This document shows positions 1-63,986 of a stretch of 63,986 nt of DNA, one piece after another (within the stretch, counting starts at the first letter, position 1; each line of letters opens with the position of its first letter). Source of the stretch: Gekko japonicus (lineage: Eukaryota); contig NW_015170318.1 of assembly GCF_001447785.1 (NCBI RefSeq), positions 83,181 through 147,166 of the forward strand, in the 5' to 3' direction. A program made the position numbers and the translations under genes. The notes below the pieces were generated by a model. That model did not search any database and had not been told where the DNA came from. It saw only the letters and a list, made by a program, of their open reading frames with translations.

Positions 1-704
1 GCTCACAGTTTTTTAGCTTCCAGCTCACACATTTTTGTCTTCACTCAGGAAGGGATGGTTCCAGAGCAAACTAATTTATGCAGGAGCCCAATCGCTCGCT
101 CACAACTCTAATGCCAGTAGGCTCACAAAGTAGCACTTTTGCTCACAAGATTCCACAGCTTAGAGGGAACATTGCCCAACAGGTCCAGGCTTTCACGAGA
201 AGCTTCCCACAGCGGACGTGTCACAACCACGCTGGGCTAATCCTTCCCCGTTTCCGGACCTGCCTCTTGAACAACTATAGGAAGCCTTCCCTAACCTGCT
301 CTTGCGACCTTCTCCTCTTGGGTACCTAAACCACCAACTGCCCTGAGTTGGGACACACAAGGAGTTCCCCGAATTAGGGGTTACAAAAAGTGTGGTTCTT
401 CTTTGGTTAGACCCTTGGCCTACTTCTTTCTCAGTTTAGGCTCAAATGGCATGTCTTTAAGAATAGCTTTCATGTGTTCCAGCACAGACCAAGGAAGACC
501 AGGTTATGGCATGAAGGCAGGGCAAGGCAAACCACCTCTTGCCTTGAAGATCCTACCGGGTCGCCTGCCTCCACATCGCAACCCTGGACTTCCTTCAAGG
601 TCTCCCATCCAAACACTAACCAGGGCTGACCCTGCTTGGCTTCCAGGAGCTGACAAGATTGGGCTAGCCTGGCCCATCCAGGTCAGGGCAAATAAGTGAG
701 CACA

Positions 705-1158
705 GGCCCCGGTCACACGGGCCGGATATCGCGGGGGGAGGCGTGGCTAATTGCCCCGGAGGAAACTAAGGCGTGGGCGCCCGAGCACACGTCCCGGTCG
801 ACGTTCCATGGTTCAGGGGAAATGCCAATCAGACGGGTATCCTGCAGCGCGGCACAGAAGCCACGCCGCGCGATCGCACTAGCAATCGCTCTTTGTGCGC
901 ATGCGCTGTTGGGCGCGGAGACAAACAGCAGCAGGCGCCGGATGCCACGTAAGTCCACCGGGAACACGATCAGATGCCTGCCGTTGGCCCGCAGTTTCAA
1001 GGAACTAGTACCTCGTAGGTACTAGTTTTTAACTCCGCGCCTTCAGCGAGGAGCCACGGGAGCACTGCGCTTCCCAGATGTTGGGGTGAGATCACGCCCG
1101 GAAAATCCGCGGGACTCCCGTGCCTCTCCCATGGCAACTTTGCCGTGTGACTGCGGCC
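705..1158. mobile_element. CpG-rich PIF/Harbinger-like MITE, 454 bp
   Basis: GGCC..GTCACACGG TIRs; 3-bp TSD ACA; empty site visible in the paralogous block at ~20141. Confidence 0.85.
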
Positions 1159-2029
1159 ACAGTTCATAAGCAGTGTAAGAGAGAAGAGCCAGGGCTGCAC
1201 TACACCCTGCAGCGGGGAAGGATTCACTGGGGTGTCTGATGAAAGGACAGGCACGGGGTGTTGAGCAGAGAGGTTCCTGAAAGATTCATTGTGTGGCACC
1301 TGTGCACCTCAAGGGAAAGAGAATTGTGCATAAAATACAAGAATCAGTGATGTGGGTTGGAGGGGAAATGTAAAGCCAGGTCATCTCTGCCATGTACAAG
1401 CGAAGAATCAAAGGCAATGACAAACACAAGAATCCACTCCAAACGGCAAACCCAACAGAAACCATCTTGTGCTAAGAATACAAATGTCGCAAAACCAATG
1501 AGACCTATTTAAAAAGAATAGGCTAAAATGAAACCAACACAGCAAAGCAGTAACAAGACAAAGAAGTCAAGGAACCACAAATCAGGGGTGGTGGTCGTCC
1601 TGGGAGCCTTCAAATGCTGCCTCCCGATATTTTTAGCTTATCCTGAATATTTCCAGGATTCAGGACTATTAGGGATCCACTCCCTGGTATCCCAGAAAAT
1701 TCTCAATACCTCCAAGAGACCTGAATAGATCTGGAACATGCCAATAAGGTATTTTTCAAATGTATATTTGGATCAGATATACCCAAATGCACATCCTTAT
1801 TGCGAACACATGGTGTGATTTTTTCCTATACTTTTCACACTTTTTTTTTACAATAATTTCAGTGTTGTCCACCAAAACATTTTCATATGCTCATGGGATT
1901 CTTCACATATTAGGCTTTGCCATGTTCTTACTGACCATAGGAATGTCTGTCGTTTATTTTAAATAATGAAAAGATCTACCTGTCTTCCTGTCCGTATGTC
2001 CGTCAGGCTATGGCATGCACGACTCCTCC

Positions 2030-2290
2030 GAATACAAACTTAGGGGGTTTATTTATGCAAATATTGACAGCTGCAAGGATTTTGTATGCAAACGTTTGGA
2101 AAAATGAAAATATACCAACAAAAGAAGATTTTATTTATAAATTACTAGAAGTTGCAGAAATGGAGAAACTAACTTTCATTATTCAAGATAAAAATGATAA
2201 TTTGTTTGATAATTATTGGTCGTGAGTTTATATTTGGTTTAAAAAAATTGTAAACGGTCTAATTATTAGGTGAAGGGTTATGATTTGTAC
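2030..2290 (+). mobile_element. L1/Tx1-clade LINE ORF2 C-terminal fragment
   Basis: TAARILYANVWK..IPT..KLLEVAEMEKLT...W, typical non-mammalian L1 3' end; AT-rich. Confidence 0.7.
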
Positions 2291-2350
2291 TGGAAGATTC
2301 TCTGTATTAGGATATACAAGGGGGGGACCCGCGATACTCGCGGGGGGGCA

Positions 2351-3110
2351 GTCTCTCTCTCTCCCCCCGTTCTCTCTCTTCCCCCCCAGTCTCTCTCTCT
2401 CCCCCCATTCTCTCTCTTCCCCCCAGTCTCTCTCTCCCCCCATTCTCTCTCTTCCCCCCCAGTCTCTCTCCCCCCCTTCTCTCTCCCCCTTCTCTCTCTT
2501 CCCCCTAGTNNNNNNNNNNNNNNNNNNNNNNNNNNNNNNNNNNNNNNNNNNNNNNNNNNNNNNNNNNNNNNNNNNNNNNNNNNNNNNNNNNNNNNNNNNN
2601 NNNNNNNNNNNNNNNNNNNNNNNNNNNNNNNNNNNNNNNNNNNNNNNNNNNNNNNNNNNNNNNNNNNNNNNNNNNNNNNNNNNNNNNNNNNNNNNNNNNN
2701 NNNNNNNNNNNNNNNNNNNNNNNNNNNNNNNNNNNNNNNNNNNNNNNNNNNNNNNNNNNNNNNNNNNNNNNNNNNNNNNNNNNNNNNNNNNNNNNNNNNN
2801 NNNNNNNNNNNNNNNNNNNNNNNNNNNNNNNNNNNNNNNNNNNNNNNNNNNNNNNNNNNNNNNNNNNNNNNNNNNNNNNNNNNNNNNNNNNNNNNNNNNN
2901 NNNNNNNNNNNNNNNNNNNNNNNNNNNNNNNNNNNNNNNNNNNNNNNNNNNNNNNNNNNNNNNNNNNNNNNNNNNNNNNNNNNNNNNNNNNNNNNNNNNN
3001 NNNNNNNNNNNNNNNNNNNNNNNNNNNNCTCTCTCCCCTGCCTTGTCTCTCTTCCCCCCCAGTCTATCTCTCTCTCTCTCTCCGAGTCCCCTCCCCGACT
3101 TTCTTCCCCC
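2351..3110. repeat. CT-rich low-complexity repeat spanning assembly gap 2510-3028
   Basis: Repeated ctctctctccccccc units on both sides of the N run. Confidence 0.9.
2510..3028. other. Assembly gap (others: 20267-20284, 33088-33148, 60768-60798)
   Basis: N runs. Confidence 0.99.
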
Positions 3111-4210
3111 TCTTCACCTGTCTCTCGCCGCCACCGCCACTGCTGGGCCTCTCCGGCCGTTCGGTTCCTTTCCCGTGCATGGAAGCCAGGTAGGTCGCAG
3201 AGCGTTCCGTGCGCATGCGCACGGAACGCTCTGGCACTTTCGGGGGGATTTAAACATCCCCCCCGAAAGTTTTTTCAACATTTAGCATTTTTGTGCACAC
3301 GTGGGGACCACCCCACATGTGCACAAACCTCTCCCTCCCCCCAAAGTGCCCCCGATGTCCAGATCTAAGGATCCGCACAGAGGGGGCCAGTTCAGTATTA
3401 GATATATAGATTGGTAAGCAAATTGAATTCATGTTTAAATGAATTTTTTTTTAAAAAGTATTAATAAAAAAAGAAAAGAAAGGCAGGCATTTGAAAACTG
3501 CCCCACCCCCAACTCAGAGCAGACCAAAAGAGAAAAACAGTCCTGCATCGGTGGCCAGTTCCGGCAGCCTGCCCGTTGTCCTTCTCCAGGACTTCCCAAC
3601 AGCTGAAGGGATGTAAGCATACAATTTCCTTGCAACGATTCTTCTGTAGAAGTGGTTTTCTGCTTAAGCTTCTTAAAAAGAACTATTTCCCCTCACAATC
3701 CATTTGTTCACTGCCCCTTTACACCTTAGGGAAGAAAAACCATTGATCTTGGCAGTGCATATTGGCTGGTCCCAATTCAAAGTCCTGGTATCGTCTTTTA
3801 AAGCTTTCCACGCCTTGCGGTCTGTATCCCTTCATGGTTGCCTACTTCCGTATGAGCCTACATGACCACTATGGTCATTTCCTGAGGCCCTGGCCCGGGG
3901 ACCTTCACCTGCCCTGCTCCTGGTGCTGTTGGGCAATCTCCAGCCTTTTGTCCACACTATCTGCCATCGGAATGTGGAAAGACCGTAGAGGCGAGGGAGT
4001 CCGATATGGAGCATCACCTGCCTCAACAGTTCCCGCGTGCTGCCCATCTCCATTCACAGGGGGCCTGCTGTGAGGAGCAGGCGGCAGGGTCCTCTTCTCC
4101 AAAAAGCAGGCTGTTCCTGGCCCTGCTCCACTCTACTTGCCAGATGCCTGCCATCACCTGCTCTGTCTCTCTCTCTCTCTCTTTCTCTCTCTAGTCTCCT
4201 TGGTGTCACC

Positions 4211-4605
4211 CAGGGCTATTTTTGGGCAGGAACGCACAGGAACGGAGTTCTGGCTGGCTCCTCAGTTGGCCACGCCCAGCAGGAACTCATTAGCATAATA
4301 GGCCACACCCAACAGCAGAAACTCATTCGGATTGGCTACATTAGGGGTGTGTGGCCTAACATGCAAAGGAGTTCCTGCTACAAAAAAAGCCCTGGGTTTT
4401 GACAACAAACAAGGTAAACAGAATAAGAAGCAAAAGGTGGGTGTGGCTGGGGGACCACATTTCTGGTAATGTGGGGGTGTGGCCTAATATGCTAATGCGC
4501 TGCTATCTCAGGGTATGGCCTAATGTGCTAATGATTCCCTGCTGTTGGGTGTGGCCTATTATGCTAATGAGTGCCTGCTGGGCATTTTCTACCAAAAAAG
4601 CCCTG
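4211..4605. mobile_element. hAT-type MITE family 3 (also 26368-26761, 48734-49039)
   Basis: TIR CAGGGCT(A/T)TTTT; TSD GTGTCACC; internal gggtgtggcctaatatgctaatg repeats. Confidence 0.82.
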
Positions 4606-5158
4606 GTGTCACCCACCAATGCTGTGCAGTCATAGCTGCCTCCCTTGGTTCTGGGCACAGCCTGAGCTCACCCAGTTGCCGATGCCTTCCTTCCTTGGCC
4701 CACCCAGGCTGTCGTGGTGCCAACTGGCACGCATAGAGCTGCTACCCCCTGATGCCATGGCCACCTCGTCTCCTTCTTATATCTAGAGGCTTTAGGGTGT
4801 GATGTTGAGCGCTCTCCTCCCTTCCTTCTATTAACCTCTTTAGTTCTCCAGGCCTAAAGCTGCATTATGAGAGGCTGTGGGTCAGTGGTGGAGCATGTGC
4901 ATGGCACACAGGAGGTCCCAGGTTCAATCCCCAGTGTCTTCAGTAACAAGGCCCAGGCAGTAGTTGATGGGAAAGACCTCTGTCTGTGGACCTTCGGTAG
5001 GTCGATCTTCCAGCAACTGACCCATGCTTTCTAATGCTGGTGACATCACTCTGTTTAAGGGTACAGTCTATGATAGCCAGAAGTGAATAGTCATCAAGTC
5101 TGGAGGAAGACCTTGACTTCTTGGGGGTTGTCCATAAATTACACTGTAGATTTAACAC

Positions 5159-5573
5159 CAGGGGTCATTTCCTGCAGGAGCGCACAGGAGCCAAGCTCCG
5201 GCAGTAAAGAGCCCAGGGGGCGGGCACATGCAACAAGCCCTGCCTCCTGCTCCCAGCTGCCCTCAGTCAGAGCAAGAAGCAGCCAGGTCAGCTACAGAGC
5301 CCCCCCAGGCCCCCCCGGTCCAAAACAGTCCAGTGGCACCTTTAAGACCAGGTTTTATTCAGGTACAAGCTTTCCCTCCTCTGTGAAGGCAGATCTGCAC
5401 ACACACACCCCAATAGCTAGCAATTCAAAACAGTCCAGTGGAGCCTGAGCGGTGGGTGTTGCCTTCTGACACACTTCCAGTGATGTCAGGGGTGTGTGGC
5501 ATATGCAAATAAGTCATGTTAATGAGTTATGCTAATGAGCTCCTGCGCCTCTTTTTCTACAAAATAACTCCTG
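5159..5573. mobile_element. ~400-bp hAT-type MITE family 2 (also 10160-10564, 42707-43103)
   Basis: TIR CAGGGGTCATTT; 8-bp TSDs TTTAACAC, C(T/C)GCAGAC, GTCTCCCT. Confidence 0.88.
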
Positions 5574-6009
5574 TTTAACACACACACCCATCTTTAACCC
5601 TCTCCACCATTTTTTGCCCCTGCATAATATGTGTGAAATATTTTAAATGCCTCCTTGATCTGCTTTGCTCAAGATCTTCCCTCGAAGGGGGGGGAGAAAC
5701 CCTTAAATTGTCACTCTCGGGGACAAAACCTGCAAATTCTCTCAAACCCTTCCCAGCAATTTTAAAGGGCACCAATTCAAAGGGTCAAGATTTCCCGAAA
5801 CAGAGAAAAAAGGTTTACTCCATCCATGACCCCTATCCCATGTTATGTAGTCTGATGGATAGAATGCTGACTAGAACTTGGGGAGACCCAGGTTCGAATC
5901 CTTCTCTCTCAGGGTAAACGAGCTCACAGAGCTAGCCATCCTCCATGTATGCCGCCTTGGACATATTGGTGGAAATAAAGAGTAGAAACTGGTAAATAAA
6001 ACCAGCATA

Positions 6010-6346
6010 GGTAAAGGTAAAGGTTCCCTTGCTTGAAAGCCAGTCGAATCCGACTCTAGGGTTGCGGTGCTCAAGAGCCAGCGCTGTCCGAAGACATTTC
6101 CGTGGTCATGTGGCCGGCATGACTAAACACCAAGACACACGGAACGCTGTTACCTTCCCACTGAAGTGGTACCTATTTATCTACTTGCAATTTCTTGCTT
6201 TCGAACTGCTAGGTTGGCAGGAGCTGGAACGAGAGATGGGAGCTCACTCCGTCGTGCGGCACACTCGGGGGTCTCGAAGTGCTGAACTACCGACTTTCCA
6301 CAGCCTGCAGTTCAGTGTCTTGACCACTTGAGCCACAGCAGCTCCT
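6010..6346 (-). mobile_element. Sauria SINE
   Basis: (ACCTTT)n tail at left, tRNA-derived head at right, conserved gtggccggcatgac core; short aaaccagca flanking duplication. Confidence 0.88.
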
Positions 6347-6539
6347 CAAACCAGCAGACAGATAAATAAAACCAACATCACTTTGCTGTTATTAGCCCTT
6401 GAAAGAGAAAGAGGAAAAGGTCGTACCCTTAAAGGACTAATAACGCTGCAGGAAAGGGAGAAATGGCTCAGCTTCCATTACAGAAACCCCATGGCAGTTA
6501 TACCTCTTCTCCCACCATGTTGCACTACTGATCTGAATC

Positions 6540-9297
6540 GGGGCCTTGCGCAGCGAAGGTACGCGGCGAAGGTACGAGGCTGGCCAGATGGGGTGCTAGC
6601 TGAACAGTACCGGGTGGGACTCCACCCTGAGATTTGGGAGACCATCCTGCGGAGTGTGCACCCCATCTCCCTCAATGCATGGGTGCGGGAAGCTGCAGGT
6701 GCCAAGGCCTGCCTCCAGATGATCAAGATCAACACATCAGTCTTAAAAAAACCCCACAGGGCAGGGGGGAATGGCGGGAAAACTGAAAGCCCCTAAGCCA
6801 AAGACGGACATCAGAGGCCTTCGCATGAGACAGGGTCTCTGCCTCCATTGCAGAGAGGCGGGGCATTTCGCCGCCGAGTACCCCGGGACTGTGGGAAGGC
6901 CTGCTCTGGCTAAAGACCCAGAATGGAAGAAAGTGGACACCCTGCTGAAGAAGGGGCCGGCTAAAGCTAAGTTGCAACGAGCCCTTCAGTTCAAGGTCCT
7001 GGAAGAACACTCCAGCTCCAGCAGCACTGAGGGGGAGGAACCGGTGGGAAAAGGCCGGGACCTGCTGCGAATGATGCAGAGCAGCAGGTCCAACATCCCC
7101 GCGCCATGTACAGTGAGCAATTACCCCCTTCTCTTTTTCGTGACTGTGACAGTAATGAACCCCGATTTGGCCACGCACGTGCGGGCTCGAGCCCTTATCG
7201 ACTTGGGGTGTACCAGAGACTTGATAAGCCCCTCTTTGGTGATGGGGTTGGGGGCTCCAGTGGTGGAGCTCGCCAAGCCCATAGTATTCACCCAAATGGA
7301 TGGCTCCTCAATGAAGGAGCCGTGTAAATAGCAGACCGTGCCACTGCGGATGGGGGCGGGGGAGCATTGGGAACACCGACTGTTTTTTATCACCCCTGCC
7401 GCGAGGTTTCCCCTGGTGTCGGGGAGCCCCTGGTCACATGACCACAACCCGTATCTCTTGTGGGATGAGGGGAAGGTGCAATTCATTTCCTCAGAGACCA
7501 CAGCTGGGACTCTAACTGGGGAGTGGCCCCTCCCGATAAACTGGTGTGGGCTTATCTCGTGGAGGAGGAGTTACAGACCATTCCCCCCCCTTACCAGGAC
7601 TTGGTTCGGGTGTTTGAAGAGGAGGGGGGACGAGTTGCCCCCCCCCCAGGAATACTGACTGTGCAATTGAACTATTATCGGGGCAGAAACTCCCGAAGGG
7701 CAAGCTTTATGCCATGAGCCCGGCAGAGAGGGAGGAGCTGAGGAAGTTCATTGACAAGAGCCTTGTGTGGGGTTTCATTCACCCTGCTTCTTCTCTGTTT
7801 GCCACCCATGTATTGTTCCGGAAGAAGAAAGATGGGGGCCTTCATCTCTGTATGGATTACCGGGGCCTCACTAGGGCTTATCCCCTCCCTCTCATAAAAG
7901 ATCTGTTGGCTGAGGCCGCCAAGGGAAAGGTCTTTTCTAAGTTGGACTTGAGGGATGCATACTTCAGGGTTCGCATCAAGGAGGGGAACGAGTACAAGAT
8001 TGCCTTCAATACACCACTGGGGGAATTCGAATATAGAGTGATGCCGTTCAGCCTCCAGGGGGTGCCTGCAATGTTTATGAACGATAAATGAGGTGTTGCA
8101 CAAGCATTTGTTTAGGGGGACCCTTATTTATCTAGATGATATCTTGCTGTACTCCCCCAATGAACAATCACATGTTAAATTGGTGTGAGAGGTACTCAGA
8201 CCCTCTATAAACACAAGCTATGTGCTAAGCGGTCAAAGTGTGAGTCCCACCTGGATGAAATTGACTTTTTGAGCTATCACATCTCCCCTCAGGTTTTGAA
8301 ATGGACCCCGCAAAGGTGCACGATGTCTTGGGGTGGGAGGGGGGCCCCCACACCCATAGGCAGCTCCAATCCTTCATCGGATTCGCCAATTTTTACAGAA
8401 ATTTTATCGCTAATTTCGCCCAGGTCAGCCTCCCCCTCACAGACTTGTTAAAAACTAAGGGGAAGGGCCTGGAGAGCACCGAACCCAGTGCTCGGTGGAA
8501 CTGGACGCCTGAATGCCAGGAGGCATCAGAGAGACTTCAGACATTATTTACTTCAAAACCGGTGTTAGCGCATCCTGATGAAAATAAAAAAAATATCATT
8601 CAGGTGGACGCATCGGATGTGGCTATGGGCGAGGCCATCTTGCAAGAAGGGGGGGATGGCAAACTGCACCCCCTTGCTTATGTGTGCCGGAAATTCAGCA
8701 CCACAGACCGTAATTGGGCAGTTTGGGATAAGGACGCTGGAGCCATCCGGCTCGCCCTCTCCACTTGGAGACATTGGCTAGACGGGGTGCGGGTGCCATT
8801 TGAGGTGTGGACTGATCATAAAAACCTGAAGGTCAGTTTGGTGTAGTGGTTAAGCGTGCTGACTCTAATCTAGGAGAACCGGGTTTGATTCCCCACTCCT
8901 CCATTTGCCCCTGCTGGTGTGAACTTGGGTCAGTGACAAGCTCTGGCACAGCTGTTCCTGAAAGAGCAGTTTGTGTCAGAGTTCTCTCAGCCCCACCCAC
9001 CTCACAGGGTGTCTGTTGTGGGGAGGGGAAGGGAAATGGGTTTGTAAGCCGCTCTGAGACTCCAAGTGAAGGGCAGGATATAAATCCAATCTCTTCTCTT
9101 CTTCTTCTTCTTCTTCCTCTGCAGCCCCCACAACCTCAACGCCAAGCAACTGAGGTGTGCTGATTTCTTTTCGAAGTTCCAATTCACCTTACATCATTTT
9201 CCCAGGAAGGCGAACTCCTTAGCCGACGCTCTCTCGTGCCTCCCACAACATGATAGCCAAAGGGAAGGCGTGGTGGACTTGATATTCACCCCCGTTC
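6540..9297 (+). mobile_element. Degenerate Ty3/Gypsy (Sushi-like) LTR retrotransposon internal region: gag-PR-RT-RNase H
   Basis: Zn knuckle CLHCREAGHFAAEY; protease ALIDLGCT; RT LDLRDAYF, YRVMPF and YLDD (~8149); RNase H VDASD, TDHKNL and ADALS; many stops and frameshifts; split by a SINE at 8832-9117; no integrase or LTRs seen. Confidence 0.93.
8832..9117 (+). mobile_element. Squam3-like (MIR/Ther1-derived) tRNA SINE; other copies ~33149-33372(-), 35828-36115(+), 38220-38716(+), 40047-40325(-), 52005-52286(+), 53840-54102(-)
   Basis: A/B-box head tggtgtagtggtt...ggtttgattcc, MIR-like core acctcacagggt, (CTT)n tail; at least 7 copies in the window. Family name from recall. Confidence 0.75.
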
Positions 9298-9369
9298 AGC
9301 TGTGTTCTCTCTAAGCTGAGTTAGTGTGAGCTGAGTCACAGTTTTTTAGCCTCTGGCTCCCATGTTTTT

Positions 9370-9652
9370 GGCTGATTTCACACTAGAGCTGCCTCGATGT
9401 TGCGCCGCCGTTGGCCCCGATACTATTGGTCAATTTCACACCCGAAGTTGCGGGGCTGCATTTTCACCTGCGGCTTCACCCGATTTCCCCCGCAGTTTCG
9501 TGATCCTGTATTTTGAGGATCACAAAACTGCGGAGGAAATTGGGTGAAGCCGTGGGTCAAATGCAGCCCTGCGGCTTCGGGTGTGAAATTGACCAATAGT
9601 ATCGGGACAAATGGTGGCGCAACATCGAGACAGCTCTAGTGCGAAATCAGCC
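9370..9652. mobile_element. Foldback palindromic MITE (Harbinger-like) nested in a hAT MITE
   Basis: Whole 283 bp is an imperfect inverted repeat (GGCTGATTTC...GAAATCAGCC); 3-bp TSD TTT deduced from host consensus. Confidence 0.85.
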
Positions 9653-10666
9653 TTTGTCTTAGCTCAGGAAGGATGGGTCCAGAGCAAACTCATTTATGAA
9701 GCAGCCAAATCGCTCCCTCACAACTTTAATGCCAGTAGCTCACGAAGTAGAACCTTTGCTCACAAGCTTAGAAGGAGCATTGCCCATAGGTGCGTTGGCC
9801 CCATAGGTCAATCAAGTGCTGCCCGTCACAAGGGAGATTTTGTTGCTGTTGTTTTGGTCTCACTCACATCGTCTCACACAGACCTGCATCCGAAATTAGA
9901 GTGGCAACAGATTTCCGGTGCTGGGACAGAGAAGGCTTTGTCCTACTGCGTCCAGAACACCAGAGAACACCTAGATCCAAGTAGCAGCTTAAAGACCAAC
10001 AAGATTTGGGCATATACTCTTTGGAGAGTCAACGTTCCCCTCCTTGGATAGGAAGGTTATCTGACAAAGGGAGCGAAGACTTTCAAAAGCTCGTGCCCCG
10101 AAAATCCAGTTGGTCTCCAGGGTGCCACTGGACTCCAACCTCGCTGCTCTACTGCAGACCAGGGGTCATTTTCTGTAGGAGCGCACAGGAGTGGAGCTCC
10201 GGCAGCAAAGAGCCCAGGGGGCGGGCACATGCAACAAGCCCCACCCCCTGCTCCCAGCAGCCCTCAGTCAGAGCAAGAAGCAGCCAGGTAAGTTGCAGAG
10301 CCCCCACCCCACCCCGGTCCAAAACAGTCCAGTGGCACCTTTAAGACCAAGTTTTATTCAGGTACAAGCTCTCCCTCCTCTGTGAGGACAGATCTGCACG
10401 TTCCCCGCCCCCACAAAATAGCTAGCAATCCAAAAAAGTCCAGTGGAGGCTGAGCAGTGGGTGTTGCCTTCTGACACACTTCCGGTGAGGTCAGGGGGTG
10501 TGGCGTATGCAAATAAGTTATGCTAATGAGCTCCTGCACCTCTTTTTCTACGAAATGACCCCTGCCGCAGACCAACGGGGCTGATCTCTGAAACGATCTT
10601 CATGGAGAACACCAGAGGGCAGCCCAGTGCAAGGAAATAAACACAGGAATCACAATGATAACCGGC

Positions 10667-10672
10667 TTTATT
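10667..10672 (-). terminator. Polyadenylation signal of gene 1
   Basis: AATAAA on the minus strand about 300 nt after the stop, followed by a GT/T-rich element. Confidence 0.7.
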
Positions 10673-10968
10673 GTATACAGGGGAGCAGCGGGGGAGCAGG
10701 AAGGAGAGGGACCCCTTCTGGAGTCTGCAGAAGCAACGGTGGCTTAACGGTGGCCTAGCACCACGACTGTGCTACGTCCTCATACCAAGGAGGCCAGGAG
10801 ACATCACGAGTGGCTTAAGTGGTGCCTTGCATTCGAAGGGAGCAGCTAATACTCCGCACAGCATTATGACTAGCTCTGGGTGCAAGAGAGGCAGGGGCAC
10901 GGAGCAGCAAGCCGGGGAAGCAGGGTGCTCGGCCCGGCCCGAGGGGAGCTGCCACCTCTCCCGTGGGG

Positions 10969-11400
10969 CTACGTGGAGGAGATGTAGCGGACCGGGAGCC
11001 CTTCCTTGCAGGTGACCCGGATCCTCGTAATTTTGCTCTCCCCCTTGTACCTGCAGAGCAACTTGCCCAGGAACCTCCTGCGCCTGCAGGTGGTGATGGG
11101 GAAGAGGATTTTGCTGCGGGTGTTGCCATCCATGATCTGCCCTCTGGAGTTGCAGATGGACTTCAGCTGCTCTTCGGTGGTGTGGATGAAGGTGTTCTTC
11201 CGCTGGCAGGCCATGCCTCTGCGGCTCATCATCTGTTTGCAGTAGTGGCTGTTGCTGCCGAAGTTCATTTTGGGGTTGTCCACGTGCTTCGTCAGAAAAG
11301 TTCTGTAGGTCGTGCCTTGGCAGGGCAGCCACAGACAGGCTGCCGTTGCCAGGAGCAGGAGGCAAAGGGTGTGGCCGGAGGGACCCCCGGGAGACACCAT
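10969..11400 (-). CDS. Secreted RNase A-superfamily protein (gene 1), predicted catalytically inactive, cationic, 143 aa
   Basis: True ATG at 11400 (ORF track starts at an upstream GTG). Signal peptide ends ...LWLPCQG; FLTKH keeps His12; CQRKNTF has Lys41->Gln; LPVR has His119->Arg; 6 mature Cys. Polypyrimidine+CAG acceptor at 11431; AATAAA (-) at 10667-10672. Confidence 0.93.
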   Translation of the reverse strand: MVSPGGPSGHTLCLLLLATAACLWLPCQGTTYRTFLTKHVDNPKMNFGSNSHYCKQMMSRRGMACQRKNTFIHTTEEQLKSICNSRGQIMDGNTRSKILFPITTCRRRRFLGKLLCRYKGESKITRIRVTCKEGLPVRYISST

Positions 11401-11491
11401 CACTGGGACCTTTGAAGTGGTGCTCTCGATCTGCAGAGGCGAGAGAAGAAGACAGGGGGGAAGAGCCTCACCTTCAACAGCTGCCAGAAGG

Positions 11492-11950
11492 ATAGGGTCG
11501 CCAGCCTCCAGCTGGGGCCTGGAGATCTCCCGCTTTTACAAGTGATCTCCTGCTGGCAGAACTCGGCTCCCCTGGAGGAAATGGCCGCTTTGAAGGGTGG
11601 ACTCTGTGGCATTGTACCATGCTGAGGCCCCTCCCCTCCCCAAACCCCGCCCTCTCCTGGCTCCACCCCCAAAGTCTCCAGGTCTTTCCCAACCCAGACC
11701 TGGCAAAACCCTACAGAAGTAACCCTGGGAAGGGTTGCTAGCTTCCGAGGATGGCCGGGGGGGGGGTCTCCTGGAATGACCACTAATCTCCAGACCACTG
11801 AGGTCTGCTCCCCTGGAGAAAGGACAGCCGCTTTGCCCAGTGGGGTCTCTGGCGTCCTATCCCTTCTGAGCCCCACCCCCAAATTCTTGCCCTCCCCAGG
11901 CACCACCCCCGAATTTCCAGGAACTTCCCAAACTGGAGTTGGCAACCCAG
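11492..11950. mobile_element. Abundant unclassified ~220-bp non-autonomous DNA element with AGGGTTGCCA-type TIRs (two adjacent copies; many more, e.g. ~16655-16880, 18803-18980, 20940-21185, 46050-46260, 53500-53720, 62715-63790)
   Basis: Recurrent agggttgccaa...tggcaaccct ends and tcccctggagaaaatggctgct core. Confidence 0.7.
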
Positions 11951-12071
11951 AGACATAAGAACATGAGAGAAGCCAGAGTTGGATCAGGCCAAGGGCCCAT
12001 CCAGTCCAGCTCTCTGTGTCACACAGTGGCCAGAAATAGCAGGGGCTATCAGGAGGTCCAACAGTGGGGCC

Positions 12072-12988
12072 AGGACACTAGGAGCCCTCCCACTGTTGCC
12101 TGCCCCCCAGCACAGATCTCTGCACAATCTAAGGAAGCTACAGTTTAGGGTCCTGACAATGTTCCCTCTAAGCTGTGGAGTCTTGTGAGCAAAAATTCTA
12201 CTCTGTGACCTACTGACATTAAAGTTGTGAGCGAGCCATTTGGCTACCGCATAAATTAGTTTTCTCTGGCGCCGTCCCTCCTGAGCTGAGACCAACATGT
12301 GTGAGCTGGAGGCTAAAAAGCTGTGAGCCGGCTCACACTAACTCAGCTTAGAGGGAACACCGGTCCTGGTGTTAGGGGGGCCTCCGTACCAACGGCCCTC
12401 CCCCCCACTCCTAAAAAGTACCGAATGACCATGTTGTGGGTCATCCCAGGGGGCCTGTTAAACTTGACAACGATCTCAATCTGGCCCTGGGCATAGGAGT
12501 TTTGTCAGGGGGGGGGGGAGGGGGCCTTTTATTAGGACACTAGGAGCCCTCCCACTGTTGCCTGCCCCCCAGCACAGATCTCTGCACAATCTAAGGAAGC
12601 TACAGTTTAGGGTCCTGACAATGTTCCCTCTAAGCTGTGGAGTCTTGTGAGCAAAAATTCTACTCTGTGACCTACTGACATTAAAGTTGTGAGCGAGCCA
12701 TTTGGCTACCGCATAAATTAGTTTTCTCTGGCGCCGTCCCTCCTGGGCTGAGACCAACATGTGTGAGCTGGAGGCTAAAAAGCTGTGAGCCGGCTCACAC
12801 TAACTCAGCTTAGAGGGAACACCGGTCCTGGTGTTAGGGGGGCCTCCGTACCAACGGCCCTCCCCCCCACTCCTAAAAAGTACCGAATGACCATGTTGTG
12901 GGTCATCCCAGGGGGCCTGTTAAACTTGACAACGATCTCAATCTGGCCCTGGGCATAGGAGTTTTGTCAGGGGGGGGGGGAGAGGGCC
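12072..12988. repeat. Near-identical tandem duplication, period 462 bp
   Basis: Units start 12072 and 12534; very few differences. Confidence 0.92.
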
Positions 12989-13160
12989 CATTTGATTCCT
13001 TGCCCACTGCTCTCGCTCTCTCTCTCTCTCGTTTATGGTTGCCATCTTCCAGGTGGGGACCTGGAGTTCTCCCAGAATTCCCGCTGGTCTCCAGGCAACA
13101 GAGACCAGCCTCCCCGGAGAAAATAGCTGCTTTGGAGGGTGGACTCTACGGCCTTGTACC

Positions 13161-13466
13161 TATAAAGTACTGAGCTGATGCACGGAGGAGTGATTTCAGC
13201 TCATACTTTATGAGGCTGCAGGATAAGTAAAGACGCTTAGTCTGGCCCGAGGCCAGCTTTTATCCCCATAGCAAAGCACACCCACACCCCTGTGATACAT
13301 TATAGACAGGGCACTCGATTCCCATAGGTCCCTTTCCGAATCCTAGCCCTCTGATAGGTGTGTGCTAGGATCTGTTCGGGCTGTTGTCTCTGTGAGTGAA
13401 GCTTGGGCCCTTCGCATGGCCACGTGCGGACCCGACCGTGTGCACGGTCGTACATGGCATACGACA
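13161..13466. mobile_element. Solo LTR, 306 bp, in the gene 1 intron
   Basis: 5-bp TSD GTACC; TA(TG decayed)...CA ends; interrupts another repeat cleanly. Confidence 0.65.
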
Positions 13467-14182
13467 GTACCCCAGAGAGGTCTCTGCCCTCCCCAGGCTC
13501 CACCTCCAAATCTCCAGGAGCTGGCAACCTGACATCATGCTAGAATCTCTGGGGGGGACCCCTCCTGCATCCCCCCCCGCTGCCTCCCCCAGTAATGAAT
13601 CTATGAAGCTGCTCCGTGCAGAGTCAGGTGACCGATCCACCCCCCTCTGCATGGTCGACACTGACTGGCAATGCACGAGATAAAGAAATCAGGCTGCTCA
13701 GCTACTGAGATTCCAGGTTACGATGAGGACAGGTGCAGGACACAGGGTTGCCAGCTCCAGGTTGGGAAATTCCTGGAGACTCGGGGAGGGGGGGCTGGGG
13801 AGAAAAGGGACCTCCCTGGGGTACCGTGCCACAGAGTCCACCCTTAAAAGCAGCCGTCTTCTCCAGGCAGGGCCGGCTCCAGCTTATTTTGCACCCTACG
13901 CGACGATCCCTTCGGCCCCCCCCAATGCGCCCACCAATTTTCAAAAATAAATGCATTTTAGGAAGAATGAAAAACACAAATAATCAAGAAACTCCCAGAG
14001 TATGGGGCCAGGTGCAGTTTGGTGCCCCTAAGGGCCGTCCCGCTCTAGGCGATCGCCTAGTTCGCCTAGTGCGTGAGCCGGCCCTGTCTCCAGGGGGGTT
14101 GGTCTCTGCAGCCAGGAGATCAGTTGTGATTTCCCCAAACATCAAGAGCATCACTGACCCAGACAGATTGTTCCCTCTATAG

Positions 14183-14470
14183 CAGGGGTGACCAAACTTG
14201 CTTAACGTAAGAGCCACATAGAATAAACATCAGATGTTTGAGAGCCGCAAGACATGGAAAAATGTTACAGGTTTTTACTGGGAAATATGCACATTTGCTT
14301 TTTGTTAACATTAAATGAGACTGCCAGCAATAATAACAAAAGCAGTAAAAGCAGATGTTGGTAATGATATTTATTTGTCCAATGATCGTTTGTTTGCTAA
14401 TGATATTTAGCTTCCCCAGCCGCCCTGCCGGGAGACACACAATTGTCGAGCTACAGTTTGGCCACCCCTG
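14183..14470. mobile_element. hAT-Charlie-like non-autonomous element (related 28331-28627)
   Basis: CAGGGGTG...CACCCCTG TIRs; TSD ctctatag/ctcaatag; second copy ctctagag/ctctaaag. Confidence 0.78.
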
Positions 14471-14786
14471 CTCAATAGCTTGTGGCTCATAGTCACTAAT
14501 GGACCTCTGCCCCATATGTTTATCCAATTCCCCCTTGAAGCTGTCTATGCTCATAGCTGCCACCACTTCCTGCAGCAGTGAATTCCACACGTTAATGACT
14601 CGTTGGGTGAAGAAGTACTTCCTTTTATCTGTTCTACGCCTACGGCTCATTAATTTCATGGAGTGCCCACAAGTTCTTGGATTGTGAGAAGGGGAGAAAA
14701 GGACTTCTTTCTCCGCCTTCTCTAGCCTCTCAGTCGCCCACGAGTGCAGCCTCTTTGGAAACGGGACATGATGGCTCTAAACTCAC

Positions 14787-14875
14787 CCAATCTTCGTGCT
14801 CTTGGCTTCCTCCTAGAAGGACTGCTGAGGCTCCCCGTCTCGGGCCTGGCTGCCTTCCAGGGCTCCTGTTATATA
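14787..14875 (-). promoter_or_regulatory. TATA box and non-coding exon 1 of gene 1
   Basis: TATATAA 14875-14869; donor TTGG|GTGAGT at 14786; predicts intron 14786-11431, the canonical two-exon RNase A gene layout. Confidence 0.7.
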
Positions 14876-15189
14876 TGGCCAGCCAGCACTCAGCGGTGGT
14901 GGAGAGGAAGAACTTCAGCCCCGGTTTAGTAACCCTGCATGTAGCAACCTTCTGAAGGTGGCGCTGGGTGGTCTGAATAAAATATAACAAGAGAAAAATG
15001 CTCAGCCCTTGCTCCTAAAGGGTTGCCAATTCCAGATTGGGGGAATTCTGGAGATTTGAAAGGGGAACCTGGGAAGGGGGGAATTTGGGGAAGGATTTCA
15101 CCCTACCTACGTATCAGGGCCGAAACCAAATTTGCACCAAGCTCCCCTGGGGCAGAGGCCCCAGAACCCGATCCTCAGAGGGCTGCTTG

Positions 15190-18100
15190 CTTCAGTCACA
15201 CTTCTTCACCACCAGGATCTGCTTCTGGTCTCAGACCACAGCAGAAGCAGACACATTTTTAACAAGAGCTGTCTGAAATTGCTACCTGCCAGGACCACAA
15301 TCTCCCTGTTTCCTGGGATATCGACAGTTTGAACATGCAGATCCATTCTACCACTAGGGAGGTGTTTTTTAAAAAAATCGCCTGTATATGCATGCATGCA
15401 CATGCGCACTTATGCATGTGCATGAATTTTGAACCTTTTGCAGTGTGTTCCATGGCTGAGGTGCTGCAATGATGTGGATGCTTGACCACTGGATGTCTCC
15501 ATGAGTAACCTGCAGCGGGGTGTGCTGTGTGGCGGATATGCCCCGCAACACTTTAAACCAGTTCAGTTAGAGGTGGCACCGTATCGCGCCAAACTGCCAG
15601 TCTGAACGCAACCATGATTAGATGTGACATATTGAAGCCAGACTGAAACTTTATGAAAACTTTCACCTTGTTTCCTTAACCCAAAGGGAGCAAAAGCTAA
15701 CAGCTAACAGCTGGTTTTGGATAGATTGTCAGTCAAAAATGCTACCTGTCAGAGAATCTGCCTGTCCCTGGTGGCAGGAACCTGGAGAAGCACCGCTGAG
15801 AACGTCTCCACCTCATCTCTCCCTCAGGCACTGGAGAGTCATTCCCAGCAAGAATAGGCCAGTGACTAAGCCGAAGGAAGACGCAAATGCTCACGTTACA
15901 CACATTCCACTGGGATCCCAGGGCTGGATTGGGCCCCTGAAGTAATTTGGTGGCCTTACCAATTATTACCCAAAGCATGGTAAAAAGTTTGCCCACAGTC
16001 GAAGAACAGAATAAGAGAAGAACAAAGTTTGAGTTCAGTGGCACCTGTAAGACCAGCAAAGTTTCATTCAAAGGTATGAGCTTTTGTGTGCACACACTTC
16101 CTCAGATGCATTGGAGTGGAAGCTAAGGGTTCACTGATATACGTAGAGCGTGAACAGCAAATCAGCATACAGCATAGTGACAATGTCTTAGCAGATGCAG
16201 AAAACTAAACAGGAATAACAAGTTACGTTTATGTGGTCACCATTTGTTGGGATCTAATTACAGGCAAAACACAGTGAACATGTCAAAACAGGAGACTGAT
16301 GGTATAAAAGGATCCTTCTTAATTGTGGGGTGCTAAGAATCATTAACTGAGACCAAGTTGTTATGCTCCATTTCCTCTTAAGCATGGATGGAGGTAAAAA
16401 AGAAGGTTCTTAGACCCGCTTTTCTCCTACCCAAAGGAGTCTCAAAGCACCTTATAATCTCCTTCCCTTCCTCTCTCAACACCTTGTGAGTCAGGTGGGG
16501 CTGAGAGAGCTCTAAAAGAGCTGTGACTGGCCCAAGGCCACCCAGCAGGCCTCATGTGTCTCAAAGCAGCAGTTCATAATCTCCTTCCCTTCCTCTCTCC
16601 ACAACTGGCACCTTGTGAGGCAGGTGGGGCTGAGTGAGAGAGCTGTGACTGGCTCCACCTCCAAAGTCTCCAGTTATTTTCCAACCCAGACATGGCAACC
16701 CTAGTGGATCCAGGAGAGGGCGGGGTTTGGGGAGGGGAGGGGCCTCGGCATGGCACAATGCCATACAGAGTCCACCCTTCAAAGCAGCCGTTTTCTCCAG
16801 GGGAGCTGATCTCTGTCAGCTGGGGATCAGCCGTAAAAGCGGGAGATCCCCAGGCCCCACCTGGAAGCTGGCAACCCTATCTCCAGGGGACCTTCACCTT
16901 ATCACTGCAGTATGCAGGTCAGCTGCAATTCCAGGACATCTCCAGGCCCCACAAAATTGCTACCTGCCAGGACCGCAATCTCGCTGTTTCCTGGGATATC
17001 AACAGTCTGAACATGCAGACCCATTCTACCACTAGGGAGGGTTTTAAAAAAAATCACCTGTATGTGCATGAATACCTATGCGCACTTATGCATGTGCATG
17101 AATTTTGAACCTTTTGCAGTGCGCCCCATGGCTGAGGTGCTGCAATAATGTGGATGCTTGACCACCGGATGTCTCCATGGGTAACCCGCAGCAGGGTGTG
17201 CTGTGTGGCGGATATGCCCCGCAACACTTTAAACCAGTTCAGTTAGAGGTGGCACCGTATCGCGCCAAACTGCCAGTCTGAACGCAACCATGATTAGATG
17301 TGACATATTGAAGCAAGACTGAAACTTTATGAAAACTTTCACCTTGTTTCCTTAACCCAAAGGGAGCAAAAGCTAACAGCTGGTTTTTGATAGATTGTCT
17401 GTCAAAAATGCTACCTGTCAGAGAATCTTTCTATCTTTCTGTCTATCCATGGTGGCAGGAACCTGGAGAAGCACAGCTGAGACTGTCTCCACCTCATCTC
17501 TCCCTCAGGCACTGGAGAGCAACTCCCAGCAAGAGTAGGCCAGTGACTAAGCCGAAGGAAGACGCAAATGCTTACGTTACACGCATTCCACTGGGATCCC
17601 AGGGCTGGATTGGGCCCCTGAAGTAATTGGTGCCCTTACCAATTATTACCCAAAGCATGGTAAAACGTTTGCCCACAGTTGGAAGAAGAACAGAATAAGA
17701 GAAGAACAAAGTTTGAGTTCAGTGGCACCTGAAAGACCAACAAAGTTTTATTCAAAGGGCTTTGGTGTGGACACACCCTTCCGCAGATGCATTGGAATGG
17801 AAGGTAAGGGTCCACTGATCTACGTAGAGCGTGGACAGCAAATTAGCATACAGCATAGTAACAATGTTTTAAAAGATGCAGAACACTAAACAGGAATAAC
17901 AAGTTACGTTTATGTGGTCACCATTTGTTTGGATTTAATTACGGGCAAAACACAGTGAACATGTCAAAACAGGAGACTGATGGTATAAAAGTTTCCTTCT
18001 TAATTGTTGGGTGATAAGAATAATTAACTGAGACCAAGTTGTTATGCTCCATTTGTTTCCTCTTAAGCATGGATGGAGGTAAGAAAGAAGGTTCTTAGAC

Positions 18101-18250
18101 CTGTTTTTTTCCTACCCGAAAGAGTCTCAAAGCAGTTCATAATCTCCTTCCCTTCCTCTCTCAACACCTTGTGAGGCAGGTGGGGCTGAGAGAGCTGTGA
18201 GAGAGCTGTGACTGGCCCAAGGCCACCCAGCAGGCCTCATGTGTCTCAAA
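15190..18250. repeat. Tandem segmental duplication, period ~1.68 kb, moderately diverged
   Basis: Anchors 15281/16959, 15568/17243, 15912/17593. Confidence 0.92.
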
Positions 18251-18600
18251 GCAGTTCATAATCTCCTTCCCTTCCTCTCTCAACACCTTGTGAGGCAGGT
18301 GGGGCTGAGAGAGCTCTGAGAGAGCTGTGACTGGCCCAAGGCCACCCAGCAGGCCTCATGTGTCTCAAAGCAGTTCATAATCTCCTTCCCTTCCTCTCTC
18401 AACACCTTGTGAGGCAGGTTGGGCTGAGAGAGCTCTGAGAGAGCTGTGACTGGCCCAAGGCCACCCAGCAGGCCTCATGTGTCTCAAAGCAGATCATAAT
18501 CTCCTTCCCTTCCTCTCTCCACAACTGGCACCTTGTGAGTCAGATGCAGCTGAGAGAACCCTGAGAGAGCTGTGACTGGCCCAAGGTCACCCAGCAGGCT
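18124..18600. repeat. SINE-derived minisatellite, 119-bp unit x ~4
   Basis: gtctcaaagcag starts at 18124, 18243, 18362, 18481. Confidence 0.92.
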
Positions 18601-19372
18601 TCCGGTGGAGGAGGAGTGGGGGATCAAACCTGGTTCTCCAGGTTAGAGTCTGCCACTCTTAAACACTATACTTATACCACTACACAATTATATGAAAAAG
18701 ACAAATGCCTTCTAGTGGTTAAAAAAAGAGAGAGAGTCTATATTTTCATTTACTGCTCTCTTTTCCGTTTTGTGGGTAATGATTTATGTAGCCTGTGGTA
18801 GCCTAGGGCTGCCAACATCCAGGTAGGGTCTGGATATCTCCCAAAATCACAACCGCTCTCCAAAGAAGACTTCCTGTGGAGAAAATGGCTGCTTCAGTGA
18901 GTGAACTTCATGGAATTCTACCCTGCTGAGGTCCCTCCACCCCTAAATCTCCAGGAATTGCCCAGCACAGAACTGACAACCGTAACTTAGCCACTAGAAA
19001 ACCCTCAGTGTGTTACAGAGTCCATCCAAACGCCAACAGGATCATCTTCTCCAGGGGACCTTCACCTTCTCACGGCAGTCTGGAGATTGGCTCTAATTCC
19101 AGATCTCCAGGCCCCACCTGGAGGCTGGCAACCCCAGTACCCTCTGAAATGTGCTTGCAAGTTACAGCTATATACAGCCATTTTAAAAAACCCTTTTGTG
19201 TATAACTTTGTTGAGGAGGATCATTTTACATTCAGGGTCATCTTCCTTTTAAAATAATACAGATAATTCATTTTTCTTTGGCTTTCTTTCCTTTGGGTTG
19301 GCGAAAGAGCCCAAGCAGCAGTCAGTCTGAGGTAATCTGAGGCCGTTGAATGCCGAAGGCCATGGTTTGCAC

Positions 19373-19578
19373 CAGTGCTCCCTCTAAGCTGAGTTAGTGT
19401 GAGCTAGCTCACAGTTTCTTAGCCTCCGGCTCACACATTTTTGTCTCGGCTCAGGAAGGAGGGCTCCAGAGCAAACTAAGTTATGCAGCAGCCAAATCGC
19501 TCGCTCACAACTTTAATGCCAGCAGCTCACAAAGTAGAATTTTTGCTCACCAGACTCCGCAGCTTAGAGGGAACATTG
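19373..19578. mobile_element. 206-bp hAT-type MITE (reference copy); about 16 copies incl. 1-174, 9297-9782, 12157-12362, 12619-12824, 20290-20487, 21484-21689, 23066-23264, 27690-27843, 28094-28299, 33522-33710, 38384-38589, 40803-41007, 41836-42041, 47932-48122, 63796-63986
   Basis: TIR CAGTGTTCCCTCTAAGCTG; 8-bp TSDs GTTTGCAC, CTTGTGGC, CTTATGAC, CTCTCAGC, CAGCAGGG. Confidence 0.9.
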
Positions 19579-20885
19579 GTTTGCACATCCTCTGGCCACG
19601 GGGTCCCCAACAGGTCCAGGCTTTCACGGGAAGCTTCCCACAGAGGACGTGTCACAACCACGCTGGGCTAATCCTTCCCCGTTTCCTGACCTGCCACTTG
19701 AACAACTACAGAAGGCCTTCTCTAACCGGCTCTTGCGACCTTCTCCTGTTGGGTACCTAAACCACCAACTGCCCTGAGTTGGGACACACAAGGAGTTCCC
19801 CGAATTAGGGGTTACAAAAAAGTGTGGTTCTTCTTTGATTAGACCCTTGGCCTACTTCTCTCTCAGTTTAGGCTCAAATGGCATGCCATCAAGAATAGCT
19901 TTCATGTGTTCCAGCACAGACCAAGGAAGACCAGGTCATGGCATGAAGGCAGGCCATGGCGAACCACCTCTGAACGTCTCTTGCCTTGAAGATCCTACCG
20001 GGTCGCCTGCCTCCACATCGCAACCCTGGACTTCCTTCAGGGCCTCCCATTCAAACACTAACCAGGGCTGACTCTGCTTGGCTTCCAGGAGCTGACAAGA
20101 CTGGCCTAGCCTGGCCCATCCAGGTCAGGGCAAATAAGTGAGCACAGTCCATAAGCAGTGTAAGAGAGAAGAGCCAGGGCTGCACTACACCCTGCAGCGG
20201 GGAAGGATTCACTGGGGTGTCTGATGAAAGGACAGGCACGGGGTGTTGAGCAGAGAGGTTCCTGAANNNNNNNNNNNNNNNNNNGGGAAAGAGAAGCTGA
20301 GTGAGTGTGAGCTAGCTCACAGCTTTTTAGCTTCCAGCTCACGGATTTCTGTCTTAGCTCAGGAAGGGATGGTTCCAGAGCAAACCAATTTATACAGTAG
20401 CCAAATCGCTCGCTCACACCTTTAATGCCAGTAGCTCACAAAGTAGCACTTTTGCTCACAAGATTCCACAGCTTAGAGGGAGCATTGCCCAACAGGCCCA
20501 TGCTTTCACGGGAAGCTTCCCACAGAGGCCGTGTCACAACCACGCTGGGCTAATCCTTCCCCATTTCCTGACCTTCCTCTTGAACAACTATAGGAAGCCT
20601 TCCCTAACCTGCTCTTGCAACCTTCTCCTGTTGGGTACCTAAACCACCAACTGACCTGAGTTGGGACACACACGGAGTTCCCCAAATTAGGGGTTACGAA
20701 AGGTGTGGTTCCTCTTTAGTAAGACCCTTGGCTTACTTCTTTCTCAGTTTAGGCTCGATTATGGCCTGTCATCGAGAATATCTTTAATTTGTTCCAGCAC
20801 AGACCAAGGAAGACCAGGGGTGTGACGTGGAGGCAGGCCATGGCGAACCACCTCTGAATGTCTCCTGCCTTGAAAAACCTACCAG
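19373..20885. repeat. Two tandem copies of a block paralogous to window start 1-1280; partial further copy ~22020-22525
   Basis: Shared cccaacaggtcc...gggttac...ttgccttgaa sequence at ~175-560, 19605-20267 and 20488-20885. Confidence 0.9.
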
Positions 20886-21271
20886 GTAAGTGAACTGTGA
20901 CTTGACGGCAACCACCACAACAAAGCGTAGGTGGCCTCTGTAGGGTCACCAGCACCCAGGTGGCGCTGGAGATTCCCTGGAATTACAAGTGAGTTCCAGA
21001 GGACAAAGATCAAACTACAGATCTCCAGGCCCACAGGGGTCAGTTCCCCTGGAGGAAAATGGCTGCTTAAGAGGGTGGACTCTAGGGCATCGCACCTTGT
21101 GGAGGTCCCTCCCTTCCCCAAACCCTGCCCTCCCCAGGCTCCACCCCCAAATTTCCTGGAATTTCCCATCTCAGAGCTGGCAAGTCTGGGCCTCAGAAGC
21201 TCTTATGCTTGAAAAAATGACCAGTAAAGGCAACCACAGGGCTTGGCTGGAGGGCATTCGAAGCAGACCAT

Positions 21272-21822
21272 CATAAGAACATAAGAGATGCCAATGTTGG
21301 ATCAGGCCAAAGGCCCATCCAGTCCAACACTCTGTGTCACACAGTGGCCAAAAATACCAGGTGCCATCAGGAGGTCCACCAGTAGGGCCAGGACATTAGA
21401 AGCCCTCCCACTGTTGATCCCCCCCCAAGCACCAAGAAGACAGAACATCACTTGCCCCAGAGCCCCTATCTATACCTTGTGGCCAACGTTCCCTCTAAGC
21501 TGTCGAGTCTTGTGAGCAAAAATTCTATTTTGTGAGCTACTGGCATTAAAGTTGTGAGCGAGCAATTTGGCTACTGCATAAATTTGTCTGCTCTGGACCC
21601 ATCCTTCCTGAGCTAAGACAAAAATGTGTGAGCTGGAGGCTAAAAATCTGTGAGCTAGCTCACACTAACTCAGCTTAGAGGGAACACTGCTTGTGGCTAA
21701 TAGCCACTGATGGACCTCTGCTCCGTATGCTTATCTAGTTCCCTTTTGAAGCCGTCCATGCTCGTAGCCGCCACCACTTCCTCTGGCAGTGAATTCCATG
21801 TGTGAATCACTCTTTGGGTGAA
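21272..21822 (-). mobile_element. CR1 LINE 3' end with a nested hAT MITE
   Basis: cataagaacataaga tail, CR1 3' UTR and end of RT. Confidence 0.8.
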
Positions 21823-23569
21823 GCTAAGCAGGGCTCAGTCTAGTCAGCGCCTAGGTGGGGGGGGATCTCCTGGGATCCCAAAGGAGTCTGCCTTTAGGGA
21901 GATCCGTGAGGGAAGAAAGGCAGGAAATAAGTAAATAAACGGTGGTGGGAAGTGTAATCAAGTCACAGCTGACTTATGGAGACCCCAGAGAGTTTTGAAA
22001 GCAAGAGACACTCGGAGATGGTTGGCCATGGCCTGCCTCCACATCGCAACCCTGGACTTCCTCGATGGTCTCCCTTCCAAGCACTAACCAGGACTGACCC
22101 TGCTTAGCTTCCAGGAGCTGACAAGATGGGGCTAGCCTGGCCCAGCCAGATCAGGGCAAATAAGTGAACAGAGTTCATAAGCAGTGAATGGCTGCGGTCA
22201 CACACACTCAAGAATCCACTTTCAATTCATTTTCAGTGCACTTTCGAATTGTATTTTGCCCGTTCACACCGTAAAAACCCAGTTGGAAAGTGCATTGAAA
22301 GGGGATTGAAAGGGGATCATTTAGTGTGTGACGGGTTGAACTATGGCCTGCAGAGGGGAAGGAGTCATTGGAGAGTCTGATGAAAGGACAGGCACCTGGT
22401 GTTGACCGGAGAGGCACCTGAAAGGTTCATTGTGTGGTACCTGTGCGCCTTGAGGGAGAGGGAACTGTGAACAGTGCCCGCCCCCAGCATAAAATACAAG
22501 AATCAGTGCTGTGGGTTGGAGGAGAAATCTCAGATCCCTACACTGTCATGGATTCTGGCTGGGTGACCTTGTGGTACTCACACACCCCTGCCTCACAGGG
22601 TCGTTGTGAAGAACAATGGTGAGGAGAACGATGCAAGCCTCCCTGAGACCCCTTCGGGGAGAAAGGAAAGGTACTAAGAAACAACCAAATGTGTCTAGCT
22701 TAAGCACTAAGCACTGTGACCCTTTAGAAAGCGGCAGCAGCAGGTGAGGCCGCTCACTTGTCAGGAGAAAAGTGCCACGTCTAACAGGTTTAATATGCAG
22801 AGATGGGCAGAGGCAAATAACAGTCCCATGGTATTTGCTGCAGATCAAATGGATATTACAGGGATAGCTAGAGCTTGTTTAAATGTTGTTTAAATGTTGG
22901 TGAGCCCAGCAGCTGAGGAGACAGATCTTGACTATGGCTGCGGTCACGCACACTCAATAACGCTCTTTCCATCCACTTTCGTTGCACTTTTGCAACTGGG
23001 CTTTACTGTGCGAAATGGCAAAATCCACTTGCAAGCGGTCGCTATAAACCAGCGCCTCTTATGACCCATGCTCCCTCTAAGCTGCTGAGTCTTGTGAGCA
23101 AAAATTCTACTTGGTGAGCTACTGGCACTAATGTTGTGAGCGAGTGATTTGGCTACTGCATAAATGAGTTTGCTCTGGAGCCATCCTTCCTGAGCAAAAT
23201 GTGTGAGCCGGAGGCTAAAAAACTGTGAGCTAGCTCACACTAACTCAGCTTAGAGGGAACACTGCTTATGACTGACCAGACCACCTTTATTCTTGGCTGG
23301 GTCTCAAGGTGGCTTGCGGGAATTCCTCAACGGGCTCCTAGCCAGGCACTGACGAGACCCAGGCCTGCTTGGCTTCACACGGTTATTGTACCCTCCCTGT
23401 GATCATTCCCTGGTTAGAAACAGTCCCAGAGGGGTAGGTGGCTACCCACCTGGATCTAAAATCCATGAAACCTTATACTAGAATTAAAAACTTGCTAGCC
23501 TTTTAAAGTGCTCTAAAAATCATCTTTAATTTTGTTGCTGATGTAACATCGATGTCCCCTTCCCTGCTA

Positions 23570-24042
23570 AAGGGAAATTCATTCTTTAGATGAATTTCCC
23601 ACGGCTTGGGCATTCTGTCATTGGGAAGTCCACGAAGCTCTGTCTGCCTCCCTAAAGGATCAAATGAAATGGCTTTGTCAAGAGAAGGTTTCCCAGTGAA
23701 GGCCATGGAGACTCCAGGCTGTTATTTCAAAGTTCCCTGTGCAGATCCCACACAGAGAAACATATATGGAGCACAACACATTTGTGTAAGAGAGAGGAGG
23801 GCCGTACTTTGGAGGTGGCCGTTTCAGATCTGTGTCTGTTGGGAAAGCAGCATGGAAAGTGGACAACAGGGATCTCCTTTCTGGAAAACCCATTTGAGGA
23901 CAATCCATAGATTTCTGCCCAGCAACCAGTGAGGAGTATTTTCGCAAACTTTTTAATTGGCTCAAAAAGCAAAAGAAAGCTGAGCAGCAACAGCCAGATC
24001 TGCCGGGAGTCTGATTGTTCCGGGGCCCAAGAAAAGGTGGGT
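23570..24042 (+). promoter_or_regulatory. Candidate promoter and non-coding exon 1 of gene 2
   Basis: Non-repetitive-looking island; inverted kappaB-like pair 23572-23600; C/EBP-like TTTCGCAA 23940-23947; donor AAG|GTGGGT at 24037; no clear TATA. Confidence 0.4.
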
Positions 24043-24522
24043 TTCTCTTGACCCCTTTATGTTATCCTTTCTGTTATTGTCGCTTTTCCCGATTATTTGG
24101 GAGAGATTTTCCTTCTGTCTTCCATCCTTGTCTGTGATTATTTTTCAGTAGCCAAGAAAACACGCTTCTTCTCTCCTGACACGCCCAAGCTGACTTTGTG
24201 CCCCAACAGAAACCAGAATAGATTTACTGCTTCTGCCACAAGATGATGTAAACGGCAGACTTTCAGAGAGCTTGGGGGCCAAAATGAAATAGCGAGCACA
24301 TAAATAAAACCCAGATGTCGCCTCTGGTCCTTTTAACAGAAGTGCAGGGCGGAGAAACTGAAGACGGCAGAAAGTTGGGGAGACATTTTATGGCACAGTG
24401 CTGAAGTGTAACACTTCCTCGTTGTTATGGGGGAATGGCTATGAAGGGATAGCTACAGGGACTGGTCCACAGTTTGCAACCCTCCGCACTCGCTTCAGGA
24501 CCCCCTGCTTCCTGTACAGCAC

Positions 24523-24801
24523 TGTTATGTCCGCAGACCCCCACCAGGGGCCAGCGAATACCCCAGAGCTTGACTCTGTAAGAACAATGGGGACGAGGCT
24601 CCTAGTCTCTCCAGTTGGGAACGAATAGGACCGTGGCGGGAGATTTAAACCCACCAACGGGACCTAGGGGGGCGTCCCCAGGTGTGTATATAGTTGGCCA
24701 GCCGGCCATTAGTCTTTGTCTTTTGTTGTGTACCAGTAAACCATGCTGATCACTACATCGGTCTCCGTGGTTTCTACATGCGTCTAACCCACTACACTTC
24801 A
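24523..24801 (+). mobile_element. Solo LTR, 279 bp
   Basis: TG...CA; 5-bp TSD AGCAC; TATATA ~24687; AGTAAA ~24735. Confidence 0.8.
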
Positions 24802-24882
24802 AGCACCAAGAACACGGTGTTACTTGACTTGAAGACAAACCAGATGAGACACAGGGAACAGATCTCCAGTGTTGTTGCCATG

Positions 24883-24956
24883 TCTTCTTCTTCTTCTTCT
24901 TCTTCTTCTTCTTCTTCTTCTTCTTCTTCTTCTTCTTCTTCTTCTTCTTCTTCTTC
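24883..24956. repeat. (TTC)n microsatellite; others (GAA)n ~37088-37118 and (TTC)n ~52460-52510
   Basis: Direct observation. Confidence 0.97.
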
Positions 24957-25343
24957 GTTACTGAATAGCAGCACAGAGGGAGCTCAATCAATCAATCTTT
25001 ATTTGTTACAGCACCAAGCTAGCAAATCAGTAACATCACGCAAAATAGATATAAACAATTTGTTAAAATACAAATATACAAATATAAAAACCATAGTCTA
25101 AAAGATCTGAGGGGTTAGATAATCTTTTCTTTGCAGGTACAGGACAAGCTGCACAGAGCAGCCATTTTCTCCAGGGGAACTGATCTCTGCCGTCTGGAGA
25201 CCAGCGGGAATACTGCTGGATCTCCAGCCTCCATCTCAAGTCGCTTTCAACTTACGGCCACCCTATGCATGAATGGCCTCCAGAATGCCCTACCATTAAC
25301 AGCCTTGCTCAGGTCTTGCACACGGAAGGCCCTCGTGGCTTCC

Positions 25344-25747
25344 TGTCAGCAAGCTGCCAATGTTTTGTTTCCTTCTTATTCTATGCGCTTGATTGCTTTC
25401 AGTTTCATATGTAGACCTGTTGATGCGCTTAATTGCTTAGCTGCCGAAACGTCTATATCTCTCAAGGCCACAGGTGGTTGCTGCTGCTGAATAGTTGCTT
25501 GGGTGGTCTCACGAAACACCGTGGGAAGAAGATAACGTAGGCTGCCTAGAAGCGTTTGCTCCCAGGCCCGATGGCACGCGTGGGAACTCCCGCAATTGGG
25601 CCTCAGTGGTTTGAATGTACTATAACATGCCATGCTCTTTGCTCCCCCCTCATTCCAAACAGTGATCCTGTCTATGCACCTATAGCTTCAAATAAAGTAA
25701 AACCTTTCTGCAAGTGTGTACTTTGTTGATGCTGTGGGGGTATGACA
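25344..25747 (+). mobile_element. Solo LTR, 404 bp, inserted in an RTE-like fragment
   Basis: TGTCA...TGACA termini; 5-bp TSD CTTCC; TATAA 25621; AATAAA 25691. Confidence 0.82.
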
Positions 25748-26932
25748 CTTCCTCGACTGAGTCCACCCATCTCATGTTGGGTCTTCTGCTTTCCCACTGG
25801 CTTCAACCTTTCCTAGCATGGTTGACTTTTCCAGTGAGTCTTCTCTGTTCCTGAGTTGACCAATCGCCTCAGTTTAGTCAGTGTAGCTTCCAGGGAGAAT
25901 TCAGGCTTGATTTGATCTAGACCTTACTGATTTGTATTTTGGCGGTCCACGGTACCTATGAAATCCACCAGGAGAAAGGGGGTAGGAAAATATAAGATGT
26001 GATGTTAGAGGTAACTTAACAGCAACAGCTGGAACCAGAGTGGAGAATAAGAAGGCACATCGGAACTGATGCCAGCTTTGGGGGAGGGAGGATGGTTACA
26101 TACGGGAAACAGTCCAAGGGACAGGGGCTAAGCACCCCTTTCCCCAACGCTGCTTCCATGATCACATTGACACATACGCTAGAGTTGCCAACTCCAGGCT
26201 GGAACATTCCCAAGATTTGACTGTGGAGCCTAGGGAGGGCAGGCTTCAGGGAGGGAAGGGACCTCGGCTGGGTATAGAGTCCACACCCAACGCTGACAAT
26301 TTCCCCAGGGAACTGATCTCTGTAGCCTGGAGGTCAGTTCTGATTCTGGGATGTCTCCAGGCCTCACCTGGGCTTTTTTGGTAGAAAAAGCCCAGCAGGA
26401 ACTCATTAGCATAATAGGCCACACCCAACAGCAAGAAACTCAGTAGCATATTAGGCCACACCCTTGACGGCACAGCCCATTAGCATATTAGGCCGCACCC
26501 CCATATTACCAGAAGTGTGGTCATCCAAGCCACACCCACCTTTTGCTTATTATTCTGTTTACCTTGTTGTCAAAACCCAGAGCTTTTTTGGGAGCAGGAA
26601 CCCCTTTGCATGTTAGGCCACATACCCCTAATGTAGCCAATTCTGATGAATTTCTGCTGTTGGGTGTGGCCTATTATGTGAATGAGTTCCTGCTGGGCGT
26701 GGCCAACTCAGGAGCCAGCCAGAACTCCGTTCCTGTGCGTTCCTGCCCAAAAATATCCCTGAGGACATCCAATTCTGTACGTGAGGCCATACCTGTTTTT
26801 GGCCTAAGGGGAGCCATGTTGATTGTGTGCTTGACCAGCACTCTGAGTATCGCAGTCCCCCCTCTAGTGGTGATGTAGCGGTATTAACACCATGTTCTCT
26901 TTTTAGTTGTCTTCTTGTTAGTGGAGGACAAG

Positions 26933-27379
26933 ATGAGGCCTTTGGGAGGCAAGTGTTGTTTCCTGCTCCTGTTGCTGGTGGCCGAATTGCTGCCCGGATC
27001 CTCCGGCGGCAACAACCCCCGCTACGAGAAGTTCCTGAACCAGCACCGGGACGATCCCAGGAGCAGTTTCCACGGCCGGTACTGTGACGGCCTGATGCGC
27101 AGCCGGGGCCTCACCAAACCCGAGTGCAAGGAAGCGAACACCTTTATCCATGGCTCCAAGAGGCGGATCCGGGCAGTGTGCGGCCAGGGGGGGGTTCCCA
27201 GCGGACAGCTGCAGCGCAGCCGGCAGCCGTTCCGGGTCACCAGCTGCACCCTGAGGGGCGGCTCCACCCGCCCGCCCTGTGAGTACAAGGAGAATACCTC
27301 GCCCAGGTACATTGTCATCGGCTGTGAAGACGGCTGGCCCGTCCATTACGATGAGAGCCAGATCGTGACCACTGTCTGA
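26933..27379 (+). CDS. Angiogenin-like secreted ribonuclease (gene 2), intact catalytic triad, 148 aa
   Basis: ATG 26933 follows acceptor-like AGs at 26905-06 and 26920-21. Signal peptide; RYEKFLNQH, CKEANTFIH, GGSTRPPC, GWPVHYDES closely parallel angiogenin motifs; 6 Cys. AATAAA 27607-27612 with GT-rich downstream element. Orthology to ANG not established. Confidence 0.96.
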   Translation: MRPLGGKCCFLLLLLVAELLPGSSGGNNPRYEKFLNQHRDDPRSSFHGRYCDGLMRSRGLTKPECKEANTFIHGSKRRIRAVCGQGGVPSGQLQRSRQPFRVTSCTLRGGSTRPPCEYKENTSPRYIVIGCEDGWPVHYDESQIVTTV

Positions 27380-27606
27380 AGCCAAGGAGAAGAATCGTGT
27401 GGCTTAAACCAATGGCACGGCCTCCCTGTGGCATTCAGCATCGTCTGGGGGGGGGTTTAAACCTTCCTGGGTAGCTATGGCTTCTTTTCCTCACTGGGGA
27501 TTCCCCGGAACCCTTCCCCCTCCTCTTCTTTTGCTATCAGAATCAGGATCCTGAGCACACTGCCTTTCTCACCTGTGAAGAGACGGTTTGTGTAAATCGA
27601 GAACAT

Positions 27607-27612
27607 AATAAA
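27607..27612 (+). terminator. Polyadenylation signal of gene 2
   Basis: AATAAA about 230 nt after the stop with downstream GT-rich tract. Confidence 0.75.
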
Positions 27613-30600
27613 ATTTGCAAAGCTTTATGGTATTCTTGTACATGTCAGTGTGACTGTGTTTGGTTGCCCAGGACTGAAAGGGAAAAAAATCCGGCTCACA
27701 CATTTTTGTCCTAGCTCAGGAAGGAATGGCCCCAGAGCAAACTCATTTATGCAGCTGCCAACTCGCTCACTCACAACTTTAATGCCAGCAGCTCACAAAG
27801 TAGAATTTTGCTCACAAGACTCCACAACTTAGAGGGAACATTGGTGTGGGGAGGTCTTTTTCTAAAGAGCTCTGTGGAGGTCTGCCACTAGGACAGTAGC
27901 TGGATTTTGTATGTCTGTTTTGTGCTGTGTCGCTATCTCCCAAATGTTAAGCTACTGTAGCACACCTGTTCAAGGAAACCGACTTTAATAATGGTTCTCA
28001 GGAGGGTGGCCAGTTCCAGGTTGGGTGATTCTTTGTGATTTGGGAGGTCATGCCTGGGGAAGGAGGGATTTGGGCACTCCAGTGGGTTATAATCAATGTT
28101 CCCGCTAAGCTGTGGAGTCCTGTGAGCAAAAATTCTACTTTGTGAGCTATTGGCATCAAAGTTGTGAGCAAGCGATTTGGCTACTGCATAAATTAGTTTG
28201 CTCTGGAGCCCTCCTTCCTGAGCTAAGAGAAAAATGTCTGAGCTGGAGGCTAAAAAACTGTGAGCTAGCTCACACTCACTCAGCTTAGAGGGAACACTGG
28301 TTCTAATGCCATATCATCTGCCCTCTAGAGCAGGGGTGTCAAATATAAGACCTCGTCTGCAGCAGCCAAGCATCGTGGGAGCATCCGCCCAGCGCTGCAC
28401 TGCTGCCTCTCCAGTTCACCTCTGTGGGTTTTCCTCTTGCACCCCCCTCCCAGCCCAGGGGGCCTTGCAGTGAGGATACACCCACTCAGAGCTTACCAGC
28501 TGCTGTCCTTTATACGGTTTCTATCACCGGTACCTGGCGTTACATTTTATGGCACACGTGGCCCGGCCCAACAAAGCGACGTTTATTTCAGATCCAGCCC
28601 TCGTAACAAATGAGTTTGACACCTCTGCTCTAAAGCAACCATTTTTCTCCAGGGGACCTGTTCTCTATAGTCTGGAGGCCAGTTGTAAGTCCAGGAGGTC
28701 TCCAGGCCTCACCTGGAGGTTGGCAACCGTCGTTTTCAAATGGCCTTTCCCACTGAGCTTAATGATGGTTGAACAGTCAACTCCCCCCTGAAGAACAAAC
28801 AACTGGAAACAGTACAGAACTAGCCCAAATACTCTGATGTGCAACAGCACCACCCACTGGTAGGAACCATACCACTGTGTCACGTTTTCCAAGCAAGACG
28901 GGATAAAAATAACAATCCAACGCATAAAATCCTTGCCTGTGAGATGCTTAGTCTTTTCATTTACATACTTAATTCCATGTTGACGTGGGCATTTTTCACA
29001 CTCAGCATTTGGGGGGGGGGGTTTGCTTTGCATGACCCGATCTCCTTCTTATGTGCTTTCTCACATTTCACAGAATAGAATCAACAAGATTTTTTTTCGT
29101 GCTGTTCTCTTAGTAGTGCTCTTACTGCTGTTAGTTTTCATTGCGTTTTCGTGGGCTTTTTTTTAAAAAAAAATTGCCTATAAACTTTATTGTACTCCGC
29201 CCCAAGAGCCTCATAAAGTAGTGGAATATGGAAAGGGCTTAAACAAATAAATAGATTGCCATGGTGGCCTCCAGGAGCTGAATGAGGCCAAGGGGCAATT
29301 TGAAGGCCCGTACCAGGAGGTGAACTCCTGGGGGTGGGAAATGTCACAGCAGCAAAATTGCCCTCAAATTATCTTCCCTGGGGCACCAATGTAATCAGTT
29401 CTGCACCCTCTTGTGGCAGAAGTGGAGATTGCGTCTATGATAGCACTGGGTATGTTCACTGCACAAATGAATCCTAGAGTGGTCACTCCACCTTTACTGC
29501 TATAGTCGGCCTTTCTTACCGGGACTCAAGGAGGATTACAGGAATGTGCTCAGGTAGCTGATCTACAGTTACTATGCCTGCTACCATCTTGGAGATACTT
29601 TCCCACTGCTATGAAAAGACTGAGTGATAGAACTGGGGGGGAGAGAAAGCCTCATGATGCCGGCAGAATCACGTCTTGTGGAGATTACGATAGGGAAAAA
29701 AAGCAAGACTGCGCCTTGAAGACTTGCAATCCAACATGGCAAAGAGAAAGTGTTTCAGTTTAGACTGCTAGATTTCTTGGTGCAGGGGAAGTGTTCTGGT
29801 TTTTCTTGCCTGAGGAATGTGAAAGAATGGTCCAGACACCTTAGTTTAGGAATCACATTATAAAGCAATATATTTATTTATTTTATATGTATATTGAATA
29901 TGTCATTGTCACAAGCCAGCAGCTGCTGGGGAACTATGCGGCATGAAGCACTTTTTGGCATAAATTCCCTCCTCAGCATCTTTCGCCTTTCCCTCTGTGT
30001 CCCTGGCCTAGCTGTAAGGAAAGGCTCCATTCTTGCTGCCAGGAAAGAGTCAGAGAGAAATCCGACACCATTAGAGAAGTCTGGATGCATGCCTGCAACA
30101 TAACAGAACCAAAAGGAATGAGAGAGGCCCTCTGAAGACTGAAGCTAATGTAATGCGAGGCTGGTAAAGATTTCTCAAAATAGCACTAGAAGCAGGGTTT
30201 TTGAAAGCAGAAAAGAGGGCATATTTCCCTGACAAACTACTTCAAACAGCTGGTCACGAGGACTACTATTTAAGCTGTGACCATTGCTACTAACCAGGAA
30301 TATTCCTCACCTTCCTTGTTTTTAAATAACGACCATTTTAATTGATTGATTTAGGCTAAATAATAGCGACGGACACCCAAAAATAGAGGACGCCTAATAG
30401 GTCATGTGGCTGCAGCGACCCAATCCTGAGTTTAAAGTTCCCAGGTGGGGTGGGGGAGGTACCCACCTGAGCTCCCATCGTCCACCACCACCACTTGGAA
30501 CTTGGAAAAGTTAAAAAAAATATCCCACCAGCTCTAACCCTCCAATGCAAACTCACTTTTCCCTGTATGTGGTTGAAAATGCCGTCAAATTGCAGCAGAC

Positions 30601-32159
30601 GTATGGTGTCCCCGTAGGGTTTTCAAGGCAAGAGGCATACAGAGGTGGTTTCCCATTGCCGGCCTCTGTATTGTATTCCTTGGTGGCCTCCCATCTAAGT
30701 CCTCACCAGGGCCGACCCTGCTTAGCTTCCAAGATCTGCCAAGACCAGGCTAGCCTCGGCCATCCCGGTCAAGGTTTCCCTGCATACCTTGGATGTTTTC
30801 CAGGTGTGCAGAAACCTCCCCTGGCCTTTATGGAAGGCTCTATTGTGCTATTCTCATGATGAGCGCAACCACCATGCACTTTGCTGGTGCCCGTGAGAAC
30901 TTGCAGCAGGGGAAGGCTATTTGGAAATCCCCCCTCTACCGTCCCAATCTTGTCTTCCAAAAGTCCATGCATTCTCTGGGCGCTGAGCCGTCTGCTTTCC
31001 TCTCCCCCTCCTTTATCTTCTACGTTGCCCTCAACATCCCTAGGAGCACATTTAGTCCTCAACAGGACCATTTGGCAGGATACCGCCCCCCCCTTTGCAC
31101 TGTTTTCAAAAACTTTGTTTTGTGCATAGCTGGGCAGCCCCCTGAATATGTAGAAACCCCTTCCCTCGTCCGTGGATGGCCTTGTTTTATGATGGGCCAC
31201 CACATGACCACGGAAATGTCGTCGGACAGCGCTGGCTCTTCGGCTTGGGAACGGAGATGAGCACCGCACCCCTAGAGTCAGATTCGACTGGCTTTCGAGC
31301 AAGGGAAACCTTGACCTTTACCTAAGTTTGTATGACATTTAGTGATGTTAATAAATGCGATCCATGTGGCAGATGAGGGACTAGAGGCTGGTTTGCCTGA
31401 AGCCACATATTCTGTTTATAGCAAGGGTGGAAATGTGAATCAAGGACTTCCAGGTGCTCAGAATCCTGCCACTCTCTGTAGGAGTGAAGCGGAGGTGGGA
31501 GAAGAGACCGAACTCATCCAGGGATGGCAGGTCGTTCTCTTATTTCTTCCCCTTTCTTGTTCCAGTTGCAAAACCCAACCGTAAAGGTAAGTTCCTAGAA
31601 AAGTTGCTCCACTTCCCAGGGGACGAAGCTGTTGGGTTTTGCGAAAGTGAAGTTGCGAAGCTACTTCTCCACAGTTACACGGAGCAACAGGGGGAGAAGA
31701 GACTGATGGTCAAGGGATTAGGTCAACTCGCAATTTCTGAGTGAACCCTGGAGAAGTAGACAGCGGAGGCTGGATCTTAACGGTTTCCGTCACTAGGATG
31801 AAGCTGTGGTTTAAAAAATTGGGGGGGGGGGGTTATTTGTTTATTTACTTTTTGGATTTTTACCCCCCCCCCTCCCAGCCGAAGCTGACTCAGGGCGGCT
31901 TACGTAAAAGCAGAGAATGACATTAAAACATAGTCGCAGTTCGAACAGTTATAAAATCGTAATAAAGTCTTAGTCGTTACTGGTATTCACATAACGGTAG
32001 CAGAACAGTCTACAAGGCTCTCCACTCGCAGTCAGCTCTCCGTGTTTATTTTGAGTGTCCTTGCAGGGCCCGCTGTCCCGTTAGGCTGTTGATGGCAATT
32101 TCCAGAGTCCAGGGCCCTCTCCCTTTTAACCAGCCGGTGTTCTTCATTGGTGGTGGTGG

Positions 32160-32340
32160 CTCCCAAATGCCCGGTGGAAGAGCTCCATTTTACAGGCCCC
32201 GCAGAACTGTAAAAGGCCCCGCAGGGCCTTGATCTCCTCCAGGAGCCCATTCCACCAGGATGGGGCCACCACCGAAAAGGCCCTGTCCCTGGTCGTTGAC
32301 AGCTTGGCGTCCTTAGGACCTGGGAGGGCCATAAGGGTCT
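32160..32340 (-). mobile_element. Short L2 3' fragment
   Basis: RAFSVVAPSWWN..L..F..ACK.ELF, similar to the other L2 copies. Confidence 0.75.
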
Positions 32341-32451
32341 TATGAAGTATCATGGACCAATGCATGCAGATGCTCACAATGCCTAGCTCTTTAGAAGTCA
32401 CATCCCTCCTCCAAGTAAAGCCACTGTGGTGTTCTATTTCCCCCTTTGGGT

Positions 32452-32872
32452 TGAAGATACCTGTTCAGTTTGAACACATGAAGCTGCCTTATACAAAATC
32501 AGACGTCTGGTCCATCAAAGTCAGTCTTGTCTACTCAGACTGGCAGCCGCTCTCCAGGGTCTCGGGCTGAGGTCTTTCCCAACACCTCCTACCTGAACCT
32601 TTTGACTGGAGATGGTGGGGATTGAACCTGGGACCTCCTGCACGCAAAGCAGATGAAGATACCTGTTCGGTTTGAACACATGAAGCTGCCATACAAAATC
32701 AGACGTCTGGTCCGTCAAAGTCAGTCTCGTCTACTCAGACTGGCAGCGGCTCTCCAGGGTCTCGGGTAGAGGTCTTTCCCATCACCTCCTACCTGAACCG
32801 TTTGACTGGAGATGGTGGGGATTGAACCTGGGACCTCCTGCACGCAAAGCAGATGCTCTGCCACAGAGCCAC
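32452..32872 (-). mobile_element. Tandemly duplicated tRNA-derived SINE with CR1-like tail; related copies ~4873-5000(+), 39172-39355(-)
   Basis: B-box ggttcaatccc; two ~200-bp units starting 32452 and 32655. Confidence 0.7.
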
Positions 32873-33944
32873 AGATCACTGGGATTGGGCCAAGGGCTGC
32901 AACGAGAGTTTGAATCTTGGTGTGTCTCTGTTGACCAGGAGAGAAGACCACAGTCTGGATAAGGCCAGAGGGCGCTGCACCTTCTCTCAGAGACACATCT
33001 AGGGATTTTTCCAAAAATAGCCTTTAAGATTTTCAACATGGCAATTCCCATTCAGTGCCAGATTCCACAGCCAACAACTGAGTACACNNNNNNNNNNNNN
33101 NNNNNNNNNNNNNNNNNNNNNNNNNNNNNNNNNNNNNNNNNNNNNNNNGGCTTACAAACTCCTTTCCCTTCCCCTCCCCACAACAGACACCCTGTGAGGT
33201 GGGTGGGGCTGAGAGAACTCTGACACAAACTGCTCTTTTTCAAGGACAGCTGTGCCAGAGCTTGTGACTGACCCAAGGTCACATCAGCAGGTGCAAGTGG
33301 AGGAGTGGGGAATCAAACCCGGTTCTCCCAGATTAGAGTCCGCGCACTTAACCACTACACCAAACTGGCTCTCCAGAAGGAATGCAGCAGTACTTGGTAC
33401 ACAGGGCAAGCAAGCATCCCACCCCCAACCATTATGGCAGCATAGCTGACATTTAGTGGGTAAGAACCAGTCGTCTGACTATAAAAGTTTCAGGTTGAAA
33501 AAAGAAAGACCAGAGGCAGCCAACACACCCTCTAAGCTATGGAGACTTGTGAGCAAGAATTCTATTTGTGAGCTACTAGCATTAAAGTTGTGAGTGAGCA
33601 ATTTGACTACTGCATAAATTAGTTTGCTCTGGAGCCCTCCTTCCTGAGCTATAAGACAAGAATGGGTGAGCCGGAGGCTAAAAAACTGAGCTAGCTCACA
33701 CTCACTCAGTTTATTTATTTATTTATTTATTTGTCACATTTATATCCCACACCTAGGGTTGCCAAGTCCCCCCGGGGGGCAGGGAAACCCCCACTCAACA
33801 GGCCTGTTCCCCCCCGGTGTGGATCGGGCTGCCCGGGGGGACCCCACCCCCAAAGCGTGCGACGTGCCCGGCGTGAACACGTCACCCGTGCTGCTGATGT
33901 TATGTTAGGGCCAGGGCCAAGATATTAAGGGAGGCCCCCTAATT

Positions 33945-34920
33945 GAAAGCCTGGCGGAAGAGCTCCATTTTACAGGCCCTGCGGAACTGTACAAGGTTCT
34001 GCACGACCCTGATGTCATCCATGAGCTCATTCCACTAGTAAGGGGCCGCCACAGAGAAGGCCCTGACCCTTGTTGCAGCCAGCCTGGCTTCTTTAGGGCC
34101 CGGGAGGACCAGGCAATTTTGGGATCCCAATCTTAGTGCTCTCTGGGGAACATGTGGGGAAAGGCGGTCCCTCAGGTAAGTAGGTCCCTGACCATATAGG
34201 GCTTTAAAGGTAAGAACCAGCACCTTGAACCGAATCCGGTATGCTATAGGCAGCGAGTGCAGCAATTTTAGGGAAGCTGGATGTATTTTCCCACATAGGA
34301 AGACACAACAACAGCCTCGATGCTGCATTCTGCACCTGCCGCAGCTTCCAGATTTGAGACAAGGGCAGCCCCATGTAGAGAGCATTGCAGTAGTCCAATC
34401 TCGAGGTGACCATTGCATGGATCACTGTTGCCAGGTCATCGCGTTCGAGGAAGGGAACCAACTGCCTGATCAGCCGAAGATGGTAAAAGGCCGACTTGGC
34501 AGTGGCTGCTACCCGGGCCTCTATCGTTAAGGAGGCATCCAGGAGCACTCCCAAACTCCTAACCTCCGGCGCTGGCACTAGCGGTGCCCCATCGAAGGTC
34601 AGGAGAGGGATCCTTAACCCTGGCCCACTCTGACTCAGGCACAGGACCTCCGTCTTCGTCGGATTCCATTTCAATCGACTCAGTCTAAGCCAACCAGCCA
34701 CGGCTTTCAACGCCAGGTCCAGGTCTCCTGGACTAGAGTCTGGCTGGCTGTTCAACAACAGATACAGCTGGGTGTCATCTGCATACTGTTGACAATCCAG
34801 CCCATGCCTCCGGGCAATCTGGGCAAGGGGGCGCATATAGAGGTTAAGTAACATCGGGGAGAGCACTGCCCATTGGGGCACTCTGCATATTAGCAGGTGC
34901 CTTCTGGATAGCCGTTCCCT
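33945..34920 (-). mobile_element. L2-clade LINE RT fragment
   Basis: PQWAVLSPMLLNLYM, YADDTQLYL, TSRLDYCN, VQNAASR, RAFSVAAP; nested inside a split hAT MITE. Confidence 0.9.
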
Positions 34921-35322
34921 AAGCTTAGAGGGAACATTGGGAGCTGGCCTTTCTCCCGAATTGGCGGTGCTCGAAGCCCGATTTCCCTGTCCACTCCCAG
35001 CTCTGCCCGGCTAGGATTCTCTCTTGCTTCAGGTACATTGTTCAGAATTCTCTGGTTGATCCCTGAGTACTTCTGAAAAACCAGATCTTCCTTTCACTAC
35101 CGTGACTGAATGTGGCAGATTTCTGAAGGGGGGGGGGGGTTAACTTAAGACGGTTGGTTATTCATAATAAGTAAAGACTTTTGAATGTAGAACTGCGCTT
35201 TCTAACTGAATGACACTAATAATTCATGGGCACAAGGATATATATGGAGAAACGCCTCCCTAGAAAACACTGTGTGTGTGTGTGTGTATTTTAATTAATT
35301 TCTTAGAAGTCTCACTTGGAAA

Positions 35323-35597
35323 CATGATGTTTTAATCTTTGTTTTTCAACAATAGGGCACCACCAAACAGAAGATGATGACGTCAAGATGAACGGACGAA
35401 CCTCCCGAGTTACCGTTCGTTTTGAAGTTTCTTTATCAAACAGGTCTCCTATCAAGAAATAGATACAGCTTATAGCAGGGAACCTGCTGACCGAACTCGC
35501 ATCAACTTTAACAATATTGTTCGTCCGTTCATCTTGACGTCATCATCTTCTGTTTGGTGGTGCCCTATTGTTGAAAAACAAAGATTAAAACATCATG
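35323..35597. repeat. Perfect 79-bp inverted repeat with 117-bp spacer
   Basis: 35323-35401 is the exact reverse complement of 35519-35597. Confidence 0.95.
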
Positions 35598-37837
35598 AAG
35601 CTCGTCAGCTCATCAGTACTATTGTTTAATTATTGTCTATTATTCTTAATTGTATGCACTTTGCAGCAAGGAAATTCTTGGTTCTAGCCTTGGACTCCCT
35701 ATCAGTTAAAAGGCTCTGGGCAAGACACCATTTCTCAACTGGAACCTCTTTACAGACATAGGAACCCTGGGTCCTCAAGCATCTAAAATCCCAAGACTTA
35801 TGGAGAAGGGCATAAAAGTACTACAGACCCAGTTTGGTGTAGTGGTTAGGAGCACTGACTCTGATCTGGGAGAACCAGGTTTGATTCCCCACTTCTCCAC
35901 ATGCAGCTGCTGATGTGACTTTGGGTCAGTCACAAGTTCTTTCAGAGCTGTTCTCTCACAAGCCATCCTTGAAAGAGAGCTCTCTCAGTCCCACCTACCT
36001 CACAGGGTGTCTTTTGTGGAGAGGGGAGGGGAGGGGAGGGGAAAGGAGACTGTAAAGTGCTCCTTTGGGCAGTGAAGGATGGGGTATAAATCCAATCTCC
36101 TCCTCCTCCTCTTCTTATTCTTTGAGCAGGGCTTCCACACATGAGTAGAAAGTGTATCATGTTATATTTGTGTTGTAGTTGCACATGGATAGCTTTGAAA
36201 ACATGAACTATTCAAAGTCTTGTCAGGTTGCCCACCATAGCGGTCAGCCTTCTAGCTCAAGCGACCCTCTTCCGCTGCTGCTCAAAACATCAGGGGGAGC
36301 AAAAAGGGGTGGGGGGACCAGCATCACACAATGCCATTTTGTCCCTGGAAGCGATGTCACAGCATCACTCGGCACTCTAGGAATTCCCCAAACCTCTATG
36401 GTTTTCGTCCAGTACGAACCCAGTTGTAACACAAACAGCATCGCACAACCCCAGTTTCTGCAGTTCTCCTCCTCCATGTTCCTGCAAACAAAAGACTCTT
36501 AGCTGACAACCTGAACTATCCACGACATACTTTTTAAAAAAAATATGTTAATATTGTAGTGTGAATGGGAATATAAAGATTTTCGTATATAGGTTTTTTC
36601 TTCTTGATTGTTCATGTTCATATTTCTCTGGTTTTTATAGATTTATTCTTTAAGTAATATTTTATTAGGATGTTAGAAAGGCCTGTTATATAGAAGGGTT
36701 TCCTCTTGTAGGTCTGATATTGCTAGCAGACAACATAATAGGTACAAAGTTCATGATTCTGTAGTTCTTAGGGAAAACCTTTCTATGTCTGGGTCAGATA
36801 AGATTTTAGTCTTGTATCAGTAAGGAAAACTTTTGTTTAGGTAAGAACAAGCTTTAGCCGATATGCCTTAGGTCATGTCAAGTAAATATGTGACGCCATT
36901 GCATAGACACACCTTTCTTACATTTGACCAATAAGGAGATTTTTATGTAAATGTTGTTTAAGGTTTTGTAACCAATTATGCCTTTTGAATATTATTCCCA
37001 TGATGATGGTATGATGATGTCATTTTAAGTATTTAACTTAAAATAACTTAACTTATATATTTCCTGAATATGTTCAGAATATGCTCAAGAAGAAGAAGAA
37101 GAAGAAGAAGAAGAAGAAAGTTGTCAATTTCAGGTTAACTATTTGGTCTAATTGTTTTCCTATTAATTGAGGCCTGTTTCCTGATTATGCTGAGAAGAAA
37201 GCAATCAGTTTTGATGGGTCCTTTGGCCCAACTGTTTTCCATATTTCATTACAATAAAATACAAGAACTTCCTCCTCATTTGACTTCATTTTTGACATGG
37301 AATCTAATGTTTACAACAACATGGAAATAAACTGTGTGCCAAACCAAACGTAAAACATAGCTGAGTTGCTGTTGCCCGATCATTGCTTCCTGCCTCCAAC
37401 GCCCATGTCAGCAGAAGCAACAGATATGCATGGAGAGAAGCCATCGGCTGTGTGGGCTAGCTGCCAGGCCCTGAGGCTTCCACCTGACACCCTGAGAATA
37501 AGCCCCCCAAGAGACCTTGCTCCTAGAGCCCCCCGTTCCATCTCTACATTGATCTCAACAGTTACTACACAGGTACTTTCACACGTCCCTCGAAACGTTT
37601 TAAGCAATATATCTGGTAACAGAGAGCAGCAAGAACAGGCGTCCACAAATCTTGGCTTCCTCCTTCCCTTCCTCTGCCCTTGTGGTGCTTTCTCTAAGCA
37701 CAGGGATGTATTCAGCAGCCATCTGGGGCTCAAGGAGCCAATTGTGCAATCCTCTGTAGAAACTCCCCCACACCCCTTGCACCACTCTTTTGCATTCCAT
37801 ATGTGGCAACTGGCTGGATGTTCCTTCTTTTTGGATC

Positions 37838-37941
37838 TATATAATAATTCAGAGAACAAGTTGGGGGAGAGAGACTTGGCTCTGCGAAATCCATCCCTTG
37901 GCCTCTGCGAGTATCCAGCACTCAGGCGAGACCAAACTTGG
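37838..37941 (+). promoter_or_regulatory. TATA box and non-coding exon 1, probably of gene 3
   Basis: TATATAA 37838-37844; donor TTGG|GTAAGT at 37942, same layout as gene 1; C/EBP-type ATTGTGCAAT 37741-37750 upstream. Confidence 0.65.
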
Positions 37942-39567
37942 GTAAGTCAGAGGAGCCCGTGGTCTGGGTTTGACTTCTCCTGTGTGAACCTGCTTCAAGT
38001 GTCCTTACTCTGAGAGATTGGGCGGAGTGGGTATCAGGGGACAGGGCCTTCTCAGTGGTGGCACAAGTCCTTCTTGGAGAAGGACGCTTGGTTCCTATTA
38101 AGACAAGGTTAAAACCAGGGTTGCCAAGTGAGGCCGACAAGCCAGCAGGGGACTTAGCAGGAGGCTCCAGGAGAGGGGAGGGAAGAAGTGCGGCCGTCAC
38201 ATTTAAAGGGACCGCGTTATGCCAGTTTGGTGCAGTGGTTAAGTGTGCGGACTCTAACCTGGGAGAACCGGGTTTGATTCCCCACTCCTCCACTTGCACC
38301 TGGCTGGATGACCATGGGCAAGCCGTAGTTCTGATAAGAGCTGTTCTTGAAAAAGAGCAGTTTCTGTCAAGAGCTCTCTCAGCCACTGTTCCCTCTAAGC
38401 TGAGTTAGTGTGAGCTAGCTCACAATTTCTTAGCCTCTGGCTCACACATTTTTGTCTTAGCTCAGGAAGGAGGGCTCCAGAGCAAACTAATTTATGCAGC
38501 AGCCAGGTCAGTTGCTCACAACTTTAATGCCAGTAGCTCACAAAGTAGAATTTTTGCTCACAAGATTCTACAGCTTAGAGGGAACATTGCTCTCAGCCCC
38601 ACCTCCCTCACAGGGTGTCTGTTGTGGGGAGGGGAAGGGAAAGGAGTTTGTGAGCCGCTCTGAGACACCTTTGGGTAGTGAAGGACAGGGTATAAATCCA
38701 ATCTCTTCTTCTTCTTCCCTCCACCGGAAATAATGGAGATATGGGCACCTTCTTTGGGAGCTCATAAAAGCCCTGGTCCAATCTTTTTGAAAGGGCTAGT
38801 AACAGCAGTTGGCCTGAGGGCCCCTTCGTTCCGTTCTCGCTCTTGCTAGTGCTTATTTTACTTTAGCTGTTTTAATGTGTTGCTAATGTATTTTAATCTG
38901 CTTTTCCAAATATATTTACCTCAGCCACCTTGTGAGGTATACTGTGGACAGACAGGATATAAGCAGCTTAATCCAGACAACCTGTAAAGACTAACGTCTC
39001 CATAGCTTCCTAGATATAATCTGTATACTTAGATTCTTATCTAAGCACCTTAAAGGAACATGGAGCATATCCCTTTTCTTCAGAGGGCCTGTGAGGAATT
39101 TGCCATCACGGCTAATCGCTATTGATGGTCTTACTCTTCAGGGATCTCTGTGGCCATGACCATAGTGGTGAAACATGAAACAGCCGTATACAGAACCAGA
39201 CTGTAGGTCTATCAAAGTCAGTATGACAGTGGCTCTCCAGGGTCTCAGACAGGTAGTCTTTCGCATCACCTACTGCCAGAATTTTTAACTGGAGATGCTG
39301 GGGATTGAACCTGGGACTTTCTTCATTCCAGGAAGATGCTCTACCACTGAGCCACCGTTCCACACCCCAAATGCCCCTGCATTTACCCTTAACTCTCTCC
39401 AATATATATGAAGGGTTACCAATCACTATAATAAATTAAGCAAACCAGTGCAGAACATTGGGACCATACTGAGGCCATCTAATGGGGTCATTTTAAAAGT
39501 TTTTGATGCTTAAACCATTTGGCAGTATTTAACAGCCAATAGGCAAACAATCATATTTAGTTTCAGG

Positions 39568-39815
39568 TGGAGTAGCCGTGTTGGTCTGAAGCAGCAGGCC
39601 AACGTTTGAGTCCAGTGGGCACCTTGAAGACCAACCAAGTTTTATTCATGGCATAAGCTTTCGTGTGCAAGCACACTTTGTCAGATATACAGTGGAAAGA
39701 ACCTGTATCTTTCTCTTTTCCACTTTATCTGAGGAAGTGTGTTTGCACATGAAACCTAATACCACGAATAAAACTTGGTTGGTCTTTGTTGGTGCCGCTG
39801 GACTCAAACTTTGTT
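39568..39815. mobile_element. Penelope-like-element-derived inverted terminal pair; related pieces ~9975-10140, 16020-16390, 17700-18080, 44510-44630, 59876-60230, 61085-61950
   Basis: gtagccgtgttggtctg...tccagtggcacctt.aagaccaac...aagctttcgtg signature in inverted arrangement, with CTGAnnA-stem-GAAA cores. Confidence 0.7.
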
Positions 39816-42800
39816 CCGATAATATTTAGAGTTCAACAGGCCCTGACAGAATCTTGAGTTAATCTGAACGTTGATACGTCTGTGTCCTGTAATACCCAGC
39901 ATCAAATGCTCCATTAGCAATAACATTTCATATTTGACTTGTACTGAATTTGATCTTCAGTATTTGATTACGGAGATCTTGACCCAGCGAAAGTTAGGTT
40001 TAGTATCCCCTGAGTTAGAAAGCCTAGGTCCGGACCATACCATTTTAGAAGAAGAAGAAGAGATTGGATTTATACCCCGCCCTTCACTTGGCGTCTCAGA
40101 GCGGCTTACAAACTCCTTTCCCTTCCCCTCCCCACAACAGACACCCTGTGAGGTGGGGGGGGCTGAGAGAGCTCTGACACAAACTGCTCTTTTTCAGGAA
40201 CAGCTGTGCCAGAGCTTGTGACTGACCCAAGGTCACATCAGCAGGTGCAAGTGGAGGAGTGGGGAATCAAACCCGGTTCTCTCAGATTAGAGTCCGCGCA
40301 CTTAACCACGACACCAAACTGTCTCTCTTTTTAGGCGGCAGGTGAAGGCTCACATGTTCAAATGTTGGCACACAGAAAACTGGATATGAAGGAGAAAGCT
40401 TCTAGCCCAGCCTTCTCCCTGGCAGTTAGTTTTCAGTGTGGAAGGCTTCTGTATGTGTGAAGGAGCCATTGACTCTTCCTGCACTCTGAAGTGGTACAGT
40501 CCATGTACAGGTTTACTGCCTCCATGAGATCTAGACCTTGACAATAGCTGCAGTCCACTGCACACTTACAATATTTTGCCCACTGTTTTGGAATTTAACC
40601 TCATTAAACGTAACAGGATTTATTTCCTGGGTAAACGTACAGAGCTATCACACCTCATAAGGATGTCAGCTTTACCTCAGGATAAGTCCATTCAGTGGAG
40701 CATAGTTCTGAGGAAAAGGTACAGAATCCGACCATAAAAACTCATTGGAGCCAGGAGACCTGGGTCAGTCTCTCCCCAGTCCTTCCACTGGTCCCAACAG
40801 AGCGATGTTCCCTCTCAGCTATAGTCCTGTGAGCAAAAATTCTACTTTGTGAGCAACTAGCATTAAAGTTGTGAGCAGGTGATTTGGCTACTGCATAAAT
40901 TGGTTTGCTCTGGAGCCCATCCTTCCTGAGCTAAGACAAAAATGTGTGAGCCAGAGGCTCAAAAACCGTGAGCTAGCTCACACTAACTCAGCTTAGAGGG
41001 AACATTGGTTGTGACTAACGTCATAGCTGGGCCTCTGACAAAGTGCAGCAGACCTGTGAGGGCCAAAAGAAGTCAAAAGGGCTGGACAGCGCTTCAGAAG
41101 GTGCAGACAACTCTCACGTTATGATGTTCAAAGCAATGGCTGGCTGCTTTCCGGGTGCCCACTAGAAACCATGCTCACCTGTGGACCAATCAAGGGTGGG
41201 CGAGTTCAAAAGCCTTCCTGTGGGGATTCACTCCCAGGCACACAACAGACATGCGCAGGAAGGGATGGGCTCTCCCCACAGTTATTAGGGGAGGGGGGGA
41301 AGAGCCCCAGAAAACCCAGAGAGAACAGAACAGAATTACTCATTAACTAGAACCCAGAGACATTTTGAAGTGAAGACCAGGGGTCGTTTCATAGAAAAAG
41401 AGCTCGGGGAACTCATTAGCATAACTCATTAGCATATGCCACACACCCTGACAATGGACCTGCAAGGCCGGCGGGAGTGCAAGGAAGCCCCGCGAAGGCC
41501 CTCCCTGGCCCCAGGCAGGCAGGGGTGGGGAGAGGCAGGGAGGAAGCAACTTACCCTCCCTCTTCTCCTGCCTCCTCCTGGCTGAATGAGGGCCGGAAGC
41601 GGGGCGGCCGGAAGCAGGGGGCGGGGCTTTGTCATGTGCCCCGCCCCCCACACCTCACCCGGGGGGGACTGCGATCCCCCGCAATCCCCCCGTAATGACC
41701 TCTGGTGAAGAGGGTCCTGAAAATTCAAATCACCACATGTTTTGTTTCAGAGCTAATCTGAAAATCATGCAAAAGGAGGTTGGTGGGATGCTGGGTTGCC
41801 AGCTCCAGGTCGGGAAGGGGGAGACCTCAGCAGGGCAGTGTTCCCTCTCAGCTGAGTTAGTGTGAGCCGGCTCACAGTTTTTTAGCTTCTGGCTCACACG
41901 TTTTTGTTTTCGCTCAGGAAGGACAGCTCCCGAGCAAACTAATTTATGCAGTGGCCAAATCGCTGGCTCACAACTTTAAGGCCAGTCGCTCACAAAGTAG
42001 AATTTTTGCTCACAGGACTCCGTAGCTTAGAGGGAACATTGCAGCAGGGTGCAAATGCCACCGCAGAGCCCATCCTCCAGAGCAGTCATTTTCCTCCAGA
42101 CTATGGAGATCAGTTGTCGTTCCGGGAGATCTCCAGACCCCCCCTGGAGGCTGGCAACCCTGTTTCCTGGGTGATACCACTTTACGCTGCAATGGAGGTG
42201 GCCACTCTTATAATGGAAACCCCAGTGCATGTAGTGAAGCAGCACCTCTGAGGGAAAGATGTAGCCTAGCCATGCATAGTCCTGTGCAAGGAACTTTTTC
42301 ATGTGAGGAAACACTCAAGAAATGAGACAAGCAAGCGTTCACCCCCCACCTGCAGTCTGACATGGTACAATACAGCTCCCCCCCCCCACCCCGTCACCCC
42401 CGTCAGGAGCTGAAAGCCTCTCATGTTTAAACAATAAATCCAAATAATCAATAAACAGCCGTGTGGTGCCGTGTTCAAGAGCACCAGACTAGTATCTGGA
42501 AGATGCAGGTTCGATTCCCCCCTCATGCCATGGAAACTCACTGGGTGACCTTGGGCGAGTCACGCCCTCACAGCCTGACCTTCCTCACAAGGACAAAATG
42601 GAGTGGAGGAGAATTCTGTAAGCCAATTTGGGTCCCCATTGGGGGGGAAAGGCGAGATATAAATGAATGAAATAAATAAAATAGAGGACTAAATAACTGT
42701 CTCCCTCAGGGGTCATTTCGTAGAAAAAGAGGAGCAGGAGCTCATTAGCATAACTCATTAGCATATGCCACCCCCCCTGACATCACCTGAAGTGTGTCAG

Positions 42801-43176
42801 AAGGCAACGCTCAGGCTCCACTGGACTGTTTTGGATTGCTAGCTATTGGAGGGGGGGGAACGTGCAGATCTGTCCTCACAGAGGAGGGAGAGCTTGTACC
42901 TGAACAAAACTTGGTCTTAAAGGTGCCACTGGACTGATTTGGACCAGGGGGGCCGGGGGGAGCTCTGCAGCTTACCTGGCTCCTTCTTGCTCTGACTGAG
43001 GGCTGCTGGGAGAAGGGGGTGGGGCTTGTTGCATGTGCCCGCCCCCTGGGCTCTTTACTGCCGGAGCTCCGCTCCTGTGCGCTCCTGCAGGAAATGACCC
43101 CTGGTCTCCCTTGAGGCTGAGATATAGATTTCAAATTTCTTTTAATTTTCCGTAGTCTCCAACACCCCCCACCAGG

Positions 43177-43608
43177 ATGTCCCCCAAGATCTCCTTCTGG
43201 CTGCTGCTGCGTTTGGCCGTCCTTCTGGCAGCTCTTCTGGTACAGTCCAGCGAAGGGGCCACCTACCAGGATTTCAGAAACAGGCACATAGATCATCCGA
43301 AAACCAGAGCCGCCAACAACAACGCCTACTGCAACCTCATGATGAGGCGGAGAGGCATGATGAATCGCACTTGCAAGCCCACCAACACGTTCATCAACAA
43401 CAGCCCCAACCACATCCAGCATGTCTGCCGCGGGGGAGGGCGCCGGGTGAATAGGAATATTTTCGAAAGCAGAAGGCGTTTCAGTGTCATCACCTGCCGC
43501 AGTAGAGGCCGTTTCCCTAACTGCCAATATGTCGGCAGAAGACAGAGCAAGAGAATCCGTGTGGGCTGCGTCCGCAGCCTGCCCGTCCACTTTGACAGGC
43601 TCGTCTAG
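43177..43608 (+). CDS. Highly cationic, Arg-rich secreted RNase A-family protein (gene 3), intact triad, 143 aa
   Basis: Signal peptide to ...SSEG; FRNRH, CKPTNTF, LPVHFD; 6 Cys; acceptor ttttccgtAG at 43154-43155; hand count 23 Arg in about 116 mature residues. Confidence 0.96.
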   Translation: MSPKISFWLLLRLAVLLAALLVQSSEGATYQDFRNRHIDHPKTRAANNNAYCNLMMRRRGMMNRTCKPTNTFINNSPNHIQHVCRGGGRRVNRNIFESRRRFSVITCRSRGRFPNCQYVGRRQSKRIRVGCVRSLPVHFDRLV

Positions 43609-46387
43609 GGCGAAGCAGCCCGCAACCCACCCGCAGGAAGCCAGAAGTGGAATGGAATCTTGAAACGGCGGCCATCTTGTTCTGCTTTGCTTGATGCGTT
43701 CTCAGCAATGGATCTCTGGGCCATCGTCACTGTTCATACTCAAACTCAGTTAGCAGGTGTTCCTTCTCCCCAGGGAATCCCGGGAATCGTCGTTCTGCAC
43801 AAGAGAGCTCAAAGATCACTAATGCAGGATGTTCGGTGTTAGGCTTGCCAAGTCCCCCCGGGGGGCGGGGAAACCCCCGCCCCAGAGGCCCGTTCCCCGC
43901 TGCCAGCGGATCGGGCCCAGGGGGAACCCCACCCCGACGTGCACATCACCCGGAAGTGACGCGACGCCGCCGGGCACGCTGTGGGCGGAGCCACAGTCAT
44001 CCGAGGGAAAACTATGGCGTGGCCCTGCCCCCAGCGTGCCCAGCGTCGTCACGTCACTTCCAGGTGACGTGCGTGCGGCGCGTGCTCCAGATGCCAGACG
44101 GGAGTCCCCCGCTGAGGCTTGAAAACGACTTGGCAACCCTCCTCAGTGTTGTCATCAGACTAGAAATCCCAGGGTTCTTTGGGGGGAAATACAATAGTTG
44201 AAGCAGTGGTATAAAGCCATCCGTGCTGACAGAGGCTGAAAAACCTGGCTCCGGCCAGCCCCTTCAGCCCTTGATGAAAACAAAACCACAGGGTGTCAGT
44301 CATTAAAGGCCTGGCTCACACATGTACAGGCATCTCTTGGGTTCTCTACCCTTTGTTACCATCTCTACCCTTGTGACAGGGAGGAGAATGTGTGAACTAT
44401 CTCATCTCCCCTGAAAAAAATTGCGCCTGACGTGATACTGTCTGCCAGTGATCACTTGACGCTGTTTCTATTTAATGTCATAGATTATGTGTGAAGGCTG
44501 AAATCCCAAATCCAGTAGCAACTTAAAAACCAGCAAGATCTTCCAGGGGACAAGTTTTTGTGAGTGAGGTTCCCCTTGTCAGATATCTGGAAAGTCTTGT
44601 TGGTTTTTAAGGTGCTACTGGACTTGAATTGTGGCCTACCATCATAAGACTAACCCTCCTACCCTGAAATGTGGAGAATGGTTGGGTTCACAGGTTTTTA
44701 CTTTTGAACTATCTCATTCTTACCAGTTTACCGTTCAGCACTCAGTCTTGTGCATACACACATCAATGCTTCTCACACATCGCTTTCATATTCTCCTTTA
44801 CACAGACACACGCAAAATACACAGACACATATATAATCACATTCATGCTGCTCCTCAGTTCTCACACACTATTCTCTGTCATACGCAACCAGCCATGCAG
44901 TTCATACGCCCCACTGATGTACCATACAGCCATCCACTTGGCCGTCTGTTGGCTACCAATAGCACCTCCCCTCCTTCTCTCTTCTGCTCCCAACCCGAGA
45001 TGTTTGAAGCCTTTGCGTGCTGACTGGGTTTGGTTTGGAGTTGGGTTTATCTTTTCCCTAAACTTCTGAGCAGCTGGAATCTTCATGAACATTCCATTAA
45101 CACCTCCTCAGTTAAGCCATGAGGCCTGTTTCAGTCAACTGAAGCTAGAATCCTCACAGCCAAGAGCAAAGGAGGTTTTAAACGCTGCAGGCGTTTAAAC
45201 CTACCTCAAGTTTTATTTTACATTGAGTTTATCTAACAACGGAGGGGTCAGATGTCTTAGGGTGTGTGTGGGGGGGTTTCATCACAGTGACATGCTCTTC
45301 ATTACTTTCCAAGCACTATTTGCCTCCCTGCCGTCATTACTGTGACCCGTTATGGTTGCCAACCTCCAGCTGGGACCTGGAGATTGCCCAGAATTACAAT
45401 TGCTCTCCAGACAACAGAGATCAGTTCCCTGGAGAAAACGGCTCCTTGGCAGTGGGGAGTTTATGGCATTATACTCTGCTGAGACCCCTCTGCTCCCCCC
45501 AAACCCTATACAGGTTGACTGGGTTGTCCTAAGGCTCCTCTTGGTAATTTCCCAGCCTGGAGTTGGCCACTCTACAAGTAACCATTGATCCAACTGAGGC
45601 TTTGACTGAAATGATATAAGTAGCTGCAACCCTCCTGATATTGTTTTCTCCTGCCCTCTGGTGTTCGTTGGACAGTATTACAGCCCTTCCCGTCCACCGT
45701 CTCTACAGTCAAACTAATCCTCTCTACTTCCCCACGGAGGAACCACTGTATCAGGATGACGACAAGCATATGCTGGTGGCTTGCTTTTGCCCCTCTATCA
45801 AATAAATTCTTGCAAATGCAAAAAATAATGTTTGTTTGTATAAGTGTGGTATCCAGTTTCTAAACTGAGAATGTCTGGGCTTGTGTCTCCCATCACTGGC
45901 CAGCTTCCCTTGCTTGCCGGAGCTGCTGTATCTCCAGGGGAAGGAATCATATGATTGAGAACAGGGTGTTGTTGTTTTTTCCATTTTCACATTCTCTTTT
46001 TCTTCACGTGCAAACCTGTCATAAGCACGGGAGGGGATTCCCGCAGCGTAGGGTTGCCAACCTCCAGGCGCTGGCTGGAGATCTCCTGGGGATTATAACG
46101 GATGCCCAGACAACAGCTGGAGAAAATGGCCCCTTTGTAAAGGAGACTCAATGACATTATACCCCACTGTAGTCCCTTCCCTCTCTCCCCAAACTCCACC
46201 CTCCTCCGGCTCCACCCACAAAATCCCCAGGTATTTCCCAACCTGGAGCTCGCAACCCTACCGACAGGTAGTGCACATGAGCATCCTTCCACTCAGAGAA
46301 AAGGATGTGTTTGGAAGAAGGCTAAGCTAGACGCCTTCTCCTTCTTCTGCAGTCTTCTATAGGCCAGCGTTTGACCTTGTGAGACCC

Positions 46388-46985
46388 TGCATGCCATCTG
46401 ACCCGGCTGGCCCAGGCTACCCTAGTCTTGCCAGATCTCGGAAGCTACGCAGGGTCAGCCCTGGTCAGCATTTGGATGGGAGACCATCAAGGAATACCAG
46501 GGTCACTACACGGAGGTAGGCATGTCGCGCAGTCTCGCGCAGTATGCGTCACCGGGTCAGCTTTCAGCCAAAGATCCAAATTGCACCCTGCTAAGATCCC
46601 ACTGCAGTAAACCACGCTCACACAGTTCTTGCGGTTGACTGTATACAGCGATTTATTTCCAATATATACAGCTCTCTCCGTCAAAGTGCTCCGCCATACG
46701 CTCATACAAATAGAAGGGAATACAATGTACAGACTACACACACTTATATACACTTGACCAGCCAACCAGCTTACTGCAGAGTCACAGTGAGGTAGCTCAG
46801 CTTAGCTCCAGTCAGAATGGTTTGCTCTGGTTCTTCAGACTGTCAGACACCTGTCAAATAGATTGGCATGATCACACGTGCTGAAGCTTTATACCTCTCA
46901 ACAAGGCAATGGCAAACCATCTGTGAACGTCTCTTGCCTTGAAAACCCTACGGGGTCGCCACAGGTTGGCTGGGACGTGACATCC
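46388..46985 (+). mobile_element. 5S rRNA-derived SINE with RTE-like tail, interrupted by a solo LTR; related copies ~560-690(-), 20000-20131(-), 21950-22158(-), 30570-30772(-)
   Basis: gatctcggaagcta.gcagggtc...tggatgggagacc matches the 5S internal control region; followed by ggcaaacc...gccttgaaaacccta tail. Confidence 0.75.
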
Positions 46986-47802
46986 AAAGACAGAGCCAGG
47001 TTCCCCCTATCAGGGAGCCCTAAAGCTTGAAGTGATAGCAGAGTTCTGTCGGTGCCGTCTGATCTGTGAATTCACACATGCCAGTCAGTGTTCCCTCCAA
47101 GCCACCGGTTCCCGAAATGGGCAACACTGCTGGAACGATCCAGGTGGGCGGTAGGAGGGAGGTAGGCATGTCGCGCAGTCTCGCGCAGTATGCGTCACCG
47201 GGTCAGCTTTCAGCCAAAGATCCAAATTGCACCCTGCTAAGATCCCACTGCAGTAAACCACGCTCACACAGTTCTTGCGGTTGACTGTATACAGCGATTT
47301 ATTTCCAATATATACAGCTCTCTCCGTCAAAGTGCTCCGCCATACGCTCATACAAATAGAAGGGAATACAATGTACAGACTACACACACTTATATACACT
47401 TGACCAGCCAACCAGCTTACTGCAGAGTCACAGTGAGGTAGCTCAGCTTAGCTCCAGTCAGAATGGTTTGCTCTGGTTCTTCAGACTGTCAGACACCTGT
47501 CAAATAGATTGGCATGATCACACGTGCTGAAGCTTTATACCTCTCAACAAGGCAATGGCAAACCATCTGTGAACGTCTCTTGCCTTGAAAACCCTACGGG
47601 GTCGCCACAGGTTGGCTGGGACGTGACATCCAAAGACAGAGCCAGGTTCCCCCTATCAGGGAGCCCTAAAGCTTGAAGTGATAGCAGAGTTCTGTCGGTG
47701 CGGTCTGATCTGTGGATTCACACATGCCAGTCACTGTTCCCTCCAAGCCACCGGTTGCCGAAATGGGCAACACTGCTGGAACGGTCCAGGTGGGCGGTAG
47801 GA
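46512..47802. repeat. Near-identical tandem duplication, period 646 bp
   Basis: Units start 46512 and 47158; duplicates the solo LTR with both TSDs. Confidence 0.92.
46523..46903 (-). mobile_element. Solo LTR, 381 bp (second copy 47169-47549)
   Basis: TG...CA ends; 5-bp TSD AGGCA; TATA then AATAAA on the minus strand. Confidence 0.82.
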
Positions 47803-49491
47803 GTCTTGGGTGCAAATTGGTCACTGCATCTTTTTTTAATCCACTTTTTCAAGATAGATTTCCAGGGGGGCCCTGAGTAAAAAAAAAAATCCTGAAAAGT
47901 GGGCAGTGGGCCAAATAAGTCTGGGAACCTCTGCTCTAAGCTGAGTGAGTGTGAGCTAGCTCACAGTTCTTTAGCCTCCAGCTCACAGATTTCTTTTCTT
48001 TGCTCAGGAAGGGATGGCTCCAGAGCAAACTGATTTATGCAGCAGCCAAATCGCTCACTCAGAACTTTAATGTCAGGAGCTCACAAAGTAGAATTTTTGC
48101 TCACAAGACTCCACAGCTTAGAGCAGTGGTGGTGAACCTATGGCACGGGTGCCAGAGGCGGCACTCAGAGCCCTCTCTGTGGGCACGCGTGCCATCGCCC
48201 CAGCCAGGCCCAGACCATCATTAAAGTGTTGAATTATCTGCCAAATAATTTTAAGTAAATGAAAGCATTTGGGATTGCTTTCCTTACTTTGTTTGGATCA
48301 TCTTAAGTTAATGTATGAGTTGTTTTTTCTAAACTACAACCTCAGTAGTCAGGTAAACTAATTTCTGCAGCAGCCAAATCGCTCGCTCAGAACTTTAATG
48401 CCAGGAGCTCACAAAGTAAATTTTTGCTCACAAGACCCCACAGCCTAGAGGGACCCTTGATGCCGGTGGCCACTTGTTGCTGCTTATACCTGGTATTATG
48501 GATTACGTGCGTATACCTGTGAGATGCACAGATGCTTACATTTGAATTACCTAATCATTCCCATTCAACAGTCAGTCTCACACATTTCTTAATTTTCTCA
48601 CCTCTTTCATATGTGCACCGCAATGTCATGTGCAAAAGCCCTAGATTCTGAAGGCCTGGGCTGCTGACGAGGTTTGGTTTGGAATTGGGTTTTTGCTCTT
48701 ATCAAATTTATGAGCAGCTGGAATCTTCATAAACAGGGCTTTTTTTGTAGAAAAAGCCCAGCAGGAACTCATTAGCATATTAGGCCATACCCCTGACAGC
48801 ACAGCTCTCTCCCAGGATCGGCTTCCCTAGGTGCCCCACGGCTTACGGGACGGCTGGGGAACCTGAGGGAAGAAAGGCAGTTTAAACTGCCTTCCCTCCC
48901 TGGATTGGCTTGGCTTCCCCAGGCGCTCTGCGGCTTGTGAGGCACCTGAGGAACCCGAGGGGGAGAGGCTGTAGGCGTGGCCAACTCAGAAGCCAGCCGC
49001 AACTCCGTTCCTGTGCGTTCCTGCCCCAAAATAGCCCTGTTTATAAAAGTTCCATAGCAGCTGCCCACCTGGTGGTCAAGCATTTCCCTGGGCGTGCACG
49101 AAAGGGCCAGGAGAACTAAGCAAAGCTGCAACCCTTCCCGCCCTCCCTCTCATGATCTGCCTCAGTTCACAGACTAGAACTGGCTTTAGAAAGTGGGTGG
49201 GGCTAGGGGGAGCTTCTGCCCAGCAAGGCTTCTGATTGGCCATTGGAGATGTGACTGGCTCTGCAGATTTTTTTCAAAGCATTGCTTTGGCAGCAACTGC
49301 CACCACTGCCCACGGATCTTCACTGTGCGTCTGGAGCTAAGCTGCAGCAGCCAACCTCAAGTGGTGGCCATTTTGTGGCTGCACCCACCACCCTGCGTCG
49401 TAATTCCAAAGGTACCTGCAGGCTCAAAAAGGATGGGGACACTGATCTCTCAAACCAGAATATTTTTTTAAAAGCTCTCTTGTTAAATTGT

Positions 49492-49805
49492 AGGTAAAAA
49501 GGTATAGGTTCCCTTGCTCGAAAGCCAGTCGAATCCGACTCTAGGGTTGCGGTGCTCATCCCCATTTCAAAGCCAAAGAGCCAGCGCTGTCCGAAGACAT
49601 TTCCGTGGTCATGTGGCCGGCATGACTAAACAACAAGGCGCACAGAACGCTGTTACCTTCCCACCGAAGTGGTACCTATTTATCTACTTGCAATTTCTTG
49701 CTTTTGAACTGCTAGGTTGGCAGGAGCCGGAACTAGAGATGGGAGCTCACTCCATCATGCGGCACCCGGGTCTCGAACTGCTGAACTACTGACCTTCCAC
49801 AGCCC
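49492..49805 (-). mobile_element. Sauria SINE (5' truncated)
   Basis: Same core and tail as 6010-6346. Confidence 0.85.
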
Positions 49806-50379
49806 CTCTAAAGCCTTCTTAACCAGGCTGACTTTGTTTTGTTTCCCATAAGTCTGTAGAATTGGCTATTTCAGCAAGTGTGCTCTACACTACTGGGGCC
49901 AACACTGAGAAGCCCTGTCATCTTATCTGTCAGATTTCACCTTACATATTGCAGGGACGATCTCCCCAAGTGATATCAAAACACAGGGATGGGGGGGGAT
50001 TCACCACATGAGAATCCTTCCTCTCATTATAGCTGTAACAAATCCCTGTTTGGCCCCTTTAAGAGAAACAGCTGCGACCCAGAAGTCTGGTTTTTGGAGA
50101 GCTGATTCTGCCCAGCGTGGTCCAGCCAGAGCAAGCTGGAAGACTGGAAGTGTGTGACTCTCAAGACTGGTCTCGAAATAAAGTCAGTGAGCTGTTGATT
50201 TTACCCTCTTGCCAGTCCCCCAAGGACGATACAGAGTGTCAGAAGCCAGGCTGTTCATGGCCTTCACCCAGAGCACCAGAAGAAAAGTGAGACTGGAAAC
50301 GGAGCAGAGACCAGGGTAAGATTTGCAGACGGAGACAAGTAAGTGGTCCACAGCATAAAAGGCAGCTTGTTTTCCAGTA

Positions 50380-50690
50380 AAAAGGTAAAGGTTCCCTTGC
50401 TCAAAAGCCAGTCGAATCCGACTCTAGGGTTGCAGTGCTCATCTCCATTTCAAAGCCGGAGAGCCAGCGCTGTCCAAAGATGACTGGCTTTCGAGCAAGG
50501 GAACCTTTACCTTTTACCTACAATTTATCTACTTGCCATTTCTTGCTTTCGAACTGCTAGGTTGGCAGGAGCTGAAACTAGAGACGGGAGCTCACTCCGT
50601 CATGCAGCACACTCGGGTCTCGAACTACTGAACTACCGACCTTCCACAGCCTGCAGTTCAGCGTCTTAACCACTTGAGCCACCGCAGCTC
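50380..50690 (-). mobile_element. Sauria SINE with an internal inverted tail segment
   Basis: 14-bp TSD cttgttttccagta (50366-79 / 50691-704). Confidence 0.85.
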
Positions 50691-50901
50691 CTTGTTTTCC
50701 AGTAGGATTGAGCAAAAGGGCACCTGCAGAGTTGAGTCTATTCAGGGCTTTTTTTTTCTGGGGGAAAACGCTGGAACAGAGTTCTGGAACCTCTTTGACA
50801 AAATTCTTTTTAAAATGTTTAAAAGTTCTTGAGTTTTCAGTAAACAGATTGAAAACTTCATTTCCCTCTTGAGAGTTCTGGAACCTCTTTTTCAAAAAAA
50901 A

Positions 50902-51610
50902 CACCAACCCAAAACAGGATCTATTAATGGCATGCCCACAGAGGCAGAACTTTTTTTTAAGGGGGAAGCAGGTTTTTGAACCTCTTTTAAGGATACAGCG
51001 GCAATGGCTGTTACCACAGCTCCTTTGGGTCTCCTTTAACAGTGGTTAAAAAAAAAAAATCAGTATCAGGATAATCTAACACTGACCTTCTTCAGTCCCG
51101 TAGCTAAGGACTTTTTAGGGAGGGGGCCTGGGGGGACCCCCGCCTGCTAATCCAATCAAAGGTTCCGGGGCGAGGGCTGCAGCAGCCCCAGCCTATGGGT
51201 CCATCTCCCCCCCCCCAGGAGCCCCAGTGCCTCTTTCCGCAGCACAGCACCAACCCAAAACGGGGTCTATTAATGGCATGCCCACAGAAGCAGAACTTTT
51301 TTTTTTTTTAAGGGGGGGGGGGGAAGCAGGTTTTTGAACCTCTTCTAAGGATACAGCGACAATGGCTGTTACCACAGCTCCTTTGGGTCTCCTTTAACAG
51401 TGGTTAAAAAAAAAAAATCAGTATCAGGATAATCTAACACTGACCTTCTTCAGTCCCGTAGCTAAGGACTTTTTAGGGAGGGGGCCTGGGGGGACCCCCG
51501 CCTGCTAATCCAATCAAAGGTTCCAGGGCGAGGGCTGCAGCAGCCACAGCCTATGGGTCCATCTCCCCCCCCCCAGGAGCCCCAGTGCCTCTTTCCGCAG
51601 CACAGCACCA
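50902..51610. repeat. Near-identical tandem duplication, period ~350 bp
   Basis: caccaacccaaaac at 50902 and 51248; differences mainly in homopolymer lengths. Confidence 0.9.
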
Positions 51611-52894
51611 GGGATAGCCTCTGAAATCACTGCCCTTGTCCGCCCTGCCAACAGGTTGACAGGCAATCAGGGGGAGTTGGGGTAGGGGAGCCGAGGCTCA
51701 GGAAGGGGGCCCATAAAAACTGCTAGGGGGCCAGGCCCCGTGGGCCCCGCGTTAGCTACGGGCGTGGCCTTCTTGCAGACGTATGCCCCAGCACGACCAA
51801 GGATGAGCGTACAGGATTTATACCAGGGCACAGTAACTGCTGTGCAGAAGATTGCATTTTAGCAGAGACAGACAGAGGGGAGTGAACAGCTACGCTTTGA
51901 TCCTCCTGCACATTTTGATTGTGCAGAACTGCTGCCCTCTACTAGTGGGTCATGTGTTTACTACATGTGCCAGGTTGTAAAAGCAGGGAAATGACAAGGA
52001 GAGAGCCAGTTTGGTGTCATGGTTGAGTGTGCGGACTCTAATCTGGGAGAGCCATGTCTGATTCCCCGCTCCTCCACTTGCATCTGCTGGATGACCCTGG
52101 GCAAGCCGAAGTTTTGATAAGAGCTGTCCTTGAAAAAGAGCAGTTTCTGTCAAGAGCTCTCTCAGCCCCACCTACCTCACAGGGTGTCTGTTGTGGGGAG
52201 GGGGAGGGAAAGGAGTGTGTAAGCCGCCCTGAGACTCCTTTGGGTAGTGAAGGGCGGGGTATAAATCCAATCTCTTCTTCTTCTTCAGAGGCTTCATGAC
52301 CCACTTTTCGGTCCCAGCCCACAGGCTGAGAAACTCTAGTTCCAGCTCCTGCCAACCTATCAGTTCGAAAGCAAGAAATTGCAAGGAGATAAATAGGTAC
52401 CACTTCAGTGGAAGGAAGGGAACAGCGTTCTGTGCAGCCTTGGTGTTTAGTCATGCCGGCTTCTTCTTCTTCTTCTTCTTCTTCTTCTTCTTCTTCTTCT
52501 TCTTCTTCTTTTCAGAGGCTTCATGACCTGGTTTGGGGAGCCCTCCTCTATCTTATTTATGGCCATCAATTAATAAACATGTTTATTTTTATTATTGTTA
52601 AGTTTCCTCCACAACCTACAGTAAATTTTGCCGTTTACTTTTTAAAAATTCCTAATGCGAATGCCTATTTGTTTCTATTGGGAACGCCATGAGTGTAAGT
52701 CGCCAGCTGGAGCATTCTTCAGGTTTCCTCCCTCTCTTCAAGGTCTCTAATGACCGCTCTCTCTTCTGGGGACCTGGGAACACGTGACCACTACCGGACA
52801 GACAATTCCACAAGCTGCATTTGCTGAGGCTAGCTTTTGACCTGTTGAGAACATCTTGTGGAATATATCTTTATATCTATCTGGAATATATCTT

Positions 52895-53006
52895 TATAAA
52901 ATCAATCACTTGTTTCCTCCACAGCCCTTCCTCCATTTTGTGCTGCCAAGAACCATCTAAGGTGAAGACTGCAAGCAGTGGAGAACTCGAAAGCATTTGG
53001 GTGCAG
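52895..53006 (+). promoter_or_regulatory. TATA box and non-coding exon 1, probably of gene 4
   Basis: TATAAAA 52895-52901; donor CAG|GTCAGT at 53007 (or TTGG|GTGCAG at 53001); exon end resembles gene 1 exon 1 end (cgaa..attgggtg). Confidence 0.55.
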
Positions 53007-54767
53007 GTCAGTTGCAAAAACCATGTGGATAAACTGCTTCTGTGGGGGAGAGGGGTGGTGGTTGTGGGGGGGATCCTTCCCTAAAATGGAAGAGAAAGGG
53101 GGAAGAAGGCAGTTAGCTGAAGAGAAAAGAGGATTTCCTTGAAGTGTTACCAAAGTTGTCTTTACAGGGATAGCATTGTCACTTTCTCTACCGGAAATCT
53201 CATTGGGGATTACTGTAAACTGATGATCTAAAGCATAAAACATAACACTGTTGGTGTTACCTTCTTTGACAGGGAATTACAGAGACGTCATGAAACCCAC
53301 GTTCATTTTCTTTCTGCAAATCACTGCATACAGCCATAGGATTGATGGGTTATAGGATGTGAGGATTTCTACGGGGGTTTTTCCCCCCTCCCGGTAGCAG
53401 CATGAATCATGCAGTTCTTCCGACAGAATGGCATTTCCGTGTGCAGAACAGTGACTTCTGCTGCCCCCCCCCACATACACACACTTTACCCCATGTGCTA
53501 TGGGTTGCTAACTCTGAGTTGGGAGATTCCAGGAGATTTGAGGTGGAACCTGGGAAGGGTAGAGTTTTGGGTAGGAGAAGGAACACGGTGAGGCATAATG
53601 TCATAGACTCCGCCCTCCAAAGCAGCCATTTTCTCCAGGGGAACTGTTTGTGGTTGTCTGGAGCTCAGTGGTAACTCCAGATCTCCAGGCCCCACCTGGA
53701 GGTTGCCATTGCCATCCCTATGCTATTCCCGATCCTCTGCCCATCCCTGGCCGATTCCTGCCCATCCCTGAGATTGGCAGGGTAGAGAGTTCACTGCTGT
53801 TTCTGACTCCCACAGTAGCTGCCCAACTGAACATAAATGGAGGAGGAGATTGGATTTATACCCCGCCCTTCACTACCCAAAGGTGTCTCAGAGCGGCTTA
53901 CAAACTCCTTTCCCTTCCCCTCCCCTGTGAGGTGGGTGGGGCTGAGAGAACTCTGACAGAAACTGCTCTTTTTCAAGAACAGCTCTGACAGAACTATGGC
54001 TTGCCCAAGGTCATCCAGCGGCTGTGAGTGGAGGAGTGGGGAATCAAACCTGGTTCTCCCAGATTAGAGTCCGCGCACTTAACCACTACACCAAACTGGC
54101 TCTAGTAGGTAACCCTGGCCTTCATCTTGGCACACAGCACCCGTTTCTTAAAAGTCTGACGAATGGTTGAGGGATGTTGTCAAAATGCGTCATTACCTGG
54201 ATCAGTGTATGAATTTGTCCCCAGTGCAAAACGTTCAGGCATATTATGAACTGAATGGCATTAGCTCCCCGCCCCTCCAAAAAAAGCTCTTCTGTCTCAG
54301 AATGTAAATTAAGAGTCTGTGAGATTCTGCCCACATGGACCGTTCTCATTCAGTGGGCCAGGCATCCAAAGCCTGCTGGTTTATGGACATACACACAAAA
54401 AGTCCTTTAACATCTCTCTTACTCCAACTTCAACTCATGTTAATGGCTAGCAAACGTATGAAGTAGAAAATCACCCACTTTGTTGGGGCACACACAAAAA
54501 GTTCCTTAACGTTAAGCCCTTTGCTTTTGAAGATACTGCCCTTTGATTGCTTTGGACTATGTCGTTAGACGAGTTTTTGTTTGATGAGTATCTTCTTTTG
54601 TCTGTCTGGGTCATTTTTCTAGATTGCTGCAAACCTCTTAGCCAGCACTTGTTCCCTCTGCAGAGTTCTGCCTTGCTTCCACACAAGTTGGGGGAGGGGA
54701 CTGAAAGGTCCAGCCACTTTCCCCCACAATTGAGTCTCCGAACAGCCGTTTCCAGGAGGCAATAGGA

Positions 54768-55087
54768 CAGTGATGGCGAATCTTTTAGAGACCGAGTGCC
54801 CAAACTGTGACCCAAAACCCACTTATTTGTTGCAAAGTGCCAACACGGCGATTTAATCTGAATACTGAGGTTTTACTTTAGAAAAAAACAACTCATACAT
54901 TAACTTAAGATGACCCAAACAAAGTAAGGAAAGCAATTCCAAATGCTTTCATTTACTTAAAATTATTTGGCAGAGAATTCGACGCTTTAACGATAGTCTG
55001 GGCCTGGCTGGGGCGATGGCACGCGTGCCCGCAGAGAGGGCTCTGAGTGCCGCCTCTGGCACCCGTGCCATAGGTTCGCCACCACTG
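54768..55087. mobile_element. hAT non-autonomous element (partial inverse copy ~48124-48352)
   Basis: CAGTG(A/G)TGGCGAA TIRs; TSD caatagga/ccatagga. Confidence 0.78.
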
Positions 55088-55440
55088 CCATAGGAGAAGC
55101 CACATCTATGCAACCTTCACGTGCATTTTGTAGCAGAAGAAGAAACAGAGGCCTAATCCAAATAATACTATTTTCCCTATTACAAGTGGCCTGCATGTGT
55201 GTGGCAAAATCCTGGGTGTGCCCCTGGTTTGCACAGGAGACATCCACAGTAGCCACCTCCCGCAAGATCAGGAGACCAAAGGCAGAGAAAGAGGAGTCAG
55301 AGAGAAGCTTCTAGCATAGACAGAGGAAGGCTTCACACATAGCGCCAAGGGAAATACAGGGCTCTCCAGTGTCCAGGAATTGTGAGTCGCCTTTACTCCA
55401 ACACTTCCTCTCCCTTTCTTCTCCAGCGAAGGACTCAGCC

Positions 55441-55875
55441 ATGGTCTTTCTCTCCTTACCGCTCCCGTTCTCCGTCCTCTTCCTGGTTTCCTTGGTGGAC
55501 AAGAGCCAAGCTACTTACCAGACTTTCCTGAGGGAACACGTCGACCCCATGCGGATTATAATCAACCCCCATTTCTACTGTCAGGAGAAGATGAAAGCCC
55601 AGGGCCTGACGAGTCCCACCTGTACGGAAAAGAACACCTTCATCCACGCCAGCAACATCCAAGTCAAAACTATCTGTGGTGTCGGAGGAATGCATTCCAG
55701 CAACACCTCTTCGGACAGCCTGGCCAGCTACATAATCACGACCTGCCATTCCAGTGGGGGCTCCCCCCCAGACGACTGCAAATACAGAGGCCAAGGCGAG
55801 CGCCGGAGGATTCGGGTGACCTGCTCCAGAAGGGTCCCTGTGGGCATCATAAAAATCCTCACTACCTGGCCCTGA
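55441..55875 (+). CDS. Secreted RNase A-superfamily protein (gene 4), predicted catalytically inactive, 144 aa
   Basis: Strong Kozak gccATGg at 55441 after a long polypyrimidine tract and AG at 55425-26. FLREH keeps His12; CTEKNTF has Lys41->Thr; VPVG has His119->Gly; 6 Cys. Confidence 0.92.
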   Translation: MVFLSLPLPFSVLFLVSLVDKSQATYQTFLREHVDPMRIIINPHFYCQEKMKAQGLTSPTCTEKNTFIHASNIQVKTICGVGGMHSSNTSSDSLASYIITTCHSSGGSPPDDCKYRGQGERRRIRVTCSRRVPVGIIKILTTWP

Positions 55876-55961
55876 GACGTTGGGGCCGTCAGGACCCTTC
55901 GTTGCACTGGCGGGGAATCCGGGGACGTTCCGGGACATCCCCGACGTGATGACATCACCCA

Positions 55962-57820
55962 TAAATTTGTTTATTGATTATTTATTTGTGGTATTTTTAT
56001 CCCGCCCTCCCCACAAGCAGGCTCGGGGCAGCTTAAATTACCGTATTTTCCAGCGTATAAGACGACTGGGCGTATAAGACGACCCCCAACTTTTCCAGTT
56101 AAAATATAGAGTTTGGGATATACTTGTTTTGTTTTTCGGTTGTTTGCTACGCTCAAAGCGCAGCATGTACTACTGAAAGCGATAGAAAGACCAGAGTACC
56201 GTATTTACCGGGGTATAAGACGACCCCCCATTTCTGAGAAGATTTCCCTGGGTTAAAAAGTAGTCTTATACACCGGAAAATACAGTACTTGGCACAGTGT
56301 ACCGAGTGCATAGAAAACAGCGAAAACCATTGAAAACAAACAAACCGATTTACAATTAAAGTGCTCACCGTGTTATTAAATCAAGATGGCGTACCATACG
56401 GTGTGGCATCCAAGCACCCAGCTCTGTGGTCTCCCAGCATATCAAGCTAATATGGCTCACTTTCAACGACGGCCAGCCCAACGCCACCGATGTTAATAGT
56501 GGACGTTAATGGTAGTGGTGGGTGGCTCCTAATTGAAGACCTGGTGGAAGAGCTCCGTCTTGCAGGCCCTGTGGAATTGCAGAAGATCCCCCAGGGCGCT
56601 GATCTCCTCCGGGAGCTCATTCCACCAGTAAGGAGCCGCCACAGAAAAGGCCCTGGCCCTGGTGGCAGCGAGCCCAGCCTCCTTGGGGCCTGGGATGACT
56701 AGTCGATGTTGCGACCCCAACCGTAGTGCTCTCTGGGGTATATATGGGGAAAGACGGTCCCTCGGGTATGTCGGACCCTGGCCATATAGGGCTTTAAAGG
56801 TATGTACCAGCACCTTGAAGCGAATCCGGTATGCTATTGGCAGTCAGTGCAGTGCCTTCAGCACAGGCCGAATATGCTCCCGTCTAGGGATACACATCAG
56901 CAGCCTGGCCGCAGCATTCTGCACTAGCTGCAGCCTCCGGATTTGGGACAGGGGCAGCCCCATGTAGAGAGTGTTGCAGTAGTCTAATCTTGAGGTGACC
57001 ATCGCATGGATCACTGTAGCCAGGTCGTCGGCCAGGTCGTCGCGAACGAGGTACGGGGGCAACTGCCGAACCAGCCGAAGATGGTAAAAGGCCGACTTAG
57101 CAGTGGCTGCAACCTGGGCCTCCATCGTCAATGAGGGATCCAGGAGCACTCCCAAGCTCCTAACCTCTGACGCAGGCACCAATGGTGCCCCATCGAAGGC
57201 CGGGAATGGGAGCCCAAGCCCCGAGCCGCCCCGACTCAGGCACAGGACCTCCGTCTTTGCCGGATTTAAGCTTCAGCCAACTCAGCCTGAGCCAACCAGC
57301 CATGACGTGCAATGCCCAGTCCAGATCTTCCGGTCTGGAGCCCGACTGGCCGCCCAACATCAGAGAGAGCTGAGTGTCATCAGCGTATTGATGACACCCC
57401 AACCCATACCTCCAGGCTATCTGGGTAAGGGGGCGCATATAGATGTTAAAGAGCATCGGGGACAGCACCGCCCCCTGAGGCACTCCGCACTCAAGCGAGT
57501 GCCTCCGGGACTGCTGTTCCCCTAGCACCACCCTTTGTCCCCGACCTCGGAGAAAGGAAGCAAGCCATTGCAAGGCAAGCCCCTGTATCCCCACGTTGGC
57601 AAGGCGGCGGGTCAGCAACTGGTGGTCAACCATGTCAAACGTGTCCGACAGAACTAACAACAACAGTGCTGCAGCGCCTTGATCCAGATGTCTCCGGAGG
57701 TCGTCAGTCAAGGCGACCAGTGCAGTCTCCGTCCCATATTCCGGGTGAAAGCCAGACTGGAAAGGGTCTAAGACGGAAGCGTCATCCAGAAAGCCCTGTA
57801 GCTGTATCACCACCACCCTC
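55962..57820 (-). mobile_element. 5'-truncated L2-clade LINE (RT and 3' tail)
   Basis: DPFQSGF, TETAL, GVPQGAVLSP, YADDTQL, SRLDYCN; AT-rich tail at ~55962-56030; interrupted by a Tigger-like MITE. Confidence 0.9.
56041..56285. mobile_element. Tc1/mariner-Tigger-like MITE
   Basis: TA|CCGTATTTTCC...GGAAAATACAG|TA; internal gtataagacgac repeats. Confidence 0.75.
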
Positions 57821-58260
57821 TTCACTTCCAGGCAACACCATTATGTTGGGGATGTTGTACAGCGACATCCCTGTCTGGGGGTGGGGTTTACCCCACTGGC
57901 CAGCTACCTGGCAATGGGCAGAAGTCACAAAAACCAGGGGAACCCCCGGATCTACCAGCAAGAGCACTGCCGAGCCGCCTAATCGCAGCCGCATCAATGA
58001 TGTCATCATGTCGGTGATATCGGGGGCCATGCTCTGGTTTTTGGGCAAAACTCTATGGTAAAACTGGCTTCAAACCAGAGAGTTTTGCCCTCAAACCAGA
58101 GCGTCGCTGTGCAACATTCCCAACATGATGACATCACTTCCAGGCAACATTATTGTGTTGGGGATGTTGCACAGCGGCATCCCTGTCTGGGGGTGGGGTT
58201 TACCCCACTGGCCAGCTACCTGGCAATGGGCAGAAGTCACAAAAACCAGAGGAACCCCCT
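57821..58260. repeat. Direct repeat of ~125 bp, offset ~310 bp, inside a TE
   Basis: tcacttccaggcaaca...ggaaccccc at ~57822 and ~58134. Confidence 0.8.
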
Positions 58261-58929
58261 GCCCGGACCTTGGGACTGGTAACCCTATGAGATGTCCAAC
58301 CCGTGTTAGACCTGCAGATGACTTCTCCATTTAAAGTTGGGTTGCCAGGCAGCGGAAAGATTCTGGGGTGGCAGAATCCCAGGAGAAACATTTAAAGGAA
58401 AAATAAGGCTTCATCTACTTACAGGAAGTTCCTACCATAGAGTTCCTAGCAATTCTGAGAGCTATAGGCTTGCCAAGTCCCCCGGGGGGCATGGAAACCC
58501 CCACCCCAGAGGCCCGTTCCCCGCCGCCGGCGGATTGGGCCCCGGAGGGAACTCCACCTCGACGTACACGTTACCCGGAAGTGATGCGACCACGCCGGGC
58601 ACACTGGGGGCGGGACCACGGTCATTCAAGGGAAAACTCTATGGTTTTCCCTCAGATGGTCGTGGCCCCGCCCCCAGTGTGCCCACGTCACTTTTGGGTG
58701 ACGTGGATGCGGCATGCGCACGCTCCAGCCACAAGACAGGAGTCCCCCACTGTGGCGAAAAAATAACTTGGGAACCCTAGAGAGCTACCTGGAAGTGACA
58801 AAAGGTGCTCTAGGAATTACCAGAAACTCTGAAGTGTTCTTACCATAGTCTTTCCAACAATTCCTAAAGTTACCCTTTGTCATTTCAGGGTAGCTCTAGG
58901 ACTCGCCAGGAACTCTATGGTAAGAACTT

Positions 58930-59331
58930 CCTGTATGCAGACAAGGCCTCGTTCTTCTTTTTAATTGTTCTTCTGCCGCCACTCCCAGTGGTGGTGGGGG
59001 CAACGGGACCTGGGAGTGAGGGATCCACCACTCCTCCCCCGGGAGGGCATGGCAGCTCTGACTTCAAGACCCGTTTTAACTGAAGGGGTCTCCTCCAAGA
59101 TTTTTTTTTGGGGGGGACAGCAATGCCCTTGCACAACAAGTCTGCAGCCTCTTCTCAGTGACCTTCTGTCTCTTACATGCGCTCCACCAGTGATAGGCTG
59201 CATTTACTCTGGCTTTGGATAAGCAGTGTGTTCAAAACATGATTATTCATAGTTTCCGTCTAAGTCCTGATGACACTCAGGAAGTTCTAGGGCTACAAAA
59301 CTGGAAAAGCTCATTTAAAATACACGTCCAT
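58930..59331 (-). pseudogene. Probable decayed RNase A-family pseudogene
   Basis: ATG at 59331, 31 nt after a ccccAG (59364-63), then a stop-riddled hydrophobic leader. YE*SCFEHTAYPK (59251-59213) has the YxxxxxxH-xxxPK spacing of the paralogs; with frameshifts NAAY, ACKRQ, TEKRLQTC and RRP-FS follow. Read by eye. Confidence 0.4.
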
Positions 59332-61106
59332 GTCTGATCAACATTAACAATGCGCTTATTAACTGGGGTAACCAATAGAACGCCCGGTGGCCATTAGTTT
59401 CCCGCCTGTCTTGCTAAGCTTCCGATGCTAGCCGTCTAAGGCCCTTTGGCCGCTTCTTGCCTGAAAACAATAAAACTCAGTAAAATAATCAAGGTTAAAA
59501 CTCACGGCTCAAAAAGCTTTTTTGAGCTTTAGTAGGAACCCCCCCCTCCCTGAGAAATATTTTTGTATTTATTGTAAAGATCAAGTTGACTCAGTTATCC
59601 ATATCCGTTTTAATTGCCCCTGTTATAATTCATTTCATAACCAATATATTCCTCCCTGGACTAACCATCTACAGAACATTTCAGAACAGAAACTAAAGAT
59701 TTTATTGTCAGGCAAGATTTTAAAAAATCGCACATGTGATTTAGTCATATTTATGCAGTTATAGATTACTTATAAAATACTTTGATGTACGGCTCGCAGG
59801 CTGTTAAGTTACAGGGAAAGGATTTTGATAATGTTTTCCCCCTGAACAGCAAAACGTCGCTACGTGTTTGCTTCTAACAAAGTTTGAGTTCAGGGGCAAG
59901 GTATGAGCTTTTCTGCGCACGCACACTTCCTCAGATACACTGAAATGGAAGTCAAGAGTCCATATATATAGGCAGAGATCGAATAGCAAATTAGCATACA
60001 ACATATTGAAGACGTTTTAACAGATGCAAAGACCAAACAGGAATAACAGGCTACATTTATATTGTCACCATTTCTTTGGATTTAATTAGGGGTGGGGAAA
60101 CACAGTGAAGTAAATAAACATATTAAAATAGGAGACTAATATGTAAATGTATCCTTATTTGTGGAGTGCTAAGAGTAATTAACTGAGATCCTGTTGTTAC
60201 GCCCCATTCCTCTCCTCTCAAGCATGGAGGTAAATCTTACACATAATATTCTCAAGTAAGTCCCAATCTGTTCAATATGACTTCCCCAATGTTAGTGTGC
60301 ATAGGACAGCTGCCTAAATCTGCATCCACTACCATTATTACTGCAAACCTGTATACCTCCCAGACTAGTAGGAGAAACAGCATCTTTTCCAAGGCAGGAA
60401 CATTTTGGAGCTGCTGGAAAACCGTCTTCCCATTCTGCTGCCTTTAATATAGCACCATATTCCCCCTAGAAATGCATTCCCCACAAACAAGATCCTACTA
60501 TATAGCAGAAGGTCCCAGTTCGCTCTGCAATTTTCCTTTTGCTTCTTTGATTTCAACTTAATCCATTGCCTTCTCTTGGGGCTGGTTGGTTAATCAAAGG
60601 TTAATTATCACCTCCTAGAGCCTCAGCGGTGGCTGTGACTTGTGGTACTTTACAGTCCACACAGTTATGAAATAATGATCACGGTGTTTTCTCAAGTGAG
60701 CAGCGGCTTCGACTGTCTACAAAGCGTGAGACGGGACTTAAGACGCACACACGCGCCTCTCTTTCCCNNNNNNNNNNNNNNNNNNNNNNNNNNNNNNNCC
60801 CTAAGGAAACAACTGGTTCATAAACACCCACGGAGACAACAGGAAGTAACTGATCAGGCTAGAAGGAGAAGGGAAGAAATGTTTCCAAGACAACAGGTTT
60901 GCTAAGCCTCAGTACGGCACTGACCATCCACAGTTTACAATCCAATAAAAATTCAATCACAGCTGTAAAGTGCTCCAGTTTCAACACCGACTTCCGTGAA
61001 AGTAAAACCAGACAAAGTTGACACCAATCAGGCCTTTTAAAAAACCCCAAGATTATACAATGGAAGGTAGCTGTAGAAAAGGACAACAGTCCAGTAGAGC
61101 CTTAAA

Positions 61107-61438
61107 AGTAAAGGTTCCCTTGCTCGAAAGCCAGTCGAGTCCGACTCTAGGGTTGCGGCGCTCATCTCCGTTTCCAAGCTGAAGAGCCAGCGCTGTCCGA
61201 AGACGTTTTTTGTGGTCATGTGGCCGGCATGACTAAACACCAAGGCGCACGGAACGCTGTTACCTTCCCACCGAAGCGGTACCTATTTATCTATTTCTTG
61301 CTTTCGAACTGCTAAGTTGGCAGGAGCTGGAACTAGAGACGGGAGCTCACTCCGTCATGCGGCACACTTGGGTCTCAAACTGCTGAACTACCGACCTTCC
61401 ACAGCCTACGCGTCTTAACCACTTGAGCCACCGCAGCT
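61107..61438 (-). mobile_element. Sauria SINE
   Basis: Full body; imperfect TSD agtagagccttaaa / agtagaaccttaaa. Confidence 0.88.
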
Positions 61439-61537
61439 CCAAGTAGAACCTTAAAGACTAACAAAATTTGTGGCAGGGCAGGGGCTTTTGTGAGACACTG
61501 CTCTGAAGGAGTGAGGAGTGACTCACTTAAGCTCCTA

Positions 61538-61855
61538 GGTCAAGGTTTCCCTTGCGCAAAACCCAGTCAAATCCGACTCTAGGGATGCGGTGCTCATCTC
61601 CGTTTCCAAGCCGAAGAGCCAGCGCTGTCTGAAGAAGTTTCCGTGGTCATGTGGCCGGCATGACGAGAAGCCGAGGCGCACGGAACGATGTTACCTTCCC
61701 ACTGAAGTGGTACCTATTTATCTACTTGCAATGTCTTGCTTTCGAACTGCTAGGTTGGCAGGAGCTGGGACCAGAGACGGGAGCTCACTCCGTCATGCGG
61801 CACACCCGGGTCTCAAACTGCAGTTCTTAACCACTTGAGCCACCGCAGCATCCCC
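61538..61855 (-). mobile_element. Sauria SINE
   Basis: TSD cttaagctccta 61526-37 / 61856-67. Confidence 0.88.
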
Positions 61856-63986
61856 CTTAAGCTCCTACCCTGCCACAGATCTGGTTAGTCTTTAAGGTTG
61901 TACTGGACCCTGGCACTTTTCTGCCACTACAGACAAACACGGCTACCCATCCTGAGCCATCACACTGGAACGTAAACCGGTTGACTATTGTGCCGTGTGA
62001 CCGTGTCCCTAAACACAGAGGGCGTGAATCAGGGCAATTCCCAACCGGATGACTAATAGGCAGCCAACCGCTCTCCCTCGCTGGAGGGCACCTCGTGATC
62101 CTGACAAGAGACGCCTCCGCTTGTAAACAGACCTGAGGCTGGAGCTGCCGTGACGTCATCTGCAGGTGCGACTTGTGGCTTTGGACTAAATGCTTTGGAA
62201 AAGACCTTCTCTGGTGGAAACGTCTGGACCGAAATGAGCCATCCAAGAACGTTCAGGCCACATTTGCCACTTGACAAAAACCTCACTAGTCCTCATGATG
62301 ACGGGACAGTGTGACAATTGGAGGAAAGCTCTGGCATTCGGTGACTCTCTGCGGCTTGGAAAGATCTCTGGCATTTCCTGTTCCTCCGCTTACCTGCTTA
62401 CCTGCCCCTCATAAGTATTCACTTCCCTCCTTCTGGATTCTTATTCCGTTTTCGTGGCCAGGGATGGTGTCAGAAGAGACAAGAGCATCTTTAAACCAGA
62501 GGTAGGTTTGGGGAACCGGGTGGGTGACCTGTACTTTTGTAATGCGGCTTCTTGTGCTACGACGGCAGGGTGGGAAGAACAGCAAAGTGCAGGATGCATC
62601 CCCCCCCCCCTTTTTACAAAAGGGAAGCTTATTATTATATTCATCCCCGCTCACAGATATACGTACTTTGGAGGATCTAATCCTCAGAATTTCTGTCAAA
62701 TTATTTTTCACAGCCCCCTCCAAAGCCTCCATTTTCTCCAGGGGGAACTGATCTCTGTAGTCTGGAGAGGAGCTGTAATTCCTGGGGATCCCCAGGCCCC
62801 ACCCGGAGGCTGGCATCCCTAGACTCAAAGCGCCTTAGATTATTGTCCTTCCCCTCCTCCATTTTCTCACACCAACCCTGTGAGGCAGGCCAGCCTGAGA
62901 GCTTGCAAAGGGCCCCAGGTCACCCGTGGTGGAGGAAGTGGGTGGGGATCCAAACCCAAGCCGCCCGGGGCCCTCCGTCCTCCCCTCCCCCCACCGCACC
63001 AGGCTGGCTCTCAGGAGCTGGACAGGCACCAGGGGTGTGTTGCCAGGGATGCCAGCCTCCAGGTGGGGCCTGGGGATCCCCCTGGGAATTACAGCTCATT
63101 ATCTCCAGACCACAGAGATCAGTTCCCCTGGAGAAAACAGAGGCTTTGGGGGGTGGCATCGTGCCCCACTGAGATCTCTTCATACATCATACACCAATGG
63201 TGGCGATAACATCGGAATTAGGAACCGCCCTTGGAAGTTCCGCCATGAATTGTATGGCACTGACATTGTGGGATTGGCTTGGACTATCTACTGGACAGCA
63301 TCACCCCCAAGGGAAGGATATAAGGAAGTGACCGATGCCATCAAAACCACTCAAAGGCCATCTTGTTTACAGAAAGCACTTTATTATTGTTATTAGTCAT
63401 GACTGTATTGTTTTATCTGGTTTTAGGTATGGGCTTATGCCCCTTGTAAGCCGCCCTGAGCCTGCTTGCGGGGAGGGCGGGGTAAAAATGCAAAAATAAA
63501 TAAATAAATTTTAAAAATTATGTATGCTGTGCCCCACGGAGACCCCTGTCCTCCCCAGGCTCCACCCCCAAGCCTCCAGGACTTCCTGACACAGGGTTGC
63601 CCACCTCCAGGTGACAGCTGAAGATCTCCAGCCGTCACAACTGATCCCCAGGTGCCGGGGATCAGTTCCGCTGGAGAAAACGGCTGCTTTCGAAAGTGGC
63701 CTCTATGGCCTTACGCCCCCACACCACACCCCTCCTCATGCTCCACCCTCGAAATCTCCAGGAGTCCCCCTTGCATGGATCTGGCAAGCTGCAACCAACG
63801 CTCCCTCTAAGCTGTGGAGTCTTGCGAGCAAAAATGCTACTTTGTGAGCTCCTGGCATTAAAGTGGTCAGCGAGCGATTCGGCTCCTGCATCAATCAGTT
63901 TGCCCTCCTTCCTGAGCGGAGACAAAAGTTTGTGAGCCGGAGGCTAAAAAACTGTGTGCTAACTCACGCTCACTCCGCTCAGCAGG

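What the first reader, a model, noticed from the sequence alone, without database searches (positions are those of the whole stretch)
10969..59331. Compact birth-and-death RNase A cluster with apparent division of labour
Seen: four highly divergent paralogs in ~45 kb. Hand-counted mature net charges are about +18 (gene 1, dead), +8 (gene 2, active ANG-like), +22 (gene 3, active) and +7 (gene 4, dead), plus a probable pseudogene. This gives all four combinations of catalysis and cationicity in one locus. Known: RNase A families expand and turn over quickly in host defence (e.g. rodent eosinophil-associated RNases). Inference: a squamate host-defence cluster that decouples membrane activity from RNase activity.
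Basis: partly seen in the sequence, partly recalled or inferred. Interest (0 to 1): 0.75.

Follow-up and report, generated by a model that had tools for sequence, protein, structure and literature searches.

The report
Lizard-and-snake catalytically dead RNase lineage
This gecko DNA holds four old, conserved RNase A genes, one from a lineage kept across lizards and snakes that lacks a key catalytic residue and likely acts as a positively charged membrane- or surface-binding defence protein rather than as an enzyme.

Summary
Four intact RNase A genes are real, with the stated charges (+18, +8, +22, +7). Gene 1 (K41Q, H119R) and gene 4 (K41T, H119G) have broken catalytic triads; genes 2 and 3 keep theirs. 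The fifth 'pseudogene' near 59.1-59.3 kb scores at chance level.

The four are not recent births. Each has its own orthologue lineage, and accession order suggests the same gene order in Gekko kuhli and Podarcis. Turnover sits on top of this backbone: Heteronotia, Hemicordylus and Lacerta carry extra copies, and G. japonicus has a recent gene-1 duplicate that diverged at dN/dS of about 1 or more.

The neat 2x2 design is weak, because gene 4's orthologues in two other geckos are +15 and +18.

The best result is gene 1's lineage. It is found in geckos, a skink, lacertids, an agamid and snakes. None of 27 sequences has Lys41, 23 of 27 keep His119, all are cationic, and they carry a basic-hydrophobic loop. 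It looks like a conserved squamate pseudo-RNase, not found in nine literature searches. Its function (likely catalysis-independent defence) is inferred and untested.

The parts
10969..11400 (-). Gene 1 CDS: RNase A-fold protein, 143 aa, triad H12/Q41/R119 (predicted inactive), mature net +18, basic-hydrophobic loop; member of the squamate-wide K41Q lineage
10660..11430 (-). Gene 1 coding exon with 3' UTR: splice acceptor AG at 11432-11431, AATAAA at 10672-10667
   Evidence: sequence; a 908-nt contig of run X1 matches 10660-11431 with 0 differences, and its other 136 nt lie off the laid stretch
14787..14972 (-). Predicted upstream, likely non-coding, exon of gene 1: GT donor at 14786, TATA-like element at 14875-14869; its 5' end is not determined
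   Evidence: database gene model P0001 maps here; donor and TATA read from the sequence; not covered by the read lay
26933..27379 (+). Gene 2 CDS: angiogenin-like RNase, intact triad, net +8, the most conserved member (lepidosaur-wide, including tuatara); head-to-head with gene 1
43177..43608 (+). Gene 3 CDS: Arg-rich RNase, intact triad, net +22; orthologues in geckos, lacertids, an amphisbaenian and a viper; sister to a crocodile RNase
55441..55875 (+). Gene 4 CDS: RNase A-family protein, triad H12/T41/G119 (predicted inactive), net +7; orthologues found only in geckos
59112..59331 (+).

Best explanation
The window holds four anciently diverged, secreted-type RNase A genes whose lineages are conserved across geckos or wider, and gene 1's lineage lacks the catalytic lysine in all 27 sequences tallied and likely works without RNA cleavage, as a cationic protein that binds and damages microbial or other anionic surfaces.

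Shown: four lineages; broken or intact triads that are stable per lineage; an intact predicted fold for gene 1; an exon-bounded contig for gene 1; lineage-specific duplications, including a recent and strongly asymmetric gene-1 duplicate in this species.

Inferred: gene 2 is an angiogenin-like enzyme under strong constraint. Gene 3 is an active, very cationic (ECP-like) defence RNase. Gene 1 uses its basic-hydrophobic loop and overall charge for catalysis-independent action. Gene 4 is a gecko-only dead paralogue that has lost charge in Gekko and may be drifting.
For: IQ-TREE of 67 rows: the g1-type clade is 100/98 (16 rows, including one unnamed long branch), g4 100/99, squamate g3 100/97, and the g2-containing clade 99/94. 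Each window gene's nearest other-species row is its G. kuhli counterpart.

Order: G. kuhli accessions KAL8176481-84 are g4, g3, g2, g1 in sequence; Podarcis lilfordi has CAI5791096 (g3), 101 (g2) and 102 (g1). A Phrynosoma g2 model's N-terminal 140 aa are 66-80% compatible with an in-register antisense g1-type frame, against 28-39% for g2-g4, so the head-to-head layout appears conserved.

g1 tally: position 41 is Q in 25, A in 1, R in 1 and K in 0 of 27; H119 is kept in 23 of 27; net charge +9 to +25. The loop between the last strand cysteines has a median of 4 K/R and 3 hydrophobic residues, against Gly/Pro-rich loops in g2 and g4. g2 keeps the triad in 28 of 28 and g3 in 17 of 18. AlphaFold model of g1: pLDDT 94, TM 0.93 to turtle egg-white RNase 2zpo.

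Literature: K40Q angiogenin is described as enzymatically inactive (PMC3973227 and PMC3288110, passages). ECP and RNase 7 kill bacteria independently of catalysis, and non-canonical RNase 9 is bactericidal (PMC6313885, passages).
Against: No activity, tissue or infection data were obtained. Charge alone does not prove killing, and the Iguana RNase is active but not antimicrobial.

H12 and H119 are kept in most g1-type sequences, which fits residual catalysis or RNA binding as well as it fits a membrane role. Mammalian non-canonical RNases are mainly epididymal, so a reproductive role is a live alternative.

Two raw-read RNA runs of unknown tissue showed essentially no gene-1 reads: depth 0 over the exon in X15, and at most 1 over part of it in X16. 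Synteny rests on accession order and one mis-built gene model, not on DNA; no genome was held. The 27 tallied sequences include near-duplicate records and close relatives, so they are not 27 independent events. Relationships between the four lineages are poorly resolved.
Confidence: 0.5

Rival explanations
1. The g1 lineage is a reproductive-tract or glandular secretory protein (sperm coating or maturation, or a gland secretion), the reptile counterpart of mammalian RNases 9-13, with charge serving surface binding rather than killing.
For: Mammalian non-canonical RNases are mostly epididymal. Steady conservation between a lacertid and a snake (63% mature identity) with a fixed K41Q suits a non-immune role. 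Gene 1 was near-absent from two deep raw-read RNA runs, which fits tissue restriction.
Against: Gene-1 words were held by 14 listed runs from 5 studies (kinds guessed or unknown, tissue not given, only two of these holders laid). Repeated duplication and fast change in geckos fit either role.
Confidence: 0.22
2. The g1 lineage keeps a weak or altered catalytic or RNA-binding function through H12, T45 and H119, so it is not truly dead; only the H119R copies (window gene 1, three Heteronotia copies) have lost it.
For: H12 in 27 of 27 and H119 in 23 of 27. The fold is intact.
Against: The same substitution inactivates angiogenin. H119R appears in both Gekko and Heteronotia, and those frames stay open.
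Confidence: 0.15
3. The window's own genes 1 and 4 are decaying copies under relaxed selection: gene 1 is the spare after a recent duplication, and gene 4 is on its way to loss in Gekko.
For: The g1 end branch is 0.25 against 0.016 for its duplicate. The dN/dS lower bound of 1.07-1.28 is not significantly above 1 (p 0.37-0.53). g4 has lost charge relative to other geckos, and the G. kuhli and Sphaerodactylus g4 models lack the last strand.
Against: Both ORFs are open with all 6 Cys. Gene 1 has 28 changes from its duplicate with net charge unchanged at +18 and an exon-bounded contig in run X1. This rival cannot explain the squamate-wide retention of the lineage.
Confidence: 0.25
4. One reading: a young birth-and-death cluster, with a pseudogene, whose four members were sorted into all four combinations of catalysis and charge.
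For: Charges and triads are as stated. Copy-number turnover is real in several lizards.
Against: The four lineages are old and apparently syntenic. The pseudogene is at chance level. g4 orthologues are +15 and +18.
Confidence: 0.08

Closest known systems
Angiogenin / RNase 5-like RNases (mouse Ang4 2j4t, rat ANG 4qfi)
   Same: Gene 2: six Cys, intact H/K/H triad, best single-domain PDB hits are angiogenins (E 2.7e-40), and it groups with rat ANG.
   Different: Angiogenic activity, nuclear import and 1:1 orthology to mammalian ANG were not tested.
Eosinophil cationic protein (RNase 3), RNase 7, chicken RNase A-2
   Same: Secreted-type, strongly cationic RNase A-fold proteins. ECP and RNase 7 kill without catalysis; chicken A-2 is bactericidal. 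Genes 1 and 3 match in charge (pI 10.5 and 11.8).
   Different: ECP and RNase 7 are canonical RNases with the catalytic motif and 8 Cys; genes 1 and 3 have 6 Cys, and gene 1 has lost K41. The resemblance is in charge only.
Mammalian non-canonical RNases 9-13
   Same: RNase A-type proteins with three disulphides, a signal peptide and a broken catalytic triad.
   Different: Those lack the CKxxNTF signature. g1-type proteins keep the motif except for the Lys, and usually both His. They group with sauropsid RNases, but RNases 9-13 were not in the tree, so an independent origin is inferred rather than tested.
Green turtle egg-white RNase (2zpo) and turtle RNase expansions
   Same: Closest solved sequence and structure to gene 1 (E 1.6e-20, TM 0.93). 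A Pelodiscus protein also has Q at position 41 and falls weakly next to the g1 clade (85/68).
   Different: 2zpo keeps K41 and H119 and a Gly/Pro loop where gene 1 has its basic-hydrophobic loop.
Rodent eosinophil-associated RNases (birth-and-death model)
   Same: Tandem duplication with fast amino-acid change is seen for gene 1 and its duplicate, and in Heteronotia, Hemicordylus and Lacerta.
   Different: Here the four window genes form an old backbone shared across species, not a species-specific bush.

Membership tests
RNase A superfamily | Pfam RnaseA above the curated cut-off | tested here: met
   4 of 4 genes, 70-109 bits against 23.1
RNase A superfamily | Signal peptide, at least 6 conserved Cys, single coding exon | tested here: met
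   hydrophobic leaders of 24-29 aa judged by eye and 6 Cys each; whole CDS in one ORF with an upstream acceptor-like AG
RNase A superfamily | RNase A fold | tested here: met
   gene 1 model pLDDT 94, TM 0.93 to 2zpo; gene 4 Atlas model matches RnaseA clusters; genes 2 and 3 not folded
Canonical (active) RNase A | H12/K41/H119 triad and CKxxNTF in genes 2 and 3 | tested here: met
Canonical (active) RNase A | H12/K41/H119 triad and CKxxNTF in genes 1 and 4 | tested here: not met
   g1 H/Q/R, g4 H/T/G
Canonical (active) RNase A | Measured ribonucleolytic activity | not testable with these tools
   needs an assay
Angiogenin (RNase 5) for gene 2 | Six Cys and grouping with mammalian ANG | tested here: inconclusive
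   6 Cys; the 22-row clade with rat ANG is 99/98 but also holds a long-branch bat RNase 4, and only two mammal rows were included
Angiogenin (RNase 5) for gene 2 | Angiogenic activity and nuclear translocation | not testable with these tools
   needs an assay
Mammalian non-canonical RNases 9-13 for genes 1 and 4 | Loss of the catalytic triad | tested here: met
Mammalian non-canonical RNases 9-13 for genes 1 and 4 | Descent from the mammalian RNase 9-13 lineages | not tested
   no RNase 9-13 row was identified in either tree; g1 and g4 group with sauropsid RNases
Mammalian non-canonical RNases 9-13 for genes 1 and 4 | Epididymal expression | not testable with these tools
   run tissues are not given
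Birth-and-death gene cluster | Paralogues cluster by species, not by orthologue | tested here: not met
   the four window genes cluster by orthologue; species-level clusters occur only within lineages
Birth-and-death gene cluster | Pseudogenes in the cluster | tested here: inconclusive
   none above chance in this window; the rest of the scaffold was not available
Birth-and-death gene cluster | Lineage-specific copy-number change | tested here: met
   Heteronotia 3 g1-type and 3 g3-type, Hemicordylus 4 g2-type, Lacerta agilis 3 g3-type, G. japonicus 2 g1-type

The most novel reading that the evidence does not exclude
Squamates evolved their own non-canonical RNase, independently of mammalian RNases 9-13. 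A single K41Q change fixed before geckos split from other lizards and snakes turned an RNase into a purely membrane-active antimicrobial armed with a new basic-hydrophobic loop. It sits head-to-head with the angiogenin-like gene, and in geckos it is being duplicated and diversified under positive selection, with repeated loss of H119.
Probability: 0.3. Interest if true: 0.65.

Novelty: new variant of a known kind. Interest (0 to 1): 0.42.

Why it matters
Decoupling of killing from catalysis in RNase A proteins is known from mutants of mammalian enzymes, and catalytically dead RNases are described mainly as a mammalian, epididymal group. A lineage that has carried the K41Q substitution across lizards and snakes is a natural experiment. 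It allows a direct test of whether the non-enzymatic host-defence role is enough to keep an RNase gene alive. The H119-keeping and H119-losing duplicates in one gecko give a matched pair for that test. The cluster as such is an ordinary RNase A locus whose relatives are already auto-annotated as 'ribonuclease-like' or 'angiogenin-like'.

Tried and rejected
Fifth RNase or pseudogene: tblastn, blastn, nhmmer and hmmsearch with 4-gene and 237-domain profiles and frameshift-aware scans gave nothing above controls. The DNA alignment test was uninformative because its positive controls also scored at null level.

Own-genome search: no genome is held, so the duplicate's position and the flanking genes could not be read. 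A Pfam scan of 150 of 193 long stop-to-stop frames found only retroelement domains, so there is no flanking-gene synteny from this window.

Positive selection on gene 1 is not shown. The relative-rate test gave 19 against 2 with G. kuhli as outgroup (p 2e-4) but 11 against 6 with Euleptes (p 0.33). The dN/dS bound was 1.07-1.28 (not significant) when all unexplained changes were counted as synonymous, and 2.6 (p 0.012) only when 3' UTR sites were added. Gene conversion of the flanks is not excluded.

Sequencing-run search: no RNA holder listed on record. Expression of genes 2-4 was not tested.

Literature: nine searches (two of these were for background on K40Q and chicken RNase A-2) showed no study of the squamate RNase cluster or a K41Q lineage. 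The library lacks most subscription papers. Nitto 2005 and 2006 were seen only as cited in reviews, and supplements were not read; Figure S9 of PMC6794472 aligns reptile RNases and may include such sequences.

Earlier scan notes: none. No complex prediction was run. Scripts stopped with an error after printing the values cited; one search gave nothing.
Full report
Observation. The window carries four intact single-exon ORFs of the RNase A family: g1 10969-11400(-), g2 26933-27379(+), g3 43177-43608(+) and g4 55441-55875(+). The mature chains are 32-43% identical, have six Cys each, and carry net charges of +18, +8, +22 and +7. Against solved structures and a 235-row alignment, g2 and g3 keep H12/K41/H119, g1 has H/Q/R and g4 has H/T/G. 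g1 is identical to a Gekko japonicus protein. The rest of the window gave only retroelement domains among 150 of 193 long frames scanned.

The pseudogene. Near 59.1-59.3 kb the + strand has words resembling the second half of an RNase, but only with two or three frameshifts and with no first half. Ordinary searches saw nothing; the best score in the 58-60 kb bins was 26.9 bits, against 28.1 on the reversed window. A frameshift-aware scan scored it 39 half-bits, a score reached by 33 of 150 resampled controls. A reptile-weighted profile ranked it 61st to 115th of 238 tiles, depending on the penalty. The DNA comparison lacked power. It is unsupported, though not excluded.

Age and order of the four genes. 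Homologue searches found a separate set of relatives for each gene, and an IQ-TREE analysis of 67 rows puts each in its own clade. g2 has relatives across lizards and tuatara; tuatara split from squamates about 250 million years ago (PMC7393497, abstract in listing). g2 is 96%, 88% and 84% identical to its G. kuhli, Euleptes and Zootoca counterparts. g3 has relatives in geckos, lacertids, Rhineura and a viper, with a crocodile RNase as sister. g1 has relatives in geckos, a skink, lacertids, Pogona and an 11-member snake cluster. g4 relatives were found only in four other geckos. In G. kuhli the four counterparts have consecutive accessions in the order g4, g3, g2, g1, and Podarcis lilfordi shows g3, g2, g1 in the same order. 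A Phrynosoma g2 model has a 140-aa extension that reads as the antisense of a g1-type gene (66-80% codon-compatible against 28-39% for the others), so the head-to-head pair appears old. This is indirect synteny, since no genome was held.

Turnover. On this backbone copy number varies: three g1-type and three g3-type proteins in Heteronotia, four g2-type in Hemicordylus, and three g3-type in Lacerta agilis. G. japonicus has a second g1-type protein (P0002) that is not encoded in the window. It differs from g1's model at 1 of 101 positions over the leader and upstream exon, but at 28 of 114 mature residues. The two are sisters (98/86), with end branches of 0.25 for g1 and 0.016 for P0002. Run X5 holds contigs of both types; the second differs at 39 of 402 nt, and three listed changes match P0002 residues (worked by hand). 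At least 32 of the 39 changes are needed for 26 amino-acid differences, giving dN/dS of at least 1.07-1.28, not significantly above 1. Purifying selection between the duplicates is therefore not evident, and relaxation cannot be told from adaptation.

The g1 lineage. Among 27 g1-type records, some of them near-duplicates, position 41 is Gln in 25, Ala in 1, Arg in 1 and Lys in none. H12 is kept in all and H119 in 23; the window copy and three Heteronotia copies have Arg instead. Net charge is +9 to +25. The loop that is Gly/Pro-rich in g2 and g4 is basic and hydrophobic here (median 4 K/R and 3 hydrophobic residues). The g1 model is confident (pLDDT 94, lowest at residues 81-90, in this loop) and matches turtle egg-white RNase at TM 0.93. 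A contig of run X1 covers exactly 10660-11431 with no difference, from just past the AATAAA to the splice acceptor, and goes on for 136 nt off the stretch. That is the shape of a spliced transcript, although the run's kind is only guessed as RNA. Two raw-read RNA runs of unknown tissue had essentially no g1 reads.

The 2x2 design. By clade, g2 is intact (28 of 28) with core charge +4 to +9, g3 is intact (17 of 18) with +16 to +26, and g1 is broken and cationic. None of 5 g4-type sequences shows a full triad (two models are cut short), and the two full-length orthologues are +15 and +18. Three states are stable; the fourth is particular to Gekko and may reflect drift.

Mechanism (inferred). K40Q angiogenin is described as inactive (PMC3973227, PMC3288110; passages), so g1-type proteins are predicted not to cleave RNA, and the window copy, also lacking H119, still less so. 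A gene kept intact across squamates without catalysis needs another function. ECP and RNase 7 kill bacteria independently of catalysis, and RNase 9 is bactericidal without a catalytic site (PMC6313885, passages). Reviews tie killing to cationic residues and hydrophobic patches (PMC12602997, PMC5852591; passages). I therefore judge a surface-binding, membrane-damaging defence role most likely (0.5). The alternatives are a reproductive or glandular role, residual catalysis, and relaxed decay of the window's own copies; these are not all mutually exclusive. Against over-reading: the Iguana RNase is active but not antimicrobial (PMC5964141, passage), and nothing functional was tested here.

Comparison and novelty. 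All four are members of the RNase A superfamily, and their database relatives carry automatic names. g2 and g3 meet the canonical sequence test; g1 and g4 fail it. They work like, but are not shown to descend from, mammalian RNases 9-13. Goo and Cho describe reptiles as having 3-5 RNase genes and place the large expansion in early mammals (PMC3845642, abstract and passages). PMC6794472 discusses reptile RNases only through iguana and turtle (passages; supplement not read), and an agamid genome paper notes an angiogenin expansion (PMC12400805, passage). Nine searches of a library that lacks most subscription journals showed no account of a squamate K41Q lineage. Verdict: an ordinary kind of cluster whose birth-and-death character was overstated, holding one apparently undescribed and testable variant. 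Interest 0.42.

Noticed in passing
window 6300-8850 (+): Broken LTR-retrotransposon-like pol region: RT (below cut-off) at 7618-8088 and RT-RNase H at 8265-8843, about 2 kb downstream of gene 1.
   Followed up: no
window 33938-34919 and 56528-57521: Two reverse-transcriptase fragments, likely LINE remains, 78.6% identical over 995 nt.
   Followed up: no
window 12072-12988, 46512-47803, 50902-51610, 32452-32855: Two-copy tandem duplications of 200-646 nt at 94-99.6% identity; the 99% ones could be assembly artefacts.
   Followed up: no
window 14787-16175 (-): The database models of gene 1 and its duplicate (226 and 246 aa) add N-terminal extensions read through a TATA-like element and the upstream exon; likely annotation artefacts.
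   Followed up: partly
protein P0062: A second G. japonicus gene-2 record, one residue different, on a 3.5-kb contig; allele, haplotig or recent duplicate.
   Followed up: no
protein P0092 (unnamed): A g1-related protein with triad H/W/Y and core charge +2, sister to the g1 clade; possibly a further dead paralogue, organism unknown.
   Followed up: partly
proteins P0116, P0133, P0033, P0098, P0246 (turtles): Several turtle RNases also have broken triads (H119R in Chelonoidis, Pelusios and Carettochelys; K41N in Emydura; K41Q with H119Q in Pelodiscus), suggesting repeated catalytic loss in sauropsids.
   Followed up: partly
proteins P0025 and P0144: The G. kuhli and Sphaerodactylus gene-4 models diverge after the fifth Cys and lack the last strand. 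The G. kuhli tail resembles window 59264-59284 only weakly (E 0.41), so this may be a mis-spliced model or a broken gene.
   Followed up: partly
window 58380-58975: Inverted-repeat-bounded stretch (58380-58464 against 58975-58891, 78% identical), possibly a small DNA transposon, just upstream of the supposed pseudogene.
   Followed up: no

What the first reader, a model, noticed from the sequence alone, without database searches (positions are those of the whole stretch)
10969..55875. Pair of intact but catalytically dead RNase A paralogs: a candidate reptile non-canonical RNase subfamily
Seen: genes 1 and 4 keep open frames, signal peptides, all 6 Cys, His12 and splice/promoter signals. Both lack Lys41 (Q, T) and His119 (R, G), and both carry a Lys two residues later (CxxKNTFIH). 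They also share TYxTFLxxHVD, ITTC, CxYxG and RIRVTC. Known: His12/Lys41/His119 are required for RNase A catalysis, and mammalian RNases 9-13 are the textbook non-catalytic members. Inference: these two descend from one ancestor that lost catalysis independently of mammals and was retained for a non-enzymatic role (antimicrobial, RNA or heparin binding, inhibitor decoy, reproductive tract).
Basis: partly seen in the sequence, partly recalled or inferred. Interest (0 to 1): 0.85.

Follow-up and report, generated by a model that had tools for sequence, protein, structure and literature searches.

The report
Two triad-less gecko RNase A paralogs
Two intact secreted RNase A-type genes in this Gekko japonicus cluster lack the catalytic lysine and one catalytic histidine; one belongs to an old lineage found across lizards and snakes, the other to a gecko-only lineage, so reptiles appear to keep probably non-enzymatic RNase relatives, much as mammals keep RNases 9-13.

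Summary
The window is a Gekko japonicus scaffold with four intact single-coding-exon RNase A genes. Gene 1 (10969-11400, minus) reads C-Q-R-K-NTF and PVRY. Gene 4 (55441-55875, plus) reads C-T-E-K-NTF and PVGI. Both keep His12, six Cys and a signal peptide, and both give confident RNase A folds. The assembly gaps are intergenic.

- Gene 1 belongs to a well-supported squamate-wide clade (geckos, a skink, lacertids, snakes) with Gln at position 41. Most members keep His119, so gene 1's His119-to-Arg change is recent and independent of gene 4's.
- This clade is at least as conserved as the catalytically canonical paralog clades.
- Gene 4 belongs to a gecko-only clade (three gecko families) that lacks both residues and always has Lys43.
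- Whether the two clades share a Lys41-less ancestor is unresolved (AU p 0.48-0.77; gene 4 with gene 3's clade fits equally well).
- The shifted Lys is not conserved in gene 1's clade, and the shared motifs are general family features.

No paper describing these lineages was found. Another note of this scan flags a further triad-defective RNase elsewhere in this genome.

The parts
10969..11400 (-). Gene 1 coding sequence (143 aa plus stop). It has a signal peptide and an RNase A domain with Gln41, Lys43, Arg119 and Ile121. It is a member of the squamate Gln41 clade.
   Evidence: ORF. Pfam PF00074 E 2.9e-19. Alignment to turtle RNase 2zpo. AF2 pLDDT 89.9. Foldseek TM 0.90 to 2zpo. 99-100% identical to the NCBI model P0001 of Gekko japonicus.
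11401..11432 (-). Gene 1: 5' end of the coding exon (11401-11430) and the splice acceptor AG (11432-11431), preceded by a polypyrimidine tract.
   Evidence: Sequence read. tblastn of model P0001 starts at 11430.
14781..14990 (-). Gene 1 upstream exon, probably 5' UTR, ending at 14787, with its GTGAGT donor at 14786-14781. The intron down to 11431 is 3,356 nt.
   Evidence: tblastn of P0001 residues 6-74. Sequence read.
10667..10672 (-). Gene 1 candidate polyadenylation signal AATAAA, about 300 nt after the stop codon.
   Evidence: Sequence read. Not tested with reads.
55441..55875 (+). Gene 4 coding sequence (144 aa plus stop). It has a signal peptide and an RNase A domain with Thr41, Lys43, Gly119 and a C-terminal extension. 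It is a member of the gecko-only clade.
   Evidence: ORF. Pfam E 9.7e-21. Orthologs in Euleptes, Eublepharis and Gekko kuhli. AF2 pLDDT 90.8. Foldseek TM 0.89 to 2zpo.
55425..55440 (+). Gene 4 splice acceptor AG (55425-55426) after a pyrimidine tract, followed by a short 5' leader.
   Evidence: Sequence read. The upstream exon was not located.
26933..27379 (+). Gene 2, a canonical angiogenin-type RNase (CKEANTF, PVHYD). It serves as an internal control with an intact triad.
   Evidence: Its clade includes Anolis, Thamnophis and Podarcis genes.
43177..43608 (+). Gene 3, a canonical, very basic RNase (CKPTNTF, PVHFD; pI 11.8). It serves as an internal control with an intact triad.
   Evidence: Its clade includes Heteronotia, Sphaerodactylus and snake genes.
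20267..20284 (.). Assembly gap between gene 1 and gene 2. It is intergenic.
33088..33148 (.). Assembly gap between gene 2 and gene 3. It is intergenic.

Best explanation
Genes 1 and 4 are functional genes for secreted, three-disulfide, cationic RNase A-fold proteins that have lost the canonical catalytic machinery. They represent two separate non-canonical lineages.

Gene 1 is a fast-evolving Gekko duplicate within a squamate-wide clade. In that clade Lys41 became Gln before geckos, skinks, lacertids and snakes diverged. The clade's typical state is Arg11-His12, Cys-Gln41-Arg42, His119 and Ile121. Gene 1 has additionally lost His119.

Gene 4 belongs to a clade seen only in geckos (Gekkonidae, Sphaerodactylidae, Eublepharidae). 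That clade lacks both Lys41 and His119, always carries Lys43, and has a C-terminal extension.

Shown here: intact frames, the RNase A fold, clade membership, residue states, and cross-species conservation.

Inferred: ordinary RNA cleavage is abolished or reduced by orders of magnitude in genes 1 and 4, and the proteins are kept for a binding-type role. The retained His12/Asn44/Thr45 pocket and the high positive charge (pI 10.5 and 9.4) make polyanion, RNA or microbial-surface binding in host defence the likeliest role.
For: - Pfam and PDB sequence matches with the residue states.
- AF2 models with pLDDT 90-91, superposing on turtle RNase and angiogenin at TM 0.89-0.90.
- Squamate Gln41 clade supported at 97-98/95-96, containing Gekko, Euleptes, Heteronotia, Lerista, Zootoca/Podarcis/Lacerta and at least 8 snake genera.
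- A wider clade with Alligator (Arg41) and Pelodiscus (Gln41) at 95/80.
- Mature-domain identity in the Gln41 clade: gecko-skink 74.5%, gecko-lacertid 71.8%, skink-lacertid 74.5%. The canonical gene 2 clade gives 53.6-56.8%, the gene 3 clade 49-57%, and the gene 4 clade 62-63% across three gecko families.
- If all missense change were neutral, about 10.6 nonsense events would be expected in the Gln41 clade and 3.4-6.5 in the gene 4 clade. None is seen in the full-length sequences used for the trees.
- GC3 is 0.86 in gene 1 and 0.74 in gene 4, as in the intact genes 2 and 3.
- Canonical GT-AG structure for gene 1.
- Experimental analogues in human angiogenin: K40Q is described as 'enzymatically inactive' (PMC3973227); K40I has 0.7% and H114R 1.6% of wild-type activity (PMC3493651).
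Against:
- No nucleotide-level selection test: ortholog DNA could not be fetched.
- Protein databases are biased towards intact ORFs, so the missing-stops argument is inflated.
- Gene 1's branch carries about 20 changes against 4 in its conservative paralog P0002, which would also fit relaxed constraint.
- The Gekko kuhli models for the likely orthologs of gene 1 (P0175, domain 1) and gene 4 (P0009) have aberrant C-termini. These could be annotation errors or real disruptions.
- Orthology within the canonical control clades is assumed, not shown.
- The proposed function is inferred only from charge and retained pocket residues.
Confidence: 0.6

Rival explanations
1. Genes 1 and 4 are sister lineages descended from one ancestor that had already lost Lys41, and so catalysis. 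Their shared Lys43 would be an inherited compensating or replacement residue.
For: - Gene 1 and gene 4 are slightly more alike (40%) than either is to genes 2 or 3 (31-38%).
- On 136 rows, the tree with the two clades held together had a log-likelihood 12.65 higher than the free search found (p-AU 0.77).
- It is not rejected on 73 rows (p-AU 0.48).
Against: - No tree recovers the grouping with support.
- Gene 4 with gene 3's clade fits equally well (lnL difference 0.19, p 0.49).
- The residue at position 41 differs: Q in gene 1's clade, T or M in gene 4's.
- Lys43 is not conserved in gene 1's clade (K, K, R, G, S, S).
- His119 was demonstrably lost independently.
- Positions 41 and 119 change at least 15 and 16 times on the tree.
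- A common ancestor would have to predate the squamate radiation, and gene 4-type genes would then have been lost in all non-gecko squamates sampled.
Confidence: 0.25
2. The active site is rewired rather than dead. A basic residue elsewhere takes over the role of Lys41: Arg or Lys at position 11 next to His12, Arg42, or Lys43. The proteins, or at least the His119-retaining members of the Gln41 clade, would then still cleave RNA at a low but biologically relevant rate, as angiogenin does.
For: - His12, Asn44, Thr45 and Phe46 are invariant, and His119 is kept in most Gln41-clade members over the whole squamate radiation.
- Position 11 is Arg or Lys in essentially all Gln41-clade members, and Arg42 is common.
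- Basic residues at position 11 occur in 13 of 22 sequences without Lys or Arg at 41, against 23 of 112 with Lys41.
Against: - The association between position 11 and position 41 is not significant once relatedness is allowed for (sign test median p 1).
- Genes 1 and 4 themselves also lack His119, the general acid, and Asp121.
- In angiogenin, K40Q, K40I and H114R each nearly abolish activity (PMC3973227, PMC3493651).
Confidence: 0.15
3. In Gekko japonicus, gene 1, and less probably gene 4, is a redundant duplicate in early decay. On this view its frame is still open only because too little time has passed.
For: - Gene 1's branch has about 20 amino-acid changes against 4 in its paralog P0002 (branch lengths 0.24 against 0.019).
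- It has lost His119, which the clade otherwise keeps.
- A conservative paralog exists on the same scaffold.
- The Gekko kuhli models for the likely orthologs have abnormal C-termini.
Against: - All six Cys, His12, the NTFIH core and the signal peptide are intact. The signal peptide is 30 of 30 identical to P0002's.
- GC3 is 0.86.
- Splice signals are canonical.
- Gene 1 shares derived states with the G. kuhli copy P0175 domain 1 (T31, K38, S51, K55). This suggests the lineage predates the species split and has stayed open since.
- Heteronotia keeps three Arg119 copies of the same clade.
- Gene 4's clade is intact in three gecko families.
Confidence: 0.15

Closest known systems
Mammalian non-canonical RNases 9-13 of the RNase A superfamily
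   Same: [quoted passage not shown] They are thought to have non-enzymatic roles (Goo and Cho 2013, PMC3845642).
   Different: - The gecko genes are far less degenerate. They keep His12, the xNTF(I/V)H core and six Cys, and they match Pfam and turtle RNase at E around 1e-20.
- Their nearest relatives are sauropsid RNases, so the loss is most likely separate from the mammalian one.
- RNase 9-13 sequences were not in my trees, so this was not tested directly.
Angiogenin (RNase 5) and its K40Q, K40I and H114R variants
   Same: - They share the same three-disulfide fold: 30-36% identity and TM 0.82-0.89 normalised to the target.
- Gene 1 naturally carries the equivalents of K40Q and H114R, which nearly abolish angiogenin's activity (PMC3973227, PMC3493651; PDB 1b1e and 5m9t listed).
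- K40Q angiogenin still shows a non-enzymatic protective activity (PMC3973227).
   Different: Those are laboratory or disease variants of a catalytic enzyme. Here the states are fixed and conserved across species.
Green turtle egg-white ribonuclease (PDB 2zpo) and other canonical sauropsid RNases
   Same: It is the best sequence and structure match (E 2.1e-20; TM 0.89-0.90). It shares the length, the Cys pattern and the RRIRV.C and NTFIH motifs.
   Different: The turtle enzyme has the full triad (CKFTNTF, PVHY), whereas genes 1 and 4 do not.
Unnamed 'ribonuclease-like' models of squamates, for example Crotalus, Naja, Thamnophis, Zootoca, Podarcis, Lacerta, Lerista, Heteronotia and Euleptes
   Same: These are the orthologs of gene 1. 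They share Arg11-His12, Cys-Gln41-Arg, PVH(Y/F)I and about 142 aa.
   Different: Most keep His119, whereas gene 1 has Arg119. They carry only automatic names, and no paper describing them as a subfamily was found.

Membership tests
RNase A superfamily (Pfam PF00074) | Profile match above the curated cutoff | tested here: met
   Gene 1 scores 70.1 bits and gene 4 scores 74.8 bits against a cutoff of 23.1.
RNase A superfamily (Pfam PF00074) | N-terminal signal peptide and uninterrupted coding exon | tested here: met
   Both have single ORFs with a hydrophobic N-terminus, and a splice acceptor just upstream of the ATG. AF2 predicts an N-terminal helix followed by the domain. No signal-peptide predictor was run.
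RNase A superfamily (Pfam PF00074) | Six to eight conserved Cys and the RNase A fold | tested here: met
   Each mature domain has six Cys in the conserved columns. pLDDT is 89.9 and 90.8, and TM to 2zpo is 0.90 and 0.89.
Canonical (catalytic) RNase A members | Catalytic triad His12 / Lys41 / His119 | tested here: not met
   His12 is present. Position 41 is Gln in gene 1 and Thr in gene 4. Position 119 is Arg in gene 1 and Gly in gene 4.
Canonical (catalytic) RNase A members | CKxxNTF signature | tested here: not met
   The genes read CQRKNTF and CTEKNTF.
Canonical (catalytic) RNase A members | Measurable ribonucleolytic activity | not testable with these tools
   This needs a recombinant protein assay. 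Only the angiogenin K40Q, K40I and H114R analogues are available from the literature (PMC3973227, PMC3493651).
Squamate Gln41 'ribonuclease-like' clade (unnamed) | Placement inside the clade in a maximum-likelihood tree | tested here: met
   Gene 1 falls inside a 12-row clade with support 98/96 (136 rows) and 97/95 (73 rows). Gene 4 falls outside it.
Squamate Gln41 'ribonuclease-like' clade (unnamed) | Basic residue at 11, Gln41, His119, Ile121 | tested here: inconclusive
   Gene 1 has Lys11, Gln41 and Ile121, but Arg119 instead of His. Three Heteronotia copies also have Arg119.
Mammalian non-canonical RNases 9-13 | Orthology to the mammalian RNase 9-13 clades | not tested
The nearest relatives of genes 1 and 4 are all sauropsid, which argues against membership.
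Processed or decayed pseudogene | Premature stops, frameshifts, or lost Cys or splice signals | tested here: not met
   Both frames are open, the six Cys are kept, the GT-AG signals are canonical and GC3 is 0.74-0.86.

The most novel reading that the evidence does not exclude
Squamates carry an ancient RNase A lineage, at least as old as the squamate crown, in which the catalytic Lys41 was replaced by Gln. This lineage has since been held under constraint as strong as, or stronger than, that on the catalytic paralogs. Geckos have added a second lineage with no Lys41 or His119 at all. If so, sauropsids evolved conserved RNase A pseudoenzymes independently of mammalian RNases 9-13. These would have a still unknown binding function, or an unconventional catalytic arrangement using Arg11, Arg42 or Lys43.
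Probability: 0.5. Interest if true: 0.65.

Novelty: new variant of a known kind. Interest (0 to 1): 0.55.

Why it matters
RNase A is a textbook enzyme, and non-catalytic relatives have been discussed almost only for mammalian RNases 9-13.

A Gln41 lineage conserved across lizards and snakes, together with a gecko-only lineage lacking two triad residues, would show that the RNase A scaffold has been reused for non-enzymatic work repeatedly in amniotes. It would also give naturally 'K41Q' proteins, shaped by long selection, for asking what the fold does without catalysis: host defence, polyanion or RNA binding, receptor signalling, or acting as an inhibitor decoy.

There is also a practical point. 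Automatic 'ribonuclease-like' or 'angiogenin-like' names in reptile genomes should not be read as enzymatic activity.

Tried and rejected
No ortholog or paralog DNA could be fetched, so no dN/dS was possible.
There is therefore no expression, splice-junction or read-depth evidence, and read laying was not used.
- Model coordinates are not exposed, so where Lys43, Arg42 or residue 11 point could not be measured.

Analyses that led nowhere or were set aside:
- Positive selection on gene 1. Its signal peptide and 5' exon differ from P0002's at 3 of 105 codons, against 28 of 113 in the mature domain (Fisher p 1.5e-6). I set this reading aside. Gene 1 shares derived states with a G. kuhli copy (P0175 domain 1), which points to an older duplication with gene conversion of the 5' part. 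The four Gekko sequences form an unresolved polytomy.
- Basic residue at position 11 against loss of Lys41, and loss of Lys41 against loss of His119. Neither association is significant with independent pairs.
- Placement of gene 4's clade. It is unresolved in all three trees. The AU test of gene 4 with gene 2's clade did not finish in time.
- Literature. Six searches found no description of reptile non-canonical RNases. 'Ribonuclease' transcripts are reported from oral or venom glands of some lizards and snakes (bioRxiv 10.1101/006031; PMC5488037). I could not link them to the Gln41 clade because the sequences are held only as images.

Full report
**What is in the window**

The window comes from a 541 kb Gekko japonicus scaffold. 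The proteins of gene 1 and gene 4 match G. japonicus entries at 99-100%. It holds four intact RNase A-type ORFs and no further fragments:
- gene 1: 10969-11400, minus strand
- gene 2: 26933-27379, plus strand
- gene 3: 43177-43608, plus strand
- gene 4: 55441-55875, plus strand

All four match Pfam PF00074 far above the cutoff. The best solved relative is green turtle egg-white RNase, followed by angiogenins.

The N runs at 20267-20284 and 33088-33148 are intergenic. No exon or reading frame of any RNase gene crosses a gap. Only the order and spacing of the genes rest on scaffolding.

**The observation**

| Gene | Around His12 | Around position 41 | Around position 119 |
|---|---|---|---|
| Gene 1 | TKH | A-C-Q-R-K-N-T-F-I-H | P-V-R-Y-I |
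| Gene 4 | REH | T-C-T-E-K-N-T-F-I-H | P-V-G-I-I |
| Gene 2 | QH | CKEANTF | PVHYD |
| Gene 3 | RH | CKPTNTF | PVHFD |

In genes 1 and 4, His12 is kept, Lys41 and His119 are replaced, Asp121 is Ile, and a Lys sits at position 43. Genes 2 and 3 are canonical. Each mature domain has six Cys.

Gene 1 has a canonical acceptor at 11432-11431. It also has an upstream exon ending at 14787 with a GTGAGT donor, and an AATAAA about 300 nt after the stop. Gene 4 has an acceptor at 55425-55426.

AlphaFold2 models have mean pLDDT 89.9 and 90.8. They superpose on turtle RNase 2zpo with target-normalised TM 0.90 and 0.89.

**Gene 1's relatives**

Homology searches and name look-ups place gene 1 in a clade that contains:
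- a second G. japonicus gene on the same scaffold but outside the window (P0002, 80% identical)
- Gekko kuhli
- Euleptes europaea
- three to four Heteronotia binoei copies
- a skink (Lerista)
- lacertids (Zootoca, Lacerta, Podarcis)
- at least eight snake genera

The clade has support 98/96 on 136 rows and 97/95 on 73 rows.

Its consensus is Arg11-His12, Cys-Gln41-Arg42, Pro-Val-His119-(Tyr/Phe)-Ile121. Gln41 therefore predates the divergence of geckos from other squamates. On the 73-row tree, an alligator gene (Arg41) and a softshell-turtle gene (Gln41, Gln119) join the clade with support 95/80.

His119 is retained in P0002, G. kuhli P0003, Euleptes, the skink, the lacertids and the snakes. 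Arg119 occurs only in gene 1 and in the Heteronotia copies, which makes two separate losses inside the clade.

Position 43, the 'shifted Lys', is K, K, R, G, S or S across the clade, so it is not conserved there.

**Gene 1 within Gekko**

Gene 1 sits next to P0002 on the tree, with branch lengths 0.24 and 0.019. By parsimony, about 20 changes fall on gene 1's branch and 4 on P0002's.

Gene 1 shares several states with the first domain of a fused G. kuhli model, P0175 (Thr31, Lys38, Ser51, Lys55, Arg106-Arg107). This suggests the duplication predates the species split. The identical signal peptides of gene 1 and P0002 (30 of 30) would then reflect gene conversion. The four Gekko sequences remain an unresolved polytomy.

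Gene 1 is thus the faster-evolving member of a duplicated pair. Whether that speed reflects relaxed constraint or adaptation cannot be decided without DNA.

**Gene 4's relatives**

Gene 4 groups at 100/100 with Euleptes (Cys-Thr-Arg-Lys, Pro-Val-Arg-Leu) and Eublepharis (Cys-Met-Gly-Lys, Pro-Val-Asp-Leu). A G. kuhli model with an aberrant C-terminus also belongs here.

All members lack Lys41 and His119. All have Lys43 and a longer C-terminus.

No non-gecko sequence joined this clade among the 150 best representatives from an exhaustive profile search of 1.84 billion proteins.

The clade sits on a long stem (0.7-0.8 changes per site), and its position is unresolved.

**Do the two lineages share a dead ancestor?**

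| Grouping held together | Rows | Log-likelihood against the free tree | p-AU |
|---|---|---|---|
| Gene 1 clade + gene 4 clade | 136 | 12.65 higher (the free search missed it) | 0.77 |
| Gene 1 clade + gene 4 clade | 73 | 1.07 lower | 0.48 |
| Gene 4 clade + gene 3 clade | 73 | 0.19 lower | 0.49 |

Four points argue against it:
- The residue at position 41 differs between the clades.
- His119 was lost independently.
- Positions 41 and 119 change at least 15 and 16 times on the 136-row tree. That sample was enriched for non-canonical members by the query profile.
- Even the Heteronotia ortholog of canonical gene 3 has Met41 and Arg119, and many turtle paralogs lack the triad or even Cys40.

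The motifs shared by genes 1 and 4 match the consensus of the wider alignment, so they are general family features.

**Are they maintained by selection?**

The evidence is therefore at the protein level.

| Clade | Comparison | Mature-domain identity |
|---|---|---|
| Gln41 (gene 1) | gecko-skink | 74.5% |
| Gln41 (gene 1) | gecko-lacertid | 71.8% |
| Gln41 (gene 1) | skink-lacertid | 74.5% |
| Gln41 (gene 1) | gecko-snake | 49-64% |
| Gene 2 (canonical) | gecko against lacertid, Anolis, snake | 53.6-56.8% |
| Gene 3 (canonical) | gecko-gecko and gecko-snake | 49-57% |
| Gene 4 | across three gecko families | 62-63% |

The triad-less lineages are thus at least as conserved as the catalytic ones, provided the control comparisons are between orthologs.

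If every missense change had been neutral, about 10.6 nonsense changes would be expected in the Gln41 clade and 3.4-6.5 in gene 4's clade. None is seen in the full-length sequences used for the trees. This argument is inflated because databases favour intact ORFs.

GC3 is 0.86 in gene 1 and 0.74 in gene 4, matching the intact genes 2 and 3.

**Likely mechanism**

In human angiogenin, the closest well-studied relative:
- K40Q is described as enzymatically inactive, yet it retains a protective cellular activity (PMC3973227).
- K40I keeps 0.7% of wild-type activity and H114R keeps 1.6% (PMC3493651).

Gene 1 carries the equivalents of both K40Q and H114R. Gene 4 lacks both residues. Ordinary catalysis is therefore very probably abolished in these two proteins, though this is an inference and was not measured.

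His12, Asn44, Thr45 and Phe46 are invariant. The proteins are strongly basic, with pI 10.5 and 9.4, and 9.9-10.9 across the Gln41 clade.

The most likely role is a secreted binding protein for polyanions, RNA or microbial surfaces, probably in host defence. The His119-retaining members of the Gln41 clade might keep a weak, rewired activity using Arg11 or Arg42. That idea is open and untested.

**What could not be done**

I did not try to get around it, and read laying was not used.

**Novelty**

Six literature searches found no description of reptile non-canonical RNase A lineages. The proteins carry only automatic names such as 'ribonuclease-like'.

Non-catalytic RNase A paralogs are a known kind, namely mammalian RNases 9-13 (PMC3845642). 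I therefore rate this as a new variant of a known kind.

Another first-stage note in this scan flags a further triad-defective RNase elsewhere in the same genome (s1-828021). I did not check it.

Noticed in passing
window 43177-43608 (+): Gene 3 is a canonical-triad RNase with an extreme charge: mature pI 11.8, with 26 Lys+Arg against 4 Asp+Glu. Its Heteronotia relative P0027 has Met41 and Arg119, and snake relatives have Thr41. Triad loss therefore also occurs inside this otherwise canonical clade.
   Followed up: partly
outside the window, same 541 kb scaffold (protein P0002): A second G. japonicus Gln41-clade gene, 80% identical to gene 1, keeps His119 and has a very short branch. Its signal peptide is identical to gene 1's and its upstream exon is about 95% identical at the translated level. 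This suggests gene conversion of the 5' part.
   Followed up: partly
Gekko kuhli proteins P0175 and P0009: P0175 is a fused model of two adjacent RNase genes, with the first domain truncated. P0009, the gene 4 ortholog, has an unrelated C-terminus after CKYRG. Either the annotation is wrong or these copies are disrupted in G. kuhli.
   Followed up: no
turtle proteins P0085, P0105, P0188, P0194, P0199 and relatives: Several turtle-only RNase A clades lack Cys40 (and so the Cys40-Cys95 disulfide). Most of them also lack Lys41 and/or His119, and several share a PVRLV C-terminus. Non-canonical RNases thus seem widespread in turtles.
   Followed up: partly
Podarcis raffonei XP_053216783 and XP_053216788: A gene 2-clade member ('angiogenin-like') and a Gln41-clade member have accession numbers five apart. 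This hints that the gene 1 / gene 2 neighbourhood seen in this window is conserved in lacertids.
   Followed up: no
window 34204-34881 (-) and 56844-57182 (-): These ORFs carry reverse-transcriptase-like motifs (YADDTQLY) and share C-terminal sequence. They look like retrotransposon fragments lying between the RNase genes.
   Followed up: no
window 46487-46765 and 47085-47411 (-); 11984-12298 and 12476-12760 (-): These are two pairs of ORFs with identical N-terminal translations, about 600 and 490 bases apart. They point to local tandem duplications or repeated elements.
   Followed up: no
window 24602-25101 and 52408-52692: Long simple-sequence runs appear here, read as poly-Lys or poly-Ser in the ORF list.
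   Followed up: no

Follow-up and report, generated by a model that had tools for sequence, protein, structure and literature searches.

The gecko Gekko japonicus encodes a strongly cationic ribonuclease whose richness in arginine appears, from the relatives that we compared, to be inherited within a squamate clade, on an already cationic reptile background, rather than being peculiar to the gecko gene. The gene lies in the window, that is, the whole stretch of 63,986 nucleotides that was analysed. On balance, we think that the protein is probably, if by a modest measure, a secreted cationic host-defence RNase that would permeabilise microbial envelopes via its C-terminal Arg residues, largely without catalysis. 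It is a database-annotated but unstudied cationic, non-mammalian RNase A. What the present analysis adds is the squamate-wide Arg-rich clade and the location of the charge, on the half of the fold opposite to the active region of ECP (human RNase 3).

The product of the open reading frame at 43177-43608 (forward strand; 143 aa, ATG start, TAG stop) is a canonical RNase A superfamily protein (PF00074; E=1.2e-26, 93.9 bits with the cut-off at 23.1), and NCBI, UniRef and nr already contain a protein identical to it. All four paralogues in the window have, upstream of the ATG, a pyrimidine tract that ends in AG. This fits a coding region in one exon preceded by an intron in the 5' UTR, the layout typical of the RNase A family. 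We placed signal-peptide cleavage after Gly27 because of an S-x-G pattern at -3/-1 and a hydrophobic core (Kyte-Doolittle 2.66); this glycine is invariant in 12 of 12 aligned rows. The features of the gene are as follows.

43136..43155, forward strand: candidate splice acceptor in the 5' UTR, a pyrimidine tract ending in TAG, seen in the sequence
43177..43608, forward strand: sole coding exon of a secreted RNase A, with 143 aa and a stop (open reading frame; PF00074; identical database protein)
43177..43257, forward strand: predicted signal peptide, residues 1-27 (hydrophobic core; S-x-G; G27)
43258..43605, forward strand: mature RNase domain, 116 aa, six Cys (composition; AF2 pLDDT 97.5; TM 0.95 to 2ZPO)
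43285..43287, forward strand: catalytic His37 (RNase A His12), preceded by an Arg that replaces the usual Gln11 (alignment)
43339..43356, forward strand: MMRRRG at the end of helix 2, residues 55-60, homologous to angiogenin 29-IMRRRGL-35 and family-wide
43363..43371, forward strand: NRT sequon, residues 63-65, restricted to two Gekko proteins in the clade rows that we examined
43372..43392, forward strand: CKPTNTF signature with catalytic Lys67 (Lys41) and B1-site Thr71 (Thr45) (alignment)
43393..43605, forward strand: beta-sheet half, mature 46-116, which holds the excess charge with 16 Arg and net +15 (charge count)
43396..43404, forward strand: NNS sequon, residues 74-76, at the RNase A His48 position, absent from the original prediction
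43588..43599, forward strand: His138-Phe-Asp-Arg (His119, Phe120, Asp121 and an Arg at the Ala122 position) (alignment)

The mature chain contains 23 Arg, 3 Lys, 3 Asp, 1 Glu, 5 His and 6 Cys, for a net charge of +22. The original prediction had counted 23 Arg and 3 Lys against 4 acidic residues in about 116 mature residues, and our recount gives the same; the pI, which it had suggested calculating, comes to 11.82. Its descriptive statements are all correct, including an intact triad (H37, K67 and H138 align with RNase A H12, K41 and H119) and the NRT sequon. Members of the RNase A family are reported to have 6-8 conserved Cys, a signal peptide and a mass of 13-15 kDa (PMC12602997); the gecko RNase has six Cys, a hydrophobic N-terminus and a mass of 13.8 kDa.

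Four RNase A genes are present in the window, at 43177-43608 and at the three positions below; a tblastn search of the window with the four proteins found no additional convincing copy.

10969..11400, reverse strand: paralogue A, an RNase A with 14 Arg and 10 Lys, net +18, in which the Lys41 position holds Gln and the His119 position Arg
26933..27379, forward strand: paralogue B, an RNase A with triad intact, net +8, beside mammalian angiogenins (unstarred support)
55441..55875, forward strand: paralogue D, an RNase A, net +7, in which the Lys41 position holds Thr and the His119 position Gly

Paralogues A and D are predicted to be catalytically dead. The reading frame of A is intact, and another Gekko japonicus protein 75% identical to it (XP_015273520.1) also carries the Gln but keeps the His; the two sit on a very long branch and are a candidate pair of non-catalytic cationic RNases. 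Paralogue D likewise has a long branch and keeps all six Cys. Paralogue B groups with a sea-krait protein and may be a squamate counterpart of angiogenin. Retroelement reverse-transcriptase pieces lie among the RNase genes (four of the five open reading frames scanned). Fragmented retroelement frames at 6771-8846 (forward), which match reverse transcriptase and RT-RNase H in Pfam, resemble the remnant of an LTR retrotransposon, and further RT fragments lie at 34204-34854 and 57160-57633 (both reverse). Upstream of the four paralogues, the shared non-coding sequence consisted of dispersed repeat-like matches, in which no first exon or promoter was recognised. Assembly gaps (N runs at 2510-3028, 20267-20284, 33088-33148 and 60768-60798) leave the RNase genes unaffected.

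To place the gecko RNase among its relatives, we used two homologue searches, with 14 and 160 matches (the best 120 of the 160 were used, and the 8000 best-sharing candidates were scored); a count of matches at E <= 0.001 among 1.8 billion representatives gave 606. Of 129 proteins, 14 were omitted (the window's own, 10 without a name and 3 redundant cluster members), and the 115 named proteins with the four from the window make up 119 rows, a set biased towards query-like sequences that holds no eosinophil RNases, RNase 7 or chicken A-2. In a maximum-likelihood tree of 116 rows and 118 columns (three short turtle rows dropped, ECP not included, bootstrap not fully settled), the gecko RNase falls within a squamate-only clade of 20 rows with support 95/97. 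The members are geckos, lacertids, an amphisbaenian, a skink, a tegu and an elapid. They have a median of 20.5 Arg and a maximum of 29, and 18 of the 20 have at least 16.

The original description of the protein as extremely Arg-rich needs a frame of reference. It holds against mammals, where none of 28 rows has at least 19 Arg, and fails against reptiles, where this number is attained by 15 of 33 squamate rows and 22 of 51 turtle rows; one of four bird rows attains it too. Turtle RNases in the set reach 24-25 Arg. By net charge the gecko RNase is tied fourth to sixth of the 119 rows, among the matches listed, below proteins of Heteronotia (29 Arg, +27), Sphaerodactylus (+25) and Eublepharis (+23), and one sea-turtle RNase equals it. 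By squared-change reconstruction, the root of the clade is assigned about 22 Arg, a weakly supported node joining the turtles about 17 and the line towards mammals about 13. Net +15 or more, taken as a state, requires the tree to have 16 changes, which makes charge a labile trait; within the clade, high charge has been retained in geckos, lacertids, an amphisbaenian and a snake. Arg or Lys occupies mature positions 72, 74, 81, 85, 94, 99, 101 and 114 in 16-18 of the 19 clade relatives, and this conservation suggests selection rather than drift.

The closest named relatives are known from automatic annotation only. They include squamate 'ribonuclease pancreatic-like' predictions from Heteronotia binoei (XP_060112383.1), Euleptes europaea (XP_056719010.1), Lacerta agilis (XP_033026108.1) and Gekko kuhli (KAL8176482.1), which are 66-92% identical to the gecko RNase and share its triad and C-terminal Arg clusters. 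Those in the tree have 20-29 Arg; the G. kuhli protein, compared pairwise only, has 23 Arg and 92% identity. Two members of the Arg-rich clade, from Tiliqua (P0051) and Salvator (P0064), are down to 11 and 9 Arg. The Tiliqua skink protein has Lys (10) in place of the lost Arg, which provides a natural comparison of Arg with Lys, as between ECP and RNase 7. Elsewhere in the tree, a small turtle clade from Gopherus (P0052) and Pelusios (P0081) consists of acidic RNases, net -3 and -5, with the triad intact; turtle paralogues are otherwise cationic.

How might such a protein work? Its polycationic surface would bind anionic microbial envelopes (LPS, teichoic acids, anionic lipids), which would then be permeabilised through the C-terminal Arg clusters, largely independently of catalysis, and the retained active site would cut RNA with a predicted guanine preference at B2. 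This mode would resemble that of chicken leukocyte RNase A-2 or RNase 7, which use charge clusters, and differ from that of ECP, which relies on an N-terminal aggregation patch and agglutination. A cationic host-defence role is reasonable given family precedent, and the original interpretation, an antimicrobial RNase of granulocytes, heterophils or skin, is partly supported, such sites of expression being putative. The gecko RNase has 23 Arg against 19 in human RNase 3, and paralogue A, cationic but lacking two catalytic residues, is consistent with a catalysis-independent role in the cluster. The chicken leukocyte RNases A-1 (PDB 4PER chain B) and A-2 (RSFR) are sauropsid proteins with six Cys, like the gecko RNase. 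A-1 shares with it a TYQDF N-terminus and an RVRVGC strand, but has about 10 Arg by a by-eye count, against 23. The activity of A-2 reportedly maps to C-terminal cationic segments, according to work by Nitto in 2006; a search of the open-access literature for domain mapping of A-2 found nothing relevant. Both chicken RNases are reported from granulocytes, and A-2, which we liken to the gecko RNase from its described properties, is reported to kill E. coli and S. aureus (PMC7597696). The known bactericidal RNases are described as having high pI (PMC5852591). Charge alone is nevertheless insufficient, since the ECP mutant I13A is reported to lose agglutination, leakage and killing altogether while its Arg are retained (PMC3486885), and mouse Ear2 is described as showing little activity (PMC12602997).

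The alternative that survives best is that the protein is mainly an RNA-degrading enzyme, whether digestive, scavenging extracellular RNA or acting on double-stranded RNA and viruses, with an Arg surface that aids RNA or glycosaminoglycan binding. We regard this as unlikely, though far from negligible. The other clade rows have an intact triad in 17 of 19 cases (a fragment being one of the two exceptions); catalysis is therefore under selection and could be the chief task. The gecko RNase also keeps the equivalents of RNase A Asn44, Thr45, Asn71, Phe120 and Asp121. The position of Ala122 is Arg in 15 of the 19 clade relatives, a replacement that, in fish and turtle RNases, has been associated with a preference for guanine at B2 (PMC6794472), and we predict an active, pyrimidine-specific enzyme with a UpG bias. 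The RNase of the iguana, the one reptile RNase that we found reported as tested, is described as pancreatic, highly active and not antimicrobial, and antiviral action by RNases is reported to require catalysis (PMC12602997). Against this, the gecko RNase is much more highly charged than the pancreatic-like mammalian rows (+3 to +9), and Lys7, Gln11, His48 and Glu111 of RNase A are replaced by D, R, N and V, unlike in an optimised RNase 1. The Arg at the Gln11 position (43282-43284, forward) has Arg or Lys as its counterpart in 15 of the 19 clade relatives; Gln11 is kept in 23 of 28 mammalian rows. A role in venom was also considered. A Toxicofera preprint reports no orthologous ribonuclease in its salivary or venom gland data (bioRxiv 10.1101/006031), and those genes may lie outside the clade.

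The predicted structure bears on this alternative and the next. In place of an initial model of poor quality (pLDDT 66), whose 12-sequence alignment had included the signal peptide, we used an AlphaFold model from an 87-sequence alignment with pLDDT 97.5. Its C-terminus is modelled as a strand up to residue 115 and ends HFDRLV, with Arg at the position of the angiogenin Gln117, which favours an enzyme and speaks against an angiogenin-type C-terminus. The top structural match in Foldseek is the green turtle egg-white RNase 2ZPO (TM 0.95, 41% identity), and angiogenins occupy most of the top ranks after it. VIA-align gives Z 21.8 against 2ZPO (rmsd 1.2, 116 aligned, 41% identity) and Z 19.1 against mouse RNase 1. 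The turtle protein shares six Cys, an MMQRRGM segment and the Asp-Arg after His119 with the gecko RNase, but has far fewer Arg (about 12-13 by a by-eye count) and keeps Gln11 and His48.

An angiogenin-like trophic factor, which would enter cells and nucleoli via MMRRRG and act in vessel growth, wound healing or tail regeneration, seems improbable. Angiogenin (RNase 5) and the gecko RNase share six Cys and an MRRRG segment, with 32-35% identity and a TM of about 0.86, and chicken A-2 is described as angiogenic ex vivo (PMC7597696). The nuclear localisation signal of angiogenin is reported to be 29-IMRRRGL-35, with 31-RRR-33 critical (PMC4221194), and the original prediction likened MMRRRG to it. 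The likeness is real in that MMRRRGM contains the RRR, yet it is not diagnostic: R-R-G occurs at this site in 85 of the 119 rows and the full RRR in just 4 of the 19 clade relatives, from which it follows that the motif reflects family ancestry, and we rejected it as an angiogenin-specific sign. The receptor loop of angiogenin, given as 60-NKNGNPHREN-68 (PMC4221194), is absent, the gecko RNase having GGGRRVNRN there, and its charge is far higher. In the tree the gecko RNase stands apart from the mammalian angiogenins, on deep branches that are weak (37/97); it is paralogue B that adjoins them (93/94, unstarred). As for the glycosylation motifs, NRT was rejected as a meaningful conserved feature, being found in none of the 19 other clade rows of the tree and present in G. 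kuhli. The NNS site has a sequon in 8 of the 19 clade relatives, plus one shifted by one residue; if the site is partly buried, we take its use to be doubtful.

Human ECP, EDN and RNase 7 have eight Cys; they share the RNase A fold with the gecko RNase and are strongly cationic, but belong to a separate mammalian lineage, EDN and RNase 7 having 28-29% identity to it. ECP has the same bias for Arg over Lys (19 Arg, 1 Lys, pI 10.8), and the gecko RNase, at pI 11.8 and 23 Arg, attains the Arg content and pI of ECP (about 10.8 or more). A true mimic of ECP, with an N-terminal aggregation patch, agglutination and membrane lysis, is nonetheless very improbable. Mature 1-45 has a net charge of only +7, near the medians of the clade (+5, equal to that of the mammalian rows) and of turtles (+6); medians across the family span +5 to +6.5. 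The net charge of mature 46-116 is +15, against medians of +14 for the clade, +9 for turtles and +4 for mammals. The N-terminus lacks a hydrophobic patch, the best 7-residue Kyte-Doolittle window in 1-20 scoring -1.27 (hydropathy serving as a proxy for aggregation). The protein has six Cys and no Trp, so Trp35 of the ECP type is unmatched. EDN (Z 13.7, rmsd 1.9, 106 aligned, 28% identity) is structurally farther from the gecko model than is the turtle RNase; RNase 7 gives Z 12.2 (rmsd 1.9, 105 aligned), and ECP is absent from the representative chains listed. The main antimicrobial region of ECP, by comparison, is reported to be the N-terminal 1-45, which includes a sequence that binds LPS and is prone to aggregation (PMC9515509). 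Nor does the gecko RNase descend from the primate EDN/ECP duplication, given its squamate-only clade and 28% identity to EDN, and ECP is reported to have gained Arg after that duplication (PMC3845642), so the two charges have independent origins. Fish RNases with 15-17 Arg also exist. The original proposal of convergence on ECP therefore stands as to overall composition and independent origin, but what was taken for convergence is an inherited clade trait with its charge elsewhere (46-116 versus 1-45). The likeness would seem to be one of composition only, not of architecture.

That the Arg-richness is a functionally meaningless by-product of GC-biased substitution, as a GC3 of 0.74 and a GC content of about 50% for the window might suggest, is scarcely credible, since paralogues of GC3 0.89, 0.85 and 0.72 carry 14, 15 and 9 Arg, 13 of the 23 Arg codons are AGA or AGG, G+A+P is not elevated (16 versus 11-23), the Arg sites are conserved within the squamate clade, and shuffles of bases within codon positions give a mean of 15.5 Arg and reach at least 23 in only 23 of 5000. 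The Arg enrichment is real and no GC artefact; by the binomial, 23 Arg has p = 0.002 when the 28 mammalian rows supply the median and p = 0.08 when the turtle rows do.

Returning to host defence, which we continue to favour, its wider implications depend on the clade as a whole. More tentatively, and with somewhat less than even confidence, we suggest that squamates may possess an old, conserved lineage of hyper-cationic RNases, richer in Arg than ECP, whose bactericidal surface would lie in the beta-sheet half and have arisen independently of mammals. If so, this would be the first class of antimicrobial RNases shown in reptiles, and an adjoining gecko paralogue would have dropped catalysis yet stayed cationic. 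Such a finding would be no surprise to a specialist, as cationic RNases arose in fish, birds, bats and primates. Reptile RNases, though, are barely characterised: in the open-access literature we found no functional study of squamate or turtle cationic RNases, and RNases have no occurrences in a 2014 review of reptile antimicrobial peptides. Should members of the clade kill bacteria, they would bridge the bactericidal RNases of fish and chicken and would offer a natural comparison of N-terminal (ECP) with C-terminal cationic designs. They would also support host defence as a recurrent role of the RNase A family.
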